From IMG/VR virus record IMGVR_UViG_3300034104_005687, positions 62,001-126,000 of that record: a DNA stretch of 64,000 bases. One strand, 5' to 3'. Of the stretch, positions 1-64,000 are shown one piece after another. How positions within the stretch are numbered: position 1 is the first letter of the stretch; each line of letters opens with the position of its first letter. The position numbers and the translations under genes were made by a program. The notes below the pieces were generated by a model. That model was not told where the DNA came from. It searched no databases and saw only the letters and a list, made by a program, of their open reading frames with translations.

Positions 1-1502
1 TTGGGCACTGGAAAATACTGACTTTGAAAATCTTGCGGCGTGAAAGGTATAATGGTGTATCTGACTCGATATGCAAAATCATTGCGTTTGGGATCGTAGT
101 CCAGCTGCTGCACACTCATGGCAATGTGATACCAGGAAAAAGATGTAGTGGTGGCTGTGCTACCAGCTTCTGATCTATCGTCATCGCCTTCGGCAATCAC
201 TGTGGTGGCCTGGTTGGTGATGTAGTCGGAATTTCTTATGGCTATGTCAATGGCCTGCAACATCTGCATGCCAGCGGTGATGCCTTGATTTCTGCTGTTG
301 GGATTGACTGCTCCTTTGTCTGGGCTTAGACCGCTGGGATCCTGCTGTGGCGCAGGACCCATGTCAGTGGCTCCTTTGTTGACAGTAGATCCAGGTTTGA
401 ACAGCGTAGCGTCTCTGATTTTTTCAGCACCGTTGGCAAACACAATTTCATATTCGTCAGCAACATCGGCTCTGCCATCTTTGACCAGTTGTTGTTGATA
501 GGCATTCATGACACCAACCAGACCAGTTCTCAATGCAGATTTTTGTTGTGCCGCTGATGCATTGGGTGGAGGTGTACCTGCCTGTGCCAATCTAGTGGTC
601 TCAGCGTTAGACTGGTTTGGATCAGACCTTGCACCAGCAGGAGCACTACCACTGACATTGTTGTCTGCTACGCTGCCTACCAGCAATTCGCCCACAGTCT
701 GCCCATTGAGTTCATAATCAGCAGTGATGGTGCCGCGTCGTGTGCTGCCGGCCACAATCTGTCCAATAGGCTGACAATCAAACTCATAGCTGACCAGTCT
801 GGAACTTACTTCCCATTTGATGTCTTTGATTCGGAAAGGAATATATTTTTCAACTATAGCCCTAGAGTCTGACTGTTTGGAGGCCTGGTCAGTAGAAGCC
901 ACTGCTTGCAGTTTGCCAGTTTTATCATACCCATAAAAACGAATCACCATGAGATAGCACACTGCTGCGTAGTTTATGGCTCCGTTGCGGGTTTTGGGCT
1001 GTAGATCTTGTACAGCTTTGTATATGCAGTCTATCAGGGTAATGTTGGACGGTTCAACCACAGTGAACTTCAACTGGGTTGAACCGTGCGCGGCCATGGT
1101 ACCTTTTCCCAAAGGAATGTTTTCCAGGGTAATGGTATCTATATAAAAGTCATTGGGAAAAAATGGATTGCGTCCTGCATCTGGTGCACCAGCGCCTGCT
1201 GCAGACCCTTGGGGTCCTCCTATGTTGTTGGGTGCACCTCCGCTTTGAAACATCAAATTGTAGCCCGTAATTGATTTTTTTCCTGTGCGTTGAAATGCAG
1301 TAAGCTGAGCCGGAGTCAACATGTAGACCGAAGCCTGATAGCTAGTAGTTTCAAAGCCGTCCAGTATGTTGGGCTGTGGTACAATGGGTTTGTCCGCCGC
1401 AGTCTTTGCTGGGCGCGAGGTAGTAATTACTATTTCGCCAAGGTTGGCTACGTCTGACGTTTGCGGGTTGTCGTCATTGGCTTGATTGTCTGCTACTGAC
1501 AT
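1..1502 (-). CDS. Probable baseplate hub/tail structural protein, truncated by window start
   Basis: Not in ORF track (no stop in window). ATG at 1502 directly after the upstream gene stop; hand translation of the 5' part gives MSVADNQANDD...PQPNILDGFETTSYQASVYML...DFYIDTITLEN...KFTVVEPSNITLID. Function from baseplate context only. Confidence 0.55.
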   Translation of the reverse strand, partial: MSVADNQANDDNPQTSDVANLGEIVITTSRPAKTAADKPIVPQPNILDGFETTSYQASVYMLTPAQLTAFQRTGKKSITGYNLMFQSGGAPNNIGGPQGSAAGAGAPDAGRNPFFPNDFYIDTITLENIPLGKGTMAAHGSTQLKFTVVEPSNITLIDCIYKAVQDLQPKTRNGAINYAAVCYLMVIRFYGYDKTGKLQAVASTDQASKQSDSRAIVEKYIPFRIKDIKWEVSSRLVSYEFDCQPIGQIVAGSTRRGTITADYELNGQTVGELLVGSVADNNVSGSAPAGARSDPNQSNAETTRLAQAGTPPPNASAAQQKSALRTGLVGVMNAYQQQLVKDGRADVADEYEIVFANGAEKIRDATLFKPGSTVNKGATDMGPAPQQDPSGLSPDKGAVNPNSRNQGITAGMQMLQAIDIAIRNSDYITNQATTVIAEGDDDRSEAGSTATTTSFSWYHIAMSVQQLDYDPKRNDFAYRVRYTIIPFTPQDFQSQYFPVP

Positions 1503-1505
1503 TGT

Positions 1506-1805
1506 TTAGTACCCCAAGACCGATTTCAGTGTGCTTTCTTTGGGCAAGTAAATTTCTTTGCCCACAGTAAAATCCAAAGGAGGCTTGGTCAGCGTATTGG
1601 GATTTCGTTGATAAAACACCCACCACAGTGTGGGTGTGCCATACAGGTCATAGGCCAACAAGTCGGGTCTGTACTGATATGTCAAGTTTATGACAGTTTT
1701 TAAGTCATCACTTTCTTTGGGTATGGGACGATCCACCATGACGTCAAGAAAAAACTGACTGTATGGAGTTGTGTAATAGGGACTGGTTGAGTCGTAGTTG
1801 GCCAT
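1506..1805 (-). CDS. Baseplate wedge protein, gp53-like/LysM-type
   Basis: 99 aa; YRPDLLAYDLYGTPTLWWVF...N...GKEIYLP pattern typical of gp53/LysM-like wedge proteins. Confidence 0.75.
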   Translation of the reverse strand: MANYDSTSPYYTTPYSQFFLDVMVDRPIPKESDDLKTVINLTYQYRPDLLAYDLYGTPTLWWVFYQRNPNTLTKPPLDFTVGKEIYLPKESTLKSVLGY

Positions 1806-2896
1806 TACCAGAATCCTTTCTTCAATAAGTTGCCATTGCTGAATTCTTTGACGCTGAACTGTTTGCTGACTTGTGACCTGGTCTGTATGGGCAGTAAGGT
1901 AATGTTCATGTCAATTTTGGTTGGTACATATGTGGCTTGATTCAAGCCGTAGACTGTTGCACGAGTCTGTCCCAGATCTCCTCGAGTGCCTGGCACAGCA
2001 CCTTTGGGCACACCGGGCTGTCCAGTTACTGCATTGAACAAGTTGCTGAGTCGTCCTATGGCTGAACTAATGGTGCTGACTGGCGATGATCCAACTTGTT
2101 GCTGTCTGTTACTCAGGTTCAGCCCTATGTTGTTGGGAGTGACTGCAATGTAGTCAACGTCGTTGGGCAAGTTGTACTGAAAATTGGTGATCACACAGGC
2201 ATGGTCGTTGAACTGATATTCTCCATAGCCGCGCAAGTATACTAGGGGCGGTGGAGATCCACGCTGTTGATCTTTGCCGTAGAACATTTTGGTAGCTGAT
2301 CTAAAAAACTGTATCACTGCCAGCACATACTCTGCTTCGCGGGTGTCCTGTGCTGTGAATGTGGCTTGAATTTGCACATCGCTGACCTGACTACCTTTGT
2401 AGAAGTATCCACGATAGTTGGAGTGTGTTAGATCATATGGATCGTATTTGGCAGCATAGCTGGTGTTGATTATAGGGGTATAGGGAAATACCACACCGTC
2501 GCTGACCCTGAGTGGTGCCAACAGCGCATTGCTTTTGTCTTGATACAGGTACTCAGCATCTGGTGCAATACGCAGTCGTACACGCCAGTCGCCCTTGGTG
2601 GTTTGGTTGAAGTACTGCTGAATGCTGGCCTGTTCCTGAGTTTCTTTGAGCAAGGCCTTGGTTCTTGCATTGGCGTCGCTGTCAGGGTCGTCATCTTCAT
2701 TGGCCTGGGTCTCAAGCTCTTGGCGTCGCTGTTCAAAGAACTCTTTAACAACAGGATCGTTGTCGGGATCAACAGGCTTAGGCGCAGAATTTTCTGCGGC
2801 GCCAGTTTCGCCGGTCGCGCCAAAATCCGCAGGATTGGCCTGCGGCAGTTCAGGGTCTGTGTTGGGGTTTACCTGTTGTGGAAATTCTGTGGACAT
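1805..2896 (-). CDS. Baseplate/tail-tube initiator-like protein (gp48/gp54-like)
   Basis: 363 aa; VFPYTP, FTAQ, GSPPPLVYLRGYG, CVITNFQY motifs of tube-fold baseplate proteins; acidic low-complexity N-terminus. Confidence 0.55.
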   Translation of the reverse strand: MSTEFPQQVNPNTDPELPQANPADFGATGETGAAENSAPKPVDPDNDPVVKEFFEQRRQELETQANEDDDPDSDANARTKALLKETQEQASIQQYFNQTTKGDWRVRLRIAPDAEYLYQDKSNALLAPLRVSDGVVFPYTPIINTSYAAKYDPYDLTHSNYRGYFYKGSQVSDVQIQATFTAQDTREAEYVLAVIQFFRSATKMFYGKDQQRGSPPPLVYLRGYGEYQFNDHACVITNFQYNLPNDVDYIAVTPNNIGLNLSNRQQQVGSSPVSTISSAIGRLSNLFNAVTGQPGVPKGAVPGTRGDLGQTRATVYGLNQATYVPTKIDMNITLLPIQTRSQVSKQFSVKEFSNGNLLKKGFW

Positions 2897-2914
2897 TGTT
2901 GTGTTCCTATACAG

Positions 2915-2920
2915 TATTTA
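2915..2920 (-). promoter_or_regulatory. T4-type late promoter core (TAAATA) for the baseplate operon
   Basis: GGTAAATAC on minus strand 18 nt upstream of ATG 2896; same motif precedes many structural genes. Confidence 0.6.
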
Positions 2921-2952
2921 CCCAAAAAATTATCAGCGTAGTTTAAGAAAGG

Positions 2953-2980
2953 TTGACAAGTCATACTTTTGTGTTAAAAT
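2953..2980 (+). promoter_or_regulatory. Sigma70-type promoter for gp55/47/46 operon
   Basis: TTGACA (2953-2958), 16 nt, TGT-TAAAAT (2975-2980); AGGAG at 2992-2996. Confidence 0.65.
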
Positions 2981-3006
2981 AAGTAAATATTAGGAGAACC
3001 TCCCCC

Positions 3007-3927
3007 ATGTCAGAACCCTTGGTCAAAACACCAGCCAAAGTCAACTATCTCAACAACAGAGATATCCTCAAAGAAATTCATCTCAGCAAAAAAACCTATT
3101 GCAGCTACAGAGATCCTGTGACTGATCATCAGTACGATATCATACTGCCCAGTGTTGACAAGATCAATCAGCGCACAGTGGCCGAGGCCCGCAGAAATCG
3201 TGCCGACCGTATCAAACGCGAAACAGGGGAAATTGTAGACCCTACCAAAATTCCCAACACAGACATAGTGTTTAGAATTACCTGCTGGGAACACATTCCG
3301 CTGGCACCCAAGAAAGTGCCCAAAAATGCTACCAAGCGCAAGAAGCTAGAAGACATCCTGGACCTGGATGAAGTAGCAGTGGATCCTCTGGAGGATCTTG
3401 TGGAAGAGCCTGTGCTGGATCCCACACATGTGCGACTGAACTTTCCGCCGTTTTATCACTATCGCATCGACGAAAACAAGGTACCGTTTGTGGTGGGCAA
3501 GAGTCACTGGAAGGGCGATTTGGAAACGGGCGAGTATTGTCGCGATCACGGCAATATGACACGCAAGCTGGCCACCATGTTTATGAAACTGTGCGAGCGT
3601 TATGCCACAAGGAGCAACTGGCGTGGCTACACATACAATGAAGAAATGCGTGGACAAGCTCTACTACAGCTTAGTCAGATTGGTCTACAGTTCGACGAGA
3701 GCAAGAGCCAGAACCCGTTTGCGTATTACACTGCTGCGATCACTAACAGTTTTACGCGGATTCTCAACATAGAGAAAAAGAACCAAAACATTCGTGACGA
3801 TATCCTGGAAATCAATGGGTTGAACCCAAGCTGGACTCGTCAAAACTCAGGTGCCAAAAGCATGGCTGCCATGTCCGGACCGGTTGTGAGCAGCCTGGAT
3901 GATGTAGTACAATCAGTAGATGAGTAA
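3007..3927 (+). CDS. gp55: Late-transcription sigma factor, T4 gp55-like
   Basis: NYLNN N-terminal motif; NWRGYTYNEEM and FDESKSQNPFAYYTAAITNSFTRIL motifs; sits upstream of gp47/gp46 as in T4-like phages. Confidence 0.88.
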   Translation: MSEPLVKTPAKVNYLNNRDILKEIHLSKKTYCSYRDPVTDHQYDIILPSVDKINQRTVAEARRNRADRIKRETGEIVDPTKIPNTDIVFRITCWEHIPLAPKKVPKNATKRKKLEDILDLDEVAVDPLEDLVEEPVLDPTHVRLNFPPFYHYRIDENKVPFVVGKSHWKGDLETGEYCRDHGNMTRKLATMFMKLCERYATRSNWRGYTYNEEMRGQALLQLSQIGLQFDESKSQNPFAYYTAAITNSFTRILNIEKKNQNIRDDILEINGLNPSWTRQNSGAKSMAAMSGPVVSSLDDVVQSVDE

Positions 3928-4936
3928 TTTATTTAAAAAAGCCGCAATCTTTACCGACATCCATTTTGGGCTCAAGTCCAACAGTGTTCTACACAACGAA
4001 GACTGTTTGGCTTTTGTGAAGTGGGCCACGGCCAAGGCCCAAGAAGAAGGTTGCGAAACCTGCATGTTTCTGGGCGATTGGCACAACAATCGATCAAGCC
4101 TGAACATAGTCACCCTGAACTACAGTTTGCAGGCCTTGGAGCACATGAACAACAACTTTGAACGTGTGTATTTTATTCCAGGTAATCACGATTTGTACTA
4201 TCGGGATAAACGTGACATTCAAAGTGTAGAATGGGCCAAACACCTACCGCGTGTGGAAATCTGCAATGATTGGTTCAGCAGTGGCGGCGTCACTATTGCT
4301 CCTTGGCTATGCGGTGATGATCACAAACGACTGGCAAAAATGAGCGGTGAATATTTGTTTGGTCACTTTGAACTGCCAGGATACCTGATGAATGCAATGG
4401 TAGAGATGCCAGATCATGGTGAAATACGTCGAGAAGATCTTGGAGGGTTCGGACATGTTTTTACAGGACACTTTCACAAGCGGCAGACCAAAAAGAATAT
4501 TACCTACATCGGCAATGCGTTCCCTCACAATTATGCAGATGCTGGTGATGACGAACGAGGTCTCACTGTGTTGGAGTGGGGATCAGCGCCTGAATTTCAT
4601 GCTTGGCCTGCTCAACCAACGTACCGTGTGTACGGGCTGGCCAACCTTATTGACAACGCTGCGTCGCTGCTTCGACCCAAGATGCATGTCAGAGTTAACC
4701 TAGATATCGAGATCTCATACGAAGAAGCCAACTTTATCAAAGAAACTTTTGTGCGAGACTACAACCTGCGTGAGATGGCGTTGATTCCCAACAAGACTGC
4801 CGGTGTAGACGAAGATATGGCGCCCGGAGAAGTCAAGTTTGAATCAGTGGATCAGATTGTTACAGATCAACTTACCAACATTGAAAGTGAGTTTTACGAT
4901 AACAAGCTCTTGCTGAAGATTTATCAAACACTATGA
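3920..4936 (+). CDS. gp47: Recombination endonuclease subunit (Mre11/SbcD-like)
   Basis: Metallophosphoesterase motifs TDIHFG, LGDW, GNHD, GHFE, GHFH. Confidence 0.92.
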   Translation: MSNLFKKAAIFTDIHFGLKSNSVLHNEDCLAFVKWATAKAQEEGCETCMFLGDWHNNRSSLNIVTLNYSLQALEHMNNNFERVYFIPGNHDLYYRDKRDIQSVEWAKHLPRVEICNDWFSSGGVTIAPWLCGDDHKRLAKMSGEYLFGHFELPGYLMNAMVEMPDHGEIRREDLGGFGHVFTGHFHKRQTKKNITYIGNAFPHNYADAGDDERGLTVLEWGSAPEFHAWPAQPTYRVYGLANLIDNAASLLRPKMHVRVNLDIEISYEEANFIKETFVRDYNLREMALIPNKTAGVDEDMAPGEVKFESVDQIVTDQLTNIESEFYDNKLLLKIYQTL

Positions 4937-5649
4937 AATTGTATTTCAACGGATGCAGTCATACCTACGGTGATGATCTTGAAGATCCCAAAAGTAGTGC
5001 ATGGCCATCTGTTGTGTCTTCTGCACTAGGCGCAGATTTTTTGAATGACAGTGTCAGTGGTGGCACCAACGATCGCATAATGTATCGGACCATAAAGCAC
5101 CTAGATCAGTTTGATAAATTCTATATTGCTTGGACTTACACCACTCGATTTACCAGGTATAGAGCAGACAACAACCATGATGTCAACTTCAATCCTCAAT
5201 TGATACACAGGCTTTACAGCAAAGATCCTAACTTTGCAGAATATGGAAAAATACATTATCGGGTCTGGCACAACGAATTGTATGCTGCGAAGTTATGGTT
5301 GCAAAACATTGTGTTGTTGCAACGATTGTTTGAATCAGTCAACAAACCATATGTCATGATCAATACTGCGTCAAATCATCTAGATCGGTGGTTAAGCAGT
5401 TGGCAAGACTTTAATTCTAGTGTACAATCATTGTTGTGTTTTGATCTCATGAATGATCAGCAACTTGAACAAGAACATCTAGAACTACAAAAATTAGCAT
5501 CAATGATTGACACTTCCTGTTTTGTTGGATGGAATCAATGGTGTTTGGCCGACGAGTTAAAAAAATACCCGGTTGGACCAACTGGCCACTTACTGGAACA
5601 AGGACACAAGGCCACAGCCTTGCATATTTTAAAGCATGATTCACATTAA
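4933..5649 (+). CDS. SGNH/GDSL hydrolase-like protein
   Basis: N-terminal FNGCSHTYG, SGGTN, C-terminal TGHLLEQGH; resembles 59152 and 60603 products. Confidence 0.5.
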   Translation: MKLYFNGCSHTYGDDLEDPKSSAWPSVVSSALGADFLNDSVSGGTNDRIMYRTIKHLDQFDKFYIAWTYTTRFTRYRADNNHDVNFNPQLIHRLYSKDPNFAEYGKIHYRVWHNELYAAKLWLQNIVLLQRLFESVNKPYVMINTASNHLDRWLSSWQDFNSSVQSLLCFDLMNDQQLEQEHLELQKLASMIDTSCFVGWNQWCLADELKKYPVGPTGHLLEQGHKATALHILKHDSH

Positions 5650-7717
5650 AAAACTCACTGTCAAAAACTTCATGAGTGTGGGCAATGCCACACAAGGCAT
5701 TGACTTTGATCGCAGGGACTTGACGCTGGTACTAGGCGAGAACCTGGACCTAGGTGGCGACGGCAGTCGCAACGGCACAGGAAAGACCACAATCATCAAT
5801 GCGTTGAGTTACGCCTTGTATGGCAATGCACTGTCAAATATTCGCAAGGACAACCTTGTGAACAAGACCAACGGCAAGAACATGCTGGTAAGTCTGGACT
5901 TCAGTGTGGGCAGTCAGGACTACAGAATTGAACGTGGTCGCAAGCCCAATGTGCTGAAGTTCTATGTGAACCACGAAGCACAAGCTGCCACAGACGAAGC
6001 ACAAGGCGAAAACAAAGAAACGCAGGAAGTGATCGAACGCATCATGAGCATGAGTCACGACATGTTCAAACATGTGTTGGCGTTGAATACCTATACTGAA
6101 CCATTCCTGAGTTTGAAGGCCAATGAGCAACGTGCCATCATTGAGCAGTTGTTGGGCATTACCCTGTTGAGTGAACGAGCCGATCGTGTCAAAGAGTTAA
6201 ATCGACAAACCAAAGATGCGATCTCGCAAGAAGAATTTCGTATACGTGCCGAGCAAGAAGCCAACAAACGCATAGAAGAACAGATCGAAAGCCTGCGTCG
6301 CAGACAAGTGCTATGGCAGAAAAAATACGACAGCGATCTACAGATTCTAGTTGGTCAGTATGACGAACTTTCCAAGATCAACATTGAAGCAGAATTACAA
6401 GCACACCAAGACCTAACTGTATGGAGTGATCGTCGTCGACAACAAGAAGCTCGCAACAGCCTGTCAGCTCGCAGCACAGCCTGGCAACAAAAACACAACA
6501 CCGAAGTCGAAGCCGCAGGTCGTGCATATTCGGACAAGAATCGTATCAGCATTGATATTGAACTAGCAGCATGGGCACAGTTAGCTGCTCACAATCAAAA
6601 ATCTCGAGACATTGCCGAACTTGAAAAACTGATCGCCCGTTGTGTTCAGGACGAGAAGAAAGAAGTCAAGCTGGTAGAAAAACTACGAGCCGAGATTGAA
6701 GAACTCCGAAATCACAAGTGCTATGCATGTGGACAAGACTTTCATGATGTCAGTCACGAGTCAGTGTTGGCTACAAAAGAAAAAACACTACAAGAAGCTG
6801 CCTTACAGGTCTTGGCCACCAACAGTCAATGGATAGAGCACACTAATGCGTTGTTGAAGCTGGGCGAGCTGGGTGTTCCGCCCACAACACATTACACCAC
6901 AGAAGCCGAAGCAATACGTCACTCCACTGAGTTAGATGCGCTTCGTCAAACACTGGAAAATAAAACTACCGAAGTCAACCCTTATGCTGATCAACTGGCA
7001 GAAATGCCCGAAGTGGATCCTGGTCAGCAACCAGTTACCCACTACGACACCGAAGCAAAAGCTATCAAACACAGCAGCCAAGTTGCTAGTTTGCTGACAC
7101 AGATCACAAACAAGCATGCCGAAACTGATCCCTATGGTGAACAGATTGCTGATATGCAGACCAAGGCTCTGCAAACTGTGAGCTACGATCACCTCAACGA
7201 GCTGACCCGAGTACAGGATCATCAAGACTTCTTGCTGAAACTGTTGACTTCCAAAGACAGCTTTGTTCGCAAAAAAATCATTGATCAAAATCTCAGTTAT
7301 CTCAACAGCAGACTTACCCACTATCTGGATCGTATGGGCTTGCCGCACACTGTGAAATTCATGAATGATTTGTCGGTAAATATCGAAGAACTAGGTCGTG
7401 AACTGGACTTTGACAATCTGTCAAGAGGCGAGCGTACCCGATTAATTCTCAGCATGAGCTGGGCATTCCGTGATGTATGGGAAAGCCTTTATCACCCCAT
7501 CAACTTGCTGTTCATTGACGAACTGATCGACAATGGTTTAGACACATCTGGCGTAGAAAACGCCTTGGGTCTACTGAAACGCATGAGCCGCGAACGCAAC
7601 AAGAGTGTTTGGCTTGTGAGTCACAGAGACGAGTTGGCCGGACGAGTTGAGAACATACTCAGAGTGGTCAAAGAAAATGGCTTTACCAGCTATAATACAG
7701 ACATAGAGCATGCATAA
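5636..7717 (+). CDS. gp46: Recombination ATPase subunit (Rad50/SbcC-like)
   Basis: KNFMSVG, Walker A NGTGKTT, coiled coils with CYAC zinc hook, signature LSRGE, Walker B LLFIDE, SH motif. Confidence 0.93.
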   Translation: MIHIKKLTVKNFMSVGNATQGIDFDRRDLTLVLGENLDLGGDGSRNGTGKTTIINALSYALYGNALSNIRKDNLVNKTNGKNMLVSLDFSVGSQDYRIERGRKPNVLKFYVNHEAQAATDEAQGENKETQEVIERIMSMSHDMFKHVLALNTYTEPFLSLKANEQRAIIEQLLGITLLSERADRVKELNRQTKDAISQEEFRIRAEQEANKRIEEQIESLRRRQVLWQKKYDSDLQILVGQYDELSKINIEAELQAHQDLTVWSDRRRQQEARNSLSARSTAWQQKHNTEVEAAGRAYSDKNRISIDIELAAWAQLAAHNQKSRDIAELEKLIARCVQDEKKEVKLVEKLRAEIEELRNHKCYACGQDFHDVSHESVLATKEKTLQEAALQVLATNSQWIEHTNALLKLGELGVPPTTHYTTEAEAIRHSTELDALRQTLENKTTEVNPYADQLAEMPEVDPGQQPVTHYDTEAKAIKHSSQVASLLTQITNKHAETDPYGEQIADMQTKALQTVSYDHLNELTRVQDHQDFLLKLLTSKDSFVRKKIIDQNLSYLNSRLTHYLDRMGLPHTVKFMNDLSVNIEELGRELDFDNLSRGERTRLILSMSWAFRDVWESLYHPINLLFIDELIDNGLDTSGVENALGLLKRMSRERNKSVWLVSHRDELAGRVENILRVVKENGFTSYNTDIEHA

Positions 7718-7727
7718 GGAATAATCA

Positions 7728-8117
7728 GTGCTGTTGACCGTTGAGCATTCTAATTTGACTATGATACGTTTTGAAATCAATGGATCAGTGGTTGAGCACT
7801 ATCAACAACAACAAGAATATTGTGTTGATATAAACTGCAACGGCAATGTAGAAATATTCTTTGAACCATGGAAAATCAAACCATTGGTCAGAGTTGACAA
7901 TCATCTGTTGGATTACTGGTGCGCTGATATGCAATTGTACGATCACATGGTTAGACTTAAATGGGATTCAGGGTTCTATCATCGGTACCAAGAAAAAATT
8001 GTGCAGGGAAAAATAGATTACTTGAATCTAACAACACAAGAAGATATTGATTATTATTTGGGCATAAAAAATTCAAATCTAGATTTAGTTAGCCAACTCA
8101 AACAGTATTTAAAATGA
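7728..8117 (+). CDS. Hypothetical protein
   Basis: 129 aa; GTG start with AAGGA upstream; overlaps next gene (ATGA). Confidence 0.6.
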   Translation: MLLTVEHSNLTMIRFEINGSVVEHYQQQQEYCVDINCNGNVEIFFEPWKIKPLVRVDNHLLDYWCADMQLYDHMVRLKWDSGFYHRYQEKIVQGKIDYLNLTTQEDIDYYLGIKNSNLDLVSQLKQYLK

Positions 8118-9619
8118 GCCGAGTATTATTAGTTAACCTCCCCATGTACGACACATTGGCACCTCCCGGAGCATTGGCAGTTTTGGCAGCAATCTGCGAA
8201 CAAAATCAAAAGGCTTACGAGTTTTTAGACTTTAATATTTTTTTGCACCGCACACTCAACGAAAAAGAACTTGCTGAACTCAGTGATTGGTTGGTAGGTA
8301 TCACCATTGACTACCATGGTATCTCTGAAGAACTCAGACAAAAGGTGTTTGATCTATGGTGCGAGCAAATCAACAAAATAGATCCTGACAGTTTTGAATT
8401 CATTGGTATCAGTATTTTTAGTATGTGGAGTCTCAGGATGGCACAATTAATTTTGCCATGGCTGAGAAAAAGAACTTTATCCAAAATTGTATTGGGCGGC
8501 AACGGATGCAACAGTAAATTTTTTGATACAAAAATTGGCTTTTCTAGCTGGGTTGTTGAAAACCAATTGGCTGATTTTGTAGTGATCGGCGACGGTGAGC
8601 CCACGTTTGATGCCATACTCAAAGGCGAAACTTGTGTGCCCGGAGTTAATCAAGTACCTCAGAAAAACGACTGGGACATTGATCAATTCCCGATCCCCAA
8701 CTACAAAAACTTTGATCTGTCTTTGTATAGTGCAAAAAAAGTGTATGTTACCGGAAGTCGTGGATGTGTAAGAAACTGTACGTTTTGCGACATTGGTGCG
8801 ACTTGGCCTAAATTTCGATTCAGAAAAGCTGATAAGTTGGTAGAAGAAATCAAACAACATTACTATGATCTTGGGGTCACAGAATTTGATTTTACAGACA
8901 GTTTGATCAATGGTAGCATCAGTAACTTCTATCAATTCAACTGTTTGCTAGCTGAGGAAAAAGTCAAAAATCCTGATCTCAAAAATGTCAGCTACATTGG
9001 ACAATTTATTTGCAGACCCCAGTCTCAAATGTCTGCCTCACACTACGAAGCCATGTACTATGCAGGATGCAAGCAGGTTACCATTGGTATTGAAAGCTTT
9101 AGTGAAAATGTTCGATACCACATGCGTAAAAAATTTACCAATCTTGATATTGATTATCACATCGACCAATGCAGTAGATGGAATATCAAAAATGTTTGGT
9201 TGATGATTTGCGGGTACCCTACTGAGACATTGCAAGATCATGTTGAAAACTTAAACAGTTTAGAAAAATACTCCCTGTATGCCAAACAAGGAATAATCGA
9301 ACTAATTCGATGGGGAACTACCATGCACCTTATCGACGACACACCAATAACCAGTGCTGAGATGCTCAAGGATTTGGATATTGTATTGGATGCTCAAGGC
9401 AGCCTGGGATTTACCAGCACTTACAATTGGGTAAGTTCCAAGAATCCGTCTCTAGACCTTGCAGAGCGCATACGTCGGCGAGTTGAAATTCACGAACATT
9501 GTGTCAAGAATGGGTATCCTCAGCCAAGGGTCCGCCAAGAACTCAGCAGTTTGCTGACGCTGGCAAAGCAACACCTTGTGGGCCCAAGAAAAAAAATATT
9601 CGAGATTGGCCAGCTATGA
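8114..9619 (+). CDS. B12-binding-domain radical SAM enzyme
   Basis: N-terminal cobalamin-binding-like domain (GISIFS, IVLGG, VVIGDGE), SRGCVRNCTFC (CxxxCxxC), IGIES, GYPTET. Confidence 0.85.
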   Translation: MSRVLLVNLPMYDTLAPPGALAVLAAICEQNQKAYEFLDFNIFLHRTLNEKELAELSDWLVGITIDYHGISEELRQKVFDLWCEQINKIDPDSFEFIGISIFSMWSLRMAQLILPWLRKRTLSKIVLGGNGCNSKFFDTKIGFSSWVVENQLADFVVIGDGEPTFDAILKGETCVPGVNQVPQKNDWDIDQFPIPNYKNFDLSLYSAKKVYVTGSRGCVRNCTFCDIGATWPKFRFRKADKLVEEIKQHYYDLGVTEFDFTDSLINGSISNFYQFNCLLAEEKVKNPDLKNVSYIGQFICRPQSQMSASHYEAMYYAGCKQVTIGIESFSENVRYHMRKKFTNLDIDYHIDQCSRWNIKNVWLMICGYPTETLQDHVENLNSLEKYSLYAKQGIIELIRWGTTMHLIDDTPITSAEMLKDLDIVLDAQGSLGFTSTYNWVSSKNPSLDLAERIRRRVEIHEHCVKNGYPQPRVRQELSSLLTLAKQHLVGPRKKIFEIGQL

Positions 9620-10218
9620 AAATATTCTTAACCGGTGCATCAAGCGGCATTGGTGCTGCTTTGTTTGAAACTTTGTCAGTGGACCATCAAGTAATTGCAC
9701 CCAACCGTAACACATTTGATCTAACCAATACAAAACATATCGATGACTTAGATGTCGACTTTGACATGTTGATAAATTGTGCTGGTACCGGACTAGGCGG
9801 AAAACAACAGTTTGCAAATCATTGCAGCAACGATGTTGTTGAAATTTTCAATACCAATTTGCTTGCGCCAATTTTACTAACCAAAAACGTATTAAAAATC
9901 AATCCAGCATGTAAAATAGTCAACATTACCAGTACCAACAACAATCGGTATTGGCCAGGAGATTTAGTATACAGCCTGACCAAATCTTCATTGTCTATAT
10001 TTGGAGACATGCTTCGTGTCGAGTATCCTGATTGTTGTTTGCTAGAGATTAGATTGGGATTAACTAAAACCAATTTCAACAAAGCAAGATACAAGAACAC
10101 ACCTGATCGATATCAGGACATTTACAACAATCCGCATTTGCTTCCAGAAAATGTAGCAAACAAAATTGTCAGTGTGTTGTTTGACAATACAGTAAAATAC
10201 ATAGAAATTTCTCCTTGA
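9616..10218 (+). CDS. Short-chain dehydrogenase/reductase
   Basis: Start ATG 9616 (ATGA overlap): TGASSGIG, INCAG, catalytic YSLTK. Confidence 0.88.
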   Translation: MKIFLTGASSGIGAALFETLSVDHQVIAPNRNTFDLTNTKHIDDLDVDFDMLINCAGTGLGGKQQFANHCSNDVVEIFNTNLLAPILLTKNVLKINPACKIVNITSTNNNRYWPGDLVYSLTKSSLSIFGDMLRVEYPDCCLLEIRLGLTKTNFNKARYKNTPDRYQDIYNNPHLLPENVANKIVSVLFDNTVKYIEISP

Positions 10219-11312
10219 TGTATCCTTGGCAACTTTATCATTGGCATTTTGAAGTCAGTGGCAAATGCACACTGAAGTGTCCTCGGTGTCCTCGAAATGA
10301 TGCCAGCCCTGTACCGTGGTTAAACAAAGAACTGGATTTGAATTTTTTCAAAAAAATTCTAACTCCTGATCTACTTAAAAACACAGTCCAACGTATCACA
10401 ATGTGTGGTGACATTGGAGATCCAATCTATGCCAGTGAATACATCGAGATCGTAGACTACATCAAATCACATAATCCCAAAATACATGTGTATACCATCA
10501 CCAATGGCAGCTATAGAAAAGCTGATTGGTGGCAAGATTTTGCCAAAGTCAGTAACGAGTATGACACTATTAATTTTAGTATCGACGGGTACGATAATGA
10601 GTCAAACAATCTATACAGAGTTGGCAGCAACTGGGACAGTATCATGCAAGGCATGGATATCATGTGCCAACATAGTTCTGCATTTGTGTACTGGGCCACT
10701 ATTTTGTTTAAGTTCAATCAGGCCCACATTGATAGCATACGAGCCCAAGCACAAAACGCCGGGTGCGATGGATTACAACTTACGTACAGTACAAAATTTG
10801 GCAGCAAGTACGGAGAAGCATACGGTGGAGTCCATGACCCGCTTGAACCTGATCTAGAGTTTATAAGCAAAACTCATCGATATGAAAGATACTTTGAACA
10901 GCTCTCTGACAGACAACAGCTGAACCAATCTTATCTAGCTCATAATCAGCAACGTTTTATAGAAATCAAACAGCAGCATCAACAAATGATAACTCCCATG
11001 TGCAGCATTGGAAATCGAGGAATATACGTCAGTGCCGACGGAATACTGCATCCATGTAGTTGGGTCAGCTATCCATACCACAGTATCAGCACAGATCGAA
11101 AAACTATACATTTTAAAGATAGTTTTCATCAGATACATAGAAGCAAGTTGGATTTGAAATCTAGGTCACTGGATCAGGTCCTGAATGACCCAGTTTGGTC
11201 CAAACTGTTTGATACATTCGACAATCAAGGCAAAGCCTGGGTTGAATGTGAACAAAAATGCCATTGTAATTTAGTTGATCAGAACTATGCTGTAGGTTAT
11301 CTTACCAATTGA
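10218..11312 (+). CDS. Radical SAM enzyme with C-terminal SPASM/Twitch-like domain
   Basis: CTLKCPRC, GDIGDP, TNG, FSIDG; C-terminal C...ADGILHPC...CEQKC. Confidence 0.85.
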   Translation: MYPWQLYHWHFEVSGKCTLKCPRCPRNDASPVPWLNKELDLNFFKKILTPDLLKNTVQRITMCGDIGDPIYASEYIEIVDYIKSHNPKIHVYTITNGSYRKADWWQDFAKVSNEYDTINFSIDGYDNESNNLYRVGSNWDSIMQGMDIMCQHSSAFVYWATILFKFNQAHIDSIRAQAQNAGCDGLQLTYSTKFGSKYGEAYGGVHDPLEPDLEFISKTHRYERYFEQLSDRQQLNQSYLAHNQQRFIEIKQQHQQMITPMCSIGNRGIYVSADGILHPCSWVSYPYHSISTDRKTIHFKDSFHQIHRSKLDLKSRSLDQVLNDPVWSKLFDTFDNQGKAWVECEQKCHCNLVDQNYAVGYLTN

Positions 11313-11314
11313 CT

Positions 11315-11953
11315 ATGAATACCTTGAAAGAAATAATTGAGATTGAAAATTTTTTAACTGCTATTGAGCTTGAACAAGTAAACGCAGCAGTTGAAAAATG
11401 GCAAATGGTTCCTTATTATTCCAACGGTGGAAGATTTACCAAAGGTAGTTTAATTGCCAATCAGGCCATACAGCCATGGGATCAATCTGATCAAGCTGTC
11501 AGCATCATAAAACCAAAATTAGACAATCTGCTCGGCGAATATCGTGTGTCTGAACTGGTGCTTCAAGAATTATCTTTGCCCTGGGATGTTCACACTGATT
11601 ATGTTAGATCCAGCAATGTTGGGCGCCCTTATTATTCGGTCATTATTGCATTGAGCAATTGCGACAGTCGTACGATACTGTTTGATCAAACTGCCGAACA
11701 CAACGATTTTTATAAGTTCAAACAGACCAATAAAAAAACAACAAATCCAGTGGATCAAAACTTTTGGCAAAACAACCTAAGCCATTGTTGGGATGAAGAC
11801 CGAGAGTATTTGAGTCTTCGATATGTAAGTCGTCCCTGGAAACCTGGTAACTTGTTTTCATTCCAACGAAATGTATTACACTCCAGTGACAATTTTCATA
11901 CCAGAACTTCGTACCCCAAAAGATTTATACAAATATTAACAGACAAAATTTAA
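11315..11953 (+). CDS. 2OG-Fe(II) oxygenase-like protein
   Basis: IEIENFLT start, HTD (HxD), distal LHSS and KRFI residues; ATG 11315 preferred over TTG 11309. Confidence 0.55.
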   Translation: MNTLKEIIEIENFLTAIELEQVNAAVEKWQMVPYYSNGGRFTKGSLIANQAIQPWDQSDQAVSIIKPKLDNLLGEYRVSELVLQELSLPWDVHTDYVRSSNVGRPYYSVIIALSNCDSRTILFDQTAEHNDFYKFKQTNKKTTNPVDQNFWQNNLSHCWDEDREYLSLRYVSRPWKPGNLFSFQRNVLHSSDNFHTRTSYPKRFIQILTDKI

Positions 11954-11986
11954 AAGCAACCTGGCAGCAATCATAAATTATATGCA

Positions 11987-12421
11987 ATGACATGGCTATA
12001 CAACAATCAACCGGTGGAAACTCTCCCAGAAGATTGTGTGGGCTTTGTGTACCTAATCACCAACATCAGAACCGATCGCAAATACATAGGCAAAAAACTA
12101 GCCAAGTTCTCAAAAACAACTCAACGAACAGTCAAACTCAAAAACGGCACCAAGAAGAAAAAAAAGATTCGCACCAAGGTGGACAGCGACTGGCAGGACT
12201 ATTACGGTAGCAGCCCAGAGCTCTCCCGGGATGTTGAATCTCAAGGCAAAGACAACTTCAAACGAGAAATACTTTATTACTGTAAATCTAAATCAGAATG
12301 CAGCTATATCGAAGCAAGAGAACAATTTTCACGACGAGTGCTAGAATCCCAAGACTGGTACAACGGACACATTCAGGTTCGTGTGCACGGCAGTCACATA
12401 ATCAACAAACTACACAGTTAA
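11987..12421 (+). CDS. Small GIY-YIG nuclease-family protein
   Basis: GFVYLITN...KYIGKK, YYGSS, conserved E (YIEARE) and N (WYN); Lys-rich insertion. Confidence 0.8.
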   Translation: MTWLYNNQPVETLPEDCVGFVYLITNIRTDRKYIGKKLAKFSKTTQRTVKLKNGTKKKKKIRTKVDSDWQDYYGSSPELSRDVESQGKDNFKREILYYCKSKSECSYIEAREQFSRRVLESQDWYNGHIQVRVHGSHIINKLHS

Positions 12422-12864
12422 GCAGTCAAGACTTGCACAGGTCAACCTCGTGTGCCGAACAGTAGAAACCTGGGCCCAGTGTCGCAGGGATCCGAAGCCT
12501 CGCCGCTGCCGCGAGCACTCAATCAGTATCCTTGACAGGACCACGATCGCTCAACACCTGCGATTTGATTGTTTGAACAGAATTTTAAAAGGGAAAAAGA
12601 CGTACTAGTGATAGTACACGTTTGTATGCATGTTAGCGTGTGTGATACAAATCGCCGTTGTGATAAAGACGCAGCTCGAGGTACCGGACAACCGCCTCTG
12701 CAATGCTGTAACGCTAAGTGACTTGCCCGACTCGGATGAAGTTTCTTTGCCCTGTGCGGGCAAAGTGTGACCATAAGATCTGGATGAAGCATTTAATCGC
12801 TTCGCTCTTTGATTCAACAACTGGTGTGAGCGACAGCGATACACCAAGAACTGCGTAGCAGTTC
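12422..12864 (+). ncRNA. Putative large structured non-coding RNA or origin-type element
   Basis: 443-nt gap with no credible ORF and about 10 hairpins, including GTACTA-GTGA-TAGTAC (GNRA loop on plus strand), CTTTGCCC/GGGCAAAG, GAACTGC/GCAGTTC, and a three-way junction closed by CAATCA/TGATTG. Confidence 0.6.
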
Positions 12865-13899
12865 TCAATAGTTGGCCACTGGATGTGTGTTGGGTTCTAG
12901 CAATTTGTGCAAGTCTTGTGTGTTGTTTGGAAACTTTGACAATTTCCAAGTTTTGAGATTTAGATTGTGTTGATATATCAAACAGTGCTGTATCACTACT
13001 TCTTGATCAAATGTTAGATCAATCTCGTAATACCAGTTGTTGACAATGCTGTCAACTATGTGCTGATAATTGTAACAGAAACTCAGCAAATTCAATTGTT
13101 TGGTTTGCCACTTTGCGTATATGGGTCTCCATGCTGCTAATCTTTCTGATACCATCTCTAAACTCAAATAGTTCAACATCTTTTGAACCGCTTGCTCGCC
13201 GCGGTACCACAACTCCTGGCAGTTGATCCACAAGTGAGGATATGTCATATTTTTTAAATATAACTCTTGATAGTAAAAAGGTCTTGAATCTAGTGCCTGT
13301 TGTTCTCGTTGGTCCCATATATCTGTTAGTCCTAAGTCTGTCCACGAGTCGATGCTGTCTTTAAAAAATAATTCTTGACGGTGCTGTTTTAATTCTCTGA
13401 CACTGTTGTATGGTTGATGATCAATTGTTTCTCCTTCTAATGCTCGCGGTTCTAAATGGTACAGTTGAATATTTGGATGATTTCCAATGTATATTAACTT
13501 TGCATTGCGAAGATTGCAAAATTCAAACACTTGATCAAAGTCTTGACTTATGTATTGAAAAATTTGTGATCTAACAGAAGGTATACCAATATCAGATATT
13601 GGTATATTTTTTTCATCTACTGCAACAACAAGTTTCAATGGGTATGGGTATGCGGAATACAGTTGGTGTTGCGGCATGGACAACAAGGACTCTATAAATT
13701 TTTGTGTGTTAACAAAGCCCATGGGATGATTTTTTTTATACCCATGGGCATTGAGTTCTTGCACAGGATCATTGGGCAATTCCAACCACTGTTGTTGATG
13801 TATATTGTAGTGATGTGTCTGCCCGGACAAGAAATGAATAGACCAATCAAAAAAAGTGCACCCTACTGGGTATGCACTAGTAATGCAATACACACTCAT
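12865..13899 (-). CDS. Hypothetical protein, possibly sulfotransferase-like fold
   Basis: 344 aa; N-terminal strand plus GCTFFDW resembles the sulfotransferase PAPS loop; weak. Confidence 0.5.
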   Translation of the reverse strand: MSVYCITSAYPVGCTFFDWSIHFLSGQTHHYNIHQQQWLELPNDPVQELNAHGYKKNHPMGFVNTQKFIESLLSMPQHQLYSAYPYPLKLVVAVDEKNIPISDIGIPSVRSQIFQYISQDFDQVFEFCNLRNAKLIYIGNHPNIQLYHLEPRALEGETIDHQPYNSVRELKQHRQELFFKDSIDSWTDLGLTDIWDQREQQALDSRPFYYQELYLKNMTYPHLWINCQELWYRGEQAVQKMLNYLSLEMVSERLAAWRPIYAKWQTKQLNLLSFCYNYQHIVDSIVNNWYYEIDLTFDQEVVIQHCLIYQHNLNLKTWKLSKFPNNTQDLHKLLEPNTHPVANY

Positions 13900-14231
13900 A
13901 AATTTTGATCAGGCCAGTCCCTAAACAAAGCATGCTGGATGTCACCTGCTACAAACTGATTGAAGCTACGGTGTTTGGTTTCCAGTTCGCCTTCCAATGG
14001 TGCTACCCTCTTGAAAGCACTGTCCATTTGAGCCATGTCTGTAAACTCCATAAGTATCATCCATTCAGGCATGTCTGCTATGCTACGAAAACCCATCTTG
14101 CAGCGTGTGATACGATAGTTTTCCAGTTTGCCCTCAGACTTCAGATGATCAAAAAAGCTCTTCATTCCGTTGACCCATTCAAGGTCTGAAATGTCTCCGG
14201 CCTTGTTGGCCCATATTGTGTAGATGTCCAT
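13896..14231 (-). CDS. DUF6614-like small alpha/beta barrel protein
   Basis: MDIYTIW...HLKSEG...RITRCKMG...EF.DMAQMDSAF...ALFRDWPD pattern. Confidence 0.6.
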   Translation of the reverse strand: MDIYTIWANKAGDISDLEWVNGMKSFFDHLKSEGKLENYRITRCKMGFRSIADMPEWMILMEFTDMAQMDSAFKRVAPLEGELETKHRSFNQFVAGDIQHALFRDWPDQNL

Positions 14232-14233
14232 AG

Positions 14234-14668
14234 TTACTCCAGTGGTCCTAATAATTCAAAGCCGTCTATGCTTTGTTTGTACAGGTGTGCTTGTTCAAGA
14301 TACAGATACTCAAATCCCTGTGCTTTGTAGATGGCACACTCTGTTTTTAGTGTTTCTATCCCTAACCGTAGTCGGGGATTGTTGTAGTTCCATGCAAATT
14401 GATCGCACAGGGCGTTTTTTTCGTCGTAGCGTTTGATCAAGCTGAATGCTGCCAGCTTGTCTCCGTCATAGTATCCAATCACATCAGTCATTGGATCAGT
14501 GTAACGGCTATCAAATATGGGCATTACACTGGCAAAATGTTTGTATTTGCAGTAATCTCTGTAGATGCTGTTCAGCTGAGTAATATCAGGTTCGCGCAGG
14601 TACTGCCATTTCACAGTAGGCTCATAGTTGGTTTTCGACAAATCAATACGTGCAAACTGATAGGTCAT
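14234..14668 (-). CDS. Aminoacyl-tRNA-protein transferase C-terminal-domain-like protein (ATE1/Bpt, GNAT fold)
   Basis: YYDGDKLAAFS...FAWNY..PRLRLG..TL..E....K.QGFEYLYL matches the ATE C-terminal pattern. Confidence 0.6.
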   Translation of the reverse strand: MTYQFARIDLSKTNYEPTVKWQYLREPDITQLNSIYRDYCKYKHFASVMPIFDSRYTDPMTDVIGYYDGDKLAAFSLIKRYDEKNALCDQFAWNYNNPRLRLGIETLKTECAIYKAQGFEYLYLEQAHLYKQSIDGFELLGPLE

Positions 14669-15168
14669 GTGCGCGGATCCTGACGATGCTGAAACAGGGA
14701 CTGCAAGTAATCTTCAGGCCATGTGTCATAGAATCCTTTGCGTGCCATAAGCTGAGCCTTGGTGTTTAGGTCGCTGACACTTTGTACCAAGGCCAGTGCA
14801 TAGGTTCCTTGATTCATGCAAACTCCGTTGACTATTTCAACATCTTTGGGATGATCTTCTAAGGCCAATAAATCAGCAGCCAACAAAAAATCTTTGTTGG
14901 CATGATCAAGGCTGCTGGCAAACAGGTCATGAGACCATTGATCAGGATCGTATGCATATATTATGACTTCGCTGAGGCCTATACCATGCCGTGCACGATG
15001 TTTGAGATCATAGTATGGGTCAGTGCCCAAGAATACCTGATAGCTATTTTTGAGTCTTGCACTGCGAGCATACGGACACGGAGAAAACCCTCCCAGGGCG
15101 GGATGCGGAACTTCCACAAAGTTCACAATCCAGCGTTCTATGTCTTGTTTTACAGTTTCTAAGTTCAT
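14665..15168 (-). CDS. DUF1415/DUF6875-like protein
   Basis: WIVNFVE.PHP.LGG.SPCPYAR and later DHP motif. Confidence 0.5.
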   Translation of the reverse strand: MNLETVKQDIERWIVNFVEVPHPALGGFSPCPYARSARLKNSYQVFLGTDPYYDLKHRARHGIGLSEVIIYAYDPDQWSHDLFASSLDHANKDFLLAADLLALEDHPKDVEIVNGVCMNQGTYALALVQSVSDLNTKAQLMARKGFYDTWPEDYLQSLFQHRQDPRT

Positions 15169-15344
15169 TAAAAATAAGGCAGCCCAGATTTTTTGGTTGT
15201 TTCCAAATTGCTTTTGATCAATTCGGCAATGCTTTCTCGATCACGATAACTCAACTGCATGGCTTGATCCAAAGTGATACCACCACGCATGCTCCAGCAA
15301 ATCCTGAACATTTCGTCCTTGATCTGCTTGGCCTCCTTTTCCAT
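15168..15344 (-). CDS. gp51-like baseplate hub/tail assembly chaperone (58 aa; probably also made as a frameshift fusion)
   Basis: Missed by ORF track: MEKEAKQIKDEMFRICWSMRGGITLDQAMQLSYRDRESIAELIKSNLETTKKSGLPYF; frame is open back to 15404. Confidence 0.75.
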   Translation of the reverse strand: MEKEAKQIKDEMFRICWSMRGGITLDQAMQLSYRDRESIAELIKSNLETTKKSGLPYF

Positions 15345-15382
15345 TTTATCAACAGTGTTGACAACCTGTTCGTTGTCTTGGA

Positions 15383-16219
15383 TCAGGAGGCGCCCGCGAA
15401 AAAATCAGTCATGTTCAGGGTAAATGGTTGATCGTATTGATGATTACAGTTGCTGCACTGAATGTGCATGGGTTGCAATTCACTTTTTTGCTTGTTGGCA
15501 ATGATAAAATCTCTGATCTGGCCAAACATGTTGCGATCGCAGTTGCCCAGCCATTCTGCAATGTGTTCTTCGTTGGAAACTTGTGCAGTGGGTGTCTTGA
15601 CCAGGGCAATACTTTGAGCCAGTGCTCGGGTAGTGATATTGTTGATTTTTTTCAGCACGTCGGACAACTGTTTCACACGATCTTTGTTTTCTGGATCCAT
15701 CTCAGTCAAGGACTGCAGGGCACGTTGTTCTTCAAACTGAGTCAGTGAATTTTCATTCATTTGTTTGTAGCTCATGGGTTGAAAATAAATTTCCAAATCT
15801 CCAATTTTCAAACTTTGTGAGTAATCCATGCCCTGGATATTGCTGAGAACCTGTGTGAGATTCATGGTATATTCTGTTTCTGTTTCGCATCCAGGGCAGG
15901 TAGAATTGATGTCAAGATCGTTGCCATAGGTAGCAATGCGTATGGCCACCAGCATGGTATCTAGATCAACGTTGGGCACAGCCCAGGCATCTTTGATGTT
16001 GGGAATACAGCTCTCAATCACACTGCACACTGATTGCCCATTGAACAAGGCATCGGGTGTACGATATGTGATTTCGTCCATGGTGGTCATGGGTAACACA
16101 GGATATTCGCCGTTGACTGTGTGCTCAATGGCGTTGGCAGGGTAAAATTTGCCCTGACTGGGCAACCGAATAAAGATAGCGGGTTGCCTAAAGTATTGAC
16201 TCAAGGGATTGGAATTCAT
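15383..16219 (-). CDS. gp26-like baseplate hub assembly protein
   Basis: LPSQG, PMTTMDE, AIRIATYG, CPGC and CSNC zinc pairs, terminal DFF. Confidence 0.75.
   Translation of the reverse strand: MNSNPLSQYFRQPAIFIRLPSQGKFYPANAIEHTVNGEYPVLPMTTMDEITYRTPDALFNGQSVCSVIESCIPNIKDAWAVPNVDLDTMLVAIRIATYGNDLDINSTCPGCETETEYTMNLTQVLSNIQGMDYSQSLKIGDLEIYFQPMSYKQMNENSLTQFEEQRALQSLTEMDPENKDRVKQLSDVLKKINNITTRALAQSIALVKTPTAQVSNEEHIAEWLGNCDRNMFGQIRDFIIANKQKSELQPMHIQCSNCNHQYDQPFTLNMTDFFAGAS
15398..15404 (-). other. Putative -1 programmed ribosomal frameshift site T TTT TTC
   Basis: GAT TTT TTC near end of gp26-like ORF; the -1 frame opens exactly here and runs into the gp51-like ORF. Confidence 0.7.
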
Positions 16220-16233
16220 GGATTTTCTCGCGG

Positions 16234-16257
16234 TAAATATGACTATAACTATTTATA
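16234..16257. promoter_or_regulatory. Pair of face-to-face late promoters (TAAATA plus, TATAAATA minus)
   Basis: TAAATA 16234-16239 (+) and TATAAATA 16250-16257 (-) in the 50-nt gap between divergent genes. Confidence 0.65.
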
Positions 16258-16269
16258 GGCCGCAAAAAC

Positions 16270-19200
16270 ATGGATCAAGAATTAAGAGACCTAGTTGAAC
16301 AGATGCGTCAACTGATTCCGGTGCTGCAAGGAATGAGCAAACCTCCTGGCGCAACTGTGGACAGCCCTGCTGACAAAATGACTCGAGGTGTAGATCGAAT
16401 GGTTGTGGCCCTGGGTCAACTAGCAGTCAAATTGGATACTACCAAAAAGACACGTCGTGACGAAGAAGAAGCTGTCAAAAAGTTTGCCAAAGCAGTGGAA
16501 AAAACTGCAGATAACATAGAAGAAGAAAACAAAGAACGCCAAAAAGTCACTGATGCTTTGGAAAAAGAAAGCAAGGCTCGAGAAGAAGCAATTAAGGAAG
16601 CAACTCGTAGAAACAATCTGTCGCAGCAAGGACGTGAGCAAGAAGACAAAGAAAGAGCCAAGTACGAAGCAGAACAACGCAATCGTAATACCAAACTAAG
16701 CATAGAACAAAACCGTAGGTCCTCTAGCAGCAGCAAAGATTTGTTTGATTCATTGAGCAGCACAGGGGGCAGTGCTGAGATATTGAAAAACAAGTTCTTG
16801 AATCTTGGAGGAGACAGTTTAACAGCACAGTCAGGTCTACAATTGTTCAGTGCTGGTCTCAGCGGCACCACAAAATCTTTGACCACATTTGCATCAGGCT
16901 TGATCAATGGTGAACGTGGTGCGCAACTGTCTGCCAAAGCACTCAACGATTTTGCCACACCAATATTGAACGTAGCAAGTAGTATAGGTACTTTGCTGAC
17001 GGTGTTGTCTTTTATTCCTGGTCCTGTTGGAATATTGACTCGTGGTGCCAGAATGGCAGGTGCAGCAGTGTTTGGGCTAGGATCAGCTGCTGGCAAAGCT
17101 GCACTTAAATTCAACGAGATAGGAGCCAAGCAGCTTGACACCCTGGTAAAAAGTTTCAACGACGCCAGCGGCGCAGGTGTTAGTTTAACTGGTGGACTAG
17201 AAGGCACTCTGGACCTAATGCACACGCTGAACATGACCACAGCGGATGCAGCGCAGTTTCAAGAAATGTTGAGTAAAAACAACAAGCAACTGGCCTTGTT
17301 GGGCGGAACAGCAGGTGTTGGAGCCAAGAGATTTGCTGAAGTTTCGGGTGCATTGGTCAAAAGCGATATTGGCCAAACGTTTGAAATCATGGGTATCACT
17401 CAACAAGAACAGCGAGAAGCTGCTTTGTTGTACATGAGCATTCAGGCCAGAACTGGCCAGCTGCAGTTAAAGAACACTGAAAAACTCATTGAAGAATCTG
17501 CTAGATTTGTACACGAATTAGATCAAGCAGCACAACTCACTGGCGCTACCCGACGTGAACAACAAGAAGCACGCGAAGCTGCAATGGCCGAAGTTAGATT
17601 CCGTGCAGCCTTGATAGATGCGCAGCAACGTGGCGATACCGCAGACATGGCTCAATTGAAAGTTGCTGAACGAGCAGCAGCTATTGCCAAAAGCCTAGGC
17701 GACGAAAAAGGCTTTCTTGGTATTTTGCAACAGGCAGCAGGCCAAGGAGCACTGACCACCCCAGAAGCAATAGCAGCAGAGCAAACCTACAGAATATCAG
17801 AAATACTGGCTCAGCCCAACATCACTGATCAGCAGATCCTGGAACACCTGGCCAAAAATGCTGATCTTAATTTGCAGTCATTGGCAGGTACCAACCGATT
17901 GATCGGCGGCATTGACGCATTGCAAACAGGTATTGTTGGCATGGACAATTCTGTCAAGCGTCAAAACGCACTAGCACAAGAAGCCGCCAAGGCAGGGTTC
18001 ACAGGTCCAGAAGCAATTACTAACTACCTTAAACAGGAAGAAAAGAAACGCAAACAGCCCGGCGGCGATCTTACTCTAATGGTCAGCGCAGGTCGTGCAC
18101 AGCAAGCTGCTGCACAAATCATGGAACAAGGTATTGCGACCTTTAATTCTGCAGCAGATATCAACAAAGCAGCATCCGAGGCTTTTGCAAACGCAGTTGC
18201 TATCTTTGGCTCAGCAGTGGGTGCAAACCCTGTGCCTGGCGGAACACCCACGTTTGGTGGCGTACCAGTGGAATCAGGTGTGCGTCTTCCGCCTACGCCG
18301 GAGGCTGCACAAGCCAAGGTGGATCAGGCCGATGCAAAAATTAAAGAGGTCGGGGACAAGATAAAAGAACAAGAGAAAAAGCTAGCAGAGGCCAAGACAA
18401 ATGTTGAAAAAGATAAAGCTGAAGCTGAAATTAAAAGATTGAAAAAAGAGAAGGATGATGCAGACAAGGCAAAAAATGCTGCTGATCTAGGAAAAAAAGC
18501 TGAAGAAAATAGACGTCGTCTTGAAGATGCACATAAACGTTCAAAATCAGGTGCTGCTCCAGGTAGTGCACCAGCAACCACCACACCGCCTGCTGCTCCA
18601 GGTAGTGCACCAGCAACCACCACACCGCCTGCTGCTCCGGGTAGTGCACCAGCCGCAAAGTCTGCTCCGGGTAGTGCACCAGCCGCAAAGCCTGCTGCTC
18701 CGGGTAGTGCACCAGCTGCAAAGCCTGCTGCTCCGTCTAGTGCACCAGCTGCAAAGCCTGCTGCTCCGTCTAGTGCACCAGCTGCAAAGCCTGCTGCTCC
18801 GGGTTCTACCCCAAATAATCCTGCACCTTTGCCACCAATGCCACCTGGTGCAAACCCAGCAACAGCCGAAAAGCCTACTGCATCTATTATTAAAATATTG
18901 GACCTAATAGGTCGTGCAGAAAGTCGCGGCAACTACAACGTATTGGTTGGGGGAGAAATAAACCCCGACTTAACCAATATGACTATTGCAGAAGTTCAGG
19001 ATTTTCAAGGTAAAATGGTTCGTGCAGGACATGAGAGCACAGCAGTTGGAAAGTATCAAATAATACAAGAAACACTCCGTACCTTGTTAACTCGAGGTGT
19101 AGTAAACCCAAACGAAACATTTTCTCCAAGCACACAAGACAAACTGGCCATTGCATTGCTTAATGAAAAAGGTTGGCCAAAATTTCAAAGTGGCAAGATG

Positions 19201-19680
19201 TCTGCAGACCAAATGGCCGATGCTATTGCACAAGTATGGGCAGGATTCCCGCTAGCCGACGGAATGAGTTATTATCGAGGGGTTGGAACTAACAAAGCAA
19301 CTATTAGTCGTCAGGAAGTGTTGACTGCACTAACAGACGTTCCCAAAGCCAAAGATGGTGGCATGTTCCAAGGCCCGATGTCTGGATATCCTGCTGTGTT
19401 GCATGGCAAAGAAGCAGTGATACCGCTGAAAAATGGTGCTGTGCCTGTGATGATGCCTGCCCTGGACGAACTAGTATTATCCAACAAAAACATGGAACAG
19501 CAAATGAGTGATATGCGAAAAGAAATGGCACAGGTGATGCGAGAGTTGGTCGATTCTATCCAAATAATGAAAGAAAGTGGATCTCAGCAACGCATGATTC
19601 AGTTGTTGGAAAGCATGTCTCGTAGTCAACAGACCACAGCCGTAGCCAGTCAAAGAATGGCACAGCTGGCATCAAACTAA
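16270..19680 (+). CDS. Tape-measure-like protein with C-terminal lysozyme-like domain
   Basis: 1136 aa, long helical Ala/Gln/Glu-rich body; AESRGNYN...STAVGKYQII..TL...QDKLAIALL...WAGFP muramidase motifs; C-terminal GG...GP.SGY...LHGKEAVIP. Confidence 0.75.
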   Translation: MDQELRDLVEQMRQLIPVLQGMSKPPGATVDSPADKMTRGVDRMVVALGQLAVKLDTTKKTRRDEEEAVKKFAKAVEKTADNIEEENKERQKVTDALEKESKAREEAIKEATRRNNLSQQGREQEDKERAKYEAEQRNRNTKLSIEQNRRSSSSSKDLFDSLSSTGGSAEILKNKFLNLGGDSLTAQSGLQLFSAGLSGTTKSLTTFASGLINGERGAQLSAKALNDFATPILNVASSIGTLLTVLSFIPGPVGILTRGARMAGAAVFGLGSAAGKAALKFNEIGAKQLDTLVKSFNDASGAGVSLTGGLEGTLDLMHTLNMTTADAAQFQEMLSKNNKQLALLGGTAGVGAKRFAEVSGALVKSDIGQTFEIMGITQQEQREAALLYMSIQARTGQLQLKNTEKLIEESARFVHELDQAAQLTGATRREQQEAREAAMAEVRFRAALIDAQQRGDTADMAQLKVAERAAAIAKSLGDEKGFLGILQQAAGQGALTTPEAIAAEQTYRISEILAQPNITDQQILEHLAKNADLNLQSLAGTNRLIGGIDALQTGIVGMDNSVKRQNALAQEAAKAGFTGPEAITNYLKQEEKKRKQPGGDLTLMVSAGRAQQAAAQIMEQGIATFNSAADINKAASEAFANAVAIFGSAVGANPVPGGTPTFGGVPVESGVRLPPTPEAAQAKVDQADAKIKEVGDKIKEQEKKLAEAKTNVEKDKAEAEIKRLKKEKDDADKAKNAADLGKKAEENRRRLEDAHKRSKSGAAPGSAPATTTPPAAPGSAPATTTPPAAPGSAPAAKSAPGSAPAAKPAAPGSAPAAKPAAPSSAPAAKPAAPSSAPAAKPAAPGSTPNNPAPLPPMPPGANPATAEKPTASIIKILDLIGRAESRGNYNVLVGGEINPDLTNMTIAEVQDFQGKMVRAGHESTAVGKYQIIQETLRTLLTRGVVNPNETFSPSTQDKLAIALLNEKGWPKFQSGKMSADQMADAIAQVWAGFPLADGMSYYRGVGTNKATISRQEVLTALTDVPKAKDGGMFQGPMSGYPAVLHGKEAVIPLKNGAVPVMMPALDELVLSNKNMEQQMSDMRKEMAQVMRELVDSIQIMKESGSQQRMIQLLESMSRSQQTTAVASQRMAQLASN
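18550..18810 (+). repeat. Tandem repeats encoding a Pro/Ala linker (PAAPGSAPAAK)
   Basis: Two 42-nt units then about five 30-33-nt units of ctgctccgggtagtgcaccagc-type sequence. Confidence 0.9.
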
Positions 19681-19696
19681 CGGTAAATAAGTCACC

Positions 19697-21493
19697 ATGG
19701 CAGAACCTAGATCAAGCGGCGGCTGGCGCAAATACTTCAAAGTAGCAGACACATCAGGCGTGATGAGCCCCATCAGCGGCACCAATCAATACGGCCTGCC
19801 CGGCTACGGAAAAAACGACGGCTCAGGCGGTATGCCTGCAGACTTTGTGTTTCGTAACTATGCCAGCAGATTGCCCGAAGTTTATTCAGGCCATCCCAAC
19901 CGTGTGGAACGATACAATCAGTACGAAAACATGGACATGGATTCAGAAATCAATGCATGCCTGGATATCATTGCTGAATTTTCCACACAGATCAACGATG
20001 ACAATGGCACACCATTTGCAGTAGATTACAAAGACAAGCCCACAGACAACGAAGTCAGCATCATTCGCAAACAGTTGCAGCAGTGGGTAAAAATCAATCA
20101 ACTAGACAACAGAATTTTCAAACTGTTCCGCAACACCATCAAGTACGGTGATCAAGTTTTTGTGCGTGACCCAGAAACATTTGAAATGATGTGGGTGGAC
20201 ATGAGCAAGGTTGCACGTATCATTGTGAACGAAAGCGAAGGCAAGCGTCCCGAGCAGTATGTGATTCGTGACATCAACCCCAATTTCCAAAACATGACTG
20301 TGGCAGCAAAAACCACCACAGACTACATGACCAACCCTGTGACCGGCAGCATCAGCGGCAGTGCAAACTACACCATGCCCAACGGTGGCACAGGTGGCGG
20401 CGTGGGCAACAGCCGTTTCATGACAGCCATGAACGAAACTTGCTTGGATGCCAAGCACGTGGTGCACATGAGCCTAAACGAAGGACTGGACGTATTTTGG
20501 CCTTTTGGACGCAGTGTGCTGGAACAGATCTACAAGGTATTCAAGCAAAAAGAACTGCTGGAAGACAGTATTCTTATCTATCGTGTGAGCCGTGCTCCTG
20601 AACGACGAATCTTCAAGATTGACGTGGGCAGCATGCCCAGCCACTTGGCCATGCAGTTTGTGGAACGTGTAAAAAACGAAATGCATCAGCGACGAATCCC
20701 CACTGTCACAGGCGGCGGACAAAACATGATGGATGCCAGCTACAACCCGCTCAGCATCAACGAAGATTACTTTTTCCCCCAGACTCAAGACGGTCGCGGC
20801 AGCAGTGTAGAAACCTTGCCAGGCGGACAAAATCTGGGCGAAATCGACGACTTGAAGTATTTCAACAACAAAATGGCTCGTGGTCTGCGTGTGCCATCTA
20901 GCTATTTGCCCACAGGTCCTGATGATTCAGACCGCAGCATGGCCGACGGCAAAGTGGGCACTGCACTGATTCAAGAGTATCGTTTCAACCAGTACTGTGA
21001 GCGCCTGCAAGGACACATAGCACAAAAGCTAGACGATGAATTCAAGATGTTCATGAAATGGCGTGGTTTCAACATTGATTCCAGTTTGTTCACGCTAAAA
21101 TTCAATCCGCCACAGAACTTTGCTAGCTATCGTCAAGCCGAACTGGATACCACACGTATTGGAGCATTTACAAGCCTGGAACAACTGCCCTACATGAGCA
21201 AACGATTCTTGCTCAAACGCTATCTTGGCCTCACAGAAGACGAAATCAAAGAAAACGAAGAAATGTGGCAAGAAGAACGCGATCAACCAGAGATGCAGAC
21301 CAACTCTGGACAGGATCTTCGCAGTGTGGGTATCACACCTGGCGGGCTCGAAAGTGACATTGAAACAGGTGCTGACATGGCCGGCATGGAACCGGGCACA
21401 CCGGGCACACCCGGAGTTGATGCGGCCGCTGCGCCAGGAGGCCCCGGCGGCGTAGTCCCAGCCAGTGCCACAGGTGCTACACCAACAGCATAA
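19697..21493 (+). CDS. gp20: Portal protein
   Basis: LLEDSILIYRVSRAPERRIFKIDVG, EDYFFP, VETLPGGQNLGEIDDLKYF. Confidence 0.95.
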   Translation: MAEPRSSGGWRKYFKVADTSGVMSPISGTNQYGLPGYGKNDGSGGMPADFVFRNYASRLPEVYSGHPNRVERYNQYENMDMDSEINACLDIIAEFSTQINDDNGTPFAVDYKDKPTDNEVSIIRKQLQQWVKINQLDNRIFKLFRNTIKYGDQVFVRDPETFEMMWVDMSKVARIIVNESEGKRPEQYVIRDINPNFQNMTVAAKTTTDYMTNPVTGSISGSANYTMPNGGTGGGVGNSRFMTAMNETCLDAKHVVHMSLNEGLDVFWPFGRSVLEQIYKVFKQKELLEDSILIYRVSRAPERRIFKIDVGSMPSHLAMQFVERVKNEMHQRRIPTVTGGGQNMMDASYNPLSINEDYFFPQTQDGRGSSVETLPGGQNLGEIDDLKYFNNKMARGLRVPSSYLPTGPDDSDRSMADGKVGTALIQEYRFNQYCERLQGHIAQKLDDEFKMFMKWRGFNIDSSLFTLKFNPPQNFASYRQAELDTTRIGAFTSLEQLPYMSKRFLLKRYLGLTEDEIKENEEMWQEERDQPEMQTNSGQDLRSVGITPGGLESDIETGADMAGMEPGTPGTPGVDAAAAPGGPGGVVPASATGATPTA

Positions 21494-21501
21494 ATAACGT
21501 C

Positions 21502-21720
21502 ATGCTGCTACAAGAATTCTGGAAAAAAGCACCCGAAGCTTATCAAGACGTAAGTCAAGACAATGCACAAGTTACCAAAAACGACTTGCGCAAAACTCGC
21601 TTGACTTTGCGACAGCTCAACAAGCTACGAAAGATGAATGATGTGCGATCTTTTGAATACAAAGAGAAGCTCAAGAAAATTCGTCAACAGTACGCACCAC
21701 CACCACAACCTATTGCGTAA
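21502..21720 (+). CDS. Small head-module protein
   Basis: 72 aa basic protein between portal and core genes; TAAATA upstream. Confidence 0.7.
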   Translation: MLLQEFWKKAPEAYQDVSQDNAQVTKNDLRKTRLTLRQLNKLRKMNDVRSFEYKEKLKKIRQQYAPPPQPIA

Positions 21721-21824
21721 TTTTGATCATAATTGGCAATTTATGGCCTTTTTAGCCGATTAAACCGCGTATTTTTCTCTCGCATTGTAAATAACAATAC
21801 ACTTTACTTACAGGAGTTTTCTCT

Positions 21825-22685
21825 ATGAACAGATTTGAACAGTTGATCGAATACGTGATCAATGATGAAGAACAAAAAGCTCGCGAGCTTTTCCACGACA
21901 TCGTGGTTGAAAAAAGCCGCCAGATTTATGAAAATATCATGGCCGAAGAAGAGATTGATGAAGCTGCCGCCGAAGACCTCGACGAAGCAGCTGAAGACGA
22001 ACTCGAAGAAGGCGCCATGGGCGGCGATGCTGCTGACAGCCTGATCGACGATGTCGAAATGGAAGAAGAAAGCGACATGAACATGGAAGCCGAAGGCGAC
22101 GATGAAATGGGCGACGATGATGGCATGGGCGACGACATGGGCGACGGCGACGCAGCCGACATGGGAGACGACATGGGCGGCAGCGACGAAGCAGCTACCA
22201 AAGACGACATCATGAATTTAGAAGACAAATTGGACCAGTTGATGGCCGAATTTGAAGAATTAATGTCTGGCGATGCAGGCGGCAACGACATGGGCGACGG
22301 CGACGATTTTGTCCCAGACGCAGGTGGTGACGCAATTGCTGTGGATGACACAGAAGAAATGATTCCAATGGCAGAAGCTGTTAGTCTCAAAGCTGCACCA
22401 AAACCAGTCACAGCTGAAGAAGGCGGTGTAAACAAGAAGTCTACAGTTGCTGCCAATAGTGGCGCTGCTGGTATGGCTGCCAAGCCAGTGCACACTGGAA
22501 CAGCAATGGGCGGCAAGCATGATGCTGCTGGCGCTTACAGCAATCAGACCAAAGACCTTATCGGTGACTTCCAGAACAAAGCTGGCGCTGGTATGAAAGA
22601 TCTCAAGCCTGCTACCAAGCCACATTTAGCTCAAGCTACTGGTGTTAACGCCAAGAGCCCGCTACCAGGCGGCCGTAAAGGTTAA
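21825..22685 (+). CDS. Acidic prohead core protein
   Basis: Very D/E-rich, AGGAG RBS, located between portal and protease. Confidence 0.65.
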   Translation: MNRFEQLIEYVINDEEQKARELFHDIVVEKSRQIYENIMAEEEIDEAAAEDLDEAAEDELEEGAMGGDAADSLIDDVEMEEESDMNMEAEGDDEMGDDDGMGDDMGDGDAADMGDDMGGSDEAATKDDIMNLEDKLDQLMAEFEELMSGDAGGNDMGDGDDFVPDAGGDAIAVDDTEEMIPMAEAVSLKAAPKPVTAEEGGVNKKSTVAANSGAAGMAAKPVHTGTAMGGKHDAAGAYSNQTKDLIGDFQNKAGAGMKDLKPATKPHLAQATGVNAKSPLPGGRKG

Positions 22686-22689
22686 TTAA

Positions 22690-23328
22690 ATGTCATCTAG
22701 ATACCTAAGAGAAGATCTTACATTCAGCCAGGCCAATATACAGGTCCTGGAAGAAGCCGACATTAACGGCAGTAAGAATCTCTATCTCAAAGGCATTTGC
22801 ATTGAAGGCGACAAGCGCAACGCAAATGAACGTATCTATCCACGCCACGAAATCATCAAAGCAGTAGAAACCATCAATGAACAAATTCGTGGTGGTAACT
22901 CTGTGCTAGGTGAAGTGGACCATCCCGATGATCTCAAGATCAATCTTGATCGAGTGTGTCACTCAGTTGAAGGAATGTGGATGGACGGTCATGCAGGCTG
23001 CGGCAAGCTAAAAATTCTCCCAACCCCAATGGGCAACTTGATCAAAACTTTGTTGCAAAGTGGTGTCAAGCTGGGAGTTAGCAGTCGTGGTTCCGGCAAT
23101 GTAGACGACAGAACAGGACATGTTAGTGACTTTGAAATAGTCACTATTGATGTAGTTGCTCAACCCAGCGCACCAAATGCTTATCCCACAGCAGTGTACG
23201 AAGGTCTCATGAACATGAGACATGGTCACCGCGTGATGGAAATGGCTCGCGAAGCTGGTCAAGGCGACAAAGTGCAGAAGTACTTGGCCGAGGAAGTAAA
23301 GCGCCTTATCCGAGAACTTAAAATCTAA
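22690..23328 (+). CDS. gp21: Prohead protease
   Basis: NANERIYP, LGEVDHP, LGVSSRGSG, DVVAQPSAPNAY. Confidence 0.95.
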   Translation: MSSRYLREDLTFSQANIQVLEEADINGSKNLYLKGICIEGDKRNANERIYPRHEIIKAVETINEQIRGGNSVLGEVDHPDDLKINLDRVCHSVEGMWMDGHAGCGKLKILPTPMGNLIKTLLQSGVKLGVSSRGSGNVDDRTGHVSDFEIVTIDVVAQPSAPNAYPTAVYEGLMNMRHGHRVMEMAREAGQGDKVQKYLAEEVKRLIRELKI

Positions 23329-23340
23329 GGAGAATCAGGA

Positions 23341-24432
23341 ATGTTTGATGCAATCAAACCTTTGCTCGACAGCGGCCTGATCAACGAAGACGTAAGCCGA
23401 GAATTAAACGAGGCTTGGGAATCTAAGTTGAATGAAGCCCGCGAGCAAGTACGTGCAGAACTCCGCGAGGAATTTGCGCAACGCTACGAACATGACAAAA
23501 CAGTCATGGTCGAAGCCTTAGATAAGATGGTAACTGATGGTCTTGCCAATGAGATTCAACAAGTTGCAGCTGAGAAGCGTGCAATTGCTGAAGATCGTGT
23601 TAAGTTCCAAGGCAAAATGAAAGAATCAGCACAGAAGTTCAATGGCTTCATGGTTCAGAAATTGGCTGAAGAAATTAGCGAACTGCGCAAAGATCGTAAA
23701 ATGCATACTGAAGGACTCAACAAGCTTGAGAACTTTGTGGTGCATGCTCTGGCTCGAGAAATTCAAGAGTTTGCTGCTGACAAGCGCGACATGGTGGAAA
23801 CCAAGGTTCGTTTGGTTCGTGAAGCACGCACACAATTGGAAGGTCTCAAAGCACGTTTTGTAAAAGAAAGTGCTCAAAAGATGAGCCGAGCCGTTAGCCA
23901 CCACCTTAAGGCAGAACTAACACAATTGCAAGAAGACATCAAGGCTGCTCGAGAGAACAGTTTTGGTCGTCGTATCTTTGAAGCATATGCAGCTGAATTT
24001 GGAGCTACTCATCTCAATGAGAAAGCCGAAGTCAAGAAGTTGTACAATATGCTGACCGACAAAGATCGCAAGTTGGCGGAAGCCATTCAACTCACCCAAA
24101 AGGCGAAAGTCTTGGTTGAGTCCAAAGAACGCGAAATGCGTATTCTTCGTGACAGCAATGAGCGTAAAGAACTCATGGCCGAATTGCTGAATCCCTTAAA
24201 CCGGGAAAAAGCCGATGTAATGCGTAATTTGCTCGAAAGCGTACAAACAGCTCGTCTGAAAAACGCATTCGAAAAATATCTCCCTGCAGTGATGGAAGAC
24301 CGTTCCGCAAGAACCCAAAAGGTAATTGTTGAATCTGTTTCGTCAGTGACTGGAGATAAAACTGTTCCAACACAGCAAGATCCGGATGACCGCAGAAATG
24401 TGATCGACCTCAAGCGTTTGGCAGGTTTATAA
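23341..24432 (+). CDS. gp22: Prohead core scaffolding protein
   Basis: Coiled-coil protein between gp21 and gp23; AAGGAG RBS. Confidence 0.8.
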   Translation: MFDAIKPLLDSGLINEDVSRELNEAWESKLNEAREQVRAELREEFAQRYEHDKTVMVEALDKMVTDGLANEIQQVAAEKRAIAEDRVKFQGKMKESAQKFNGFMVQKLAEEISELRKDRKMHTEGLNKLENFVVHALAREIQEFAADKRDMVETKVRLVREARTQLEGLKARFVKESAQKMSRAVSHHLKAELTQLQEDIKAARENSFGRRIFEAYAAEFGATHLNEKAEVKKLYNMLTDKDRKLAEAIQLTQKAKVLVESKEREMRILRDSNERKELMAELLNPLNREKADVMRNLLESVQTARLKNAFEKYLPAVMEDRSARTQKVIVESVSSVTGDKTVPTQQDPDDRRNVIDLKRLAGL

Positions 24433-24454
24433 TCTTTTTATATAGGAGACTTAA

Positions 24455-25651
24455 ATGTCGCAAGAACTACTTGAAAGCCGCTGGGGCGAGACCAAAGAAG
24501 CTCTGCTTGAAGGTCTGAACGGCACCAAGCGCAACAGCATGGGTGTTATTTTAGAAAATACCCGTAAGTACTTGAAGGAAAACGCTTCCGCAGGTTCTAC
24601 ATCTGCTGGCAACATTGCCACACTTAACCGTGTGATTCTGCCAGTGATCCGTCGTGTTATGCCAACCGTTATTGCTAACGAGTTGGTTGGCGTTCAGCCC
24701 ATGACTGGCCCAGTTGGTCAAATCCACACTCTGCGTGTGCGTTATGCCCAAAGCTTGACTGATAACTCATTGGCAGCAACCAGCGTAACAGCTGGCCAAG
24801 AAGCCTTGAGCCCATTCACAATTGCTACTGCTTACTCTACTGTGCCTAAAGACACAACTACAGCAACTAGCTACACTGGCGGTTCTACTGCTAGTATGGA
24901 AGGTAACGGCGGTAAGCAAATTTCCGTCCAGATCCTGAAGCAAGCTGTTGAAGCCAAGACACGTAAGTTGCAAGCACGTTGGACATTTGAAAGTGCCCAA
25001 GATGCTCAAGCAATGCACGGTATTGACGTTGAAGCCGAAATCATGGCTGCTCTGGCACAAGAAATTACAGCTGAAATTGACCAGGAGATTCTCCTGTCCC
25101 TACGCAGCTTGGCTTCTACTGAGTTCACATACAACCAGGCTACTGTTTCTGGTACTGCTACATTCGTTGGTGACGAGCACGCTGCTTTGGCTGTTCTGAT
25201 CAACCGTGTTGCTAACTTGATCGCTCAGCGTACACGTCGTGGCGCTGGTAACTACGCTGTTGTTAGCTCTGCCGCTTTGACAGTGTTGCAATCTGCAACT
25301 ACTAGTGCTTTTGCTCGTACCACAGAAGGTACTTTCGAAGCTCCTACAAACACCAAGTTTGCTGGTACCCTCAACGGTTCTATGCGTGTGTTTGTTGACT
25401 CTTATGCTAGCGACACAACTCCTGTGTTGGTTGGTTATAAGGGTTCTTCAGAAGCTGACGCTCCTGCATTCTACTGCCCATACATCCCATTGATGAGCAG
25501 CGGTGTTGTTCTGGATCCGTCAACATTTGAACCAGTTGTGAGCTTCATGACTCGCTATGGTTACATCGAATTGACCAACACTGCTAGCAGCTTCGGCAAC
25601 GCTGGCGACTACGTTGGTGAGATCGCTGTACAGAACTTGTCTTTCAGCTAA
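24455..25651 (+). CDS. gp23: Major capsid protein
   Basis: VGVQPMTGPVGQI, VEAKTRKLQARWTFE.AQD, FYCPYIPL, FMTRYG. Confidence 0.97.
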   Translation: MSQELLESRWGETKEALLEGLNGTKRNSMGVILENTRKYLKENASAGSTSAGNIATLNRVILPVIRRVMPTVIANELVGVQPMTGPVGQIHTLRVRYAQSLTDNSLAATSVTAGQEALSPFTIATAYSTVPKDTTTATSYTGGSTASMEGNGGKQISVQILKQAVEAKTRKLQARWTFESAQDAQAMHGIDVEAEIMAALAQEITAEIDQEILLSLRSLASTEFTYNQATVSGTATFVGDEHAALAVLINRVANLIAQRTRRGAGNYAVVSSAALTVLQSATTSAFARTTEGTFEAPTNTKFAGTLNGSMRVFVDSYASDTTPVLVGYKGSSEADAPAFYCPYIPLMSSGVVLDPSTFEPVVSFMTRYGYIELTNTASSFGNAGDYVGEIAVQNLSFS

Positions 25652-25677
25652 TCACTGCAAGGCTTTTCACAAGCAAC

Positions 25678-25705
25678 CAAAAAAGCACTTTCGGGTGCTT
25701 TTTTG
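25678..25705 (+). terminator. Rho-independent terminator after gp23 (possibly bidirectional)
   Basis: CAAAAAAGCACT-TTCG-GGTGCTTTTTTG. Confidence 0.85.
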
Positions 25706-25713
25706 TTGGCCGT

Positions 25714-25760
25714 AAAAAATCCGCACATTCTGACAAGTCAATTCAGGAGTGGCGCGGATT
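25714..25760 (-). terminator. Probable terminator for the TPR-glycosyltransferase gene
   Basis: AATCCGC...GCGGATT imperfect long stem followed by T run on minus strand. Confidence 0.5.
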
Positions 25761-25828
25761 AAGTAATATAGTTTAACGACTTTGCTTTTTATAGTATCTT
25801 GTATTGGATACAGGTGTATTGTACTATA

Positions 25829-26977
25829 TTACACCTTGAACCACGATAGATATTGGCTAACTTTTTTAACAACGCTGGTCCAATCTCCGTAATCAGATTG
25901 TCTAAACAGTCGTGCTGTGGAGTACCAAGGGGAACTGTCGCGATCCAACAACCATCGCCAATCAGTACTGTAGCGTTGGATCATCAACCACAGCGGCCTG
26001 CCCAGTGCACCAGACAAGTGAGCCACAGCAGTGTCCACACTGACCACAACGTCCATGTGCATGATCAGTGCAGCAGTTTCTGCAAAGCTTGACACACAAC
26101 CAGGAAACATTTTGACACCCAACTGTTGAAGTTCAGCAGTTTCTTCTTCAGTGGCATCACACTGTAGATTGATCCATTCGTATTGCGGGTTGTCTTTCAA
26201 CATGCGAACAACATCATCAAACTGCATGGCTTTGTGTTGATTGAGCCATGAGTCTCGACGTCCGCTCCAGCACAGACCTACTCTCATGCGTGTTTTTGGA
26301 CCCAGACGTTCTTGCCACTGTTGAACCAGTGCAGGATCAGCATTGAGATAACTCACAGGTTTTGCCAGTATATCTAGTGTGATGCCCAACACACCGGGTA
26401 TGCTCATGATAGGAACCCAATAATCAAACTCGCCCATGTCGTCGGTATATCTACCTACTTGGTGTATGATATTGCTGCGACTCAGCAGCGGAATCAAACC
26501 GTCAGTGACTTGTAGTTTGACTTTTGCACCCATTTGATGCAAGTTCCACAAAAATCTCACAAACTGAATGTTGTCCCCGTGTCCTTGTTCGCCTACCACA
26601 AGAATGGTTTTGTCTCGTAGATCTTGACCGCGCCAACGTGGCTGCTGATACTTGGGTTCTGTGCCAGCAAGATGCTCGTAGTTCCATCTAGCTTCGTATG
26701 CTGGCCAACCGCGACTGTAGTCGCCTTGCAGCAGATAGGCCACTGCCAAATTGAATTGTGCAGTGACATTGTTGGGTTCCAACACCAATGCATGTTGCAA
26801 AAACGGTACAGATCTAGCAGGATAACCCATTTCTCTGGTTACATTGCCGTAGTTGTTCCAGGCCGCTGCCGATTCTGGATCTTGCACAAACGCCAATGCA
26901 TAGCATTTGAGTGCTTCGTGATATTGGCGATCGGTGCGATGTTGATTGCCTTGTTCAATTAAAAATTCTGTTTCCAT
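25829..26977 (-). CDS. TPR-repeat protein with GT-B (family 9-like) glycosyltransferase domain
   Basis: Start METEF at 26977; TPRs (AWNNYG, AQFNLA), EQGHGDNIQFVRF, VSVDTAVAHLSGALGRP, DWRW...SPWY. Confidence 0.85.
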   Translation of the reverse strand: METEFLIEQGNQHRTDRQYHEALKCYALAFVQDPESAAAWNNYGNVTREMGYPARSVPFLQHALVLEPNNVTAQFNLAVAYLLQGDYSRGWPAYEARWNYEHLAGTEPKYQQPRWRGQDLRDKTILVVGEQGHGDNIQFVRFLWNLHQMGAKVKLQVTDGLIPLLSRSNIIHQVGRYTDDMGEFDYWVPIMSIPGVLGITLDILAKPVSYLNADPALVQQWQERLGPKTRMRVGLCWSGRRDSWLNQHKAMQFDDVVRMLKDNPQYEWINLQCDATEEETAELQQLGVKMFPGCVSSFAETAALIMHMDVVVSVDTAVAHLSGALGRPLWLMIQRYSTDWRWLLDRDSSPWYSTARLFRQSDYGDWTSVVKKVSQYLSWFKV

Positions 26978-27033
26978 ACTGATATTTAATGCGTGCTGCC
27001 TGAGCTTTTGACATTTTCCATAAATATATCTGC

Positions 27034-27092
27034 AACGCAATCGTGCGTTTTATGCTGTTGTTAACACCCTCAGCGTAGCGGCTAGAACCCGC
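27034..27092 (+). promoter_or_regulatory. Structured 5' leader (three adjacent hairpins) downstream of a late promoter
   Basis: TAAATA at 27021-27026; AACGCA/TGCGTT, TATGCTG/CAGCGTA, GCGG/CCGC; AAGGAG RBS follows. Confidence 0.5.
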
Positions 27093-27118
27093 ATCGGACT
27101 TCTTTAAGGAGAAAACAA

Positions 27119-27823
27119 ATGGGTCGTCCTCTAAAAATTAAAAAATCTACTACCAGTGACATCGGTTTCAATCCGTTTAGCGCACTGACCAATCCAATTT
27201 ATCCCAGCGATCCTACCACATTTGATGGTACAGAGTATCTGGGTGTTGTGGGTGGTGCCAATGCTAGCGTAGCTACTGCTGCGTTTCCTGTGGTCAAATG
27301 CCGTGCATTTATTGTAGGCACAGCATCTGAAGCTGATGCATACATCATCACACAAAAAGGCACTACCAAGTATCAAGTGGCCACTGTCACAGCGGTCAAC
27401 GACGAAGACATGGTTGTAGGTCAAGCATATCGTATTTTGAGTGTGGGTACCACTGACTGGGCAGCATGCGGAGCCAGCGATTCAAATGCAGCAGTTGGTG
27501 ATGTATTCACTGCAACTGCAGCGGGTGCAGGCACAGGTACTGTGCAAAACGTAGGTACATGTGTGTTGGCCAACGAAGCTGACACAGCACTCACTGTAGG
27601 CAACATGAACATCACATTCAGCACAGGCGACAGTACTGCACAGTTGATCAGCAAGCTGACCAACAAGTTTGCTCTGGACTACAGCACACCCCCGGTTCGT
27701 TATTTGACCAACTTCTTCAGCGACGAAGGCTATGAAGTCAAGTCAGGTACTACAGGTGCTGCCAACGTAAGTGGACAACAAAACCGCGTGAGTTTGGCAA
27801 TTGTAGAGAACTTTACTTCGTAA
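27119..27823 (+). CDS. Putative virion structural protein
   Basis: 234 aa Thr/Ala/Gly-rich, late promoter and strong RBS. Confidence 0.6.
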   Translation: MGRPLKIKKSTTSDIGFNPFSALTNPIYPSDPTTFDGTEYLGVVGGANASVATAAFPVVKCRAFIVGTASEADAYIITQKGTTKYQVATVTAVNDEDMVVGQAYRILSVGTTDWAACGASDSNAAVGDVFTATAAGAGTGTVQNVGTCVLANEADTALTVGNMNITFSTGDSTAQLISKLTNKFALDYSTPPVRYLTNFFSDEGYEVKSGTTGAANVSGQQNRVSLAIVENFTS

Positions 27824-27838
27824 TATCTACTAATCCTG

Positions 27839-27871
27839 AATCCTCTCAGATACATACTGGGAGGATTTTTT
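27839..27871 (+). terminator. Terminator-like hairpin that also sequesters the next RBS
   Basis: AATCCTCTCAG-ATACATA-CTGGGAGGATT then TTTT and ATG 27872. Confidence 0.65.
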
Positions 27872-28459
27872 ATGAGCAGAGCATTTGTATTGGGCAATGG
27901 CGTAAGCCGACAGCAGGTAGATCTAAACACTCTACGACATCTGGGACAAATCTACGGGTGCAATGCCTTGTACAGAGATTTTGTGCCTGATGTATTGGTC
28001 AGCACAGACACTCCTATCAGCACAGCAATACAACAATCAGGATATTCTGCTCAACACAGAATGTACACTCGCAAGCCTATTCCTGGCCTGGGTGCACAAC
28101 AAGTTCCACAACGTTACTACGGCTACAGTTCTGGACCTATCGCAGTGGGTATAGCAGCCCGAGACCAAAATGTTGCTGTGTACCTAGTGGGGTTTGACAT
28201 GGGTCCCAAAGATCATAATCAATTCAACAATGTGTATGCTGACACAGAATTCTACAAAAAAAGCTCAGCACGCCCGACCTACGCAGGCAACTGGGCTCGA
28301 CAGTTGGCACAAATAATGCAAGATTTCCCCAAAACAAACTTTTTTAGAGTGCAAGGAGAAACCACCGCAGACATACTGGAACTCAATGGTGTGCCCAACC
28401 TTGCGACCATGCCAATGGCAGACTTTCTAAACCGCATAAATAACACAAAGGATCTGTAA
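27872..28459 (+). CDS. Maf/MptE/CstII-like (DUF115-type) putative glycosyltransferase-fold protein
   Basis: AFVLGNG.SR, YGCNALYRDF.PD, SSG..A, VYLVGFD motifs. Confidence 0.55.
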   Translation: MSRAFVLGNGVSRQQVDLNTLRHLGQIYGCNALYRDFVPDVLVSTDTPISTAIQQSGYSAQHRMYTRKPIPGLGAQQVPQRYYGYSSGPIAVGIAARDQNVAVYLVGFDMGPKDHNQFNNVYADTEFYKKSSARPTYAGNWARQLAQIMQDFPKTNFFRVQGETTADILELNGVPNLATMPMADFLNRINNTKDL

Positions 28460-31400
28460 ATGTCTACCTACAAGCGTGCCACCGGTAATATTGTTTTTGA
28501 AACCCTGACTGCTAACTCTTCGGTTTCGTTCATTGGCCCCACAGCCAATGCAGTGTCAGTGGTTATCAACGGCGATCTGAGTGTGAGTGGCAATGCTAGC
28601 TTGACCGGTAACATTGCTGGTGACAAAATATTCAACGGCACAACATCCATTGAAATTCAACAGGCCAACGGCAATGCCAATATCAGTGTGGGTGGTGTCA
28701 GCAATGTGATGGTGATTGCTCCTGATGGTATAAGTGTGGCTGGAAATGCCAACGTAACAGGAAACGCAGTCATTGGCAATCTACAGGTCAACGGGGTTAT
28801 TGCGGGCAACGTTTCTTTTGGAAATTTAAATACCACAGGTAATGTTTCAATTACCAGAGACGCCAGCCTTGGCCAGCCCACGTTTAGATTCAACGATACA
28901 GATACCACAATCACCACAAACACGGTGTTAGGTGCTGTGGAATGGTTTACCAGCGATACTGCACCTGGAGCAAGAGTAACAACAGCAGTTAGATCCATTG
29001 CAACCAGTGCCACTGGAAATGCAAGATATGAAGTTTTGACGTCCACAGATGGTGCAGCAGCCACTGCAAAATTTGCAATTGACGATGTAGGCAATGTTGG
29101 TGTTGCCAACACAGCCCCATTGCATACATTTGCAGTTTCTGGCAACACATATGTCAGTGGTACTGCCACAGTTATTGGCAACGTCACTGGTGGTAATTTT
29201 ATTACTGCAGGGCTAGTAAGTGCCACTGGAAACATTACAAGTGCAGCAAATATTGCTGGTGGTAATTTGGCAATTACTGCCAACGTTGTGGCCAACAATC
29301 TTTCTGCAACCACAGGGATCAGTGCCGGTGCCGGCGGAGTAACTGCCACAGGAAACATCCGTGGTGGAAATTTGGTCAGCGACGGTGTTATTAGTGCTAC
29401 AGGTAACTTAACTACCACTGACATATTTGCTACTACAGTGAGTGCTTCTGGCAACATAACAGGAGCCAACCTCAATGTAGGAGGTGTGGCCAACACAAAT
29501 TCTGTAACTGCTGTGACCACAGTATCAGCAGGCGGAAACGTCACAGGTGGCAATATCAACACAGGTGGCCAAGTCAGTGCAATTGGTAACGTCATAGGTG
29601 CCAATGTTAATTCAACTGGATTAGTTGTTGCAGCAGGCAACGTTGTTGCAGGATCATTTTTTGTTGGCGATGGCGGATTTTTGTCAAACATCACTATTGC
29701 TGCCAATGTGGCAGTGACTCAGTTGGCCAACGGTACTTCAAACTGGACTATTCGTGGCTCAGGTGGCAACATCACTGGTGACGTAGCTGGAACTTCCAAC
29801 GTGGTAATTATTACCACTAACACAATGACTGTGACAGGATTAGTGTCAGTCACAGGCAATGTCACTGGTGGCAACATTACCACTGCAGGCTTGGTCAGCG
29901 CCACAGGCAACATCGACGGTGGTAACGTCAATGCTACCATTGGCAATTTCAACACTGTAATTGGTGTGGCCAACGCCAGCAATTTGACCACAGGCACAGT
30001 GCCCAGCGACCGACTAACTGGCATATATACCATCAACATTTCAGGATATTCTGCCACAGTCAGTGCCGCTGCCCAACCTAATATTACGTCTTTGGGCACG
30101 TTGAGTGCGTTGAGCGTAGCTGGCAATATCACCGGCGGCCTTGTGAGTGCATCTGGCAATATTACAGGTGGCAACTTGTTAACAGGTGGGTTGATTTCGG
30201 CAACTGGCAACATCACGGGTGGTAATTTGTTAGCTGCTGGATTGAGTTTGAGCGGTAATGTGTTGGGTAATTTATTGCCCAGTGCCAACGTCACTTATGA
30301 CTTGGGCAGTGCTACACAAGCCTGGCGAGATTTGTATCTATCAGGTAACAGTATTAAATTGGGCAGTGCAACATTAACTGCCTCAGGCACAGGTCTTAGC
30401 ATGGGCACTGGCAACGTCACCGGTGGCAACTTAACCACCACAGGTATTACATCAACTGCATCATTGACTGCGTCTACCACAATCAGTGCCACTGGCAACA
30501 TCACAGGTGGCAACATCAACACTGGTGGCCTGGTCAGTGCAACAGGCAACATCACTGGTGGTAACTTAATCACCGCAGGATTGATCACTGCCACAGGCAA
30601 CGTGACTGGGAATTACATTCTGGGCAATGGTGCGCTGCTGACTGGAGTTATCACATCTGTGGCCAACATCAACTTTGGCACCAGTAACGTAACTGTGCTC
30701 AGTTCAGGCGGCAATATATCTGTTGGAGTTGGCGGAACACCAAACGTTGTAGTATGGGCAACTACTGGACAGTACACCACAGGTTTGATCAGCGCCACTG
30801 GAAATATACAAACAAGTGGACAATTTATTGGATCTGGTGCAGGACTTACGTCAATACCAGGAGCCAACGTCACAGGTACCGTGCCCAACGCGGCCAACGC
30901 AACCAACGCAACCAACGCAACAAGTGCAACCACTGCAGGTACAGTGACTACCGCAGCGCAGCCCAATATCACAAGTGTGGGTACATTAACATCGTTGAGT
31001 TCAAGTGGCAATATCACTGGCGCAAACATCAACGGCAACGGCTCTGGACTCAGCAGTATTACAGGCGCTAATGTCACAGGTACCGTGGCCAATGCCACAT
31101 TTGCAGTCAGTGCTGGTAGTGCTACTTCAGCTACTACAGCAGGTACTGTGACCTCTGCTGCACAGCCCAATATCACATCAGTTGGCACGTTGAGCGCACT
31201 CAGCGTATCTGGCAACATCACTGGTGGTAATTTGATCACTGCAGGTTTAGTAAGTCTAAGCAGCATTACCAAAACTGGTACCAACGGAGTAGGCAACATT
31301 GGTGCAGCAGGTTCGGCATTTGACACTGTATTTGCTAGAGCAACATCAGCTCTGTATGCTGACTTGGCTGAAAAATTCCTAGCAGATCAACCTTATCAGC

Positions 31401-31729
31401 CTGGCACTGTGCTGATATTTGGCGGCAACAAAGAAGTGACTATTTCAACTACAGATGCAGATCATAGAGTTGCAGGGGTAGTTTCAACTGATCCTAGCTA
31501 CTTGATGAACTCAGGACTCACAGGCGATTATGCTGTGAAACTGGCATTGCAAGGACGAGTACCGTGCAAGGTGTTTGGTCCTGTGGAAAAAGGTGATCTG
31601 CTGGTGTCGGCCGCAGACGGGCATGCTCGAGCAGTCAAGAGTGCATCTGCTGGCACAATCATTGGCAAGAGCCTACAGAACTTCAGTGGCGCAACTGGCA
31701 CCATTGAAATAGTGGTTGGCAGAGACTGA
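28460..31729 (+). CDS. Tail fibre-like protein with C-terminal YADLAE chaperone/autoproteolytic-type domain
   Basis: GN(I/V)TGGN repeats, QPNITSVG modules, C-terminal YADLAE...GVVST.P..LMN...GRVP.KV...KGDLLV. Confidence 0.8.
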   Translation: MSTYKRATGNIVFETLTANSSVSFIGPTANAVSVVINGDLSVSGNASLTGNIAGDKIFNGTTSIEIQQANGNANISVGGVSNVMVIAPDGISVAGNANVTGNAVIGNLQVNGVIAGNVSFGNLNTTGNVSITRDASLGQPTFRFNDTDTTITTNTVLGAVEWFTSDTAPGARVTTAVRSIATSATGNARYEVLTSTDGAAATAKFAIDDVGNVGVANTAPLHTFAVSGNTYVSGTATVIGNVTGGNFITAGLVSATGNITSAANIAGGNLAITANVVANNLSATTGISAGAGGVTATGNIRGGNLVSDGVISATGNLTTTDIFATTVSASGNITGANLNVGGVANTNSVTAVTTVSAGGNVTGGNINTGGQVSAIGNVIGANVNSTGLVVAAGNVVAGSFFVGDGGFLSNITIAANVAVTQLANGTSNWTIRGSGGNITGDVAGTSNVVIITTNTMTVTGLVSVTGNVTGGNITTAGLVSATGNIDGGNVNATIGNFNTVIGVANASNLTTGTVPSDRLTGIYTINISGYSATVSAAAQPNITSLGTLSALSVAGNITGGLVSASGNITGGNLLTGGLISATGNITGGNLLAAGLSLSGNVLGNLLPSANVTYDLGSATQAWRDLYLSGNSIKLGSATLTASGTGLSMGTGNVTGGNLTTTGITSTASLTASTTISATGNITGGNINTGGLVSATGNITGGNLITAGLITATGNVTGNYILGNGALLTGVITSVANINFGTSNVTVLSSGGNISVGVGGTPNVVVWATTGQYTTGLISATGNIQTSGQFIGSGAGLTSIPGANVTGTVPNAANATNATNATSATTAGTVTTAAQPNITSVGTLTSLSSSGNITGANINGNGSGLSSITGANVTGTVANATFAVSAGSATSATTAGTVTSAAQPNITSVGTLSALSVSGNITGGNLITAGLVSLSSITKTGTNGVGNIGAAGSAFDTVFARATSALYADLAEKFLADQPYQPGTVLIFGGNKEVTISTTDADHRVAGVVSTDPSYLMNSGLTGDYAVKLALQGRVPCKVFGPVEKGDLLVSAADGHARAVKSASAGTIIGKSLQNFSGATGTIEIVVGRD

Positions 31730-31747
31730 TATCCAAGAAATTTAAAG

Positions 31748-31780
31748 CAAGTCTTCTGGTAAATACAACTAGAGGACTTG
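31748..31780 (+). promoter_or_regulatory. Late promoter inside an RBS-sequestering hairpin
   Basis: CAAGTCTTCTGGT-AAATACA-ACTAGAGGACTTG; TAAATA 31760-31765 in loop, GAGGA in 3' arm. Confidence 0.65.
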
Positions 31781-31787
31781 TATACCT

Positions 31788-33320
31788 ATGGCACAACAAA
31801 TAATCGACACCGGCGCAGCAGCAAACGATGGAACTGGGGAGCCGTTGCGTCAGGCGTTTACGGATGTAAACAATAACTTTACACAAATTTGGACAGCAGG
31901 TCCTGTGGGCAGCAATGTTCGGATATCCAACAATGTTATTTCTACCACTGGACTGAATCAGAATCTGATCATAGAAGCCAATGGTATTGGCACAGTAAAC
32001 TTTGAAAGCACTGTGCTGCCAGGTATCAATTCAGTGTACGACCTTGGTAGTCCTTCTGCACAATTTGACACCATTTATGGGCAGTACTTTGTGGGCAATG
32101 GCGCATTGCTGACCGGCATTACTGCAGATTCAGGCAGCTTTATTGTCAACGGCACATCCAACGTGGCCATCCCGCAGTTGAATGGCAACGTGGTTATCAC
32201 TATTGGTGGCAACAGCAACACTGTGGTAATCGGCCAAACTGCTGCTACATTTGCTGGTAGTTTGTTGCCATCCGCAAATTCTCAATACAATTTGGGCAAT
32301 GTTGATCGTCAATGGAACAACTTGTTTGCTGGCACAATCAATGCCAGTGGCGAGATAAACGCCAATGGAGCAATTACCGGTAGTTCTACTCTGAGCGTGA
32401 CTGGGGCTATTACTTCAAGTGCCAACATATCAGGTACCAACTTTTTGGGCAATGGTAGATTCCTGACCGGCGTTTTGTCGACCAACGGTGGCAATTTGAC
32501 TTTTAGTGCAACACCTCCTACTGAAAACGTGTTGCAAGGTGATATTTGGATTGACAGTAATTCTGCAGTTCAATACATCTACTTCAATGATAACATAGGC
32601 AATGTTTGGGCTGAGATGGAAGCATACCAATCTTTCAGTGATGGAGGGTCTGGTGGTGCTACAGATTTGACAGCAGTTTCATCCAACATTGTTCCAGTCA
32701 ACAGCAATACTTACAGCATTGGTACTTCGAGTAGCCAGTGGAAAGATTTATATGTTGGCACCGGCAATGTTTATATTGGTAATCAACGGTTGTCAACCAG
32801 CGGAAGTGTACTGCAATTCAATGGTGCCAATGTTGCAGTACAAAATACCAACCCAACATTTGCAACATTGTCAGTCACAGGCAATGTACAGTCAGCCAAC
32901 GTCAACACAGGTCGAGTCAGCGCATCAGGCAACGTCACAGCAGTTGGCAATATTCAAGGCAATTATTTCATTGGAAATGGTAGTTTGTTGACAGGTATAG
33001 CCGGTGGCGGCGGAGCATATCCTTCAGATCCCACATTCAATACTGTGACAGCCAACATTGTGTCCACTGCTAACTTGATATTTACAGGCGCAGGACCTGT
33101 GGTAATTGCCAGCGGCAACGATATCAATTTAAACACTGTGGGACAAGTTACTTTTAGCAATGTGGTCTCACTGCCCAGCAAAACCCGAGCACAACTAAAT
33201 GCGTTGGGTGGAATTGCTGTGGGGTCAATTGCATTTTGCAGTGATGCGTCAGGAGGTGCTTGCCCTGTATGGTACAATGGTACAGCCTGGCTCAAAATAT
33301 CTGGCAACGGTGCAATCTGA
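31788..33320 (+). CDS. Fibre/baseplate connector protein with gp9/gp10-like N-terminus
   Basis: IDTGAAANDGTGEPLRQAF..VN.NF motif; YDLGS/YNLG/YSIG knob-type repeats. Confidence 0.7.
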   Translation: MAQQIIDTGAAANDGTGEPLRQAFTDVNNNFTQIWTAGPVGSNVRISNNVISTTGLNQNLIIEANGIGTVNFESTVLPGINSVYDLGSPSAQFDTIYGQYFVGNGALLTGITADSGSFIVNGTSNVAIPQLNGNVVITIGGNSNTVVIGQTAATFAGSLLPSANSQYNLGNVDRQWNNLFAGTINASGEINANGAITGSSTLSVTGAITSSANISGTNFLGNGRFLTGVLSTNGGNLTFSATPPTENVLQGDIWIDSNSAVQYIYFNDNIGNVWAEMEAYQSFSDGGSGGATDLTAVSSNIVPVNSNTYSIGTSSSQWKDLYVGTGNVYIGNQRLSTSGSVLQFNGANVAVQNTNPTFATLSVTGNVQSANVNTGRVSASGNVTAVGNIQGNYFIGNGSLLTGIAGGGGAYPSDPTFNTVTANIVSTANLIFTGAGPVVIASGNDINLNTVGQVTFSNVVSLPSKTRAQLNALGGIAVGSIAFCSDASGGACPVWYNGTAWLKISGNGAI

Positions 33321-33322
33321 TC

Positions 33323-34840
33323 ATGAAAGAATATGTTGTAACTGTGCATGATCCCAATGTGTGGGATACAGGGCTCTGGCATGAACTCACAACCAATGGA
33401 CTGGGCGATAATTTTGTACCCACCAGAAATGTTGATGTGGTCAATGAACGCCCGTTCAACGAATACTGTGCTCATTTTTTGCTGTCAGATTCTGAAGCCA
33501 ATCAACTGCGCCAGGATCCTCGGATACTTGATGTTGAACTATCAGCTGAACAGAATCCCAATGTCAGCAAAGGATTTCATGCTCAGCGTCCTCCTCGTGA
33601 TTACAACAAAAGCAACACCACAACATCAGCAATGAAAAATTGGGGGCTGGTGCGGTGCAACACTCCTACCAACAATTTTGCCAACACATCAAACGTGTTG
33701 GAACCTTTCTATTACAATCTTGATGGCACAGGGGTTGATGTTGTAGTGGTTGATTCTGGAGTAGAAGCAGGCCATCCAGAATTTGCAGTCAACGACGACG
33801 GCACAGGTGGCACCAGAGTTGTAGATTTTGATTGGGCCAGTTTGGGAGTATCAGGCACACCAAGTTCAGCCAGCATTGGAGGATATCTAGGTGACAGCGA
33901 CGGTCACGGTACCAACTGTGCCAGTATTGCTGTGGGCAATACCTGTGGCTGGGCCAGTGGCGCAGCAATTTATTCTATTAGAATTTTTGCTGGCCCTAGC
34001 ATACAAACAGGTGCTTATCTTAACGCAATCAACAGTGATATTGCTTTTGATTTGGTTAGAGCGTTTCACTTGCAAAAAATAGCCAATGGCAATACTCGAC
34101 CCACAATCTGTACCAACAGTTGGGGCTGGAGAGGGCCTTACAGCTCAATGGTCTCTACCACTTGGCGTGGCACAAATTATTTTAGTTTTGCCCCAAACAG
34201 CACTTATGGTCAAGTCTTTCAAGTTTTTCCTGCTACCTATAGTTATATCACCGCCAGTGTACAGTCTTGTGCCGCTGCAGGTGTTATTTTAGTAGGTGCA
34301 GCTGGAAATTATCGACACAAAATTGATGTGCCTGGCGGCATTGACTACGATAATTTTTGGAGAGATAGTAGCGGAACCATCAACTACTACCATCGAGGTA
34401 GCAGTCCCACCAGTGCTCCGGCAATGATTTGTGTTGGCGCCATTGACAGCATATCAGAACAAAAAGTTTATTTTAGTGAAACAGGACCTAGAATTGATGT
34501 GTTTGCCCCGGGCAACCTAATCATGGGCGCATATGCCAACAGATCCTATGTTACCGCTGCAGTACGTGATCCTAGAAACTCCGCCTATTATTTGAACAAA
34601 GTGTCAGGTACCAGTCAGGCTTGCCCACAGGTAACTGGTGTGTTGGCCTGTGTATTGCAGGCACGGCCCAGAATGACGCCTGCAGAAGCCAAAAGTTTTA
34701 TTGCCAGCACCTCACAAAAAAACGCATTGGCCAATCCCACCACAGGCGGCTACAGCAACTTCAACAGTCTACAAGGTGCTGCCAATAGATATTTGTACAT
34801 GCCGTTCAACAGCGCAACACGGGGCAGTATGACCAGCTAA
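33323..34840 (+). CDS. Subtilisin-family (S8) serine protease
   Basis: Triad motifs VVVVDSG, HGTNCAS, SGTSQACP; oxyanion AAGN; ATG 33323. Confidence 0.92.
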   Translation: MKEYVVTVHDPNVWDTGLWHELTTNGLGDNFVPTRNVDVVNERPFNEYCAHFLLSDSEANQLRQDPRILDVELSAEQNPNVSKGFHAQRPPRDYNKSNTTTSAMKNWGLVRCNTPTNNFANTSNVLEPFYYNLDGTGVDVVVVDSGVEAGHPEFAVNDDGTGGTRVVDFDWASLGVSGTPSSASIGGYLGDSDGHGTNCASIAVGNTCGWASGAAIYSIRIFAGPSIQTGAYLNAINSDIAFDLVRAFHLQKIANGNTRPTICTNSWGWRGPYSSMVSTTWRGTNYFSFAPNSTYGQVFQVFPATYSYITASVQSCAAAGVILVGAAGNYRHKIDVPGGIDYDNFWRDSSGTINYYHRGSSPTSAPAMICVGAIDSISEQKVYFSETGPRIDVFAPGNLIMGAYANRSYVTAAVRDPRNSAYYLNKVSGTSQACPQVTGVLACVLQARPRMTPAEAKSFIASTSQKNALANPTTGGYSNFNSLQGAANRYLYMPFNSATRGSMTS

Positions 34841-34896
34841 TGGAGTCAAAACCAAAGCTTTGAAAAAAAATAAATATGTAAAACGGATTTAACCAT

Positions 34897-37800
34897 ATGC
34901 CATTGAACTTTCCACTTAACCCTGTACTGAACCAGTCCTACACATTTGCAGGCAAAACCTGGATATGGAATGGATCAGGTTGGGCACTAAAAACTCTTGG
35001 TGCTATCAACAACATACCAGTGGGCAATGTCACTCCCAGCACAGGTGGATTTACTGCATTAACAGCAACGTCTGTGTCAGCCACAGGCAACGTCACAGGT
35101 GGTAATGTAGTCACAGCTGGACAAGTCAGTGCAGGCGGAAATGTCACAGGTGGCAACGTAGTCACAGCTGGACAGGTCAGTGCAGGCGGAAATGTCACAG
35201 GTGGTAACGTAGTCACTGCTGGACGAGTCAGTGCCACCGGCAATGTGTCGGGTAATTTTATCTTGGGCAATGGTAGTTTGCTAACTGGCATAACAACCAC
35301 CTACGGCAATGCCAATGTGGCTGCATATTTGCCCACATATACAGGTAACTTAAATCCTGGCAATCTGGTAAGTTCAGGTGTGGTATCGGGTGCAAACTTG
35401 ATCACTACAGGACAAGTCAGTGCTGCTGGCAACGTCACTGGTCAATTCTTTATTGGTAATGGTAGTTTATTAACTGGAATTGCTACAAGTTATGGCAATG
35501 CCAATGTGGCTGCATATCTTCCTACATATACAGGCAACTTAAATCCAGGTAATTTAACCAGCAATGGTAATGTGTCAGGTGCAAACTTGATCACTGCAGG
35601 ACAAGTCAGTGCCACGGGCAATGTCACAGGTAATTTTATCTTGGGTAATGGTAGTTTGCTAACTGGCATAACAACCACCTACGGCAATGCCAACGTTGCT
35701 GCATACCTTCCTACATATACAGGCAACTTAAATCCTGGTAATTTAACCAGCAATGGCAATGTGTCAGGTGCAAACTTGATCACAGCAGGCCAGATTAGTG
35801 CTGCTGGCAACGTCACAGGCAACTACATTCTAGGCAATGGTGCCTTGTTAACCGGATTGCCTGCTACCTACGGCAATGCCAATGTGGCTGCATATTTGCC
35901 CACATATTCTGGCAATATTGGCGCAAACAACATAACCGCCACCGGATTGATCAGTACCACAGGCAATGTACAAGGCGCATTCATTCTTGGCGACGGCGGA
36001 TTTTTAACCAACGTCACAGTGAGCTCCAATGTTGCTGTAAGCCAAATCGCCAATGGTACCACAGTGTTGAGTGTAGCTGGGGCCAACGGTAATTTGGTCG
36101 CCACAGTAAATGGCGTCAGTAACGTGGCAGTGTTCACGCCCACAGGTGTTGAATTTGCCGGTAACTTGACGCCTGTAGCCAATGTCACTTACAACCTTGG
36201 TTCGCCAACTCGAGCATGGAACGACTTGTACCTAAGTGGTAACACCATTTATCTCAACGATTCCACTATCTCAGCCAACACAACAGCATTTACGCTGACC
36301 ACACCACTAGGCGGCACTGCTATTATTGAAGGTGGCGGCACTATTAAAGCGTACGGTAACTCCAACGTTGCTGAATATCTTCCAACTTACACTGGTAATC
36401 TAGCAAGTTTGCAAGGCAATGTTACGACCACGGCCAACATCAGTGGACAATATATTTTAGGCAATGGTGCATTTTTAACAGGCATTACAGCTGGAACCAG
36501 CTATGCCAATGCCAATGTTGCTGACTACTTGGCCAGTGGCACAGTAACATCAAATATCATTACATCTGGCAATATCTCAGGTGGCAACATAATTGGCAAC
36601 GGATCTGGATTAACATCAATAACTGGCGCCAATGTCACAGGTACAGTGGCCAACGCCACATTCGCTACATCAGCTGGATCAGCTACATCGGCTACCACTG
36701 CTGGAACAGTCACAACAAATGCACAACCCAACATAACATCAGTTGGTACATTGACTGCACTGAGTGTGGGCACTGGCAACATCACTGGTGGCAATTTGTT
36801 GTTGAGCGGTGCTATCATTGATTCAGCCCAGCTGGATCTACAAACTTCTGCTGCCAATGCCAACATTGTGTTGACACCCAATGGCACAGGCAATGTAAAT
36901 CTTGGTCGCATGAGTGCATCAGGCAACATTACTGCTTCAACATATTTTGGATCAGGTGCAGGCCTAACAAGTATTCCAGGTGCCAACATCACAGGTACAG
37001 TGGCCAACGCCACATTCGCTACATCAGCTGGATCAGCTACCACAGCAGGTACTGTGACCACAAATGCACAGCCCAATATCACAAGTGTTGGAACGTTGAC
37101 TGCACTCAGTGTCAGTGGCAACATTGTAAGTGGAGCTGGGGTAGGCGGAAATATCTCTGGTGCCAATGTTGTAACTGCCAACTTGTTTACTGGTACTTTG
37201 TCTACTGCGGCACAGCCCAACATAACATCTGTTGGTACTCTGACATCATTGAGCGTAACAGGTAATATCAATGGCGGCAATGTTAACTCAACATTCTTTG
37301 GCAACGGCGCTGGATTAACATCAATCACAGGTGCCAACGTCACAGGCACAGTGGCCAATGCCACATTTGCCACATCAGCTGGTACAGTAGCCGCAAATGC
37401 ACAGCCCAACATTACCAGTGTAGGCATACTGATCGACTTGAGTGCGTCGGGCAATGTCACTGCTGGTAACTTAACTGTTGGATCAGGCACTATAACCGGC
37501 GGCAATATCAATGGCGCAAATTTCAATGGTAATGTGGCATTTGGCGCTGGCACAATAGGAGGTTCTGGCAACATCAGCGGTGGTAACCTAAATGCCACAG
37601 GATTGATCAGTGCAACTGGCAACATCACCGGCAACAATATTTTTGGCAACATCCAGGGAACAACAGGAGATATACTCAATGTTACTAGTACAAACCTAAC
37701 AGTTACAAATATCTCTGCACCAAATCCTGGCAACGCTGTCAATATTGGTGCTGGCGGAAACAACAATCTCGTCGTAAGCAACGTGCTTGTACAGGTACAA

Positions 37801-40800
37801 AACGTTCCCTTGAGCGTGGCTGGCAACGTTACAGGTGGTAATGTATTAACTGGTGGATTGATCTCAGCCACAGGTAATATCACAGGCGGCAATCTAAGTG
37901 TCACAGGATTGATTGGTGCAACTGGCAATGTAGCTGGCGGTAATTTGATCACTGGTGGATTGATCACCGCAACAGGTGCTATTACTTCTACAGCAAACGT
38001 TGTTGCTAACAATGTCAACGTAACTCAGTCTGTGACTGGCACTGTGTTGTCAGCCACAGGCAACATCACTGGCGGCAATGTCAACACAGCTGGTTTGATA
38101 TCAGCCACTGGTGCAGTAAATTCAGGCAGCGTAAGCGCCACTGGCAACGTAGTTGGTGGGAACGTCAACACTGCTGGCTTGATATCTGCAGGTGGCAACG
38201 TCACAGGTGGCAACGTGTCTACAGGTGGATTGATTACTGCTACTGGCAACGTCACTGGTGGCAACGTCAACACTGCAGGGTTGGTATCAGCTACTGGCAA
38301 TGTTGCTGGTGGAAATATCACCACACAAGGTATTGTCAGTGCTTCTGGCAACATTGTGACTTCAGGATTCTTTGTAGGTAATTTTGCCGGCAATATCACA
38401 GCAAACATTGTGGTGCCCGGAGCCAACACACAGGTTTTGTTCAACACCAATGGCAACGCTGATGCAGTAGCTGGGTTGACTTACAACAAAGATTCAAATG
38501 TGCTGGCAGTGCTGGGTGTGCTGTCTGCACAAGGCAACGTTGTGGCCAACAATGCAGTGATCAGCGGCCTGACCACTGTTACTGGCAACGTCATAGGTGG
38601 CAACGTGGTCACTGCAGGACAAGTTAGTGCTACAGGCAACGTAACTGGCAATTACTTTATTGGTAATGGTAGTTTGCTAACAGGAATTGCTGGATCTTAT
38701 GGCAACACAGAAGTTGCTGCATACTTGCCAACTTATACTGGCAGCCTTCCTAACTTAACAGGAGTAGTGACCACTACTGCCAACGTCACTGGGGGCAACA
38801 TCATTGCCACAGTGGATGTGATTGCACAAACAGGCAGATTTGTTGGCAATGGTTCAGGATTGACCAATATTGTTGCTGCCAATGTCACAGGTACAGTGGC
38901 CAATGCTACTTCGGCTGTTACTGCTGGTACTGTGACCACAGCCGCACAACCCAATATCACAAGTGTTGGCACATTGACATCATTGAGTTCAAGTGGCAAC
39001 ATCACAGGTGCTAATATCAATGGCAATGGTTCTGGATTGACATCAATAACTGGGGCCAATGTCACAGGTACAGTGGCCAATGCTACTTTTGCTACTTCAG
39101 CTGGATCTGCTACTAGTGCAACCACAGCTGGTACAGTTACCACAGCCGCACAACCCAACATTACATCAGTTGGTACATTGACATCATTGAGTGCTACAGG
39201 CAACATCACTGGTGGTAACCTAAATGCCACAGGATTGAGTTTGAGCGGCAACGTTGTGAGTGCCATCAACACTGTTGCCAACATTACAACCACTGCCAAC
39301 ATTGCAGGTGGGTTCTTCATTGGTAATGGTAGTTTGTTAACTGGTCTAGCAGCAACATATGGCAACGCCAACGTTGTTGCTAATTTGGCTGCACTTGGTT
39401 CTAATCCAATATTGTCAACTGCCAACATCAGTGGCGCTAATATCAACGCCAGCGGAATTGTTAGTGCTACAGGCAACATCAACGGCGGAAACATCAATGT
39501 CACTGGTAATATTGTAGACACTGGTGCTCTAACAATTAGTACAGGTAGCGACGGCAATATTGCATTGGCACCAAACGGCACAGGTATAGTTACAGCTTCG
39601 GGTGCATTTAGTGCTGTTGGCAACATCACTGGTGGCAATTTGAATGCCACAGGATTGAGTTTGAGTGGCAACGTGATCAGTGCAATCAATACCACTGCCA
39701 ACATTACAACCACCGCCAACGTCACTGCTGGCAATATTTCAACCAGCGGATCACTGGGCAACATCACTGGTGCTAATGTTATTTCTTCAGTTACTTTAAG
39801 TGCCACTGGCAATGTGGTTGGTGGCAATGTCACTACAACTGGATTGATAACTGCTTCAGGTAATATTACATCAGCAGGCAATATCGCTGCCAACTTCTTT
39901 ATTGGTAATGGTAGTTTACTAACTGGTATATCAGCTGGCGGAACGCCAACTAGTATCGTCAACGGAACATCCAACGTTGCGGTTGCATTGAACGGCAACA
40001 CCACAATTGGTGTAGCAGGAACCACAGTTGGCACATTCCACTCAGGAGGCGCAATTGTTGTTGGCACTTTGGCAGCAGGAAATCTAACTGGTACATTAAC
40101 CACAGCCGCACAGCCCAATATCACAAGTGTTGGCACATTGACATCATTGAGCTCAAGTGGCAACATCACTGGTGCCAATATCAATGGCAATGGATCTGGA
40201 CTCAGCAGCATAACTGGCGCCAACGTCACAGGCACCGTGGCCAATGCCACTTCGGCTGTATCTGCAACTACAGCAGGTACTGTGACTACAGCGGCGCAGC
40301 CCAATATCACAAGTGTTGGCACATTGACAAGTTTGAGTTCAAGTGGCAACATCACTGGTGCAAACATCAATGGCAATGGTTCTGGATTAACATCAATCAC
40401 TGGCGCCAATGTCACAGGCACAGTGGCCGCAGCTACCACAGCAGGCACAGTGACCACAAATGCACAGCCCAACATTACATCAGTTGGCACATTGAGCATA
40501 CTCAATGTAACTGGCAACATTGTAAGTGGAGGTGGTACTGGTGGAAATATCTCTGGTGCCAACGTCATAACTGCCAACCTGTTTACTGGTACACTGACTA
40601 CTGCTGCACAGCCCAACATAACATCTGTTGGCACATTGAGCTCACTCAGTGTCAGTGGCAACGTAACAGGCGGCAATTTGAGTTTGAGTGGAAATGTGAT
40701 TGGACCTCTAAATTCAACAGCCAATGTCAACACCACTGGCAACATCACAGCAGCATATTATTTTGGTGATGGCAGTCAACTAACTGGTGTAACAGCATCT

Positions 40801-43800
40801 GGTGTAAATGCTGCTGCCTTAACTGGCAACACACTGAGTTCCAATGTGTTGTTCAGCAGTTTGACTAGCGTTGGTACTTTGACTGCACTCAGTGTCAGTG
40901 GCAACGTTGTTGGTGGCAACATCAACACTGCTGGACAAGTTACTGCAACTACATTAGAAACAACTGGCAACGCTGTGATCGGCGGAGACCTAGTGGTCAA
41001 CGGCAACACTATTTCAGTCAACATTGAAAGTCTCAATGTTCAGGATCCAATTATTGGGCTAGGAAGAGGTGCAAACAACGCTCCTCTCACAGTCAACGAC
41101 GGCAAAGATCGTGGCGAACAACTTTGGTACTACAGTACCGCAGAAAATTCTGCTTTTATTGGATATCAAAATGCTTCAGGTAATTTGATTGCAGCCAGCA
41201 ATGTCAGCATTGCCAACGAGATTGTAACAGTCAACAGCTACGGAACATTTGTGGTTGGTAATGTTGTTGCACAAACATTGAGCGCAAGTGGCAATATCAC
41301 TGGCGCCAACATCAATGGCAACGGATCTGGACTCAGCAGCATCACTGGAGCCAATGTCACGGGTACAGTGGGATCAGCAACAACAGCCACAACTGCTGGC
41401 ACAGTGACCACCGCAGCACAACCCAACATTACCTCAGTTGGCACATTAACATCATTGAGTGCGTCAGGCAACATTGATGGGGCTAATATCAACGGCAACG
41501 GATCTGGATTAACATCAATAACTGGCGCCAATGTCACAGGTACTGTGGCCAATGCTACTTTTGCTACTTCAGCTGGATCTGCTACTAGTGCAACCACAGC
41601 AGGTACTGTGACCACAAATGCACAGCCTAACATTACTAGTGTGGGCACATTGACATCATTGAGTTCAAGTGGAAATGTCACTGGCGGTAATATTATCACT
41701 GGCGGGGTAATCTCAGCAACTGGAAATATTACTGGTGCAAACATCAATGGCAACGGATCAGGTCTTAGCTCATTAACTGGTGCAAACGTCACAGGTACTG
41801 TGGCCAATGCTACTTTTGCTACTTCAGCTGGATCTGCTACTAGTGCAACCACAGCAGGTACTGTGACCACAGCAGCACAGCCCAATATCACAAGTGTTGG
41901 TACACTAACATCATTGAGTGCTTCAGGCAATATTGATGGTGCAAATATCAATGGCAATGGATCAGGCCTGACATCAATAACTGGTGCTAATGTCACAGGC
42001 ACTGTAGCCAACGCCACTTTTGCTACATCAGCAGGTAGTGCTACTAGTGCAACCACAGCTGGTACAGTTACCACAGCCGCACAACCCAACATTACATCAG
42101 TTGGTACATTGACATCATTGAGTGCGTCAGGCAACATCACTGGTGCAAACATCAACGGCAATGGATCAGGACTCAGCAGCATCACCGGTGCCAATGTCAC
42201 AGGTACTGTGGCCAATGCTACATTTGCTACTTCAGCAAACAATGCTACTACAGCAGGTACTATAACTGCTAACGCACAACCCAACATTACATCAGTTGGT
42301 ACGTTGATATCATTGAGCTCAAGTGGCAACATCACTGGTGCAAATATCACCACAGCTGGCATCATGACTGCAACTGGCAACATAGTGACCAACGACACAG
42401 TGATTACCAGCAACTTGCAATTGTCAGGATCTATAGTTGGCTCTTTAAACGTAACTGCCAACATTTCTGGTGCAAACGTCAACACCACCAACATAAGTTT
42501 GAGTGGCAACGTTATTACTCCGTTGAGAGTAAGTGGCAACATCACTGGCACCAACATTGAAAGTACCGCTGCAACCACAGTTGGCACTAACCTAACTGTC
42601 AGTGCTGGTAACATTGTGGTAAACACTGGTTTTGCCAGCGTAAATGGCAACGTCACTGGTGGCAACATCAACACTGCAGGACTAGTCAGTGCCACAGGCA
42701 ACATACGTGGTGGCAATATTGTGTCCGCAGGTTCTGTCAGCAGCGCAGGCACAGTTACTGCTGTTGGCAACGTTACTGGCGGAAACATTACTACTGCAGG
42801 CTTGGCCACTGTGACTGGCAATATACAAGGTGGCAATATTGTGTCCGCAGGTTCTGTCAGCAGCACAGGTGCTGTCACAGCTGGCGGCAACGTCACGGGC
42901 AGCAACATTACAACTGCTGGGCTAATCACTGCCACTGGCAACGTCACTGGCAGCAACATAAACACAGCAGGATTGATCAGTGCTGTAGGCAACGTAGTAG
43001 CAGGCAATTTTAGTACTGCAGGATTGATCACTGCGGCTGGTAATATCACAGGCGGCAATGTTATTGCTACCACATTCATTGGAAACTTACAGGGTAACAT
43101 TAGTCTGCCTGGCAGCAACACTCAAGTGTTGTTCAACAACAATGGCATTATAGGCAGTGACTCTGGTTTGGTATACGACAGTATAACCAATGCACTCAGC
43201 GTTGGCGGAACATTTGCCACCAACAATGGCGGCGACGTCAACGTATCAGGTCGTGTCAGCGTTGCAGGCAACATCATTACCAACACAGGCACAGTGAGTG
43301 GTGCTGCCGTTGAATCTGGCAGCACTGTGAGTGCAATTGGCAATGTGGTTGGTGGCAACATCAATACGGGTGGTAGAGTCAGTGCAACAGGCACAATAAC
43401 TGCTGTTGGCAACATCACAGGCGGCAACATTGCCACAGGTGGACTTGTAACTGCCACAGGCAATATCAACACTGGCGCAGGTATCAGTGCTGTTGGCAAC
43501 ATCACAGGCGGCAACGTCATTACCACAGGTGCTGTAATTGGACAACTTGATGTTGGCAATATTGCAGTCACAGGCAACATCAACGTACAAAGTGCTACTG
43601 CAAACACATTTGTCAGCGCAATTGGCAACGTCATAGGTGGCAATGTAAACTCTTTGGGCGTGCTCAGTGCAGTGGGCAACATCAATGGTGCCAATCTCAG
43701 CATAACAGGCCTTGGCAATATTGTGACACTGGAAATTGTGACACTGGCCAATGTCAAGAGTACTGAAATTTCAAACAGCACAACCAGCGGAGCATTCAAA

Positions 43801-44130
43801 GTAGCAGGCGGCGCAGGCATCGGCGGCAATGTGTATGCTGGTGCGTTCTACACCAGCGGAATTTTGAGTGCTGGAGGCAACGTCACTGGTGCCAACATAG
43901 CCACAGGTGGTGTAATCACTGCCACAGGCAACATCACAGGTGGCAACTTAAACGCCACAGGATTGAGTTTAAGCGGCAATGTTGTCAGCACACTCAATAC
44001 AACATCGGCAATCAACACAACTGGCAACATAACAGCAGGCAATGCGTCAGTTTCAGGAACCATAAATATTGCTGGACAGCAGGCGGCCACAGTAAGTGAC
44101 GCAGTAGCACTGGCAATTGCATTAGGATAA
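34897..44130 (+). CDS. Giant repetitive tail fibre/adhesin-like virion protein (3077 aa)
   Basis: LNFP.NP..NQ.Y....KTW.WNG..W N-terminus; very many GN(I/V)(T/S)G units; QPNITSVGTL and YGNANVAAYLPTY modules; ends AVALAIALG. Confidence 0.8.
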   Translation: MPLNFPLNPVLNQSYTFAGKTWIWNGSGWALKTLGAINNIPVGNVTPSTGGFTALTATSVSATGNVTGGNVVTAGQVSAGGNVTGGNVVTAGQVSAGGNVTGGNVVTAGRVSATGNVSGNFILGNGSLLTGITTTYGNANVAAYLPTYTGNLNPGNLVSSGVVSGANLITTGQVSAAGNVTGQFFIGNGSLLTGIATSYGNANVAAYLPTYTGNLNPGNLTSNGNVSGANLITAGQVSATGNVTGNFILGNGSLLTGITTTYGNANVAAYLPTYTGNLNPGNLTSNGNVSGANLITAGQISAAGNVTGNYILGNGALLTGLPATYGNANVAAYLPTYSGNIGANNITATGLISTTGNVQGAFILGDGGFLTNVTVSSNVAVSQIANGTTVLSVAGANGNLVATVNGVSNVAVFTPTGVEFAGNLTPVANVTYNLGSPTRAWNDLYLSGNTIYLNDSTISANTTAFTLTTPLGGTAIIEGGGTIKAYGNSNVAEYLPTYTGNLASLQGNVTTTANISGQYILGNGAFLTGITAGTSYANANVADYLASGTVTSNIITSGNISGGNIIGNGSGLTSITGANVTGTVANATFATSAGSATSATTAGTVTTNAQPNITSVGTLTALSVGTGNITGGNLLLSGAIIDSAQLDLQTSAANANIVLTPNGTGNVNLGRMSASGNITASTYFGSGAGLTSIPGANITGTVANATFATSAGSATTAGTVTTNAQPNITSVGTLTALSVSGNIVSGAGVGGNISGANVVTANLFTGTLSTAAQPNITSVGTLTSLSVTGNINGGNVNSTFFGNGAGLTSITGANVTGTVANATFATSAGTVAANAQPNITSVGILIDLSASGNVTAGNLTVGSGTITGGNINGANFNGNVAFGAGTIGGSGNISGGNLNATGLISATGNITGNNIFGNIQGTTGDILNVTSTNLTVTNISAPNPGNAVNIGAGGNNNLVVSNVLVQVQNVPLSVAGNVTGGNVLTGGLISATGNITGGNLSVTGLIGATGNVAGGNLITGGLITATGAITSTANVVANNVNVTQSVTGTVLSATGNITGGNVNTAGLISATGAVNSGSVSATGNVVGGNVNTAGLISAGGNVTGGNVSTGGLITATGNVTGGNVNTAGLVSATGNVAGGNITTQGIVSASGNIVTSGFFVGNFAGNITANIVVPGANTQVLFNTNGNADAVAGLTYNKDSNVLAVLGVLSAQGNVVANNAVISGLTTVTGNVIGGNVVTAGQVSATGNVTGNYFIGNGSLLTGIAGSYGNTEVAAYLPTYTGSLPNLTGVVTTTANVTGGNIIATVDVIAQTGRFVGNGSGLTNIVAANVTGTVANATSAVTAGTVTTAAQPNITSVGTLTSLSSSGNITGANINGNGSGLTSITGANVTGTVANATFATSAGSATSATTAGTVTTAAQPNITSVGTLTSLSATGNITGGNLNATGLSLSGNVVSAINTVANITTTANIAGGFFIGNGSLLTGLAATYGNANVVANLAALGSNPILSTANISGANINASGIVSATGNINGGNINVTGNIVDTGALTISTGSDGNIALAPNGTGIVTASGAFSAVGNITGGNLNATGLSLSGNVISAINTTANITTTANVTAGNISTSGSLGNITGANVISSVTLSATGNVVGGNVTTTGLITASGNITSAGNIAANFFIGNGSLLTGISAGGTPTSIVNGTSNVAVALNGNTTIGVAGTTVGTFHSGGAIVVGTLAAGNLTGTLTTAAQPNITSVGTLTSLSSSGNITGANINGNGSGLSSITGANVTGTVANATSAVSATTAGTVTTAAQPNITSVGTLTSLSSSGNITGANINGNGSGLTSITGANVTGTVAAATTAGTVTTNAQPNITSVGTLSILNVTGNIVSGGGTGGNISGANVITANLFTGTLTTAAQPNITSVGTLSSLSVSGNVTGGNLSLSGNVIGPLNSTANVNTTGNITAAYYFGDGSQLTGVTASGVNAAALTGNTLSSNVLFSSLTSVGTLTALSVSGNVVGGNINTAGQVTATTLETTGNAVIGGDLVVNGNTISVNIESLNVQDPIIGLGRGANNAPLTVNDGKDRGEQLWYYSTAENSAFIGYQNASGNLIAASNVSIANEIVTVNSYGTFVVGNVVAQTLSASGNITGANINGNGSGLSSITGANVTGTVGSATTATTAGTVTTAAQPNITSVGTLTSLSASGNIDGANINGNGSGLTSITGANVTGTVANATFATSAGSATSATTAGTVTTNAQPNITSVGTLTSLSSSGNVTGGNIITGGVISATGNITGANINGNGSGLSSLTGANVTGTVANATFATSAGSATSATTAGTVTTAAQPNITSVGTLTSLSASGNIDGANINGNGSGLTSITGANVTGTVANATFATSAGSATSATTAGTVTTAAQPNITSVGTLTSLSASGNITGANINGNGSGLSSITGANVTGTVANATFATSANNATTAGTITANAQPNITSVGTLISLSSSGNITGANITTAGIMTATGNIVTNDTVITSNLQLSGSIVGSLNVTANISGANVNTTNISLSGNVITPLRVSGNITGTNIESTAATTVGTNLTVSAGNIVVNTGFASVNGNVTGGNINTAGLVSATGNIRGGNIVSAGSVSSAGTVTAVGNVTGGNITTAGLATVTGNIQGGNIVSAGSVSSTGAVTAGGNVTGSNITTAGLITATGNVTGSNINTAGLISAVGNVVAGNFSTAGLITAAGNITGGNVIATTFIGNLQGNISLPGSNTQVLFNNNGIIGSDSGLVYDSITNALSVGGTFATNNGGDVNVSGRVSVAGNIITNTGTVSGAAVESGSTVSAIGNVVGGNINTGGRVSATGTITAVGNITGGNIATGGLVTATGNINTGAGISAVGNITGGNVITTGAVIGQLDVGNIAVTGNINVQSATANTFVSAIGNVIGGNVNSLGVLSAVGNINGANLSITGLGNIVTLEIVTLANVKSTEISNSTTSGAFKVAGGAGIGGNVYAGAFYTSGILSAGGNVTGANIATGGVITATGNITGGNLNATGLSLSGNVVSTLNTTSAINTTGNITAGNASVSGTINIAGQQAATVSDAVALAIALG

Positions 44131-44133
44131 AAC

Positions 44134-44466
44134 ATGGCAAACACATTCAAACGTAAACTAAGTAGAGGAATAGGTAATTCTGCTATTCAGGTAGGAACTT
44201 ACACAGTAGGCGCAAATGTTACCACAGTGGTAATTGGACTTACTGTGACCAACACTTCGGGCAGTGCAATTTCGGCCAATGTTTTTCTCTACAACGGTGC
44301 GGCCAACACAAGCATTGTTTCCACAGCGCCAATCAGTTCAGGTTCCAGTTTGGTTGTGGTTGGCGGCGATCAAAAGGTTGTGTTAGAAACAGGAGACAGC
44401 ATCTACGTTCAAAGCAGTGCAGCATCCAGTGTTGATGTTGTGATGAGCATTATGGAAATCACATAA
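44134..44466 (+). CDS. Small virion structural protein
   Basis: 110 aa beta-rich, MANTFK...KVVLETGD.I...DVVMSIMEIT. Confidence 0.65.
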   Translation: MANTFKRKLSRGIGNSAIQVGTYTVGANVTTVVIGLTVTNTSGSAISANVFLYNGAANTSIVSTAPISSGSSLVVVGGDQKVVLETGDSIYVQSSAASSVDVVMSIMEIT

Positions 44467-47400
44467 TGAGCGGCTATCTTGGTCTTGATCCCAACACACA
44501 GTTACTGAATACCAGTACTCAGTTCTTCAGCGGAAACAGTGCGGCCACTCAGTTTACACTGTCTCGAGCAGTAGCATCAGCATCTGATCTGGATGTACTG
44601 ATAGGCAACGTCCCTCAAAGACCAACGGTTGATTTCTCTGCTCAAAACACCACACTGTTGTTTACTAGTGCTCCAGCAACTGGTACCAACAACATCACAG
44701 TTACGTTTAGAGCTGGTGCTCTTAACTCATTGACACTACAGGCCACTGCATTTCCATCAGGAACAGTTGGTGCACCTGGACTATATTCTGTAGCTGCAAA
44801 CAATACTGGTTTGTATTGGCCTACTGCCACTGACATGGCTGTTACTGTGGCTGGCACTGAGCGAGTTAACTTCAGCAGCAATTCTATATCTACTAGCAAT
44901 GTCACGGGTGCACTCACTGTATCCGGCGGTGTAGGCGTGACTGGCAACATCTATACCAGTGGTATTGTCAATGTCACAAACACTACACAAAGTACCAGTG
45001 TTGCTTCGGGAGCATTACAAGTTGCTGGCGGTGCAGGCATAGTTGGCAACGTTAACGTTGGCGGCGACATTACCTGTGTGGGCGATTTTACTGTAAACGG
45101 TGTATTCCGAACCACCGGAACTGACAGCCTGGAAGTCAACGATCCATTTATTTTCTTGGCCAACGCCAACCCTGGTGACAGCTTTGATTCGGGTATTATT
45201 ACTGAATACGACGATGGAGTCACACGATATGCTGGTATTTTTCGAGATATCACAGACGATCAATGGAAATTGTTTGGTAACTTAACAGTCAAGCCCGGCA
45301 CCACAGTGGACACAGGTGATGCCAGTTTCAACTACAACAGTTTGATTGTGGCTGGGCTATCGGCCACAGGCAACGTAACAGGTACATATCTTTTGGGCAA
45401 TGGTAGTTTGCTGACAGGTATATCTACCGACACCACCAACATCAGCAATGGCAACAGCGCAGTTGTTATACCATCCATAAACGGCAACATACTGTCCAAC
45501 GTCAACGGCATAACCATTGTCAATGTGTCATCAACTGGCGCCACAGTAACTGGTGCAGTAAATTCCACAACACTCAGTGCATCAGGCAACGTCACTGGTG
45601 GCAACTTGATCACTGGTGGTGCAGTAGTAGCAACCGGTGCAATATCTGGCTCTGTTGTTAGCACAACAGGCAACGTCACTGGTGGCAACATCAATACCAG
45701 CGGACTTGTAAGCGCAACTGGTGCTGTGAATTCTGGCAGTGTTACGGCCACAGGCAACGTAGTAGGTGGCAACATCAATACAGGTGGTTTAATCAGTGCT
45801 ACAGGTGCCATAACTGGTGCTGCTATCACTGGTACAAGTCTAAACTTGAGCACCGGCAACATCACAGCAGGCAACCTAAATGCCGCTGGTATTAGCCTAA
45901 CTGGCAACATTGTGTCTGCGGTCAACGCAACCAGCACTATTGTTGCTGGATCTACTATAAGTGCCGTGGGCAACATCACAGGTGGCAACATCAACACAGC
46001 AGGCTTGGTTTCGGCAACTGGTGCTGTAAATGCAGGCAGTGTTGCAGCAGGCACCACAATCAGTGCAGCAGGCAACATCACTGGCGGCAACTTAATTACA
46101 GGTGGGTTGATCACTGCTACAGGCAACTTGGTCACAGGAGCCAACGTAATTGCCACAGGATTTGGTACTTTTACTGGCAACATTACAGGTGGCAACTTGA
46201 TCACCGGCGGTCTGATCTCAGCAACGGGTGCTATTACAGGCGCTGATATCTCAGGCACAACTATCAGTGGTTCAGGCAACGTCACCGGAGGCAACGTCAA
46301 CACAGCTGGTATTGTCAGCGCCACAGGCAACATTGTGGGCGGCAACATCAGCACACCCGGCTTGATCACTGCCACAGGATCAATTCAAGCCACTGGTAAT
46401 ACCAACGGTGGCAACTTAAATGCGGTGAGTGCTGTAGCAGCAGGCACAACAGTAAGTGCAGGCGGCAATATCACAGGCGGTAACATATTAACCACTGGAT
46501 TGGTCAGTGCAGGTGGCACAGTGAGTGCAACTGGTACTATCACAGGTGGCAACATAGCCACTGCAGGCACAATAAGCAGCACAGGCAACATAGTCAGTGC
46601 AGGTAATGTGAGTGGTGGCAACGTGTTGGCCACACAAGCAGTGATTGGAGCCATAGTCAGCAGTACAGGCAATGTTACTGCCACAGGCAACGTCAGTGCA
46701 GGTAATGTGATTGCCACAGGTTTGAGCCTGATTGGCAACGTGCTGGGAGCATTGGCTACTACAGGCAACATCACCAGCGGCAATTTGATCACAACAGGGT
46801 TGATTACAGCAACTAGCAACATCACTGGTGGTAATATAAACACTGCTGGATCAATGTCAGCCACTGGCACGGTCAATGGTAATGTTTTAAGATCAACTAA
46901 CTCAGCAGGCGACGAAGGAGGAGAGATTCAACTAGCCCTTGCAGCCGCAAACACTACATTGAGTGGTGGTGTAAACATAGACGTTTATCAGAATAGAATA
47001 CGATTCTTTGAAACTGGTGGCACAGCACGCGGCGTGTTTATTGATTTGGCAACTGCTGCTGCAGGTGCGGCAACTCCGTTGAATCCAGCTACCCCAACAC
47101 AGATTGTCAATGGCTCTACTAATTTTAGTTCTATCCTAAATGCAAACCTTACAGCTACGGTAGCAGGAACTTCAAACGTAGTAGTAATTGCATCCACTGG
47201 ACAATTTGTTACAGGATTGATCAGTGCCACAGGCAACATCACTGGTGCCAATATCAACGGCAACGGATCAGGATTGAGTGCAATTACTGGGGCCAACGTC
47301 ACAGGTACTGTGGCCAACGCTACTTTTGCTACTTCTGCTGGATCGGCTACTACCGCAACAAGTGCAACCACAGCTGGTACTGTGACCACAGCAGCACAGC

Positions 47401-48836
47401 CCAACATTACTTCAGTTGGTACATTAACTGCACTAGCAGTGACCGGTAACACTACATCAAGCAACTTTGTTGGTACACTAAATGGATCAGGTGCCAACGT
47501 TACCAGCATCAGTGCTACCAACATTAGTTCTGGTACACTGGAACAAGCTAGATTGGCCAATGCCGCAGTAACACTGGGCGGTACAGCACTCACACTTGGT
47601 GCAACTGTGACCACTGTGGTTGGTTTGACTAGTGTGACATCAACTACATTTGTGGGTGCATTGACTGGAGCAGCTACATCAGCCACAACGGCAGGTACTG
47701 TGACAACAGCAGCACAACCCAACATAACATCTGTTGGTACATTGTCAGGGTTGACGGTAACTGCAACCATCACAGGTAATATAACAGGATCAGCTGGTAC
47801 TGCAACAAGTGCTACTACAGCTGGTACTGTGACAACAGCAGCACAACCCAACATTACTTCAGTTGGTACACTGTCAGGGTTGACTGTAACTGCAACTATT
47901 ACAGGTAATATATCAGGTTCAGCAGCTACTGCAACCAGTGCTACTTCAGCTACCACAGCAGGTACTGTGACCACAGCAGCACAACCCAACATAACCTCAG
48001 TTGGTACGTTGACTGCATTGGCAGTGACTGGTAATACTACATCAGGAAACTTTGTTGGCACATTGAATGGATCAGGAGCCAACGTTACCAGTATCAGTGC
48101 TACCAACATTTCTAGTGGCACACTGGCTCAGGCTAGATTGGCTAACGCTAGCATAACTGTTAATGGTACTGCAATTGCACTAGGTGCATCAGGCACAATC
48201 ACAGCCACTGCCACAGGTACACTCACAATTGGCACAGGCCTCGGCGGTACCAGTTACAATGGCAGCACGGGCGTTACTATTACCAACACAGGTGTAACTG
48301 CTTTAACAGGTGGCGGCGGCATCACCGTAAACGCAAGCACAGGTTCTATCACGTTGGGTTCTACTGCAACTAGCGCAAACACCGCAGGTGCAATTGTTGC
48401 ACGTGGGGCAAGTGGAGAATTTAGTGCTGGAGTAATTACAGCAACTGCAACTTCTGCACGTTATGCTGACTTGGCAGAAAATTATTCTGCTGATGCTGTG
48501 TACGAACCAGGCACTGTGTTGATATTTGGTGGCACAGCAGAAGTCACTGTTGCCAACGCAGCAGGTGACACAAGAATTGCAGGTGTAGTGTCTACGGATC
48601 CAGCGCACTTGATGAATTCTACCATTGACTGCGAACATCCAGTGGCAGTTGCGTTGACTGGTCGAGTTCCTACCCGAGTAACAGGCACAGTACGCAAAGG
48701 AGACATGATGGTAGCTGCTGGCAACGGCCAAGCACAAGCATGTGCAACACCTGCATTGGGGTCTGTGATTGGTAAAGCATTGGCAGACTTTGATGGAACC
48801 AGTGGTGTAATTGAAGTTGTAGTAGGAAGATTATAA
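44466..48836 (+). CDS. Tail fibre-like protein with C-terminal YADLAE domain
   Basis: 1456 aa; same repeat types and C-terminal domain as 28460 gene. Confidence 0.8.
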   Translation: MSGYLGLDPNTQLLNTSTQFFSGNSAATQFTLSRAVASASDLDVLIGNVPQRPTVDFSAQNTTLLFTSAPATGTNNITVTFRAGALNSLTLQATAFPSGTVGAPGLYSVAANNTGLYWPTATDMAVTVAGTERVNFSSNSISTSNVTGALTVSGGVGVTGNIYTSGIVNVTNTTQSTSVASGALQVAGGAGIVGNVNVGGDITCVGDFTVNGVFRTTGTDSLEVNDPFIFLANANPGDSFDSGIITEYDDGVTRYAGIFRDITDDQWKLFGNLTVKPGTTVDTGDASFNYNSLIVAGLSATGNVTGTYLLGNGSLLTGISTDTTNISNGNSAVVIPSINGNILSNVNGITIVNVSSTGATVTGAVNSTTLSASGNVTGGNLITGGAVVATGAISGSVVSTTGNVTGGNINTSGLVSATGAVNSGSVTATGNVVGGNINTGGLISATGAITGAAITGTSLNLSTGNITAGNLNAAGISLTGNIVSAVNATSTIVAGSTISAVGNITGGNINTAGLVSATGAVNAGSVAAGTTISAAGNITGGNLITGGLITATGNLVTGANVIATGFGTFTGNITGGNLITGGLISATGAITGADISGTTISGSGNVTGGNVNTAGIVSATGNIVGGNISTPGLITATGSIQATGNTNGGNLNAVSAVAAGTTVSAGGNITGGNILTTGLVSAGGTVSATGTITGGNIATAGTISSTGNIVSAGNVSGGNVLATQAVIGAIVSSTGNVTATGNVSAGNVIATGLSLIGNVLGALATTGNITSGNLITTGLITATSNITGGNINTAGSMSATGTVNGNVLRSTNSAGDEGGEIQLALAAANTTLSGGVNIDVYQNRIRFFETGGTARGVFIDLATAAAGAATPLNPATPTQIVNGSTNFSSILNANLTATVAGTSNVVVIASTGQFVTGLISATGNITGANINGNGSGLSAITGANVTGTVANATFATSAGSATTATSATTAGTVTTAAQPNITSVGTLTALAVTGNTTSSNFVGTLNGSGANVTSISATNISSGTLEQARLANAAVTLGGTALTLGATVTTVVGLTSVTSTTFVGALTGAATSATTAGTVTTAAQPNITSVGTLSGLTVTATITGNITGSAGTATSATTAGTVTTAAQPNITSVGTLSGLTVTATITGNISGSAATATSATSATTAGTVTTAAQPNITSVGTLTALAVTGNTTSGNFVGTLNGSGANVTSISATNISSGTLAQARLANASITVNGTAIALGASGTITATATGTLTIGTGLGGTSYNGSTGVTITNTGVTALTGGGGITVNASTGSITLGSTATSANTAGAIVARGASGEFSAGVITATATSARYADLAENYSADAVYEPGTVLIFGGTAEVTVANAAGDTRIAGVVSTDPAHLMNSTIDCEHPVAVALTGRVPTRVTGTVRKGDMMVAAGNGQAQACATPALGSVIGKALADFDGTSGVIEVVVGRL

Positions 48837-49226
48837 ATGTATATAGGTAACACACCGCAAATTGGTCAGTACAGAAAAATGGATGCGTTGAGCTTTGATG
48901 GCTCAACCACAAGTTTTCCTATCACTGTAGGAGGTACAGCATTTACACCTCCCACTGTGTTTGCAATGATGGTGGTGCTCAACGACATACCTTTGAATCC
49001 CGGAGTTGATTTTTCAATTGCTGGATCAACCATTAGCTTTTCTGCACCCCCAGCATCTCTAACACCGTTCTTTGGCATACTCATGGGCGATACCCTGTTC
49101 ACTGGTGTCCCCAGCGATGCCACGGTGACCAACAGCAAAATTGCAACTGGCGCAGTCAGTTACGATAAATTTAGTACAAGCACGCAGGCAAGACTTACTG
49201 CGAATCAAATCATATTTGGAGTTTAA
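48837..49226 (+). CDS. Small virion structural protein
   Basis: MYIGNTP, FDGSTTSF, PGVDFSI, PSDATVT..KI motifs of fibre-associated proteins. Confidence 0.6.
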   Translation: MYIGNTPQIGQYRKMDALSFDGSTTSFPITVGGTAFTPPTVFAMMVVLNDIPLNPGVDFSIAGSTISFSAPPASLTPFFGILMGDTLFTGVPSDATVTNSKIATGAVSYDKFSTSTQARLTANQIIFGV

Positions 49227-49229
49227 AAG

Positions 49230-52200
49230 ATGGCACGTCAACGAGTTAATCAATACGTTTTTACACCTGGTACCTCAGGTTTGGGTACTGTCAAGGTGCA
49301 GGGGCGTGTAAATCTAGAAGAATTTCTAGCCATCTACAACACCACAGACAACATCAATATCTACAATTTTGGTGACCCTGTGTTGGGCGGCACAGTGGCC
49401 TGGGCAGCAGGTACCACAGCACAGTTTCCCACAGCCTACGACGGTGTTACCACATTGACATTGAACGCTGACACCAGCCTGATGAATGCTGCAGACAAGC
49501 TGGCAATCTGGGTAGAAGCTCAAAGCATGACCACCAAGCCCTGGTCGTTTGAAATGGACGCTATTGGACGCAGCAGAGTTGCCAACCCACAGGCCTTGAT
49601 TGACGCTGACTTTGAATATGGTTTGCAAAACACCAAGTGGCAGAACTATTCGGTCAACAACAACATTCCTGGTTTTTATGAAAACACAGGATCTGACATT
49701 GTGTTTGGCACCAACGGCTATGTGTCATTGATTTCAGGTGATGATGTGATTACATCAGACGTTGATACATCTGTGAGATTGGCCAACCCTGGTTCAACAC
49801 AATGGGTAGCCAACGATTTTGCACTGTTGATCAGTCAAACACAGGGCAACATAGTTCCGTTGACCAGCACATTTACCACTGCTCGCGTGCCCAGTCCGCA
49901 GGAAAGAGCAATCACTGTCAGCAGTTCCACAGGATTTTCTGCAGGCGACAACGTGTTGATTATTCCGCGTCCAGCTTCAGGTGGAACCACTATTGCCACC
50001 ACAATCAGCAGCACAGCCACTACCACAGTAGTAGTCACCGACGCATCCACTGCAGGCATAGTAGACGGCAGTTATATCATTGCACTGACCAACACCGCCA
50101 ATGTATACGAAGTCATGGCAGTGACCAACGTCAGCACCAACACACTCACTGTGGTCCGACAGTCCAACAACACCAACGGTGCAGGAGCCAACATCAACTC
50201 AGGCAATGCAGTGTATGTGGTTCCAGCTATTGAAATAGCCAGAGTACTCAGAGTTGACAGCGGCACTTCTATAGACGTGGCCCGTGGCTGGTACAACATT
50301 CCCAGTGTGAATTCTGCAGAAATAGGTTCTATCATTCAACGATGCAGTGCCAACGTTGAATTGGTTCAACACACTGCCATAAGCTCTGCAGTCAACGGAC
50401 AGCAAACAATTTCTAGATCAGCATTTGGTTCAACCGCTCTGACCGCTGCTGGAGTTGGCAGTTTAATGGTACGCATGACCGGTGTATACAATGCCAGTAC
50501 CGATGCCAACGTTCCGTTGACCGCTGTCAATGCGCCCGACAATAGTTTTATCGCAGGACAAGGAGAGTACTGCACAGTACTGAGCTCAGAAAGCACTTCC
50601 ACTGACGGTACCAACATTTTGAGTGCTCTGGGATTCAACAGCAACAACTTCAGTTATTATCCGCACTTGGACCCTGCTGTTGCCTTGGGTTATCCGTTGA
50701 ACCGGTCAGACACTGTGATTCGAGCAGCATTTCCGTTTACAGGAGCTGATCTGGACATACTCAGCATTACCAGCAATGGAGCCAACCCCAGCACAATCAC
50801 TGTGACCACAACATATGCTCACGGACTGGTACCAGGAACTCCAATTTTGTGTAACCTAACTGCTGGCACAAACTATGTGTATGGCCTGGGCAGTTTCTTT
50901 ATCGTGAGTGTGCCCAGCAACAACACATTTACCTACACTGCCAAAACTGGTGCTGCGGTGTCTGGATCAATATTGGGCATAATCAACGTTCGCAGCAATG
51001 CCACATTCTTGCCAAGACCGTTTGACGGCGGTGTTGTGTTGGGACCCGGAACGCCAACTCGTGGCGCTGCTGCTGTACGACAGACTAAAAAATATTTCCG
51101 TTATCAATCAGGTAAAGGAATTTTGTTTACATCAGGTACCATGCTGAAACCAACATTTGATGTTATTGCAGTATCTGCCTCCAACACTGTGCCCAACAGC
51201 ACTATTACCATAGTTACCGATTTGCCTCATGGACTAAATCCTGGCGCAGAGATTGCGCTGTCGGGAGTTACAACTTCAGGATACAACTACCCAGGTTATG
51301 TGATTACTGACATTTTAAGTGATCTCAGCTTCACTGTTGATGCACAAGACACACTGGGTTCAACCACACCGGTACTGGGATCACAACCTCGTGTGAACGT
51401 GGAAGCCTGGCACGGAGCAAGCGTTCGAGCTGGTATCTTTGATGATCAAAACGGTTTGTATTGGGAATGTGATGGCCAAAGTATCAATGCAGTACAGCGC
51501 AGTTCCACATTCCAGGTAGCTGGCTTGGTATCAGTGGGTGTAGGCTCCAACTTGGTGGTAGGCAACGAAACTTGTCGTTTCCAAGAACAACTCAACAACG
51601 GAGACGTTGTGGTTATCCGTGGTATGACACACACTGTCACTAGTATTCCCAGCGAGCAACGCATGACTGTGGTACCAGTGTATCGCGGAGTATCAAATCA
51701 AAATCGTGTAAAAATGTGTTTACGACAAGAGATTCGTGTTCGTCAACCAGATTTCAACATTGATCCATTGGATGGCACAGGTCCCAGCGGATACACTCTT
51801 GACTCCACCAAAATGCAGATGTTGGGTGTAGAGTATTCATGGTACGGTGCAGGCTATGTGCAGTGGATGGCTCGAGGGCAAGATGGTGTTATGATTCCAG
51901 CACATCGTCGTCCCAACAACAACATCAACAACGAAGCATACATGCGTTCAGGCAATTTGCCTGCACGATATGAAGCCATCAACGAAACACCGGTAAACAG
52001 ATTGGCCAGTGCCATCGACAGCAGCCAGTCCACTATTACTTTGGTTGATGCCACCGACTATCCTGCAGCCAGTGTGACATATCCTGTGTACGTGATGATC
52101 GACAGCGAAATCGTCAAGTACTCGGGCAAGACTGGCAACAATTTGACTGGTTGCACACGAGCAGCAACATTTTCGCAATGGGTAGAAGGCGCTAACCGCA

Positions 52201-53198
52201 GTTTTACCAGCTCGGCAGCCGCCAGCCATGCTGCCAACACTGGTGTTATTTTGATCTCAAATACTTGTACGCCACTGGTAAATCACTGGGGTAGTTCAGT
52301 GATCATGGACGGCAACTTTGATGGTGACGAAGGCTATCAGTTCACATTCAACCGCGTGAACTACGGTTTGCCGGCAACTATTGGACAGAAGCAAGTGGCA
52401 TTTTGTATGCGACTAAGCCCCAGTGTCAGCAATGGCCTGATTGGAGAGCTAGGCGATCGTGACCTAATCAACCGTGCTCAAGTTACCATGAAAAACATGA
52501 TCATAAACATCACAGCCGGTCGTTATTTGGTAGAAGGTATCTTGAACCCCAGCAACATTGATGCTGCCAACACTGCCTGGGCTGGCATCAACAACCTGGG
52601 CGGTGGCTTTCAGCCCAGCCTGTGTGAATTTTCTACTGCTCCTACCTACACCGACGAAAGCACTGGTGGCCTTACAGGATCTCCATTTGGCACAGAAGGT
52701 GGCCTTATTGAATCAGGTACAAAACCAACGTTTTCTACCACTAGAACATTTGCAAACTTGACTCCAGGTGTGATATCCAGTTCAGGATCGGGTGCCAACA
52801 TCACTGTGCAGTTGACACGAACAGGCACAACTTACAACAACAACACTGTGCAAATCACTGTGCAGAATCCCGGCACAGGATATGCTGTTGCGGATACCTT
52901 GAGAATTTTAGGCAACGTCATTGGAGGATCAACACCTGCCAACGATCTAAACCTCACAGTTGCTGCTATTACCAGTGAATTGAACGGTGGCGAACGACTG
53001 TTTGCTATCCCAATCAGTACCACCAACTCGGGCACACTGGATCTGAGTTCAGTGAAACAGGTAGGGACCAGTGCTGTTCCAGGGCAAGGTGTTTACCCCA
53101 ACGGTCCTGAACTGCTGGCAATTCAGCTCACTGCATTGGTAACGGCTACCAATCCTGTGTCTGAAATTCAGTTGCAGTACTTTGAAAGCCAGGCCTAA
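49230..53198 (+). CDS. Large virion structural protein (1322 aa)
   Basis: LIDADFEYGLQ.TKW, RQTKKYFRYQSGKG, YSWYGAG, YMRSGNLP.RYE; beta-rich; in fibre module. Confidence 0.65.
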   Translation: MARQRVNQYVFTPGTSGLGTVKVQGRVNLEEFLAIYNTTDNINIYNFGDPVLGGTVAWAAGTTAQFPTAYDGVTTLTLNADTSLMNAADKLAIWVEAQSMTTKPWSFEMDAIGRSRVANPQALIDADFEYGLQNTKWQNYSVNNNIPGFYENTGSDIVFGTNGYVSLISGDDVITSDVDTSVRLANPGSTQWVANDFALLISQTQGNIVPLTSTFTTARVPSPQERAITVSSSTGFSAGDNVLIIPRPASGGTTIATTISSTATTTVVVTDASTAGIVDGSYIIALTNTANVYEVMAVTNVSTNTLTVVRQSNNTNGAGANINSGNAVYVVPAIEIARVLRVDSGTSIDVARGWYNIPSVNSAEIGSIIQRCSANVELVQHTAISSAVNGQQTISRSAFGSTALTAAGVGSLMVRMTGVYNASTDANVPLTAVNAPDNSFIAGQGEYCTVLSSESTSTDGTNILSALGFNSNNFSYYPHLDPAVALGYPLNRSDTVIRAAFPFTGADLDILSITSNGANPSTITVTTTYAHGLVPGTPILCNLTAGTNYVYGLGSFFIVSVPSNNTFTYTAKTGAAVSGSILGIINVRSNATFLPRPFDGGVVLGPGTPTRGAAAVRQTKKYFRYQSGKGILFTSGTMLKPTFDVIAVSASNTVPNSTITIVTDLPHGLNPGAEIALSGVTTSGYNYPGYVITDILSDLSFTVDAQDTLGSTTPVLGSQPRVNVEAWHGASVRAGIFDDQNGLYWECDGQSINAVQRSSTFQVAGLVSVGVGSNLVVGNETCRFQEQLNNGDVVVIRGMTHTVTSIPSEQRMTVVPVYRGVSNQNRVKMCLRQEIRVRQPDFNIDPLDGTGPSGYTLDSTKMQMLGVEYSWYGAGYVQWMARGQDGVMIPAHRRPNNNINNEAYMRSGNLPARYEAINETPVNRLASAIDSSQSTITLVDATDYPAASVTYPVYVMIDSEIVKYSGKTGNNLTGCTRAATFSQWVEGANRSFTSSAAASHAANTGVILISNTCTPLVNHWGSSVIMDGNFDGDEGYQFTFNRVNYGLPATIGQKQVAFCMRLSPSVSNGLIGELGDRDLINRAQVTMKNMIINITAGRYLVEGILNPSNIDAANTAWAGINNLGGGFQPSLCEFSTAPTYTDESTGGLTGSPFGTEGGLIESGTKPTFSTTRTFANLTPGVISSSGSGANITVQLTRTGTTYNNNTVQITVQNPGTGYAVADTLRILGNVIGGSTPANDLNLTVAAITSELNGGERLFAIPISTTNSGTLDLSSVKQVGTSAVPGQGVYPNGPELLAIQLTALVTATNPVSEIQLQYFESQA

Positions 53199-53638
53199 AC
53201 GGCCAAAGAGGCAAGATAACGCTCCACAGTGTCTATCTTGCCTTGCACAGCTTCAACATTCACAGTGTTCCACAGCCCAGGATGCATGGGCCTTGGCCAG
53301 TGCCCGCGATCAATCCAGGCATAGCCAAGGTGTTCGTGATTCAATGTTGGAGTGAATTCTGTGGCCACACTGCACACCCAGGTATTGTATTCAAATTGAC
53401 TGTCGGCGCTGGTGAATTTTTCCAACGGCACAAGATGTTGATAGTCAGGAAAAAATCCCAGTTCTTCCACACATTCGCGTTCCATACCGCCCAACAACGT
53501 TTCGCTGGGCTCTACCTTGCCACCAGGCAAGCCCCAAGAGCCAGGGTGTTTGGCATCGTTGCGCAACAAATAGAGATAGCGTCCAGTGTCAGCACTGCGA
53601 AACCAAACGCCCACAGCTCTTACAGAACCAGTCTCCAT
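53195..53638 (-). CDS. Nudix hydrolase
   Basis: Nudix box WGLPGGKVEPSETLLGGMERECVEELG; start placed at ATG 53638. Confidence 0.88.
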   Translation of the reverse strand: METGSVRAVGVWFRSADTGRYLYLLRNDAKHPGSWGLPGGKVEPSETLLGGMERECVEELGFFPDYQHLVPLEKFTSADSQFEYNTWVCSVATEFTPTLNHEHLGYAWIDRGHWPRPMHPGLWNTVNVEAVQGKIDTVERYLASLAV

Positions 53639-55020
53639 TTTCCCCCGGGGTACACTCCTTGATAGCTTTTGATCCATTCTTGTCCAGTCCAGTAATATTG
53701 TGTACCTGTAGTTATGTTGGTCACATACTGGCTGGCAGATTGTGATGATGCATTGAACACCACACGCCAAAAACCAGATGCCATGTATTCAACTATGTCG
53801 TTGGCTTCGGCTATCAGTGGTCGCCCATTTTCGCCAACCCAGGCCGAAGCTGGCCCAATATTTTCACCGTTGCCAGTAGGTTCAGTCAACAAATACCTGA
53901 CACCAGCTATGGAAGAGTCTTCGGTTCTGGGCCCAGTGGCCTGCGGATTGATAATGGCATCAATGGGCGGCAATGTGTTTTGTGGCACAGTGTCAACGTC
54001 TATGTCTACCAGCAAGAATCTTTCATCGTTGGGATCTACCACAATAGTGCCCACAACTTCTGATTCATCAGGTTGTTCCAGTCTGATTTGACTGATGCCT
54101 GGACGTAGAGCACCGTACAAGCTGATCACAGCAGGCCACATCAAGTTGCTGTCGGGCACAATCACAGTTTCTTGCAAACTGTCGTTGTCAGGCTCTGCAG
54201 CCAGGTACTGTTGCTGCAAACACTGTAGTTTGTTGCCAATCAGCACAGTGGCATAGTTGTAGGGTGTGATTACCTGACGTGTGCCCAGCAACAAATCGTT
54301 GTTGGTAATGGCGTTGATCAAGTCGCCTTGTGCATCGTACATGCTGGCCACAATTCGTTCAACCACGCCCAGTTTCTTGACCCTGGCAGGTGGACTGATC
54401 CAAATTGGCAAATTGAATCTCAGTGTGGCAATGTCAATGGGATTTTCTGTGCCCACAGGGATAGTTCGACTGCTCCAGTTTACACTTTCTAGTTCAACCA
54501 CACTCAAACTGGTCCAGTCAAGAAAGTTGTCAGTGCTTTGTATTTCCAAACTGGGATTGAACAAGGTCAGTATTTGTTCCACCAACTGTAACTTTTGATT
54601 GGTGTTGCTGGTCCAAACATCCAGGTTCAAGGTCAGCGCATACGGCACAGGCATCAGACGTTCTATGGTAAACGCATTGCCTTGAGTGGTTTCATAAGTT
54701 TCAGTTTCGGTATCGTAGGTACGTTGGCGCACATTGACCTTGCTTACAAAGTAAGGTTCTTGCATTCTGGGACGATCATAGTTCAGTGCCGCAATGTAAA
54801 ATGTCATCAGTGGAGTAGATGGCAAACTGCTGGCTGAGTTTTCTTGCAGTATGGTCTGTGCCTGACGACTAGAATCTCCGTAGCGGATGGGCACACGCAA
54901 CAGTGCGGCAGCATTGGGATCAGCGTCGTCGCGTCCGTATTCAATTTGGAACCCTGAAAAGATTCGTGTAAACTGTAACAGGAATCGACGTATTTGTTCG
55001 TCATAAAAATAACTTTGAAT
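53620..55020 (-). CDS. gp15: Tail terminator/sheath stabiliser, gp15-like, C-terminally extended; probable ATT start
   Basis: In-frame YFYDEQIRRFLLQFTRIFS upstream of the track's start; VPIRYG, MPVPY.L, QLVEQIL.LFNP motifs. Confidence 0.78.
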   Translation of the reverse strand: MQSYFYDEQIRRFLLQFTRIFSGFQIEYGRDDADPNAAALLRVPIRYGDSSRQAQTILQENSASSLPSTPLMTFYIAALNYDRPRMQEPYFVSKVNVRQRTYDTETETYETTQGNAFTIERLMPVPYALTLNLDVWTSNTNQKLQLVEQILTLFNPSLEIQSTDNFLDWTSLSVVELESVNWSSRTIPVGTENPIDIATLRFNLPIWISPPARVKKLGVVERIVASMYDAQGDLINAITNNDLLLGTRQVITPYNYATVLIGNKLQCLQQQYLAAEPDNDSLQETVIVPDSNLMWPAVISLYGALRPGISQIRLEQPDESEVVGTIVVDPNDERFLLVDIDVDTVPQNTLPPIDAIINPQATGPRTEDSSIAGVRYLLTEPTGNGENIGPASAWVGENGRPLIAEANDIVEYMASGFWRVVFNASSQSASQYVTNITTGTQYYWTGQEWIKSYQGVYPGGKWRLVL

Positions 55021-55031
55021 TTTGATTCTCC

Positions 55032-56342
55032 TTAACCGCCGTTGTCGGCGCGAGGTTTAAGAATTTCACTGAGACTCTGACGACTTGGAATAGCGCCTCG
55101 GTCTGTGGTGTTGACTGTGGTGTCGTTGTTGACAAAACTACTACGCAGTGTTTTGTTGTCTGGGCCGTTGTTGAGATCAGTGCGAACCTTGTCTTCAATC
55201 TTGATCCAACGTGCTCCGTCATAACGGAACAGTCTATTGGGCCTGTAATCCAGCCGTAAGCAGTAGTCGCCGGCCACAGGACTGAGTGGAAAACTCACAC
55301 CAGGAGTAACAGGCAATCCATTGGGTGCAATACCATCGCCGGTGAGATAACCCACAGTGTACCCGTCACTTTTGGGAGTAACGTTCATGCCGCCTTGTGT
55401 GCCGTCTACTGTGGTTGTATTATCTGCTGTGAGCCCTTCAGGATTAGCAGGCTGCAGCTCATTGGTAGGCAAAATATAAAACTTTGTGGGATCATAGCCT
55501 GACAACGGAACCTCAACGTCGGCCTGGACCAAGATAGCATCGTTGATTTCGTAGTCTTTCTGTCTGGTGCCTTGTATATCACTGATGGTGTCAGGAGTGT
55601 ACACAGTCCAAAAGTTGGTATTGGTTATGTTTGTGCCAGCAGGTACGTTCTGAGTGGCCTGATAATACACATCGCCATAGTTGACCACAGTGCCAGTGGG
55701 ATAAAAGTTTCCGTTGTCCCAGATGTTTTCTTGCACCATTGGCTTGTCTGTGATTGAATTGTATTCTTGTGCGTCTGTGAGCGGGGTGGCTTTGACACGC
55801 CACAAGTGAGGCAACCATGTTTGACTAAATCCCTCGCTGGCAAAAGCAGCGTCTTGTATCACATAATACTTGGGCAAAGCTCGCGGCAAGTTAGGATTCA
55901 GCGGATGAAAATCTCGCAGGTTGGGCAGTTCCAGCACATCGCCGGTCATGAGTTTTCGGCCAAACGTGTCTATCATGTCGTTGTAGTGAAACGTGATAAA
56001 CAGGGTATCATTGTTCAAAAACAAGCCAAACTGTGTTAGGTCAAAGTCCACATCTTGTTGATTGTATACTCCTCGCATGACATAGATGTCAGGAGCGTAC
56101 ACACGATCCCGGTTTTCCAGCAACAGCAAGTCCTGTATGTTCAGTGGATTCAGTTCGTCGTACACTGGCTGGGTGGCGTCTGCGTTGCCCGAAAATGCCG
56201 AATCCTCACCGCCAGTTTGTGGTCCTAGATATTTGTGAACATACATATCTGCCCCGCCAACAGTGTACATTTCGGAGATAGTGCGATCCAAAAACTGGTA
56301 ATCTCGGGTTCGATTGGGACGGTATAGGCTTAGGCGTGGCAT
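55032..56342 (-). CDS. gp14: Neck/head-closure protein, gp14-like, extended
   Basis: Start MPRLSLY at 56342; DLLLLENRDR, LTQFGLF, GDVLELP; adjacent to gp15. Confidence 0.65.
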   Translation of the reverse strand: MPRLSLYRPNRTRDYQFLDRTISEMYTVGGADMYVHKYLGPQTGGEDSAFSGNADATQPVYDELNPLNIQDLLLLENRDRVYAPDIYVMRGVYNQQDVDFDLTQFGLFLNNDTLFITFHYNDMIDTFGRKLMTGDVLELPNLRDFHPLNPNLPRALPKYYVIQDAAFASEGFSQTWLPHLWRVKATPLTDAQEYNSITDKPMVQENIWDNGNFYPTGTVVNYGDVYYQATQNVPAGTNITNTNFWTVYTPDTISDIQGTRQKDYEINDAILVQADVEVPLSGYDPTKFYILPTNELQPANPEGLTADNTTTVDGTQGGMNVTPKSDGYTVGYLTGDGIAPNGLPVTPGVSFPLSPVAGDYCLRLDYRPNRLFRYDGARWIKIEDKVRTDLNNGPDNKTLRSSFVNNDTTVNTTDRGAIPSRQSLSEILKPRADNGG

Positions 56343-56347
56343 GTTGT

Positions 56348-56355
56348 TATTTATA
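56348..56355 (-). promoter_or_regulatory. Late promoter TATAAATA
   Basis: Exact T4 late consensus 5 nt before ATG 56342. Confidence 0.75.
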
Positions 56356-56364
56356 GTATTTTGG

Positions 56365-56393
56365 TTGACTGGATATTCCCAAACTGCTATAAT
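56365..56393 (+). promoter_or_regulatory. Sigma70 early promoter
   Basis: TTGACT-17 nt-TATAAT with extended TG. Confidence 0.85.
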
Positions 56394-56420
56394 TAGCACT
56401 TAACTACACAAGGAGCCACA

Positions 56421-56666
56421 ATGCTAACAGATGTACAAAGCGCACAAATTAATAGTACTGAAGTATACACTTTAGATTATGAGGCAGAAGCTCTTCAAAG
56501 TTGCGAGGACTTAACAGACGAGCTAGAGGTACGTGCAACCAATGTTATTTTGGAGCAGACAAAGTGGGACGCTCGCGAGGATCTGGGCGGTATCACAGTT
56601 TACTTCCGAGATAGTACTTTAGTAGCATTCTACGATTACGAGCAGTTTCGCGGTACTGTGTTCTAA
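56421..56666 (+). CDS. Hypothetical early protein
   Basis: 81 aa acidic; AAGGAG RBS; behind sigma70 promoter. Confidence 0.7.
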   Translation: MLTDVQSAQINSTEVYTLDYEAEALQSCEDLTDELEVRATNVILEQTKWDAREDLGGITVYFRDSTLVAFYDYEQFRGTVF

Positions 56667-56684
56667 AAACAACACCAGCAAAGA

Positions 56685-56713
56685 TTGACATCAAAATCAA
56701 TCTTTGCTATAAT
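56685..56713 (+). promoter_or_regulatory. Sigma70 early promoter (consensus)
   Basis: TTGACA-17 nt-TATAAT with extended TG. Confidence 0.88.
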
Positions 56714-56741
56714 ACATGCTTAACCACTCTAGGAGTATGTT

Positions 56742-57029
56742 ATGAAAGCCGCTAACTTTGTTGCAAAATACACAGGTCCAAAAGGCAAGGGCTTTATACA
56801 GTCCTATGACAAAGTAAAAGCTACGGAAAAATGGGTGGAGTATGCATTGGACATTGTGGACATGAGCCGTATAATAATGTCTGCAGACTTTGACACTAAA
56901 TGGCGCCTGGCAGAGGCACTGGAAGTGGCAGAGCGCAAAAAAGCCTGGATGTACAAGCACAAGAATTTTGATGTTAAACGTGCCGCCAAACTTTTTGACG
57001 CTGTAAAACACTTGCCCAAGACTAAGTAA
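56742..57029 (+). CDS. Hypothetical early protein
   Basis: 95 aa basic; AGGAG RBS. Confidence 0.7.
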   Translation: MKAANFVAKYTGPKGKGFIQSYDKVKATEKWVEYALDIVDMSRIIMSADFDTKWRLAEALEVAERKKAWMYKHKNFDVKRAAKLFDAVKHLPKTK

Positions 57030-57038
57030 GGAACAATT

Positions 57039-58175
57039 ATGATTGCAACCAAACCCGTCAAGCCATTGAACCCTCGTAGTGCTGATACCAATGCCATGGG
57101 CATGGAACCCACTTGGAAAACACAACCCACCGACAATCGCATCAGTGCCTTTAGTCATGCTTTCTCGTGGTACAACTATTTCTACGGCAAAAAAGATGCT
57201 CGCGAGATGATTGTAAACTATTTAGAATTGCATGGTCGCAAAGCAGACGTTCGTACACTCAAACGCATTCCAGACAGCTCTATCCGATTGACCACAGGCT
57301 GGCTGTGCCGCATGAGCATGGTGGGACTAGAACTCACGGATTCGGAGCAGATCAAATTGGATAACTTGCTAGCAGAGATATTGGAATCCAAACAAGATGA
57401 AGTCTTAGAGGAAGTGGTAGTTGAGGACACAGTACCAAAAATCACTATCCAGGACCGACTGCGTGAAAAAGTGTCTGAGTGTGCTGGCGAGTTAGATGGC
57501 TTGTTTGATGACTTTGTTGCGTCAGGTGCCAAACTCAGTGCTGATTACAAACCCGTGGCGCTGATGCGTTCAATGAACATTGCACCACAAATGGTAAACG
57601 ACATCCGTCAAATTTGGACCCGTAAACTCACAGAGTTTGATGAGGCAGTAACAGGCAAAGATGCAGACTTGGTTCAAGGCTATAACTACCTGAGCAAGGT
57701 GCAGTTACGGAACTGTGTAAAGTTCTGCGAGCTTGTGATTTCTGACTGCGGCGCCTATGTGCAGATCAAAAAGGTCGAGCGCAAGCCAAGAGCAGTCAAA
57801 GCAGTGAGTCCAGAAAAACGTGCCGCAAAGTTCAAACATATCACAGAGTTTGCAGAGCTCAAGCTCAAAGGATTGCCGGCTGCAAGTCTTGTGGACAAGT
57901 CTGAGGCCTGGTTGTACGATACCAAAAAACGCAAGCTGATCCATATTGTTGCTGACAGCCATGCGCAAGCATTTACTGTAAAGAGCAATGCTATTATTGG
58001 ATTTAGCACAGTAGAAAGTCAGCAAAAAACTCTGCGTAAGCCAGCAGACGTGCTCAAAGCCATGAATGCCGCAGGCAAACCAGCTGCCAGAAAGATCTAC
58101 AAGGACTTGACCACCACAGAAACACCGTTCAACGGCCGCGGTACAGAGAATTTGATCATTCTCAAAAGCTGGTAA
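57039..58175 (+). CDS. Hypothetical phage protein
   Basis: 378 aa; AAGGA RBS; no recognised catalytic motif. Confidence 0.7.
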   Translation: MIATKPVKPLNPRSADTNAMGMEPTWKTQPTDNRISAFSHAFSWYNYFYGKKDAREMIVNYLELHGRKADVRTLKRIPDSSIRLTTGWLCRMSMVGLELTDSEQIKLDNLLAEILESKQDEVLEEVVVEDTVPKITIQDRLREKVSECAGELDGLFDDFVASGAKLSADYKPVALMRSMNIAPQMVNDIRQIWTRKLTEFDEAVTGKDADLVQGYNYLSKVQLRNCVKFCELVISDCGAYVQIKKVERKPRAVKAVSPEKRAAKFKHITEFAELKLKGLPAASLVDKSEAWLYDTKKRKLIHIVADSHAQAFTVKSNAIIGFSTVESQQKTLRKPADVLKAMNAAGKPAARKIYKDLTTTETPFNGRGTENLIILKSW

Positions 58176-58183
58176 ATACCTGC

Positions 58184-59152
58184 ATGACCATGCTGCTCAT
58201 TGACGAGAATCCAGACGATCCTCGTCGCCTTGTACACAATGTTGAATTTTACATCACAAATGTCTGTAACTTGAATTGTTTCAATTGCAATCGTTTCAAC
58301 AATCACGAGTTCAAAGGATACCAAAAGTGGAGCGACTATCAAAGTATCTACGAAAAATGGGCTCAGCACATAAAGCTACAACGAGTTACTATCCTTGGCG
58401 GCGAGCCTTTGTTGAATCCAACAATTCTAGATTGGATTGATGGTATCAATCGACTGTGGAATGTTTCAACACAGATTCTGACCAATGGCACCCGCTTAAA
58501 CAGCGTCAAAGGGTTGTACAATCGATTGGTCAACCCAGTCAACCCCAACAAGCTTGGGATCAAAAATTGGATAGGTGTAAGTTTGCACAATCGCAATGAC
58601 CTTGATCGTTGTTTTGATGAAGTAAAGAAATTTTTACACGGTGACGTTAGGTACTATCATCACAGTGACCCAGCCAATGTTAATAACGCAATGACCTTTG
58701 GTGCTACACATGCATTCGTTGACAGCAATGACGTGAGGATACCAATTTGGGAGTATGATAGTTTTTATCGTGCCTCGGTGTACTTGAACGCCAACGGAAA
58801 ATTTACACTGCACAACAGTGATCCTGAATTGGCGCACAAAGGCTGCGGTTTTGCCATGTTTAAATGTTATCATTTTATACATGGTGCATTGTATAAATGC
58901 GGGCCAGTGGCATTGTTTCCTGAGTTTGATGCCCAACACCAGCTTGACATATCCGACCAAGATCGACACTTGATCAACAGTTATAAGCCGTTGCAGGTTG
59001 ATGAGTATGTTGAACGTGGTGCCACGTTCCTTCACAAAATTGATCAAACAATTCCGCAGTGTAAATTTTGCCCTGAATTCATGCACGATGAAAAAAACAC
59101 TGCAATATTTGCCACACTAAAAAAAGCAGGTAGCACCAGTGGATTTGAATAA
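58184..59152 (+). CDS. Radical SAM enzyme
   Basis: CNLNCFNC, LGGEPLL, TNG, C-terminal LYKC and CKFC. Confidence 0.88.
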   Translation: MTMLLIDENPDDPRRLVHNVEFYITNVCNLNCFNCNRFNNHEFKGYQKWSDYQSIYEKWAQHIKLQRVTILGGEPLLNPTILDWIDGINRLWNVSTQILTNGTRLNSVKGLYNRLVNPVNPNKLGIKNWIGVSLHNRNDLDRCFDEVKKFLHGDVRYYHHSDPANVNNAMTFGATHAFVDSNDVRIPIWEYDSFYRASVYLNANGKFTLHNSDPELAHKGCGFAMFKCYHFIHGALYKCGPVALFPEFDAQHQLDISDQDRHLINSYKPLQVDEYVERGATFLHKIDQTIPQCKFCPEFMHDEKNTAIFATLKKAGSTSGFE

Positions 59153-59817
59153 TGACACAGGTATTGGTAACCTTTGGAGACAGTTGGCCTCAAGGAGTTG
59201 AATTAGAACCAAACGTTCCTCGTTATGGGGAAATACTGTGCCAGCAGTTGGGGTTTGACCAGTTTTATAACTACGGACAAGGCGGTACCAGCAACGAGCA
59301 CATGATTTTGCAGTTACAAAATTACTTGCAACAGCAATGGGACCCGGATCACCGTGTTGTTGCTGTGTTTTTTCTAACCAATCCCCACCGTACATTTTAT
59401 TTTCCAACAGACGCTGGATTCAACATTCACGGTCCCGAAAGGCAAAATTGGAACAAAGAAGCCAGGGAAGTTTTTGCAAAAAATTATTTACATTTTTATT
59501 CTGACGATGTTGCTGTCATGAGAAACAGTCTTGCAATAACAGCACTGCAACAGTGGTGTAAACTGCACAACATCAGCGATTACTATTTCTCAGGATGGGT
59601 AAAATATACTCACTGGCTGCCCATGGTTGATACTGATAAAATTTGGGCCGGCGGGCAGGAAACAGCCGGCGATTGGTTTGGTGCATCGGCGCACAACGGC
59701 GAGCACCTGATCAATATTGAAAACAACCCTTACATACGTCCTAATTTTGCACATCCTAATCAGTTGGGGCACGAATTAATTGCCAACAAGCTAGCACATT
59801 GGATACGCAATAAATAA
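59152..59817 (+). CDS. SGNH/GDSL hydrolase-like protein
   Basis: FGDSWPQG, NYGQGGTSN, HPNQLGHELIA. Confidence 0.65.
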   Translation: MTQVLVTFGDSWPQGVELEPNVPRYGEILCQQLGFDQFYNYGQGGTSNEHMILQLQNYLQQQWDPDHRVVAVFFLTNPHRTFYFPTDAGFNIHGPERQNWNKEAREVFAKNYLHFYSDDVAVMRNSLAITALQQWCKLHNISDYYFSGWVKYTHWLPMVDTDKIWAGGQETAGDWFGASAHNGEHLINIENNPYIRPNFAHPNQLGHELIANKLAHWIRNK

Positions 59818-59835
59818 CAGCACAAGGTAAATCCA

Positions 59836-60603
59836 ATGGAACAGCAACAAGATACCCTAACTACTCTAAAACAAAATCTTATTGATTATGTACAACTTCA
59901 GCTGGGCTCGCAAATTGTTGACATTGAGCTAGATCCCGAACACTACGAAGCCGCTTATCAAAAAACAATTGGCACATACCGTCAACGTGCACAAAATGCC
60001 TATGAAGAAAGCTATATCTTCATGCGATTGGTCAAGGATGAAAACATCTATCAGTTGCCGCAAGAAGTTATCAGTGTACGGCAAATTTTTCGAAGAACTT
60101 TTGGCGATGCCACTGGTCCTTATGCATCTAACTTTGACCCGTTTAGCCAGGCCAGTTTGAACGTTTATTTGATGAACTTCAACGTGGCAGGTGGACTTGC
60201 TACCTATGATTTCTACAGTCAGTATGTTGAACTTGCAGCACGTATGTTTGGCGGCTACATGAACTACACATACAATCCAGTGACCAAAAAACTACAGCTG
60301 ATCCGTGACCCCAAAGCCACTGGCGAAGCTGTGTTGATTTGGACCTACAACCTCAAGCCTGAAATTACCTTGCTCAGTGACTATCAGATCCAGCAATGGA
60401 TCAAGGACTACATGGTGGCCAACGCCAAATTGATCATTGGTGAAGCTCGTGAAAAGTTTGCCAGCATTGCTGGTCCACAAGGTGGAACCAGTCTCAATGG
60501 TGCAGCCATGAAATCAGAAGGCCAAGCGGCCATAGACAAACTGCTGGAAGATCTCAAAAACTATGTAGACGGGAGCCAGCCACTTACTTGGGTAATTGGC
60601 TGA
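59836..60603 (+). CDS. gp13: Neck protein (head-tail adaptor)
   Basis: LIDYV.LQLG...V.IELD, WIKDY..A..K...GE.R.KF....GP.GG..LNG. Confidence 0.85.
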   Translation: MEQQQDTLTTLKQNLIDYVQLQLGSQIVDIELDPEHYEAAYQKTIGTYRQRAQNAYEESYIFMRLVKDENIYQLPQEVISVRQIFRRTFGDATGPYASNFDPFSQASLNVYLMNFNVAGGLATYDFYSQYVELAARMFGGYMNYTYNPVTKKLQLIRDPKATGEAVLIWTYNLKPEITLLSDYQIQQWIKDYMVANAKLIIGEAREKFASIAGPQGGTSLNGAAMKSEGQAAIDKLLEDLKNYVDGSQPLTWVIG

Positions 60604-61331
60604 TGAGCAAAACACTGCTGGTAGGTTGCAGTTTTGTGGACAGATTGAATTATAGACTAAACAATGACGACTATCATGTTGACTCTAAAAAATATCAAGT
60701 GCTGTCGTCACCAGGGTCAGGTAACCAGGCTATAGCAGCTAGAACAATCTATCAACTCAGTCAAGACACCTACGATAAAGTAGTTGTGGTGTGGTCTGGC
60801 ATTAACCGCCTGGATTTCCCTATCAGCCAAGAACTACACAAAACTTATCCTCCCAATGGCAAAGATTCTTGGGCAGCAAGTTGCCCAGTGGGCAGCATGT
60901 CCTGGTATCATTCAGGCGGCATCTGTGGGTCAGGCACAAGCGAGTCAGGCACCCCAGAGTCCTTGAGACAATTTTTTCGTACCCAGTATCTAGGCGCAGA
61001 ATCAGGCAGCACTTACCTAACAGAAATGACACTGTTGAGCATAATTTCGTGCCAGGCTGTGTTGGAAAAATCAGGTGTACCTTATCAAATGGCATTTATA
61101 TACGATACTCAGCGCAGTATTCCTCAAGAAACTGAAGAACATTCGCATGGAATTATGGATACCGCATCACCGTTGTACTCCATGGTTGACTGGAAAAAAT
61201 TTACCAGATTTGACGCTCCTTATGAATGGGCCAAACAACACAACCGGTTGGAAACTGATGGTTATCATCCTACTCGAAATGCCATGATTGACTGGCTCAA
61301 GTTAGCCATGAACATTGACCTTCAGTCATAA
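60603..61331 (+). CDS. SGNH/GDSL hydrolase-like protein
   Basis: ATG 60603; LVGCSF, GSGN, VWSG..R.D, DGYHPT. Confidence 0.55.
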   Translation: MSKTLLVGCSFVDRLNYRLNNDDYHVDSKKYQVLSSPGSGNQAIAARTIYQLSQDTYDKVVVVWSGINRLDFPISQELHKTYPPNGKDSWAASCPVGSMSWYHSGGICGSGTSESGTPESLRQFFRTQYLGAESGSTYLTEMTLLSIISCQAVLEKSGVPYQMAFIYDTQRSIPQETEEHSHGIMDTASPLYSMVDWKKFTRFDAPYEWAKQHNRLETDGYHPTRNAMIDWLKLAMNIDLQS

Positions 61332-61343
61332 ACATGCTATAAT
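61315..61343 (+). promoter_or_regulatory. Sigma70 promoter, probably giving a leaderless mRNA
   Basis: TTGACC-17 nt-TATAAT; ATG 61350 lies 6 nt after the -10 box with no RBS. Confidence 0.75.
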
Positions 61344-61349
61344 CAGTGC

Positions 61350-61874
61350 ATGGCTGATTTAATGATTGATCTCGAAGGACTGGCAACTGGTCCCAACACC
61401 TGTATTCTAACCATTGCTGCCCAGAGCTTTGATCCCTTTGACACAGGGTATTATGAGCAATCTTACTATGCCCGAATCACACTGGAAAGTCAAGAAACAC
61501 GGGACATTGATCAAGGCACAATTGAGTGGTGGGCCACCCAGCCAGATCACGCACGTGAAGAAGCGTTTGGTGAACAGCACCGTGTGCCCTTGGATCAAGC
61601 ACTGGACGAGCTAGGCCGGTTGATTTGGCACTCCAACAGAATCTGGGCACAAGGTCCCACATACGACATGAATATCCTGGAACATGCCTACAAGAGCTAT
61701 CACAAGCCCTTGCCCTGGAAGTACTACATGGTCAGGGACAGTCGTACAGTGTTCAGCCTGTGGCCTGATCAACCCATGCCACCCACTAGCCATCATGCCC
61801 TAGAGGATTGCCGCAGACAGATTGGCATGCTGCAACGCACTCTACAACACCTCAACGTGACTTCACTCAAATGA
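61350..61874 (+). CDS. DEDDh 3'-5' exonuclease (DexA/Rv2179c-like)
   Basis: MIDLE, WAQG..YD, RDSRT, HHALED. Confidence 0.85.
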   Translation: MADLMIDLEGLATGPNTCILTIAAQSFDPFDTGYYEQSYYARITLESQETRDIDQGTIEWWATQPDHAREEAFGEQHRVPLDQALDELGRLIWHSNRIWAQGPTYDMNILEHAYKSYHKPLPWKYYMVRDSRTVFSLWPDQPMPPTSHHALEDCRRQIGMLQRTLQHLNVTSLK

Positions 61875-62440
61875 CCTTACCCAAACTTCTGATTATTGGC
61901 AACGCACGCCACGGCAAAGACACTGTGTGTGATATTCTACGTGAAGAATTTGGGTATAATTTTAGATCTAGTTCGGACTTTTGTGCTGAAAAGTTTATCT
62001 ATACCGAACTAGCACCCAAGTATGGGTATACCAGCTACGAGCAGTGCTTTGAAGATCGACACAATCATCGTGCTGAATGGTACAACATGATTCATGAATA
62101 CTGCCGAGACGATTATGCTAGACTGGGCAGAGAAATTTTTGCTGAAAACGAAATCTATTGCGGCCTACGCAACAAAGCAGAATTCCATGCCATGAAGAAT
62201 ACCAATGTGTTTGATTATGCTATTTGGGTAGATCGTAGTGATCACTTGCCTACAGAGGACAAATCCAGCATGAGCCTGGAAATTTGGATGGCTGATTATG
62301 TGATTGACAACAACGGTACACTATCGGATCTCAAGCGCAACACTCGTGAGCTGGTTAGCCGTCTGGTTGCAAATCACCAGGTCGCCATATCGAATCAGAT
62401 TTTGATAAATCGACTTCGCAGTTACGACACACCGTTTTGA
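61871..62440 (+). CDS. Deoxynucleoside monophosphate kinase-like P-loop protein
   Basis: ATG 61871; GNARHGKDT, ADYVIDNNGT. Confidence 0.7.
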   Translation: MTLPKLLIIGNARHGKDTVCDILREEFGYNFRSSSDFCAEKFIYTELAPKYGYTSYEQCFEDRHNHRAEWYNMIHEYCRDDYARLGREIFAENEIYCGLRNKAEFHAMKNTNVFDYAIWVDRSDHLPTEDKSSMSLEIWMADYVIDNNGTLSDLKRNTRELVSRLVANHQVAISNQILINRLRSYDTPF

Positions 62441-62702
62441 GATTTTTTATATCGCAGTTGGCGAGATTCCCGTCTACATGATACACTAGAGTTTGGGCCG
62501 AATATCGTGCCTTGAAACCACAACGATCACACTGCATTTTTTTCTTGTACCCAGCTGACTCCCAGCTGGGTTTTCTTTTGGGCAACTTTTTTCTTTTGCG
62601 AACACAGTTCTCGCAACGACTGCGATAGTGCACAACTTCGTCGCGTCGGTAGTTTATGGCACAAGCACGTTGATTGCACACAGGACAAGTGGGTCTTTTC
62701 AT
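62355..62702 (-). CDS. Zinc-finger/HNH-like protein
   Basis: Start MKRPTC at 62702; CPVC, CENC, CDRC, HVDGN..N....NL...CRNC. Confidence 0.7.
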   Translation of the reverse strand: MKRPTCPVCNQRACAINYRRDEVVHYRSRCENCVRKRKKLPKRKPSWESAGYKKKMQCDRCGFKARYSAQTLVYHVDGNLANCDIKNLKTVCRNCEVDLSKSDSIWRPGDLQPDG

Positions 62703-62706
62703 GAGG

Positions 62707-62771
62707 TATTTATAGGTGGACCTTTGCAAAGGGCAACATAGAGGGCGGTTTTTTCAATATACCTATAAATA
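62707..62771. promoter_or_regulatory. Divergent late promoters TATAAATA
   Basis: TATAAATA 62707-62714 (-) and 62764-62771 (+). Confidence 0.75.
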
Positions 62772-62796
62772 TCTGTAACTTAAAAAGGAACCCACT

Positions 62797-64000
62797 ATGG
62801 CTCTAGTATCACCCGGCGTAGAAGTAACAGTAATTGACGAAAGTCAATATATTCCAAGTGCTGTTAATTCAGTGCCTTACTTCTTGGTTGCAACTGCACA
62901 AGACAAAGTATCCGCTGACGGTATTACCGTTGCTGCCGGTACATTGGCTGCCAACGCAAACAAAACTTATCTAATTACCAGCCAACGCGATTTGGCTGCA
63001 ACTTTTGGTGTACCGTTCTTCTACAACACCACCAATGGTACCCCGATCAACGGGTATGAACTCAATGAATACGGCTTGTTGGCTGCTTATTCTTCACTGG
63101 GTGTCACTAACCGTGCTTATGTTCAGCGTGTTGACATTGACTTGACAGAACTAACTGCCAGTTTGAATCGTCCAGTGGGTGAGCCTGCCAACAATACTAC
63201 TTGGCTTGACATATCTGAATCTGTGTGGGGGATCCAAGAATGGAACCAAACTACTGGAACATTCACTGTCAAAACTCCTATTGTGATCACTGACCCTGCT
63301 GAAGTTGTCGATGCTGATGCAGAAGATTACACACCACTATCATCGGTGGGCAGCATTGGCGACTATGCAATGGTTGCTATCGGAGAAATTATATTTGGCT
63401 ATTACAAAAATTCCAGCAACTCCTGGGTGCAAATTGGTGATGACGGGTGGAAAGACTCGTGGCCTACATTGACAGGTACCGCTAGCCCGTCTAGTCTGGT
63501 TGTAGGTTACAATCTTTTTATCAATGGCACACTTGTAGCAGTACCAAGCACCAACACTGTGGCTGGTTTGGCAGCAGCCATTAACGCAGCCACAATCCAG
63601 GGTGTTAGTGCAGAAGCAGTCAGCGGCAAACTTACACTGTACGCAGATTCAACATCTACCAGCGATGGTTCCAGTCTCAACGGTGGCGTAGTTGCAATTG
63701 AACCAGGCGGCAACAACGGTGCAGCACTGCTGACCAGTTTGGGGATCACAGCAGGTGATTATCGTGCCCCTATATACCTTCCGTCTTACAGTTATCAAGT
63801 ACCACGCTGGAGAACAACCGATGCTACACCGCGCCCCACAGGATCTGTATGGAACAACATGAGTGCTGCCAACAGCGGTATAAATGTAGTGATCAAAAAA
63901 TACAGTACAGTGCTGGGAGATTGGGTTGCACAAACCAGCAATGCATACATTGGAGACTTTGCGGCATTGAGCGGTCTTGACCCCAGTGGAGGCGGAAAAA
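62797..64000 (+). CDS. gp18: Tail sheath protein, truncated by window end
   Basis: Not in ORF track; MALVSPGVEVTVIDESQY...LITSQRDL..TFG.P.F...ELNEYGL; AAGGA RBS. Confidence 0.9.
   Translation, partial: MALVSPGVEVTVIDESQYIPSAVNSVPYFLVATAQDKVSADGITVAAGTLAANANKTYLITSQRDLAATFGVPFFYNTTNGTPINGYELNEYGLLAAYSSLGVTNRAYVQRVDIDLTELTASLNRPVGEPANNTTWLDISESVWGIQEWNQTTGTFTVKTPIVITDPAEVVDADAEDYTPLSSVGSIGDYAMVAIGEIIFGYYKNSSNSWVQIGDDGWKDSWPTLTGTASPSSLVVGYNLFINGTLVAVPSTNTVAGLAAAINAATIQGVSAEAVSGKLTLYADSTSTSDGSSLNGGVVAIEPGGNNGAALLTSLGITAGDYRAPIYLPSYSYQVPRWRTTDATPRPTGSVWNNMSAANSGINVVIKKYSTVLGDWVAQTSNAYIGDFAALSGLDPSGGGK

What the first reader, a model, noticed from the sequence alone, without database searches (positions are those of the whole stretch)
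15168..15404. Probable -1 frameshift fusing gp26-like and gp51-like ORFs (lambda G/GT-style)
Seen: gp26-like ends GAT TTT TTC GCG GGC GCC TCC TGA. T TTT TTC is an X XXY YYZ heptamer. The -1 frame has a TGA immediately before it and then reads FFRGRLLIQDNEQVVNTVDKMEKEAKQ...GLPYF to 15168; the internal ATG at 15344 has no evident RBS. The pair neighbours the tape-measure-like gene. Known: tail assembly chaperones of long-tailed phages use such frameshifts. Inference: these T4-like hub genes are G/GT equivalents, giving 278-aa and ~350-aa products.
Basis: partly seen in the sequence, partly recalled or inferred. Interest (0 to 1): 0.75.

Follow-up and report, generated by a model that had tools for sequence, protein, structure and literature searches.

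The report
Programmed frameshift in gp26 tail-chaperone gene
A giant lake-water phage very probably makes a short (278 aa) and a long (350 aa) version of its T4 gp26-like tail-assembly protein by letting ribosomes slip back one base at a conserved TTTTTTC; the signal is real and well supported by comparison, but this trick was already reported for T4-like phages in 2022.

Summary
On the minus strand the gp26-like gene (16219-15383) carries T TTT TTC at 15404-15398. The -1 frame opens exactly there and runs 78 codons to 15168.

Comparison supports a programmed -1 ribosomal frameshift:
- All 120 unique related one-gene loci (jumbo phages and cyanophages) keep NNT TTT TTY.
- The -1 peptide is conserved from its first residue (FFRxRLL), although the first ATG lies 3 to 38 codons later or is absent.
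- A 10-16 bp stem starts 4-6 nt after the heptamer and shows compensatory changes.
- Some lineages instead carry two genes, a short form followed by an in-frame fusion. T4 does the same: its gp51 is a gp26 paralogue plus this extension.

The "G/GT-like tail assembly chaperone" reading is therefore supported in expression logic and gene neighbourhood, with a tape-measure-like gene next door. The protein's predicted fold matches no solved chaperone structure, and binding was not tested.

It is not new in kind. Vladimirov, Gautam and Davidson (Virology 2022) identified gp26/gp51 as the chaperones of T4-like phages. I could not read that paper. This locus is a new member. The covarying stem and the reach into jumbo phages may be additions.

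The parts
15383..16219 (-). Zero-frame gene for the short product (278 aa), gp26-like / TAC-N. It carries a four-Cys motif (C108, C111, C255, C258) and ends ...DFFAGAS*.
   Evidence: ORF. PF12322 at E 2.4e-17; phrog_150. AlphaFold model with pLDDT 87. BFVD fold neighbours are T4-like baseplate hub assembly proteins.
15398..15404 (-). Slippery heptamer T TTT TTC (X XXY YYZ). Both P-site and A-site codons are Phe.
   Evidence: TTTTTTC in 119 of 120 unique one-gene relatives and TTTTTTT in the other; the T run is exactly 6 followed by C in 119 of 120.
15405..15407 (-). TGA in the -1 frame directly before the heptamer, so the -1 ORF opens exactly at the slip site.
15392..15397 (-). 6-nt spacer (GCGGGC) between the heptamer and the stem.
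   Evidence: The same 6-nt spacing (stem starting at column 14) is seen in alignments A1 and A2.
15331..15391 (-). Predicted stimulatory RNA structure. The 5' arm GCCUCCU (15391-15385, overlapping the zero-frame stop) pairs with AGGAGGC (15337-15331). An inner helix UCCA (15382-15379) pairs with UGGA (15343-15340) and sequesters the internal AUG at 15344.
   Evidence: MFE -27.9 kcal/mol, z -3.1, 0 of 200 shuffles as stable. Duplex energy -20.0 kcal/mol against a control median of -6.8. Homologous stems show compensatory changes in sister clades.
15168..15404 (-). -1 frame extension: 78 codons plus TAA, FFRGRLLIQ...WSMRGG...NLETTKKSGLPYF. This is the C-terminal part of the long product, which is 350 aa in total (residues 1-274 of the zero frame plus 76 new residues).
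   Evidence: The family alignment is conserved from residue 1. 486 relatives at E<=1e-3, including natural in-frame fusions. The part is helical in the model of a natural fusion.
16270..19680 (+). Divergently transcribed 1136-aa tape-measure-like protein with a muramidase-like C-terminal region. It is the likely client of the chaperone pair.
   Evidence: tblastn hits to lysozyme/muramidase for residues about 870-1090. The nearest language-model clusters are tape-measure families, score 0.91, a lead only. The positional orthologues are annotated TMP-like or pb2 in RaK2 and fEgEco12.

Best explanation
The gp26-like gene is decoded in two ways. Most ribosomes read GAT TTT TTC GCG GGC GCC TCC TGA and release a 278-aa protein. 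A fraction pause over T TTT TTC (15404-15398) because a stem starting 6 nt downstream resists unwinding. The two tRNA-Phe then re-pair one base back (UUU and UUC become UUU and UUU), and translation continues in the -1 frame for 76 more codons. This gives a 350-aa protein with the same first 274 residues and a helical C-terminal extension. The two forms correspond to T4 gp26 (short) and T4 gp51 (long), which T4 encodes as two separate genes.

By analogy with lambda G/GT, and by the published assignment for T4-like phages, they would act as a tail-assembly chaperone pair for the neighbouring tape-measure-like protein during hub and tail-tube assembly.

Shown here by comparison: the signal, the two reading frames, the selection acting on them, and the natural existence of the long form. 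Inferred only: the ribosomal nature of the shift, its efficiency, and the chaperone activity with its binding partners.
For: (1) Heptamer. All 53 unique jumbo-phage-type loci have NNT TTT TTY in phase (19 clusters below 50% aa identity; isolates include PA5oct, 121Q, RaK2, CBB, XaC1, Atu_ph07, Phosso and SCTP-2). So do all 80 cyanophage-type loci. The preceding codon varies (AAT, AGT, GAT, CAT, ACT, GCT, CGT, TCT), but its wobble base is always T. Background NNT use is 59% and TTC makes up 26% of Phe codons. The chance that all 19 clusters carry the wobble T is about 4e-5, and the second Phe codon is TTC in 18 of 19.

(2) The extension is coding from the slip site. Alignment A3 is conserved from residue 1 (FFRxRLL). 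The first ATG sits at codon 3 to 38 depending on the locus, and PA5oct has no ATG, GTG or TTG in all 75 codons. In 61 of 80 cyanophage loci the first ATG is at codon 21, after conserved residues.

(3) RNA stem. The 5' arm starts 4-6 nt after the heptamer. Median duplex energy is -16.6 kcal/mol against -6.8 at 1597 control anchors (Mann-Whitney p 8e-24). In A2, 94.5% of cells are paired, 7 of 10 pairs have compensatory changes, 0 of 500 shuffles reach this, and slid controls give 34-51%. In A1, 90.7% are paired against 25-60%. The window's own fold is -27.9 kcal/mol, z -3.1.

(4) Natural fusions. Twenty of the best 150 hits to the extension profile are 319-351-aa proteins that carry the extension in frame at their C-terminus, with the junction NF-RxK(I/L)(L/I). 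In 5 of 5 loci with enough upstream DNA, a short PF12322 paralogue sits directly upstream.

(5) T4. gp51 matches PF12322 over residues 1-201 (E 4e-52) and the cyanophage-gp51 family phrog_634 over 147-246. T4 gp26 and gp51 are paralogues. An HMM built from in-silico -1 fusions of cyanophage gp26 and gp51 aligns to T4 gp51 as one domain straight across the junction, whereas T4 gp26 stops at the junction.

(6) Natural control. In two-gene lineages the heptamer is relaxed in 3 of 6 (T4 GAG TTC TTT; L239 GAC TTC TTT; L243 AAT TTC TTT).

(7) Context. The gene order is tube, gp26, gp51, large protein in a cyanophage, and sheath, tube, gp26, small ORF, TMP in Flavobacterium phage immuto. A TMP-like gene is adjacent here and in RaK2.

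(8) Literature. gp26 and gp51 have been proposed as chaperones or cofactors (PMC9024508). The TAC genes of T4-like phages were identified by Vladimirov et al. 2022, as cited in PMC10274946 and PMC12846349.
Against: There is no direct evidence for this phage: no peptide, ribosome-profiling, reporter or RNA data.

A run of six T could in principle also support transcriptional slippage, which would give the same protein. [quoted passage not shown]

In the window's own clade the stem is not kept by every member. L007, L014 and L015 have weak stems, and RNAalifold finds no consensus. The enterobacterial jumbo phages also have weak stems.

The predicted fold of the gp26-like domain has no neighbour among solved structures, solved tail chaperones included. 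Sequence similarity of this window's extension to cyanophage or T4 gp51 is not significant.

The homologue in phage CBB is annotated 'structural protein', which fits poorly with a chaperone absent from virions.
Confidence: 0.85

Rival explanations
1. Transcriptional slippage. RNA polymerase inserts one extra U in the U6 run in a fraction of transcripts, so that ordinary translation of those mRNAs yields the same 350-aa protein.
For: The conserved element is a homopolymer run. The product would be identical. The title of Vladimirov et al. 2022 points to a non-translational mechanism for T4-like chaperone genes, although the citing text in PMC10274946 describes this as separate short and fused genes.
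Against: The run is exactly six T followed by C in 119 of 120 unique loci and is never lengthened. Known bacterial slippage sites need longer runs (general knowledge; Atkins et al. 2016 is listed). The run is always in X XXY YYZ phase. A covarying stem begins 6 nt downstream, which is the geometry that stalls a ribosome and not one known to promote polymerase slippage. No RNA data could be examined.
Confidence: 0.08
2. There is no recoding. The downstream ORF is an independent small gene (58 aa from ATG 15344, or started by re-initiation after the gp26 stop), as current database annotations of the relatives imply.
For: Several records annotate such a small CDS (Phosso, 121Q, CBB, XaC1, and cyanophage 'gp51'). 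A few loci have an ATG overlapping the gp26 stop (ATGA in Phosso, Atu_ph07, L047 and L048).
Against: The 20 codons before ATG 15344 are conserved as protein. The first ATG moves between codons 3 and 38, and PA5oct has no start codon at all. There is no RBS before 15344, and that AUG lies inside the stem. The -1 frame opens exactly at the heptamer. Natural in-frame fusions and T4 gp51 show that the extension functions attached to a gp26-like domain.
Confidence: 0.05
3. Artefact or decay. The two frames result from an assembly error in the homopolymer, or from a recent frameshift mutation that broke a single 350-aa gene.
For: Homopolymer runs are error-prone, and single-frame 319-351-aa versions do exist in other lineages.
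Against: Contigs from four lake-water runs dated 2020-2024 are identical with no indel, though some may be the window's own source. The same two-frame layout occurs in 120 unique loci, including finished isolate genomes. Lineages with the fused gene always also keep a separate short gene, so a lone fused gene is not the functional norm.
Confidence: 0.02

Closest known systems
T4 gp26 / gp51 and the tail assembly chaperone (TAC-N / TAC-NC) genes of T4-like phages (Vladimirov, Gautam and Davidson, Virology 566:9-15, 2022; seen only through citing papers)
   Same: Same protein family (PF12322). Same short form and long form, where the long form is the short form plus a C-terminal extension. According to PMC12846349, T4-like TAC-N genes have poly-T slip signals. 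According to PMC10274946, some T4-like phages instead carry a short gene plus a fused long gene, which I also found here (T4 and L238-L245).
   Different: This is an uncultured freshwater jumbo phage of 349 kb, about 30% identical to the RaK2, PA5oct and Atu_ph07 homologues and only distantly related to T4. Its extension belongs to a different sequence family (WYMRGG...NLETTKKSGLPFF) from the cyanophage and T4 gp51 tail. I do not know whether the 2022 paper covers jumbo phages, or the covarying downstream stem, or which mechanism it favours.
Lambda gpG / gpGT and the conserved -1 frameshift of long-tailed phage tail assembly genes (Xu, Hendrix and Duda, Mol Cell 2004; cited)
   Same: Two products share an N-terminus and are made by a -1 slip on an X XXY YYZ heptamer near the end of the upstream ORF. 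The pair lies next to the tape measure gene. The short form is presumably in excess.
   Different: The protein is twice the size of gpG (278 aa against about 140 aa) and has a different predicted fold with no solved neighbour. The heptamer is U UUU UUC rather than G GGA AAG. Here the tape-measure-like gene is divergent rather than immediately downstream. Absence from virions and binding to TMP and tube are untested.
TAC-N / TAC-NC locus of Vandenendeviridae and Andersonviridae myoviruses with an invariant GTTTTT motif (PMC12846349, 2025)
   Same: The downstream 'hypothetical' ORF is really the C-terminal part of a -1 frameshift product. The slip site is T-rich. The argument rests on an uninterrupted -1 frame across many genomes.
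   Different: Different phage families and, as far as tested, unrelated protein sequences. The motif here is a full in-phase T TTT TTC followed by a covarying stem.

Membership tests
PF12322 T4_baseplate (T4 gp26 / gp51 family) | Significant match to the family profile over most of its length | tested here: met
   E 2.4e-17, residues 61-274 against profile positions 42-218 of 219, score 63.8 against a cut-off of 24.5. phrog_150 at E 2.6e-17.
PF12322 T4_baseplate (T4 gp26 / gp51 family) | Shared fold with other family members | tested here: met
   Model with pLDDT 87. 72 BFVD hits at E<=1e-3. The top hit is 'Baseplate hub assembly protein, bacteriophage T4-like' with TM 0.91. CP220, SP-15 and ACP17 hub proteins are also hit.
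Frameshift-expressed tail assembly chaperone pair (lambda G/GT type) | Second ORF overlaps the end of the first in the -1 frame and lacks its own conserved start | tested here: met
Frameshift-expressed tail assembly chaperone pair (lambda G/GT type) | Conserved slippery heptamer X XXY YYZ in the overlap | tested here: met
   Present in 120 of 120 unique one-gene loci. Synonymous-site statistics are and the census.
Frameshift-expressed tail assembly chaperone pair (lambda G/GT type) | Gene pair located between the tail tube gene and the tape measure gene | tested here: inconclusive
   The order is met in a cyanophage and in Flavobacterium phage immuto. In the window the TMP-like gene is adjacent but divergent, and no tube gene was found.
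Frameshift-expressed tail assembly chaperone pair (lambda G/GT type) | Both the short and the long form are required | tested here: met
   The evidence is comparative only. Lineages without the frameshift encode both forms as two genes (T4, L238, L239, L242, L243, L245). No genetic test was done.
Frameshift-expressed tail assembly chaperone pair (lambda G/GT type) | Fold related to solved tail assembly chaperones | tested here: not met
   The best Foldseek match against the PDB has E 0.3. VIA-align finds only helical-hairpin matches at Z about 8. There is no sequence match in the PDB. The locus therefore works like G/GT but is not shown to belong to that protein family.
Frameshift-expressed tail assembly chaperone pair (lambda G/GT type) | Binds the tape measure protein (common part) and the tube protein (extension), and is absent from virions | not tested
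   The tube gene of this phage was not identified and no complex prediction was run. The CBB homologue is annotated 'structural protein'.
Cyanophage / T4 gp51 C-terminal extension (phrog_634, PF28602) | Sequence similarity of the window's -1 extension to that family | tested here: inconclusive
   hhalign of A3 against A4 gives E 0.06 over 24 columns at the expected place. The gp51 HMM does not find the extension among the ORFs of the phage's own genome. The extension HMM gives only weak hits, though these are enriched for gp51. There is no phrog_634 hit. The equivalence rests on position, frame and size.

The most novel reading that the evidence does not exclude
The covarying stem may be an unpublished observation. 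It always starts 6 nt after T TTT TTC, but its 3' arm sits about 43 nt downstream in some clades and about 60 nt in others. If so, it argues that one-gene T4-like phages and jumbo phages (RaK2, PA5oct, 121Q, Atu_ph07 and cyanophages) make their gp51-type long form by true ribosomal -1 frameshifting. That would address the mechanism question raised by the title of the 2022 paper. In addition, a marine sister clade (L157-L236) appears to reach a gp51-like extension in the +1 frame through an almost invariant 48-nt dual-coding segment, which would be a second, different recoding event in the same gene family.
Probability: 0.4. Interest if true: 0.55.

Novelty: new member of a known kind. Interest (0 to 1): 0.4.

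Why it matters
Genome annotation. The long product is missing from, or mis-annotated in, every database record I looked at. RaK2 and PA5oct have no ORF called there. The other jumbo-phage records call a 'hypothetical protein'. In cyanophage relatives the first ATG often lies after conserved residues, so ATG-started 'gp51' calls are truncated. Recognising the frameshift gives these phages their gp51 equivalent.

T4 biology. It explains why T4 has two paralogous hub-assembly genes: gp26 is the short form and gp51 is the hard-wired long form.

Recoding research. The family offers 120 or more natural variants of one U UUU UUC signal with diverse stems. It also offers natural controls in which the signal has decayed because two genes replaced it.

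The general idea, however, has been in the literature since 2022.

Tried and rejected
- Independent initiation at ATG 15344 is rejected (see the rival explanations).
- Assembly error is rejected.
- Direct homology of the window's extension to cyanophage or T4 gp51 could not be established. hhalign gives E 0.06 and 0.014 at unconvincing length, and HMM searches were negative or weak.
- An HMM of the jumbo-type in-silico fusions is too distant from T4 to align across the junction. Only the cyanophage-type HMM does so.
- RNAalifold on the window's own small clade gave no consensus structure.
- The search for the tail tube and sheath genes in the 349-kb genome found only a gp25 homologue (PF06841, PF04984, and phmmer with T4, cyanophage and Flavobacterium tube proteins). 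For that reason no extension-tube complex prediction was run.
I re-ran it with window and IMG/VR rows only.
- The search for related loci with the very divergent alignment A5 found no usable conserved stretch.
- Five paper searches for gp26, gp51 and frameshift terms found nothing relevant. A sixth only re-listed a P1 paper, which notes proposed chaperone or cofactor roles for T4 gp26 and gp51. A seventh led to the 2022 prior art, and that paper itself is not held in the library.
- Foldseek and VIA-align against the PDB gave no meaningful neighbour.
Full report
**What is there.** On the minus strand a 278-aa ORF (16219-15383) matches PF12322 T4_baseplate (E 2.4e-17) and phrog_150 'baseplate hub'. 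It ends GAT TTT TTC GCG GGC GCC TCC TGA. T TTT TTC occupies 15404-15398 in X XXY YYZ phase. The -1 frame has TGA at 15407-15405 and is then open for 78 codons (FFRGRLLIQ...GLPYF) to TAA at 15170-15168. The only ATG ORF in that frame starts at 15344 and has no Shine-Dalgarno sequence before it. A -1 slip would give a 350-aa product.

**Where the window comes from.** It is bases 62001-126000 of a 349-kb virus record estimated at 97% complete. Near-identical sequence occurs in some twenty lake-water metagenome runs. Contigs from four of them match 14900-16300 with no difference and no indel, though some runs may be the window's own source. The gene order is gp55, gp47, gp46..., gp26, then divergently a large protein, gp20 portal, gp21 and gp23. 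This equals the order in Klebsiella jumbo phage RaK2. The nearest isolates by gp26 are jumbo phages Phosso, Atu_ph07, PA5oct, 121Q, RaK2, CBB, XaC1 and SCTP-2, at 25-32% identity.

**Conservation of the signal.** tblastn with the -1 peptide hits four jumbo phages from its very first residue. IMG/VR gave 62 related loci. Together with the isolates these make 53 unique sequences in 19 clusters below 50% protein identity.
- All 53 carry NNT TTT TTC in phase (Xoo-sp13 has TTT TTT T), 3 to 12 codons before the zero-frame stop, followed by a 72-81-codon -1 ORF.
- The preceding codon encodes N, S, D, H, T, A or R but always ends in T. The first Phe codon is always TTT, and the second is TTC in 18 of 19 clusters.
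- Elsewhere in the same genes the matching synonymous T frequency is 59%, and TTC makes up 26% of Phe codons.
- Eighty cyanophage-type loci show the same heptamer 80 times out of 80.
- Over all 120 unique loci the T run is exactly six followed by C in 119.

**The -1 ORF is translated from the slip site.** The alignment of 40 extensions is conserved from residue 1 (FFRxRLL..EI...WYMRGG...NLETTKKSGLPFF). Yet the first ATG lies anywhere from codon 3 to codon 38, and PA5oct has no ATG, GTG or TTG in 75 codons. RaK2 and PA5oct records have no gene called there at all. In 61 of 80 cyanophage loci the first ATG is at codon 21, after conserved residues.

**Downstream RNA structure.**
- In the window, GCCUCCU (15391-15385, 6 nt after the heptamer) pairs with AGGAGGC (15337-15331), and UCCA pairs with UGGA. 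The fold is -27.9 kcal/mol, z -3.1. The AAGGAGG that looks like a ribosome-binding site is this 3' arm, and the internal AUG sits inside the helix.
- Across 50 unique loci (the three cut off by a contig end left out), the best duplex anchored 4-6 nt after the heptamer has a median of -16.6 kcal/mol, against -6.8 at 1597 control anchors inside the same genes (p 8e-24).
- Two sub-alignments give a 10-bp stem starting at column 14. In one clade the 3' arm is about 45 nt downstream: 90.7% of cells paired, slid controls 25-60%. In another it is about 68 nt downstream: 94.5% paired, 7 of 10 pairs with compensatory changes, 0 of 500 shuffles reaching this.
- The stem is weak in some members of the window's own clade and in the enterobacterial jumbo phages.

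**The long form exists naturally.** A profile of the extension finds 486 proteins at E<=1e-3. Twenty of the best 150 cluster representatives are 319-351 aa and carry the extension in frame at their C-terminus, with the junction ...NF-RxK(I/L)(L/I) and a single Phe. In all five loci with enough upstream DNA, a 294-319-aa PF12322 paralogue lies directly upstream. Where short and long forms were compared (L238, L239), they are about 23% identical. These lineages therefore encode the short and long forms as two genes.

T4 does the same.
- gp51 (249 aa) matches PF12322 over residues 1-201 (E 4e-52) and the cyanophage 'gp51' family over 147-246.
- gp26 and gp51 are paralogues.
- An HMM built from in-silico -1 fusions of 79 cyanophage loci aligns to T4 gp51 residues 122-244 as one domain across the junction, whereas T4 gp26 ends at the junction.

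In three of six two-gene lineages, where no slip is needed, the heptamer has decayed (T4 GAG TTC TTT, L239 GAC TTC TTT, L243 AAT TTC TTT).

**Function.**
- In a cyanophage the gene order is tube, gp26, 'gp51', large protein. In Flavobacterium phage immuto it is sheath, tube, gp26, small ORF, tape measure. This is the classical position of tail assembly chaperones.
- In the window the neighbour is a divergent 1136-aa protein. It has a muramidase-like C-terminal region, its language-model neighbours are tape-measure families, and its positional orthologues are annotated TMP-like or pb2.
- The gp26-like domain folds confidently (pLDDT 87) and resembles predicted hub-assembly proteins of many myoviruses. 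It has no neighbour among solved structures.
- In the model of a natural long form the extension is three helices (pLDDT 88).
- Chaperone activity and binding partners remain inferences.

**Prior art.** Five searches on gp26, gp51 and frameshift terms found nothing relevant. A sixth only re-listed a paper on phage P1, which notes proposed chaperone or cofactor roles for T4 gp26 and gp51. [quoted passage not shown]'.

According to PMC12846349, poly-T signals in the TAC-N genes of T4-like phages are known. According to PMC10274946, that paper shows some T4-like phages carrying a short gene plus a fused long gene. The paper itself is not held in the library. The kind of system is therefore known, and this locus is a new member in an uncultured freshwater jumbo phage. 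I cannot tell whether the covarying stem, the jumbo-phage clade or the tandem short/long lineages are already described.

**Rivals.**
- Transcriptional slippage would give the same protein. It fits poorly with a run fixed at six T, always in phase, followed by a stem at ribosome-stalling distance. No RNA data were available.
- An independent small gene is contradicted by the missing start codons.
- An artefact is contradicted by 120 independent loci.

**Verdict.** Confidence is 0.85 that a programmed -1 shift, most likely ribosomal, makes the two products. Confidence is lower, about 0.7, that they act as the tape-measure chaperone pair.

Noticed in passing
L063-L066 and L157-L236 (for example L157:1655-1702 and downstream): A marine clade of 334-aa gp26-like genes carries a gp51-like extension (..ISLENYFKTKFYLGIHLRMQPSEIENMYYYE.., compare cyanophage FFRISLFYNTLENYFRTNFSLMQHHKYSLTEIE) in the +1 frame rather than the -1 frame. 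The last 48 nt before the zero-frame stop (GGCATCAAAAGTCTTTTCATTATTTCAGATCTCGCTGGAGAATTACTTTAA) are almost invariant among the unique loci printed, which share 67-100% protein identity. The first ATG lies after conserved residues. This may be a +1 slip at CTT TTC.
   Followed up: partly
L076:2140-2450 (Flavobacterium phage immuto): The order is sheath, tube, gp26-like, small ORF, tape measure. The 'AFFG' motif and a 101-codon ORF lie in the +1 frame relative to the annotated gp26-like CDS. The annotated protein does not reach PF12322. Recoding or annotation at this locus needs a separate look.
   Followed up: no
window 15331-15344 (minus strand): AAGGAGG just after ATG 15344 looks like a ribosome-binding site. 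It is the 3' arm of the frameshift-stimulating stem, and the AUG itself is base-paired.
   Followed up: yes
window 16270-19680 (+): This 1136-aa tape-measure-like protein has residues about 870-1090 resembling phage lysozymes and muramidases. It is a tape measure with a built-in cell-wall hydrolase domain, but Pfam finds nothing at E<=0.01.
   Followed up: partly
L238, L239, L242, L243, L245: These metagenomic relatives of the jumbo-type family replace the frameshift by a tandem pair: a short gp26-like gene followed by an in-frame gp26-like-plus-extension gene. This mirrors T4 gp26/gp51 but uses the other extension family, which suggests the two-gene solution arose more than once.
   Followed up: partly
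L067:2034-2258 (PA5oct), L069:2022-2240 (RaK2), and the cyanophage loci L077-L156: Public annotations miss or truncate the extension. No CDS is called in PA5oct or RaK2. In many cyanophage relatives the first ATG lies after conserved residues, so ATG-started 'gp51' calls are truncated.
   Followed up: yes
window 15446-15898 (minus strand): The gp26-like protein has a four-Cys motif (CPGC at residues 108-111, CSNC at 255-258), probably a zinc ribbon formed by two distant hairpins. The four Cys are invariant in the natural long forms (A9) but are not the majority residue in the window's closer relatives (A6).
   Followed up: no
window 15166-15170 (minus strand): The stop of the -1 extension overlaps the start of the next gene (TAATG). 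That gene is 167 aa, matches phrog_28122 and has unknown function. Ribosomes that have shifted frame could therefore couple into the downstream gene.
   Followed up: no
window 13896-14231 (minus strand): A 111-aa DUF6614 protein (E 4e-23) lies in the same minus-strand operon, three genes downstream of the frameshift site. Its function is unknown.
   Followed up: no

What the first reader, a model, noticed from the sequence alone, without database searches (positions are those of the whole stretch)
25829..48836. Possible virion-fibre glycosylation system: two GT-like genes beside fibres saturated with N-x-S/T sequons
Seen: a TPR plus GT-B protein with a late-type promoter and a Maf/CstII-like gene flank the start of the fibre module; the fibres consist largely of GNIT, GNVT, ANVT, PNIT, NIS units and are Ser/Thr-rich. 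Known: cytoplasmic HMW1C-type enzymes glycosylate N-x-S/T in adhesins, Maf proteins glycosylate flagellin, and TPRs recruit protein substrates. Inference: the phage may glycosylate its fibres, with the radical SAM/SDR/SGNH genes tailoring the sugars. Asn ladders of beta-structured fibres are a simpler competing explanation.
Basis: inference. Interest (0 to 1): 0.6.

Follow-up and report, generated by a model that had tools for sequence, protein, structure and literature searches.

The report
Late glycosyltransferase pair beside phage fibres
A common freshwater jumbo phage carries two late-expressed sugar-transferase-like genes next to its giant tail-fibre genes, so it may sugar-coat its own particle, but the many N-x-S/T motifs in the fibres look like a structural repeat rather than glycosylation sites.

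Summary
The window is part of a 349 kb T4-like jumbo phage from lake metagenomes. Between the major capsid gene and the fibre genes lie two enzyme-like genes. One is a TPR plus GT-B protein (25829-26977, minus strand) whose catalytic domain is GT9 (heptosyltransferase)-like. The other is a 195-aa protein (27872-28459) whose model best matches the central domain of the Maf flagellin glycosyltransferase. A TAAATA late-promoter-like box lies 5-8 nt before the TPR-GT start in 34 of 34 orthologous loci. Three fibres (1089, 3077 and 1456 aa) hold 1.6-1.8 times more N-x-S/T than composition predicts (z 5-8), and the excess is specific to the +2 spacing.

- No HMW1C/GT41-type N-glycosyltransferase is present.
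- As I recall, the protein-modifying relatives of both enzymes are O-linking.
- Half of the sequons sit in six repeat words built on G-N-[IV]-T.
- Sequon positions are not better conserved than other Asn or Thr.
- Relatives without the TPR-GT keep the enrichment.
- The radical SAM/SDR island is strain-specific; sugar dehydratase, aminotransferase and carbamoyltransferase genes lie elsewhere in the genome.

Best reading: an accessory late module that probably O-glycosylates virion proteins, with the Ser/Thr-rich fibres as prime candidates. This is untested.

The parts
25678..25705 (.). Hairpin flanked by A-run and T-run between the convergent capsid gene (ends 25651) and the TPR-GT gene (ends 25829); terminator-like in both directions
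   Evidence: Terminator scan, 11-pair stem; sequence read
25829..26977 (-). TPR plus GT9-like GT-B glycosyltransferase, 382 aa (the ORF runs to a TTG at 27040, but orthologues start at this ATG)
   Evidence: Pfam TPR and Glyco_transf_9; TIGR02193 heptosyltransferase I weak hit at residues 273-350; AF2 model pLDDT 88.7; GT9 structures Z 17.7-18.9 and TibC Z 17.1; over 120 orthologues at 68-99% identity
26983..26988 (-). TAAATA late-promoter-like box, 5 nt upstream of the TPR-GT start codon
   Evidence: Present at this place in 34 of 34 orthologous loci while flanking bases vary; 26-fold enriched upstream of genes genome-wide
27021..27026 (+). TAAATA box on the opposite strand, 92 nt upstream of the 234-aa gene; its reverse complement (TATTTA) is seen at the matching place in most of the 34 orthologous loci
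27119..27823 (+). 234-aa protein of unknown function, precedes the Maf-like gene in every related locus that carries it; possibly structural or a partner of the enzyme
   Evidence: No Pfam, PHROG, NCBIfam or phage tblastn hit; 1848 homologues, 79-100% identical among the best 120; adjacency in related loci, where tblastn identity spans 37-95%
27872..28459 (+). 195-aa MptE-like/Maf-like core domain: candidate nonulosonate-type glycosyltransferase, or alternatively a pyrophosphokinase-like enzyme
   Evidence: Foldseek Maf, CstII, Cst-I; VIA wide Maf Z 12.1, HPPK 9.3, Cst-I 9.2; Atlas nearest named cluster PF01973 at 0.90; present in 14 of 15 related records
28460..31729 (+). Fibre protein, 1089 aa, with 17-aa repeats and a conserved C-terminal domain shared with fibre and baseplate proteins of PA5oct-like, Atu_ph07 and Campylobacter phages
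   Evidence: 50 sequons against 27 expected
31788..33320 (+). 510-aa fibre/baseplate connector-like protein; not sequon-enriched
   Evidence: PHROG 677 baseplate wedge tail fibre connector, weak; sequon ratio 0.65
33260..34840 (+). Subtilase (peptidase S8) gene inside the fibre module; not found in any of 82 related loci
   Evidence: Pfam PF00082 at 5.6e-33; no tblastn hit in the related loci
34897..44130 (+). Giant fibre protein, 3077 aa, with 17-aa, 63-aa and 68-aa repeat families
   Evidence: 169 sequons against 103 expected
44134..44466 (+). 110-aa fibre-associated small protein, conserved after the giant fibre in relatives
44466..48836 (+). Fibre protein, 1456 aa, with 17-aa and 43-aa repeats and the same C-terminal domain as the 1089-aa fibre
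   Evidence: 59 sequons against 35 expected
48837..49226 (+). 129-aa protein resembling tail-fibre N-terminal segments
   Evidence: PHROG 18673 at 1e-20

Best explanation
The module between the capsid gene and the fibre genes is an accessory, late-expressed protein-glycosylation module. It consists of a TPR-fused GT9-like glycosyltransferase and a minimal Maf-like enzyme, the latter always paired with a conserved 234-aa protein.

Proposed mechanism (inferred, not shown):
1. The TPR domain recruits a folded or nascent virion protein, as the TPR domains of FlmG and Maf-1 recruit flagellin.
2. The GT-B domain transfers a sugar from a nucleotide donor. ADP-heptose is the family's usual donor.
3. 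The Maf-like enzyme may add a second sugar.
4. Donors come from the host pool and may be tailored by the phage's own dehydratase, aminotransferase and carbamoyltransferase genes, which lie elsewhere in the genome.

The most likely acceptors are Ser/Thr residues of virion proteins. The three giant fibres, with 25-28% Ser+Thr, are the prime candidates.

The N-x-S/T excess in the fibres is a by-product of structural repeat words (G-N-[IV]-T-G, Q-P-N-I-T-S, A-N-V-T-G, G-N-G-S-G). It is not a set of selected N-glycosylation sites.

Shown: the gene identities at family and fold level, the synteny, the late-type box and the sequon statistics. Inferred: enzymatic activity, donor, acceptor and linkage.
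For: Enzyme identity:
- GT9 Pfam hit above its cut-off.
- GT-B domain at Z 17-19 to WaaC, WaaF and a Veillonella GT9, and Z 17.1 to the protein heptosyltransferase TibC.
- Invariant G-x-x-G-H-G-D and V-D-T-x-x-x-H-L segments across 24 orthologues. From memory, these correspond to the catalytic Asp and the nucleotide-sugar motif of WaaC.
- Whole-protein Foldseek hits led by TPR-containing protein glycosyltransferases SPINDLY and OGT.
- Maf-like fold of the 195-aa protein.

Timing:
- TAAATA box before the start in 34 of 34 orthologues; it is shared with the portal gene and three fibre-module genes.

Placement:
- The order capsid gene, TPR-GT, 234-aa gene, 195-aa gene, fibres is kept down to 56% enzyme identity. 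The TPR-GT is in 13 of 15 long related records and the Maf-like gene in 14 of 15.
- Independent phages carry TPR-GT homologues in structural modules. A podovirus has it after the capsid gene with an FkbM methyltransferase and a galT-like gene. Cyanophages BUCT-ZZ01 and S-SRM01 have it next to fibre or baseplate genes.

Sugar supply:
- Three NAD-dependent epimerase/dehydratase-family genes, a DegT aminotransferase, a carbamoyltransferase, a GT2 and a weak GT1-like gene lie elsewhere in the genome. DegT orthologues at 59-64% identity occur in three relatives, one of them complete; the other complete genome has a 31% homologue.

Precedent:
- FlmG and Maf-1 use TPR domains to bind flagellin (PMC7591256; bioRxiv 10.1101/2023.12.03.569772).
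- Mycobacteriophage virions are glycosylated (Freeman 2023, cited in PMC12619734).

Sequons as structure:
- Half of the 278 sequons lie in a narrow motif class, [GAP]-N-[IVA]-[TS]-[GSTF], whose commonest words are GNITG, GNVTG, PNITS, ANVTG and ANATF.
- There is no extra conservation of sequon positions, and Thr-to-Ser exchange at sequon +2 is 6.6% against 10.6% elsewhere.
- The observed/expected ratio is 1.43 in loci lacking the TPR-GT and 1.53 in the rest.
Against: - There is no biochemical or proteomic evidence; the phage is known only from metagenomes.
- The TPR-GT is dispensable. Four related loci have homing-endonuclease-like ORFs in its place.
- Homologues of the Maf-like protein in pelagiphage HTVC008M lie between uvsY and uvsW, not by fibres.
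- The Maf-like fold is shared with pyrophosphokinases (MptE HPPK Z 9.3, thiamine pyrophosphokinase Z 8.2). The 195-aa protein has no invariant His, the residue that serves as catalytic base in CstII as I recall.
- The phage has no NeuB, no CMP-sugar synthetase, no GmhA-type heptose gene and no nucleotidyltransferase, so every donor would have to start from the host.
- Gene position alone is weak evidence in a phage where much of the genome is structural.
- The +2-specific enrichment is stronger than in the T4 fibres (0.4-1.25). Fibre-module proteins next to TPR-GT homologues in two cyanophages are also enriched (1.3-1.8). A link between sequons and the enzymes is therefore not excluded.
Confidence: 0.4

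Rival explanations
1. The fibres are N-glycosylated on Asn of N-x-S/T sequons in the cytoplasm by the neighbouring enzymes, as HMW1C does for HMW1 adhesin. The sequon excess reflects selection for glycan sites.
For: - Sequon excess of 1.6-1.8 times, specific to the +2 offset and shared by 163 related fibre ORFs.
- T4 fibres, not known to be glycosylated, are not enriched, while fibre-module proteins beside TPR-GT homologues in two cyanophages are.
- In sequons the middle residue is mostly Ile or Val, so in a beta-strand Asn and Thr would face away from it, possibly to solvent (the orientation is inference).
Against: - No GT41/HMW1C-type domain in the genome.
- The catalytic domain is GT9-like. 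From memory, no GT9 or Maf-type enzyme is known to make N-links.
- Sequon Asn and Thr are conserved like other Asn and Thr, and Ser replaces sequon Thr less often than other Thr.
- The enrichment persists without the TPR-GT.
- A PA5oct-like gp10-type protein is equally enriched (1.93) in a phage without either enzyme.
Confidence: 0.06
2. The two enzymes are real glycosyltransferases but act on something other than the virion: host envelope glycans, a host protein such as flagellin or a pilin, or phage DNA. The fibres are unmodified, and the position beside the fibre genes is an accident of a variable junction that also collects homing endonucleases.
For: - The junction is variable. HNH- and GIY-YIG-like ORFs replace the TPR-GT in four loci, and a SegE-like gene lies nearby in another.
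- GT9 enzymes are classically lipopolysaccharide heptosyltransferases.
- The Maf-like homologue is not next to fibres in pelagiphages.
- Bacterial relatives are giant proteins with 3-6 TPR-GT modules, clustered with FkbM methyltransferases and TPR-GT41 proteins rather than with phage genes.
Against: - The late-type box is conserved in 34 of 34 loci.
- The fused TPR domain points to a protein acceptor.
- In three other phage lineages the homologue again sits beside capsid, fibre or baseplate genes.
- Modification of the host surface or of DNA is usually an early or lysogenic function (general knowledge).
Confidence: 0.3
3. One or both proteins are not glycosyltransferases here. The 195-aa protein would be an MptE-like pyrophosphokinase or another nucleotide-binding enzyme. 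The TPR-GT would serve as a TPR chaperone or assembly factor for the very long fibres, with a degenerate sugar-transferase domain.
For: - The MptE HPPK and thiamine pyrophosphokinase folds score close behind Maf.
- There is no Pfam hit and no invariant His in the 195-aa protein.
- Fibre genes of T4-like phages commonly need dedicated chaperones (general knowledge).
Against: - Maf stands about 3 Z units above the kinases and covers 166 of 195 residues.
- The GT9 nucleotide-sugar segment and the N-terminal G-D motif of the TPR-GT are invariant over 24 orthologues, which argues for retained catalysis.
Confidence: 0.15

Closest known systems
FlmG-type flagellin O-glycosyltransferase of Caulobacter (PMC7591256)
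   Same: An N-terminal TPR domain followed by a C-terminal GT-B domain of about 280 aa. The enzyme is soluble and cytoplasmic, and its acceptor is a repetitive, exported filament protein. In FlmG the TPR domain binds the acceptor.
   Different: Homology to FlmG itself was not tested, because no sequence was at hand. FlmG is 596 aa with a longer TPR region and uses pseudaminic acid. The phage enzyme's catalytic domain is closest to ADP-heptose-using GT9 enzymes, and the phage has no nonulosonate genes.
Maf flagellin glycosyltransferases and GT42 sialyltransferases (CstII, Cst-I)
   Same: The 195-aa protein's model matches the Maf central domain best (Z 12.1), then Cst-I. Maf enzymes need a TPR domain or an adaptor for acceptor choice (bioRxiv 10.1101/2023.12.03.569772). 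Here a TPR protein and a conserved small protein are the neighbours.
   Different: Only the core domain is present: 195 aa against about 630 aa for Maf. There is no Pfam PF01973 hit and no invariant His. There are no CMP-sugar pathway genes in the phage. The fold is shared with pyrophosphokinases.
Bacterial autotransporter heptosyltransferases TibC/Aah (GT9-like protein O-heptosyltransferases)
   Same: A GT9-like GT-B fold (TibC Z 17.1 over 244 residues). From memory, they modify Ser in beta-helical repeat adhesins in the cytoplasm before export, a close functional analogy to a repeat fibre.
   Different: From memory, TibC has no TPR domain and forms an iron-containing dodecamer. Those features were not examined here.
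HMW1C/ApNGT cytoplasmic N-glycosyltransferase (GT41)
   Different: No GT41 domain is found in the genome, and the catalytic domain is GT9-like. This is not a member of that family.
Virion glycosylation in mycobacteriophages (Freeman et al. 2023, as cited in PMC12619734)
   Same: Phage-encoded glycosyltransferase genes lie beside structural genes, and glycans are attached to virion proteins.
   Different: From memory, those are different enzyme families in actinobacteriophages, and the glycans sit on C-terminal tails of capsid and tail-tube proteins. Nothing has been demonstrated for this phage.

Membership tests
GT9 (heptosyltransferase family, Pfam PF01075) | Sequence match to the family model above the curated cut-off | tested here: met
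   28.8 bits against a cut-off of 22, but over 34 residues only; 29.5 bits in the genome scan; weak TIGR02193, TIGR02201, RfaQ and RfaC hits far below their equivalog cut-offs
GT9 (heptosyltransferase family, Pfam PF01075) | GT-B fold closest to solved GT9 enzymes | tested here: met
   3tov Z 18.9, WaaF Z 18.1, WaaC Z 17.7 and TibC Z 17.1, each with 234-250 residues aligned at rmsd 3.0-3.3
GT9 (heptosyltransferase family, Pfam PF01075) | Catalytic Asp in the N-terminal G-D motif and the D-T/S-G...H nucleotide-sugar segment | tested here: inconclusive
   Invariant G-H-G-D (D135) and V-D-T...H-L (D315, T316, H320) in 24 orthologues. Equivalence to WaaC residues rests on my memory of the WaaC sequence, not on a residue-level superposition.
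GT9 (heptosyltransferase family, Pfam PF01075) | Use of ADP-heptose as donor | not testable with these tools
   No GmhA-type heptose gene in the phage; the donor would have to come from the host
HMW1C/NGT-type N-glycosyltransferase (GT41) | GT41 catalytic domain (Pfam PF13844) | tested here: not met
   No match at E up to 0.1 anywhere in the 349 kb genome. Foldseek hits to OGT and SPINDLY have TM 0.23-0.34 and reflect the shared TPR plus GT-B layout.
HMW1C/NGT-type N-glycosyltransferase (GT41) | Acceptor sequons maintained by selection | tested here: not met
   Sequon Thr kept 59.5% against 53.2% for other Thr; Thr to Ser 6.6% against 10.6%; sequon Asn kept 66% against 62% (26 related alignments, not independent)
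Maf / MptE-like (Pfam PF01973) | Sequence match to the family model | tested here: not met
   No Pfam or NCBIfam hit at E up to 0.01. Only the nearest named Atlas cluster carries PF01973, in 34% of its members, at score 0.90.
Maf / MptE-like (Pfam PF01973) | Fold of the Maf central domain | tested here: met
   5mu5 residues 272-513, Z 12.1, 166 aligned, rmsd 3.4, about 3 Z units above the next hit; Foldseek E 1.8e-4
Maf / MptE-like (Pfam PF01973) | Full Maf architecture with flanking domains, and linked CMP-nonulosonate synthesis genes | tested here: not met
   The protein is 195 aa. No NeuB or CMP-sugar synthetase in the genome.
GT42 sialyltransferase (CstII-like) | Catalytic His general base (from memory, His188 in CstII) | tested here: not met
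   No invariant His in 24 orthologues. The caveat is that no residue-level structural alignment was available.
FlmG-class TPR protein glycosyltransferase | N-terminal TPR acceptor-binding domain plus C-terminal GT-B domain | tested here: met
   Model shows helices 3-99 as TPR and a GT-B domain at 117-382. The FlmG architecture is described in PMC7591256.
FlmG-class TPR protein glycosyltransferase | Sequence homology to FlmG and binding of the acceptor by the TPR domain | not tested
Phage virion glycosylation systems (mycobacteriophage type) | Glycan detected on virion proteins and dependent on the phage glycosyltransferases | not testable with these tools
   Metagenome-only phage. Only the gene position beside structural genes is shared.

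The most novel reading that the evidence does not exclude
An abundant clade of freshwater T4-like jumbo phages glycosylates its giant, repeat-built tail fibres during late infection. It would use a previously uncharacterised class of protein glycosyltransferase (a TPR domain fused to a GT9-like domain, related to a very large bacterial family of multi-module TPR-GT proteins) together with a minimal Maf-like enzyme. This would be the first fibre glycosylation system in phages of Gram-negative-type hosts. It would also give a functional handle on tens of thousands of unannotated bacterial TPR-GT9 proteins.
Probability: 0.25. Interest if true: 0.75.

Novelty: new variant of a known kind. Interest (0 to 1): 0.45.

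Why it matters
Virion glycosylation is established for mycobacteriophages and, as I recall, for giant eukaryotic viruses. I found no report of it for the receptor-binding fibres of tailed phages.

If these enzymes decorate the fibres, glycans could shape host recognition, resistance to proteases, or stickiness in lake water. This would apply to a phage lineage found in at least 24 lake metagenome studies.

The TPR-GT9 catalytic domain belongs to a family of more than 38,000 sequence clusters. A tractable phage member with an obvious candidate substrate next door would be a good entry point.

The work also gives a practical caution. A strong, offset-specific N-x-S/T excess can arise from structural repeat words. 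It should not be read as evidence for N-glycosylation without the matching enzyme.

Tried and rejected
- Complex prediction of TPR-GT with the 234-aa and 195-aa proteins.
- Burial of Asn in fibre models. This could not be tested.
- Sequence searches of the fibres against solved structures found nothing useful. tblastn of a 501-aa repeat stretch against the phage collection found nothing, perhaps because of low-complexity masking.
- The 234-aa protein as the 'Maf-like' gene: rejected. It has no family, phage or Atlas lead.
- Serratia phage BF, the closest isolate by capsid DNA, as a control for the fibre module: not syntenic, so of little use.
- An exact T4 late promoter (TATAAATA) at the TPR-GT: absent. 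It was replaced by the shorter TAAATA box analysis.
- A sigma-70-type promoter for the TPR-GT in the window: none above chance.
- The radical SAM/SDR island as part of the system: rejected as strain-specific.
- The moraphage paper (PMC12619734) as a description of this clade: rejected, because it concerns a different, non-T4-like lineage.

Full report
**Context.** The window is bases 62001-126000 of a 349 kb virus record that is 97% complete. It has a T4-like head module: portal 19697-21493, prohead protease 22690-23328 and gp23-type capsid protein 24455-25651. The nearest isolates by DNA are distant jumbo phages of the Eneladusvirus kind, and only over patches of the capsid gene. The exact stretch carrying the two enzyme genes occurs in lake-water metagenomes from 24 listed studies. 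Hundreds of close homologues of each gene exist in metagenomes, several on contigs of 200-347 kb. This is therefore an abundant freshwater jumbo-phage clade.

**Gene map of the finding.**
- After the capsid gene comes a hairpin terminator (25678-25705).
- The convergent gene 25829-26977 (minus strand) follows.
- Then, divergently on the plus strand, come a 234-aa gene (27119-27823), a 195-aa gene (27872-28459) and a 1089-aa fibre (28460-31729).
- Next are a 510-aa connector-like protein (31788-33320), a subtilase (33260-34840) and a 3077-aa fibre (34897-44130).
- The module ends with a 110-aa protein, a 1456-aa fibre (44466-48836), a 129-aa fibre-N-terminus-like protein and a 1322-aa virion protein.

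**The TPR glycosyltransferase.** Pfam finds several TPR families and Glyco_transf_9 above its cut-off, though over a short segment. NCBIfam gives weak heptosyltransferase I/III, RfaQ and RfaC hits over residues 273-387. Orthologues are 382 aa and begin at the ATG at 26977.
- The AF2 model (pLDDT 88.7) has six TPR helices followed by two Rossmann-like halves.
- The GT-B part (residues 117-382) aligns best to GT9 enzymes: Z 18.9 to a Veillonella GT9, 18.1 to WaaF, 17.7 to WaaC and 17.1 to the protein heptosyltransferase TibC.
- Foldseek on the whole chain is led by SPINDLY, OGT and XcOGT. That reflects the shared layout of TPR plus GT-B (TM only 0.23-0.34).
- Two segments are invariant in 24 orthologues: G-H-G-D near residue 135 and V-D-T...H-L near residue 315. 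From memory, they correspond to the catalytic Asp13 region and the ADP-heptose-binding segment of WaaC. I mark that equivalence as recalled, not tested.
- The catalytic domain alone has 38,311 cluster representatives at E up to 0.001. Many are giant proteins with three to six tandem copies. Two looked up lie next to FkbM-type methyltransferases and TPR proteins; one of them also lies next to a TPR-GT41 protein.
- No GT41 domain exists in the phage genome.

**The Maf-like protein.**
- Sequence libraries are silent. PHROGs knows it only as an unnamed family.
- The Atlas's nearest named cluster carries PF01973 (MptE-like) at score 0.90.
- The model (pLDDT 85) matches Maf from Magnetospirillum, CstII and Cst-I by Foldseek.
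- In a search independent of Foldseek, Maf's central domain scores Z 12.1 over 166 residues. MptE HPPK (9.3), Cst-I (9.2), SteA (8.6) and thiamine pyrophosphokinase (8.2) follow.

The fold assignment is thus sound, but the clan contains both glycosyltransferases and pyrophosphokinases. The protein is only the core domain and has no invariant His. Homologues occur in pelagiphages HTVC008M and Mosig; in HTVC008M the gene lies between uvsY and uvsW, not by fibres.

**Late expression.** An exact TATAAATA is rare in the window (4 sites). The shorter TAAATA lies within 45 nt upstream of 71 of 385 predicted genes, against 0.7% of random 45-mers. In the window it precedes the 1136-aa gene at 16270, the portal gene and the fibre genes at 28460, 31788 and 34897. 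It lies 5-8 nt before the TPR-GT start codon in all 34 orthologous loci where the start is covered, while the flanking bases vary. A second box faces the 234-aa gene. I take this as good evidence that the enzyme gene belongs to the late class.

**Synteny and co-occurrence.** In 82 related loci the order capsid, TPR-GT (reverse), 234-aa, 195-aa, fibre, connector is nearly universal.
- Of 15 long related records, 13 have the TPR-GT (56-82% identity) and 14 have the Maf-like gene, always 1.5-2 kb apart.
- Four loci (L039, L056, L059, L087) have the capsid, 234-aa and 195-aa genes but no TPR-GT. In two of them the gap holds an HNH-like or GIY-YIG-like ORF, and in the other two only short ORFs.
- The TPR-GT is therefore an accessory gene at a variable junction. 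The 234-aa and 195-aa genes form the tighter pair.
- Homologues in other phages are also placed among structural genes. In a 44 kb podovirus the homologue follows the capsid gene and precedes an FkbM methyltransferase and a galT-like gene.
- In cyanophage BUCT-ZZ01 it follows a tail fibre and a BNR protein.
- In S-SRM01 it follows baseplate and long-tail-fibre genes and precedes a 2OG oxygenase, with a sulfotransferase and a glycosyltransferase a few genes further on.
- In a Rhizobium phage the domain is part of a 1177-aa glycosyltransferase beside tail genes.

**Sugar supply.** Their best families are B12-dependent methyltransferase-like and maturase-like, with nothing sugar-specific. The 214-aa ORF has no SGNH or other hit.
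- The island is absent from both near-complete relatives.
- Better candidates lie outside the window. Genome positions 9317-10285 (epimerase/dehydratase) and 10239-11342 (DegT aminotransferase) form one pair.
- Further candidates are 19002-20489 (carbamoyltransferase), 22899-23864 (epimerase/dehydratase) and 311383-312327 (epimerase/dehydratase), the last with a weak GT1-like gene upstream and a truncated DegT downstream. A GT2 lies at 343564-344031.
- DegT orthologues at 59-64% identity occur in three relatives, one of them complete (G004). The other complete genome (G003) and G006 have only 31-32% homologues.
- There is no NeuB, CMP-sugar synthetase, GmhA-type isomerase or sugar nucleotidyltransferase.

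**The sequons.** The three fibres carry 50, 169 and 59 N-x(not P)-S/T. Composition shuffles give 27, 103 and 35 (z 5.1, 8.1, 4.9). They are the three most enriched proteins of the genome.
- The excess is specific to offset +2 (1.66 times; other offsets 0.36-1.19). The same profile holds in 163 related fibre ORFs (1.51 times).
- N-x-T is enriched 1.91 times and N-x-S only 1.22 times. The middle residue is Ile or Val in 60% of sequons, and Asn follows Gly in 45% of cases.
- Half of the 278 sequons fall in the motif class [GAP]-N-[IVA]-[TS]-[GSTF]. Its commonest words are GNITG, GNVTG, PNITS, ANVTG and ANATF; GNGSG is also frequent.
- These words belong to repeat families of 17 aa and of 40-68 aa that are also visible as DNA tandem repeats of 51, 120, 129, 189 and 204 nt.
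- After collapsing identical contexts the excess remains, but smaller (34-39% against 25.6%).

**Tests of the glycosylation reading of the sequons.**
1. In 26 alignments to related fibres (45-90% identity), Thr at sequon +2 is kept in 59.5% of cases against 53.2% for other Thr. It is replaced by Ser less often (6.6% against 10.6%). Sequon Asn is kept in 66% against 62%. Selection for sequons predicts preferential Thr/Ser exchange, and that is not seen. These alignments are related to each other and repeats are hard to align, so this is indicative only.
2. Fibres in the four loci without the TPR-GT have a ratio of 1.43, against 1.53 in the others.
3. Controls: T4 gp34-37 give 0.4-1.25. A PA5oct-like gp10-type protein in a phage with neither enzyme gives 1.93. 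Fibre-module proteins beside TPR-GT homologues in two cyanophages give 1.3-1.8. The sample is too small to decide, so a residual link cannot be excluded.
4. The enzyme class needed for N-linking is absent.

**Conclusion.** The best-supported mechanism is late, cytoplasmic O-glycosylation of virion proteins by a TPR-targeted GT9-like enzyme, perhaps helped by a Maf-like enzyme. The Ser/Thr-rich fibres are the most plausible acceptors.

I give this 0.4. The main rival, at 0.3, is that the enzymes serve another target and merely sit at a variable junction. The N-linked sequon model gets 0.06. The sequon excess is best explained by structural repeat words.

Noticed in passing
window 33260-34840: A subtilase (peptidase S8) gene sits inside the fibre module between the connector-like gene and the 3077-aa fibre. 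None of 82 related loci has a homologue, so it looks like a strain-specific insertion. It could be a fibre-processing or host-surface protease.
   Followed up: partly
window 7728-12421: A low-GC (39%) island holds a B12-binding radical SAM methyltransferase-like gene, an SDR, a second radical SAM (maturase/SPASM-like), a 214-aa orphan and a SegE GIY-YIG endonuclease. It is absent from the two near-complete relatives. Its product is unknown.
   Followed up: partly
whole genome; window examples upstream of 16270, 19697, 21825, 28460, 31788, 34897: A TAAATA box within 45 nt upstream of 71 of 385 predicted genes (26-fold over random) looks like this clade's late promoter core. It is a shortened form of the T4 TATAAATA.
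   Followed up: partly
L039 446-1213, L059 1645-2406, L003 14475-15191: The junction between the capsid gene and the 234-aa gene collects homing-endonuclease-like genes (HNH, GIY-YIG, SegE) in relatives. In two of the four loci that lack the TPR-GT, such a gene occupies its place.
   Followed up: partly
related loci L011-L090: The 234-aa protein comes in two sharply different forms: about 83-95% or about 37-61% identical to the window's copy. Meanwhile the flanking 195-aa protein varies smoothly. This allelic dimorphism fits a surface-exposed or partner-specific protein.
   Followed up: no
genome 312284-312844 (outside the window; L009 6302-6904): A DegT-type aminotransferase next to an epimerase/dehydratase is truncated. 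It shows two in-frame TGA stops in the genome scan and is probably a decaying duplicate of the intact gene at genome 10239-11342.
   Followed up: no
genome 8278-8970 and 314074-314790 (outside the window): ThyX-type thymidylate synthase and GTP cyclohydrolase I genes are present. The latter often marks 7-deazaguanine DNA modification pathways in phages.
   Followed up: no
L091, L092 (bacterial metagenome contigs): Bacterial relatives of the catalytic domain are giant proteins with up to six TPR plus GT9-like modules. They cluster with FkbM-type methyltransferases, and in one case with a TPR-GT41 protein. This very large family appears to be uncharacterised.
   Followed up: partly
window 30797-31729 and 48400-48836: The C-terminal domain of about 160 aa in the 1089-aa and 1456-aa fibres is shared with proteins of PA5oct-like Pseudomonas phages (annotated baseplate wedge/tail pin or virion structural protein) and with hypothetical proteins of Atu_ph07, Sinorhizobium phage Phosso and Campylobacter CP21-like phages. 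It may be a common trimerisation or receptor-binding module.
   Followed up: partly

What the first reader, a model, noticed from the sequence alone, without database searches (positions are those of the whole stretch)
54900..55034. gp15-like gene appears to start at a non-canonical ATT codon
Seen: TAAGGAG (55028-55034, overlapping the gp14 stop) lies 7 nt before ATT CAA AGT TAT TTT TAT GAC GAA (IQSYFYDEQIRRF). There is no in-frame ATG/GTG/TTG between the upstream in-frame stop and 54900. Known: the YFY...RR motif is the N-terminus of gp15 proteins, and AUU starts are rare and IF3-sensitive (infC). Inference: deliberate down-tuning of a low-copy tail terminator.
Basis: partly seen in the sequence, partly recalled or inferred. 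Interest (0 to 1): 0.6.

Follow-up and report, generated by a model that had tools for sequence, protein, structure and literature searches.

The report
Real ATT start, left by homing endonuclease
A lake jumbo phage's tail-sheath terminator gene (gp15-like) really does start at the rare codon ATT behind a strong ribosome-binding site, and relatives show that this start cassette comes attached to, or is left behind by, a selfish homing-endonuclease gene inserted at the gene's 5' end.

Summary
On the minus strand, TAAGGAGA (55034-55027) lies 7 nt before ATT (55020-55018). There is no in-frame ATG, GTG or TTG between the upstream stop (55059-55057) and TTG 54900.

ATT is the real start of a 466-codon gp15-like gene:
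- The codon aligns with Met1 of T4 gp15 and with the ATG or GTG of most relatives.
- The 37 codons that a TTG start would remove are under purifying selection.
- Contigs from independent lake metagenomes carry the same letters.
- 45 distinct relatives' loci keep ATT, all with a GGAG-type site 6-7 nt upstream. ATG relatives almost always lack such a site and sit 2-3 nt after the upstream stop.
- Start type and ribosome-binding site switch together in about 20 independent tree contrasts.

New finding: in relatives, a GIY-YIG homing endonuclease gene sits inside the first codons of gp15. To its left is a dead ATG-type remnant. Its own 3' end supplies the binding site, followed by ATT. One such allele lies in the window's own clade (88% identity). 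The window's junction equals that allele with the endonuclease deleted.

"Deliberate down-tuning" is only partly supported. It is the only such start in this genome. Moderate interest.

The parts
55018..55020 (-). ATT initiation codon of the gp15-like gene (expected to be read as fMet)
   Evidence: It aligns with ATG or GTG of orthologues and with Met1 of T4 gp15. It is invariant in 45 distinct ATT contexts. The letters are identical in contigs of 4 metagenome runs.
55027..55034 (-). Shine-Dalgarno site TAAGGAGA; its first three bases are the stop codon of the upstream gene
   Evidence: The GGAG core is followed by a 7-nt A-rich spacer. The same spacing occurs in 43 of 45 ATT loci.
53620..55020 (-). 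gp15-like tail sheath stabiliser / tail terminator gene, 466 codons plus stop; about 200 residues of C-terminal extension relative to T4 gp15
   Evidence: Pfam PF16724, 94.5 bits. phrog_11196, 1e-84. A profile of the family hits T4 gp15 structures 4HUH/3J2M at 7e-10.
54901..55017 (-). Codons 2-40 (QSYFYDEQIRRF...), which a TTG-54900 start would delete
   Evidence: Among 7 ATT lineages, dN is 0.10-0.39 against dS above 1. F5, Y6, D7, Q9 and R11 are invariant across 16 diverse homologues.
54898..54900 (-). TTG, first canonical in-frame codon; rejected as the start
   Evidence: It is not conserved: CGT, ATT or TTA in other ATT lineages. It lies 40 codons inside the conserved domain.
55024..55026 (-). 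ATC, in-frame near-cognate two codons upstream; rejected as the start
   Evidence: It lies only 1 nt after the GGAGA core. The codon at this place varies among ATT loci: TCT, ACC, ACT, GCC, ATT.
55032..56342 (-). Upstream virion structural gene (neck-like by position). The likely ATG is at 56342; the ORF is open from GTG 56399. Its stop overlaps the SD.
   Evidence: phrog_11591, 1.7e-83. Translation. The orthologue is called at 436 aa. There is no Pfam hit, so 'gp14' is not confirmed.
53195..53677 (-). Downstream NUDIX hydrolase gene, overlapping the gp15 3' end by about 58 nt
   Evidence: Pfam NUDIX, 8.5e-14. The same 160-aa overlapping gene occurs in relatives.

Best explanation
The gp15-like gene is translated from ATT 55020-55018, decoded by initiator tRNA so that the protein begins (f)Met-Gln-Ser-Tyr-Phe-Tyr. 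The weak codon is made usable by three features: a strong Shine-Dalgarno site (AAGGAGA) at a fixed 7-nt distance, an A-rich spacer, and the upstream virion gene's stop codon inside that site, so terminating ribosomes are handed on.

This 'strong SD + ATT' arrangement is one of two interchangeable start architectures in this phage family. The other is 'no SD, ATG 2-3 nt after the upstream stop'.

Inferred origin: the SD-ATT cassette is the 3' flank of a free-standing GIY-YIG homing endonuclease gene that inserts about 7-10 codons into gp15. The insertion leaves a dead ATG-type 5' remnant on its left and restores the gene's N-terminus on its right. In the window's lineage the endonuclease gene, together with the ATG-type remnant to its left, was later deleted, leaving the cassette fused to the upstream gene's stop.

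Shown: position of the start, conservation, SD covariation, and the physical link to the endonuclease. Inferred: decoding as fMet, translational coupling, the deletion event, and any effect on protein level.
For: Position of the start:
- No canonical codon is available.
- Orthologues have ATG or GTG at exactly this codon.
- T4 gp15 aligns from Met1: MFG-YFYN against xQS-YFYD.
- The N-terminal 37 codons are under purifying selection in ATT lineages.

Not an error:
- Three IMG/VR contigs from other samples are identical.
- 20 runs from 20 studies hold the stretch.
- Contigs of 4 runs show no differing letter over 54700-55300.

Compensation by the SD:
- A search that did not require an SD found about 78 gp15 loci with ATT, and none with ATC or ATA. 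All have a GGAGA, GGGGA or GGGAGA site.
- SD present in 45/45 ATT-start contexts against 4/115 ATG contexts; spacing 7 nt in 43/45.
- On a tree of 165 distinct loci there are 23 state changes. In 20 independent contrasts the SD goes the same way in 19.4 and the other way in 0.1 (p about 4e-6).
- One clade for all ATT loci is rejected (p-AU 3e-54).

Link to the endonuclease:
- A GIY-YIG ORF (PF01541) lies directly upstream in 11/49 ATT loci against 1/117 ATG loci (Fisher 5.8e-6).
- Left junctions carry an ATG-type gp15 5' remnant that ends in a stop.
- The endonuclease ORF's last codons contain the SD, in different reading frames.
- L298 is 88% identical to the window's gp15, has the same upstream-gene C-terminus, and carries both the endonuclease and ATT. 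Its right junction matches the window's in 22 of 24 bases.
- L031 equals L147 minus the endonuclease gene.
- The window genome has no GIY-YIG gene.
Against: - There is no RNA, ribosome-profiling or protein data; no RNA run holds the locus. Initiation at ATT and the Met1 residue are therefore inferred.
- 38 of 49 ATT loci carry no endonuclease gene. The cassette could be older than the endonuclease.
- ATT loci of different clades are not more alike in the first 60-240 nt of gp15 than ATT-ATG pairs, so no long co-conversion tract is visible.
- Similarity among the cassettes may be partly convergent, because SD function constrains them.
- SD + ATG alleles exist next to another form of the endonuclease's right junction (L296, L064). 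A strong SD with ATG is therefore not forbidden, and why ATT is kept remains open.
Confidence: 0.75

Rival explanations
1. One reading: ATT was selected only to lower, and make IF3-sensitive, the output of a low-copy tail terminator. No mobile element is involved.
For: In an E. coli reporter, AUU gives 6-8 times less product than AUG (PMC3592434). IF3 represses near-cognate starts (PMC7797042). ATT attenuates EbpA (PMC4447247). T4 gp15 is deposited as six chains in 4HUH; that it is a six-copy ring per virion is from general knowledge of T4. ATT is invariant in 45 contexts whose spacers have diverged, with no revertant to ATG in that cassette. This argues for selection on the codon.
Against: ATT never occurs without a strong SD that ATG orthologues lack, so a net reduction is not shown. 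The cassette is physically tied to the endonuclease gene. The phage encodes no IF3.
Confidence: 0.15
2. The ATT, together with the changed third codon and the new upstream sequence, is kept because it makes the junction resistant to cleavage by the GIY-YIG endonuclease. On this view the start codon is an immunity polymorphism, not an expression setting.
For: Homing endonucleases cut endonuclease-free alleles near the insertion site, and carrier alleles must be resistant (PMC2988022, PMC2330249). The junction differs from ATG-type alleles exactly around the start. ATT alleles persist without the endonuclease.
Against: There is no cleavage data, and the recognition site is unknown. Other endonuclease-carrying alleles keep ATG (L012, L064, L296).
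Confidence: 0.2
3. Sequencing or assembly error: the true codon is ATG.
For: None found.
Against: The letters are identical in three other IMG/VR contigs, one of which carries a synonymous difference nearby. They are also identical in contigs of 4 runs at depth 3.8-51. ATT recurs in 45 diverged contexts.
Confidence: 0.01
4. Translation starts at another codon: TTG 54900, giving a 426-aa product as a gene caller would report, or ATC 55026.
For: TTG is the first canonical codon. ATC is an allowed start in table 11.
Against: A TTG start removes 40 conserved, selected residues, and the TTG is not conserved. ATC sits 1 nt after the SD core, and that codon varies among relatives.
Confidence: 0.03
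5. gp15 is made as a frameshift fusion with the upstream virion protein, or the gene is a pseudogene that has lost its start.
For: The gp15 frame is open for 12 codons before the ATT and overlaps the end of the upstream gene.
Against: In other ATT loci the upstream stop lies at different distances and in different frames, sometimes 30 nt away or in another gene. No common slippery site exists. The gene is under purifying selection and intact in all relatives.
Confidence: 0.01

Closest known systems
AUU/AUA initiation of infC (IF3) in E. coli and Flavobacterium, and ATT initiation of Enterococcus ebpA
   Same: A near-cognate AUN start is conserved and preceded by an SD. In infC it lies a few bases after the preceding gene's stop. 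The annotated canonical start downstream is wrong (PMC7797042, PMC3592434, PMC4447247).
   Different: The product here is a virion protein, not IF3, so there is no autoregulatory loop. The ATT state alternates many times with ATG within one gene family, always together with gain or loss of the SD. It is linked to a mobile endonuclease gene.
T4 gp15 tail sheath stabiliser / tail terminator (PF16724; PDB 4HUD, 4HUH, 3J2M)
   Same: The N-terminal domain is homologous from residue 1, with the same offset of the YFY..RR motif. The gene sits in the structural module.
   Different: T4 gp15 has 272 residues and an ATG start. This protein has 466 residues with an extra C-terminal half, shared with PA5oct, Atu_ph07 and SCTP-2.
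Free-standing GIY-YIG homing endonucleases of T4-like phages (Seg proteins)
   Same: A small GIY-YIG ORF with a weak NUMOD3 and SegE-like signal lies between conserved structural genes. It is present or absent among close relatives, and the junction sequences are rewritten (PMC2988022, PMC10448857).
   Different: The insertion is inside the first codons of an essential gene, with a 20-30 nt duplication of its 5' end. The element's 3' end supplies a new ribosome-binding site and a non-canonical start. Endonuclease activity has not been tested.
Termination-reinitiation coupling of adjacent cistrons (for example M13 gene V-VII)
   Same: ATG-type relatives have no SD and start 2-3 nt after the upstream stop. 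The window's SD overlaps the upstream stop (PMC2268962, PMC3592434).
   Different: Coupling is inferred here from geometry only.

Membership tests
T4 gp15 tail sheath stabiliser (PF16724) | Sequence match above the curated cut-off | tested here: met
   94.5 bits against a cut-off of 25, residues 4-233. A family profile hits T4 gp15 structures at 7e-10.
T4 gp15 tail sheath stabiliser (PF16724) | N-terminus: Met + 2 residues + YFY..(F/I)RR(Y/F) | tested here: met
   The alignment runs from profile position 1 to T4 residue 1. The same offset is seen in 83+ relatives that begin MQQ.
T4 gp15 tail sheath stabiliser (PF16724) | Hexameric ring closing the sheath and binding the neck | not testable with these tools
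   No structure prediction or complex job was run. 4HUH is deposited with 6 chains.
Near-cognate (AUU) initiation codon | No canonical start between the upstream stop and the conserved N-terminus | tested here: met
Near-cognate (AUU) initiation codon | The codon aligns with orthologues' canonical start and is conserved across diverged lineages | tested here: met
   45 distinct contexts, never ATC or ATA.
Near-cognate (AUU) initiation codon | Functional ribosome-binding site at working distance | tested here: met
   GGAG core 7 nt upstream in 43/45 loci and 6 nt in 2/45. It covaries with ATT on the tree.
Near-cognate (AUU) initiation codon | Protein N-terminus or ribosome initiation peak at the codon; repression by IF3 | not testable with these tools
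   No RNA run holds the locus. The host is not in culture.
infC-type autoregulation | The gene product is itself the factor that discriminates against the codon | tested here: not met
   The product is a virion protein. No IF3_C domain is found in the genome.
Free-standing GIY-YIG homing endonuclease locus | GIY-YIG ORF at the site | tested here: not met
   Absent from the window and from the whole genome. Present at the same site in relatives L298, L296, L018, L015 and others. The window carries only the presumed footprint.
Free-standing GIY-YIG homing endonuclease locus | Presence/absence polymorphism among close relatives, with altered flanks | tested here: met
   Within 88-95% identical gp15 genes: L298 (endonuclease, ATT), L296 (endonuclease, ATG), L297 (none, ATG), window (none, ATT).
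Free-standing GIY-YIG homing endonuclease locus | Co-conversion of flanking sequence | tested here: inconclusive
   No excess similarity among ATT loci in the first 240 nt of gp15.
Free-standing GIY-YIG homing endonuclease locus | Site-specific cleavage of the endonuclease-free allele | not testable with these tools
   Needs an enzyme assay.

The most novel reading that the evidence does not exclude
A selfish GIY-YIG homing endonuclease repeatedly rewrites the translation start of an essential tail gene. It replaces a coupled ATG with its own SD + ATT cassette. The ATT and the neighbouring changes persist because they protect the junction from re-cleavage. The start codon of a structural gene would then be set by conflict with a mobile element rather than by expression needs.
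Probability: 0.2. Interest if true: 0.75.

Novelty: new variant of a known kind. Interest (0 to 1): 0.55.

Why it matters
1. Annotation. Public gene calls for ATT-type loci are wrong in both directions. Some are truncated (424- or 453-aa products) and some are over-extended (479-480 aa). The family is very large: more than 7,900 proteins at E below 1e-30.

2. A natural, replicated experiment on translation initiation. There are about 20 independent switches in which start-codon strength and SD strength change together. This is direct comparative evidence for compensation between the two.

3. A concrete route by which a near-cognate start can arise in an essential gene. A homing endonuclease inserts into the gene's first codons and rebuilds the N-terminus from its own 3' flank. 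The footprint remains after the element is lost.

Tried and rejected
- Sequencing error: rejected.
- TTG 54900 or ATC 55026 as the start: rejected.
- Frameshift fusion: rejected, because stop offsets and frames vary.
- Genome-wide use of ATT starts: two scans found only this gene. A second candidate at genome position 136002 lies inside another frame's ORF.
- Host without SD recognition (Bacteroidota-like), which would make this SD special: rejected. 28% of 228 confident starts have AGGA, and G is enriched at -11 to -7.
- Phage IF3: none found.
- A regulatory RNA fold around the start: not significant, z -1.7.
- A long co-conversion tract shared by ATT alleles: not seen.
- Near-identical DNA in cultured phages: none. 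The closest are Phosso and Atu_ph07 (about 36% identity), PA5oct (34%) and SCTP-2 (29%), all with ATG.
- A direct phmmer search of solved structures found nothing; the alignment profile was needed.
- The upstream gene could not be confirmed as gp14.
- Expression evidence: no RNA run holds the stretch.
- The large representative protein search, structure prediction and complex prediction were not used, because they were not needed.
Full report
**What is there**

The finding lies on the minus strand of a 349,369-bp, single-contig jumbo-phage genome (45.7% G+C). It comes from lake-water metagenomes, and the window is C1:62001-126000. Reading the minus strand:
- The upstream 455-codon ORF ends with TAA at 55034-55032.
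- That TAA is the first part of TAAGGAGA (55034-55027).
- Seven A-rich bases follow, then ATT (55020-55018), then an open frame of 466 codons down to the stop at 53622-53620.
- The nearest upstream in-frame stop is at 55059-55057.
- Between that stop and TTG 54900 there is no ATG, GTG or TTG.

**What the gene is**

The product matches Pfam T4-gp15_tss from residue 4 (94.5 bits, cut-off 25). It also matches two PHROG tail families. A profile of 16 homologues hits the solved T4 gp15 structures (4HUH, 3J2M; 7e-10). That alignment runs from profile position 1 to T4 residue 1: T4 begins Met-Phe-Gly-Tyr-Phe-Tyr, and this protein begins x-Gln-Ser-Tyr-Phe-Tyr. Cultured relatives all have ATG one to six codons before the YFYD motif; these are Atu_ph07 and Phosso (about 36% identity), PA5oct (34%) and SCTP-2 (29%). 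The upstream gene is a virion structural protein by PHROG, but I could not confirm it as gp14. Its likely ATG is at 56342.

**Is ATT the start?**

IMG/VR holds about 498 stretches that encode relatives. I compared the best 80.
- At the exact aligned codon, most have ATG, two have GTG and 13 have ATT.
- Three ATT contigs from other samples are identical to the window. One of them carries a nearby synonymous change.
- Twenty runs from twenty studies hold the stretch.
- Contigs of four of those runs show no differing letter over 54700-55300.

This excludes an error.

Among seven ATT lineages, the 37 codons between YFYD and the TTG position have dN of 0.10-0.39 against saturated dS. The TTG itself is replaced by CGT, ATT or TTA. 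The region is therefore translated, and TTG is not the start. ATC 55026 is only 1 nt after the SD core, and its codon varies among relatives.

Two genome-wide scans found no other gene with this problem. The genome makes moderate use of SD sites. The phage encodes no IF3.

**Compensation by the ribosome-binding site**

I searched IMG/VR with a pattern that fixed only the coding motif and allowed ATA, ATC or ATT, with no SD required.
- It returned 92 stretches. About 78 are gp15 starts, and all of those are ATT.
- All have GGAGA, GGGGA or GGGAGA upstream. The remaining stretches are chance matches inside other genes.
- An SD was present in 45 of 45 ATT-start contexts and 4 of 115 ATG contexts. 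A 46th ATT locus, L173, lacks an SD. I set it aside because its frame is open 51 codons upstream with canonical starts, so its ATT is probably an internal codon.
- The spacer is 7 nt in 43 of the 45, and the codon before ATT is AAA in 34.
- ATG loci instead sit 2-3 nt after the upstream stop. That is the geometry of termination-reinitiation (PMC3592434, PMC2268962).

On trees built from the gene body without the start region, ATT loci do not form one clade (p-AU 3e-54). At least 23 state changes are needed. In 20 independent contrasts the SD changes the same way in 19.4 and the opposite way in 0.1 (p about 4e-6).

In E. coli reporters, AUU gives 6-8 times less product than AUG in an ordinary SD context (PMC3592434), and IF3 represses such starts (PMC7797042). 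The family thus shows two alternative designs: a weak codon with a strong SD, or a strong codon with no SD. Whether their outputs differ is unknown.

**Origin of the cassette**

In several ATT lineages the gene immediately upstream is not the virion gene. It is a 172-183-aa ORF beginning MHIYKITN..GKVYIGQT. This is a GIY-YIG nuclease (PF01541, 6e-9), with weak SegE and NUMOD3 signals.
- Such an ORF lies upstream of 11 of 49 distinct ATT loci, 1 of 117 ordinary ATG loci, and 2 of 8 loci with an extra residue after ATG.
- The left junction of these insertions holds a recognisable ATG-type gp15 5' end: ATG CAA CAA TTT TTC TAC, then a few diverged codons ending in a stop. The endonuclease ATG follows a few bases later.
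- The right junction is the last codons of the endonuclease ORF. They contain the SD in different reading frames (..K-E-N..Q-G-E..K-E-I). Then come its stop, one or two bases, and ATT CAA AGY.

So the element sits 7-10 codons inside gp15. The gene's 5' end is duplicated: the left copy is dead, and the right copy works from ATT.

L031 is L147 without the endonuclease gene, between imperfect direct repeats.

Most tellingly, L298 has a gp15 that is 88% identical to the window's and the same upstream-gene C-terminus. It carries both the endonuclease and ATT. Its right junction matches the window's in 22 of 24 bases. Joining the end of L298's upstream gene (..GGTTAA) to the GGAGAAT of its right junction reproduces the window junction, apart from one A-to-C change in the old endonuclease stop.

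The window genome has no GIY-YIG gene. Within 88-95% identical gp15 genes, all four combinations occur: L298 (endonuclease, ATT), L296 (endonuclease, ATG), L297 (none, ATG) and the window (none, ATT). This fits the known behaviour of free-standing homing endonucleases in T4-like phages (PMC2988022, PMC2330249, PMC10448857).

**Limits**

- Nothing here measures translation.
- Most ATT loci lack the endonuclease gene.
- ATT alleles share no long similar tract in gp15.
- Sampling was pattern-based.
- Why ATT, and not ATG, is retained behind a strong SD is open. The candidates are expression setting, resistance to the endonuclease, or both. No ATG revertant was seen in that cassette, although the spacers have diverged, which argues that the codon is under selection.

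**Verdict**

The ATT start is real, and it is the only one in this genome. As a near-cognate start it belongs to a known kind. Two things are new: its repeated, SD-compensated alternation with ATG, and its link to a homing endonuclease footprint.

Noticed in passing
genome C1:347029-347104 (outside the window): A phage-encoded initiator-like tRNA-Met(CAT). It has the C1xA72 mismatch but only two of the three conserved G-C pairs in the anticodon stem (A29:U41, G30:C40, G31:C39). It could alter start-codon proofreading; I did not test any link to the ATT start.
   Followed up: partly
genome C1:200774-200929 (outside the window), locus L085: The phage encodes ribosomal protein bS21 (PF01165, 59 bits, 77-codon open frame).
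   Followed up: no
genome C1:332941-349337 (outside the window): A cluster of 24 tRNA genes, plus a permuted tmRNA-like gene (341148-341593, tag ANDSQFALAA). There is also an odd 92-nt tRNA-Ile(TAT) with a long extra arm.
   Followed up: no
L298:857-1375; L296:950-1501; L018:2478-2996; L015:2466-2996: GIY-YIG homing endonuclease genes are inserted 7-10 codons into gp15 in relatives. Upstream of each lies a 9-10-codon leftover mini-ORF (such as MQQYFYDLP) and an ATAAATA-like motif just before the endonuclease start.
   Followed up: yes
window 56365-56393 and 56685-56713, + strand: Two near-perfect sigma-70-type promoters (11/12 and 12/12, both with TG extension) lie in the divergent region upstream of the virion gene. 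A 14-bp-stem hairpin lies at 56709-56676 on the minus strand.
   Followed up: no
window 53620-54240, minus strand (gp15 residues about 260-466): gp15 carries a C-terminal half of about 200 residues that T4 gp15 lacks. It has many invariant Trp, Gly and Pro residues and is shared with PA5oct, Atu_ph07, Phosso and SCTP-2. Its function is unknown.
   Followed up: no
window 53620-53677, minus strand: The downstream NUDIX gene overlaps the end of gp15 by about 58 nt. The same overlap is kept in relatives.
   Followed up: partly
proteins P0022, P0023, P0026, P0027, P0029, P0086, P0093, P0114: Public gene calls for ATT-type gp15 loci are truncated (424 or 453 aa) or over-extended from an in-frame GTG inside the endonuclease gene (479-480 aa).
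   Followed up: yes
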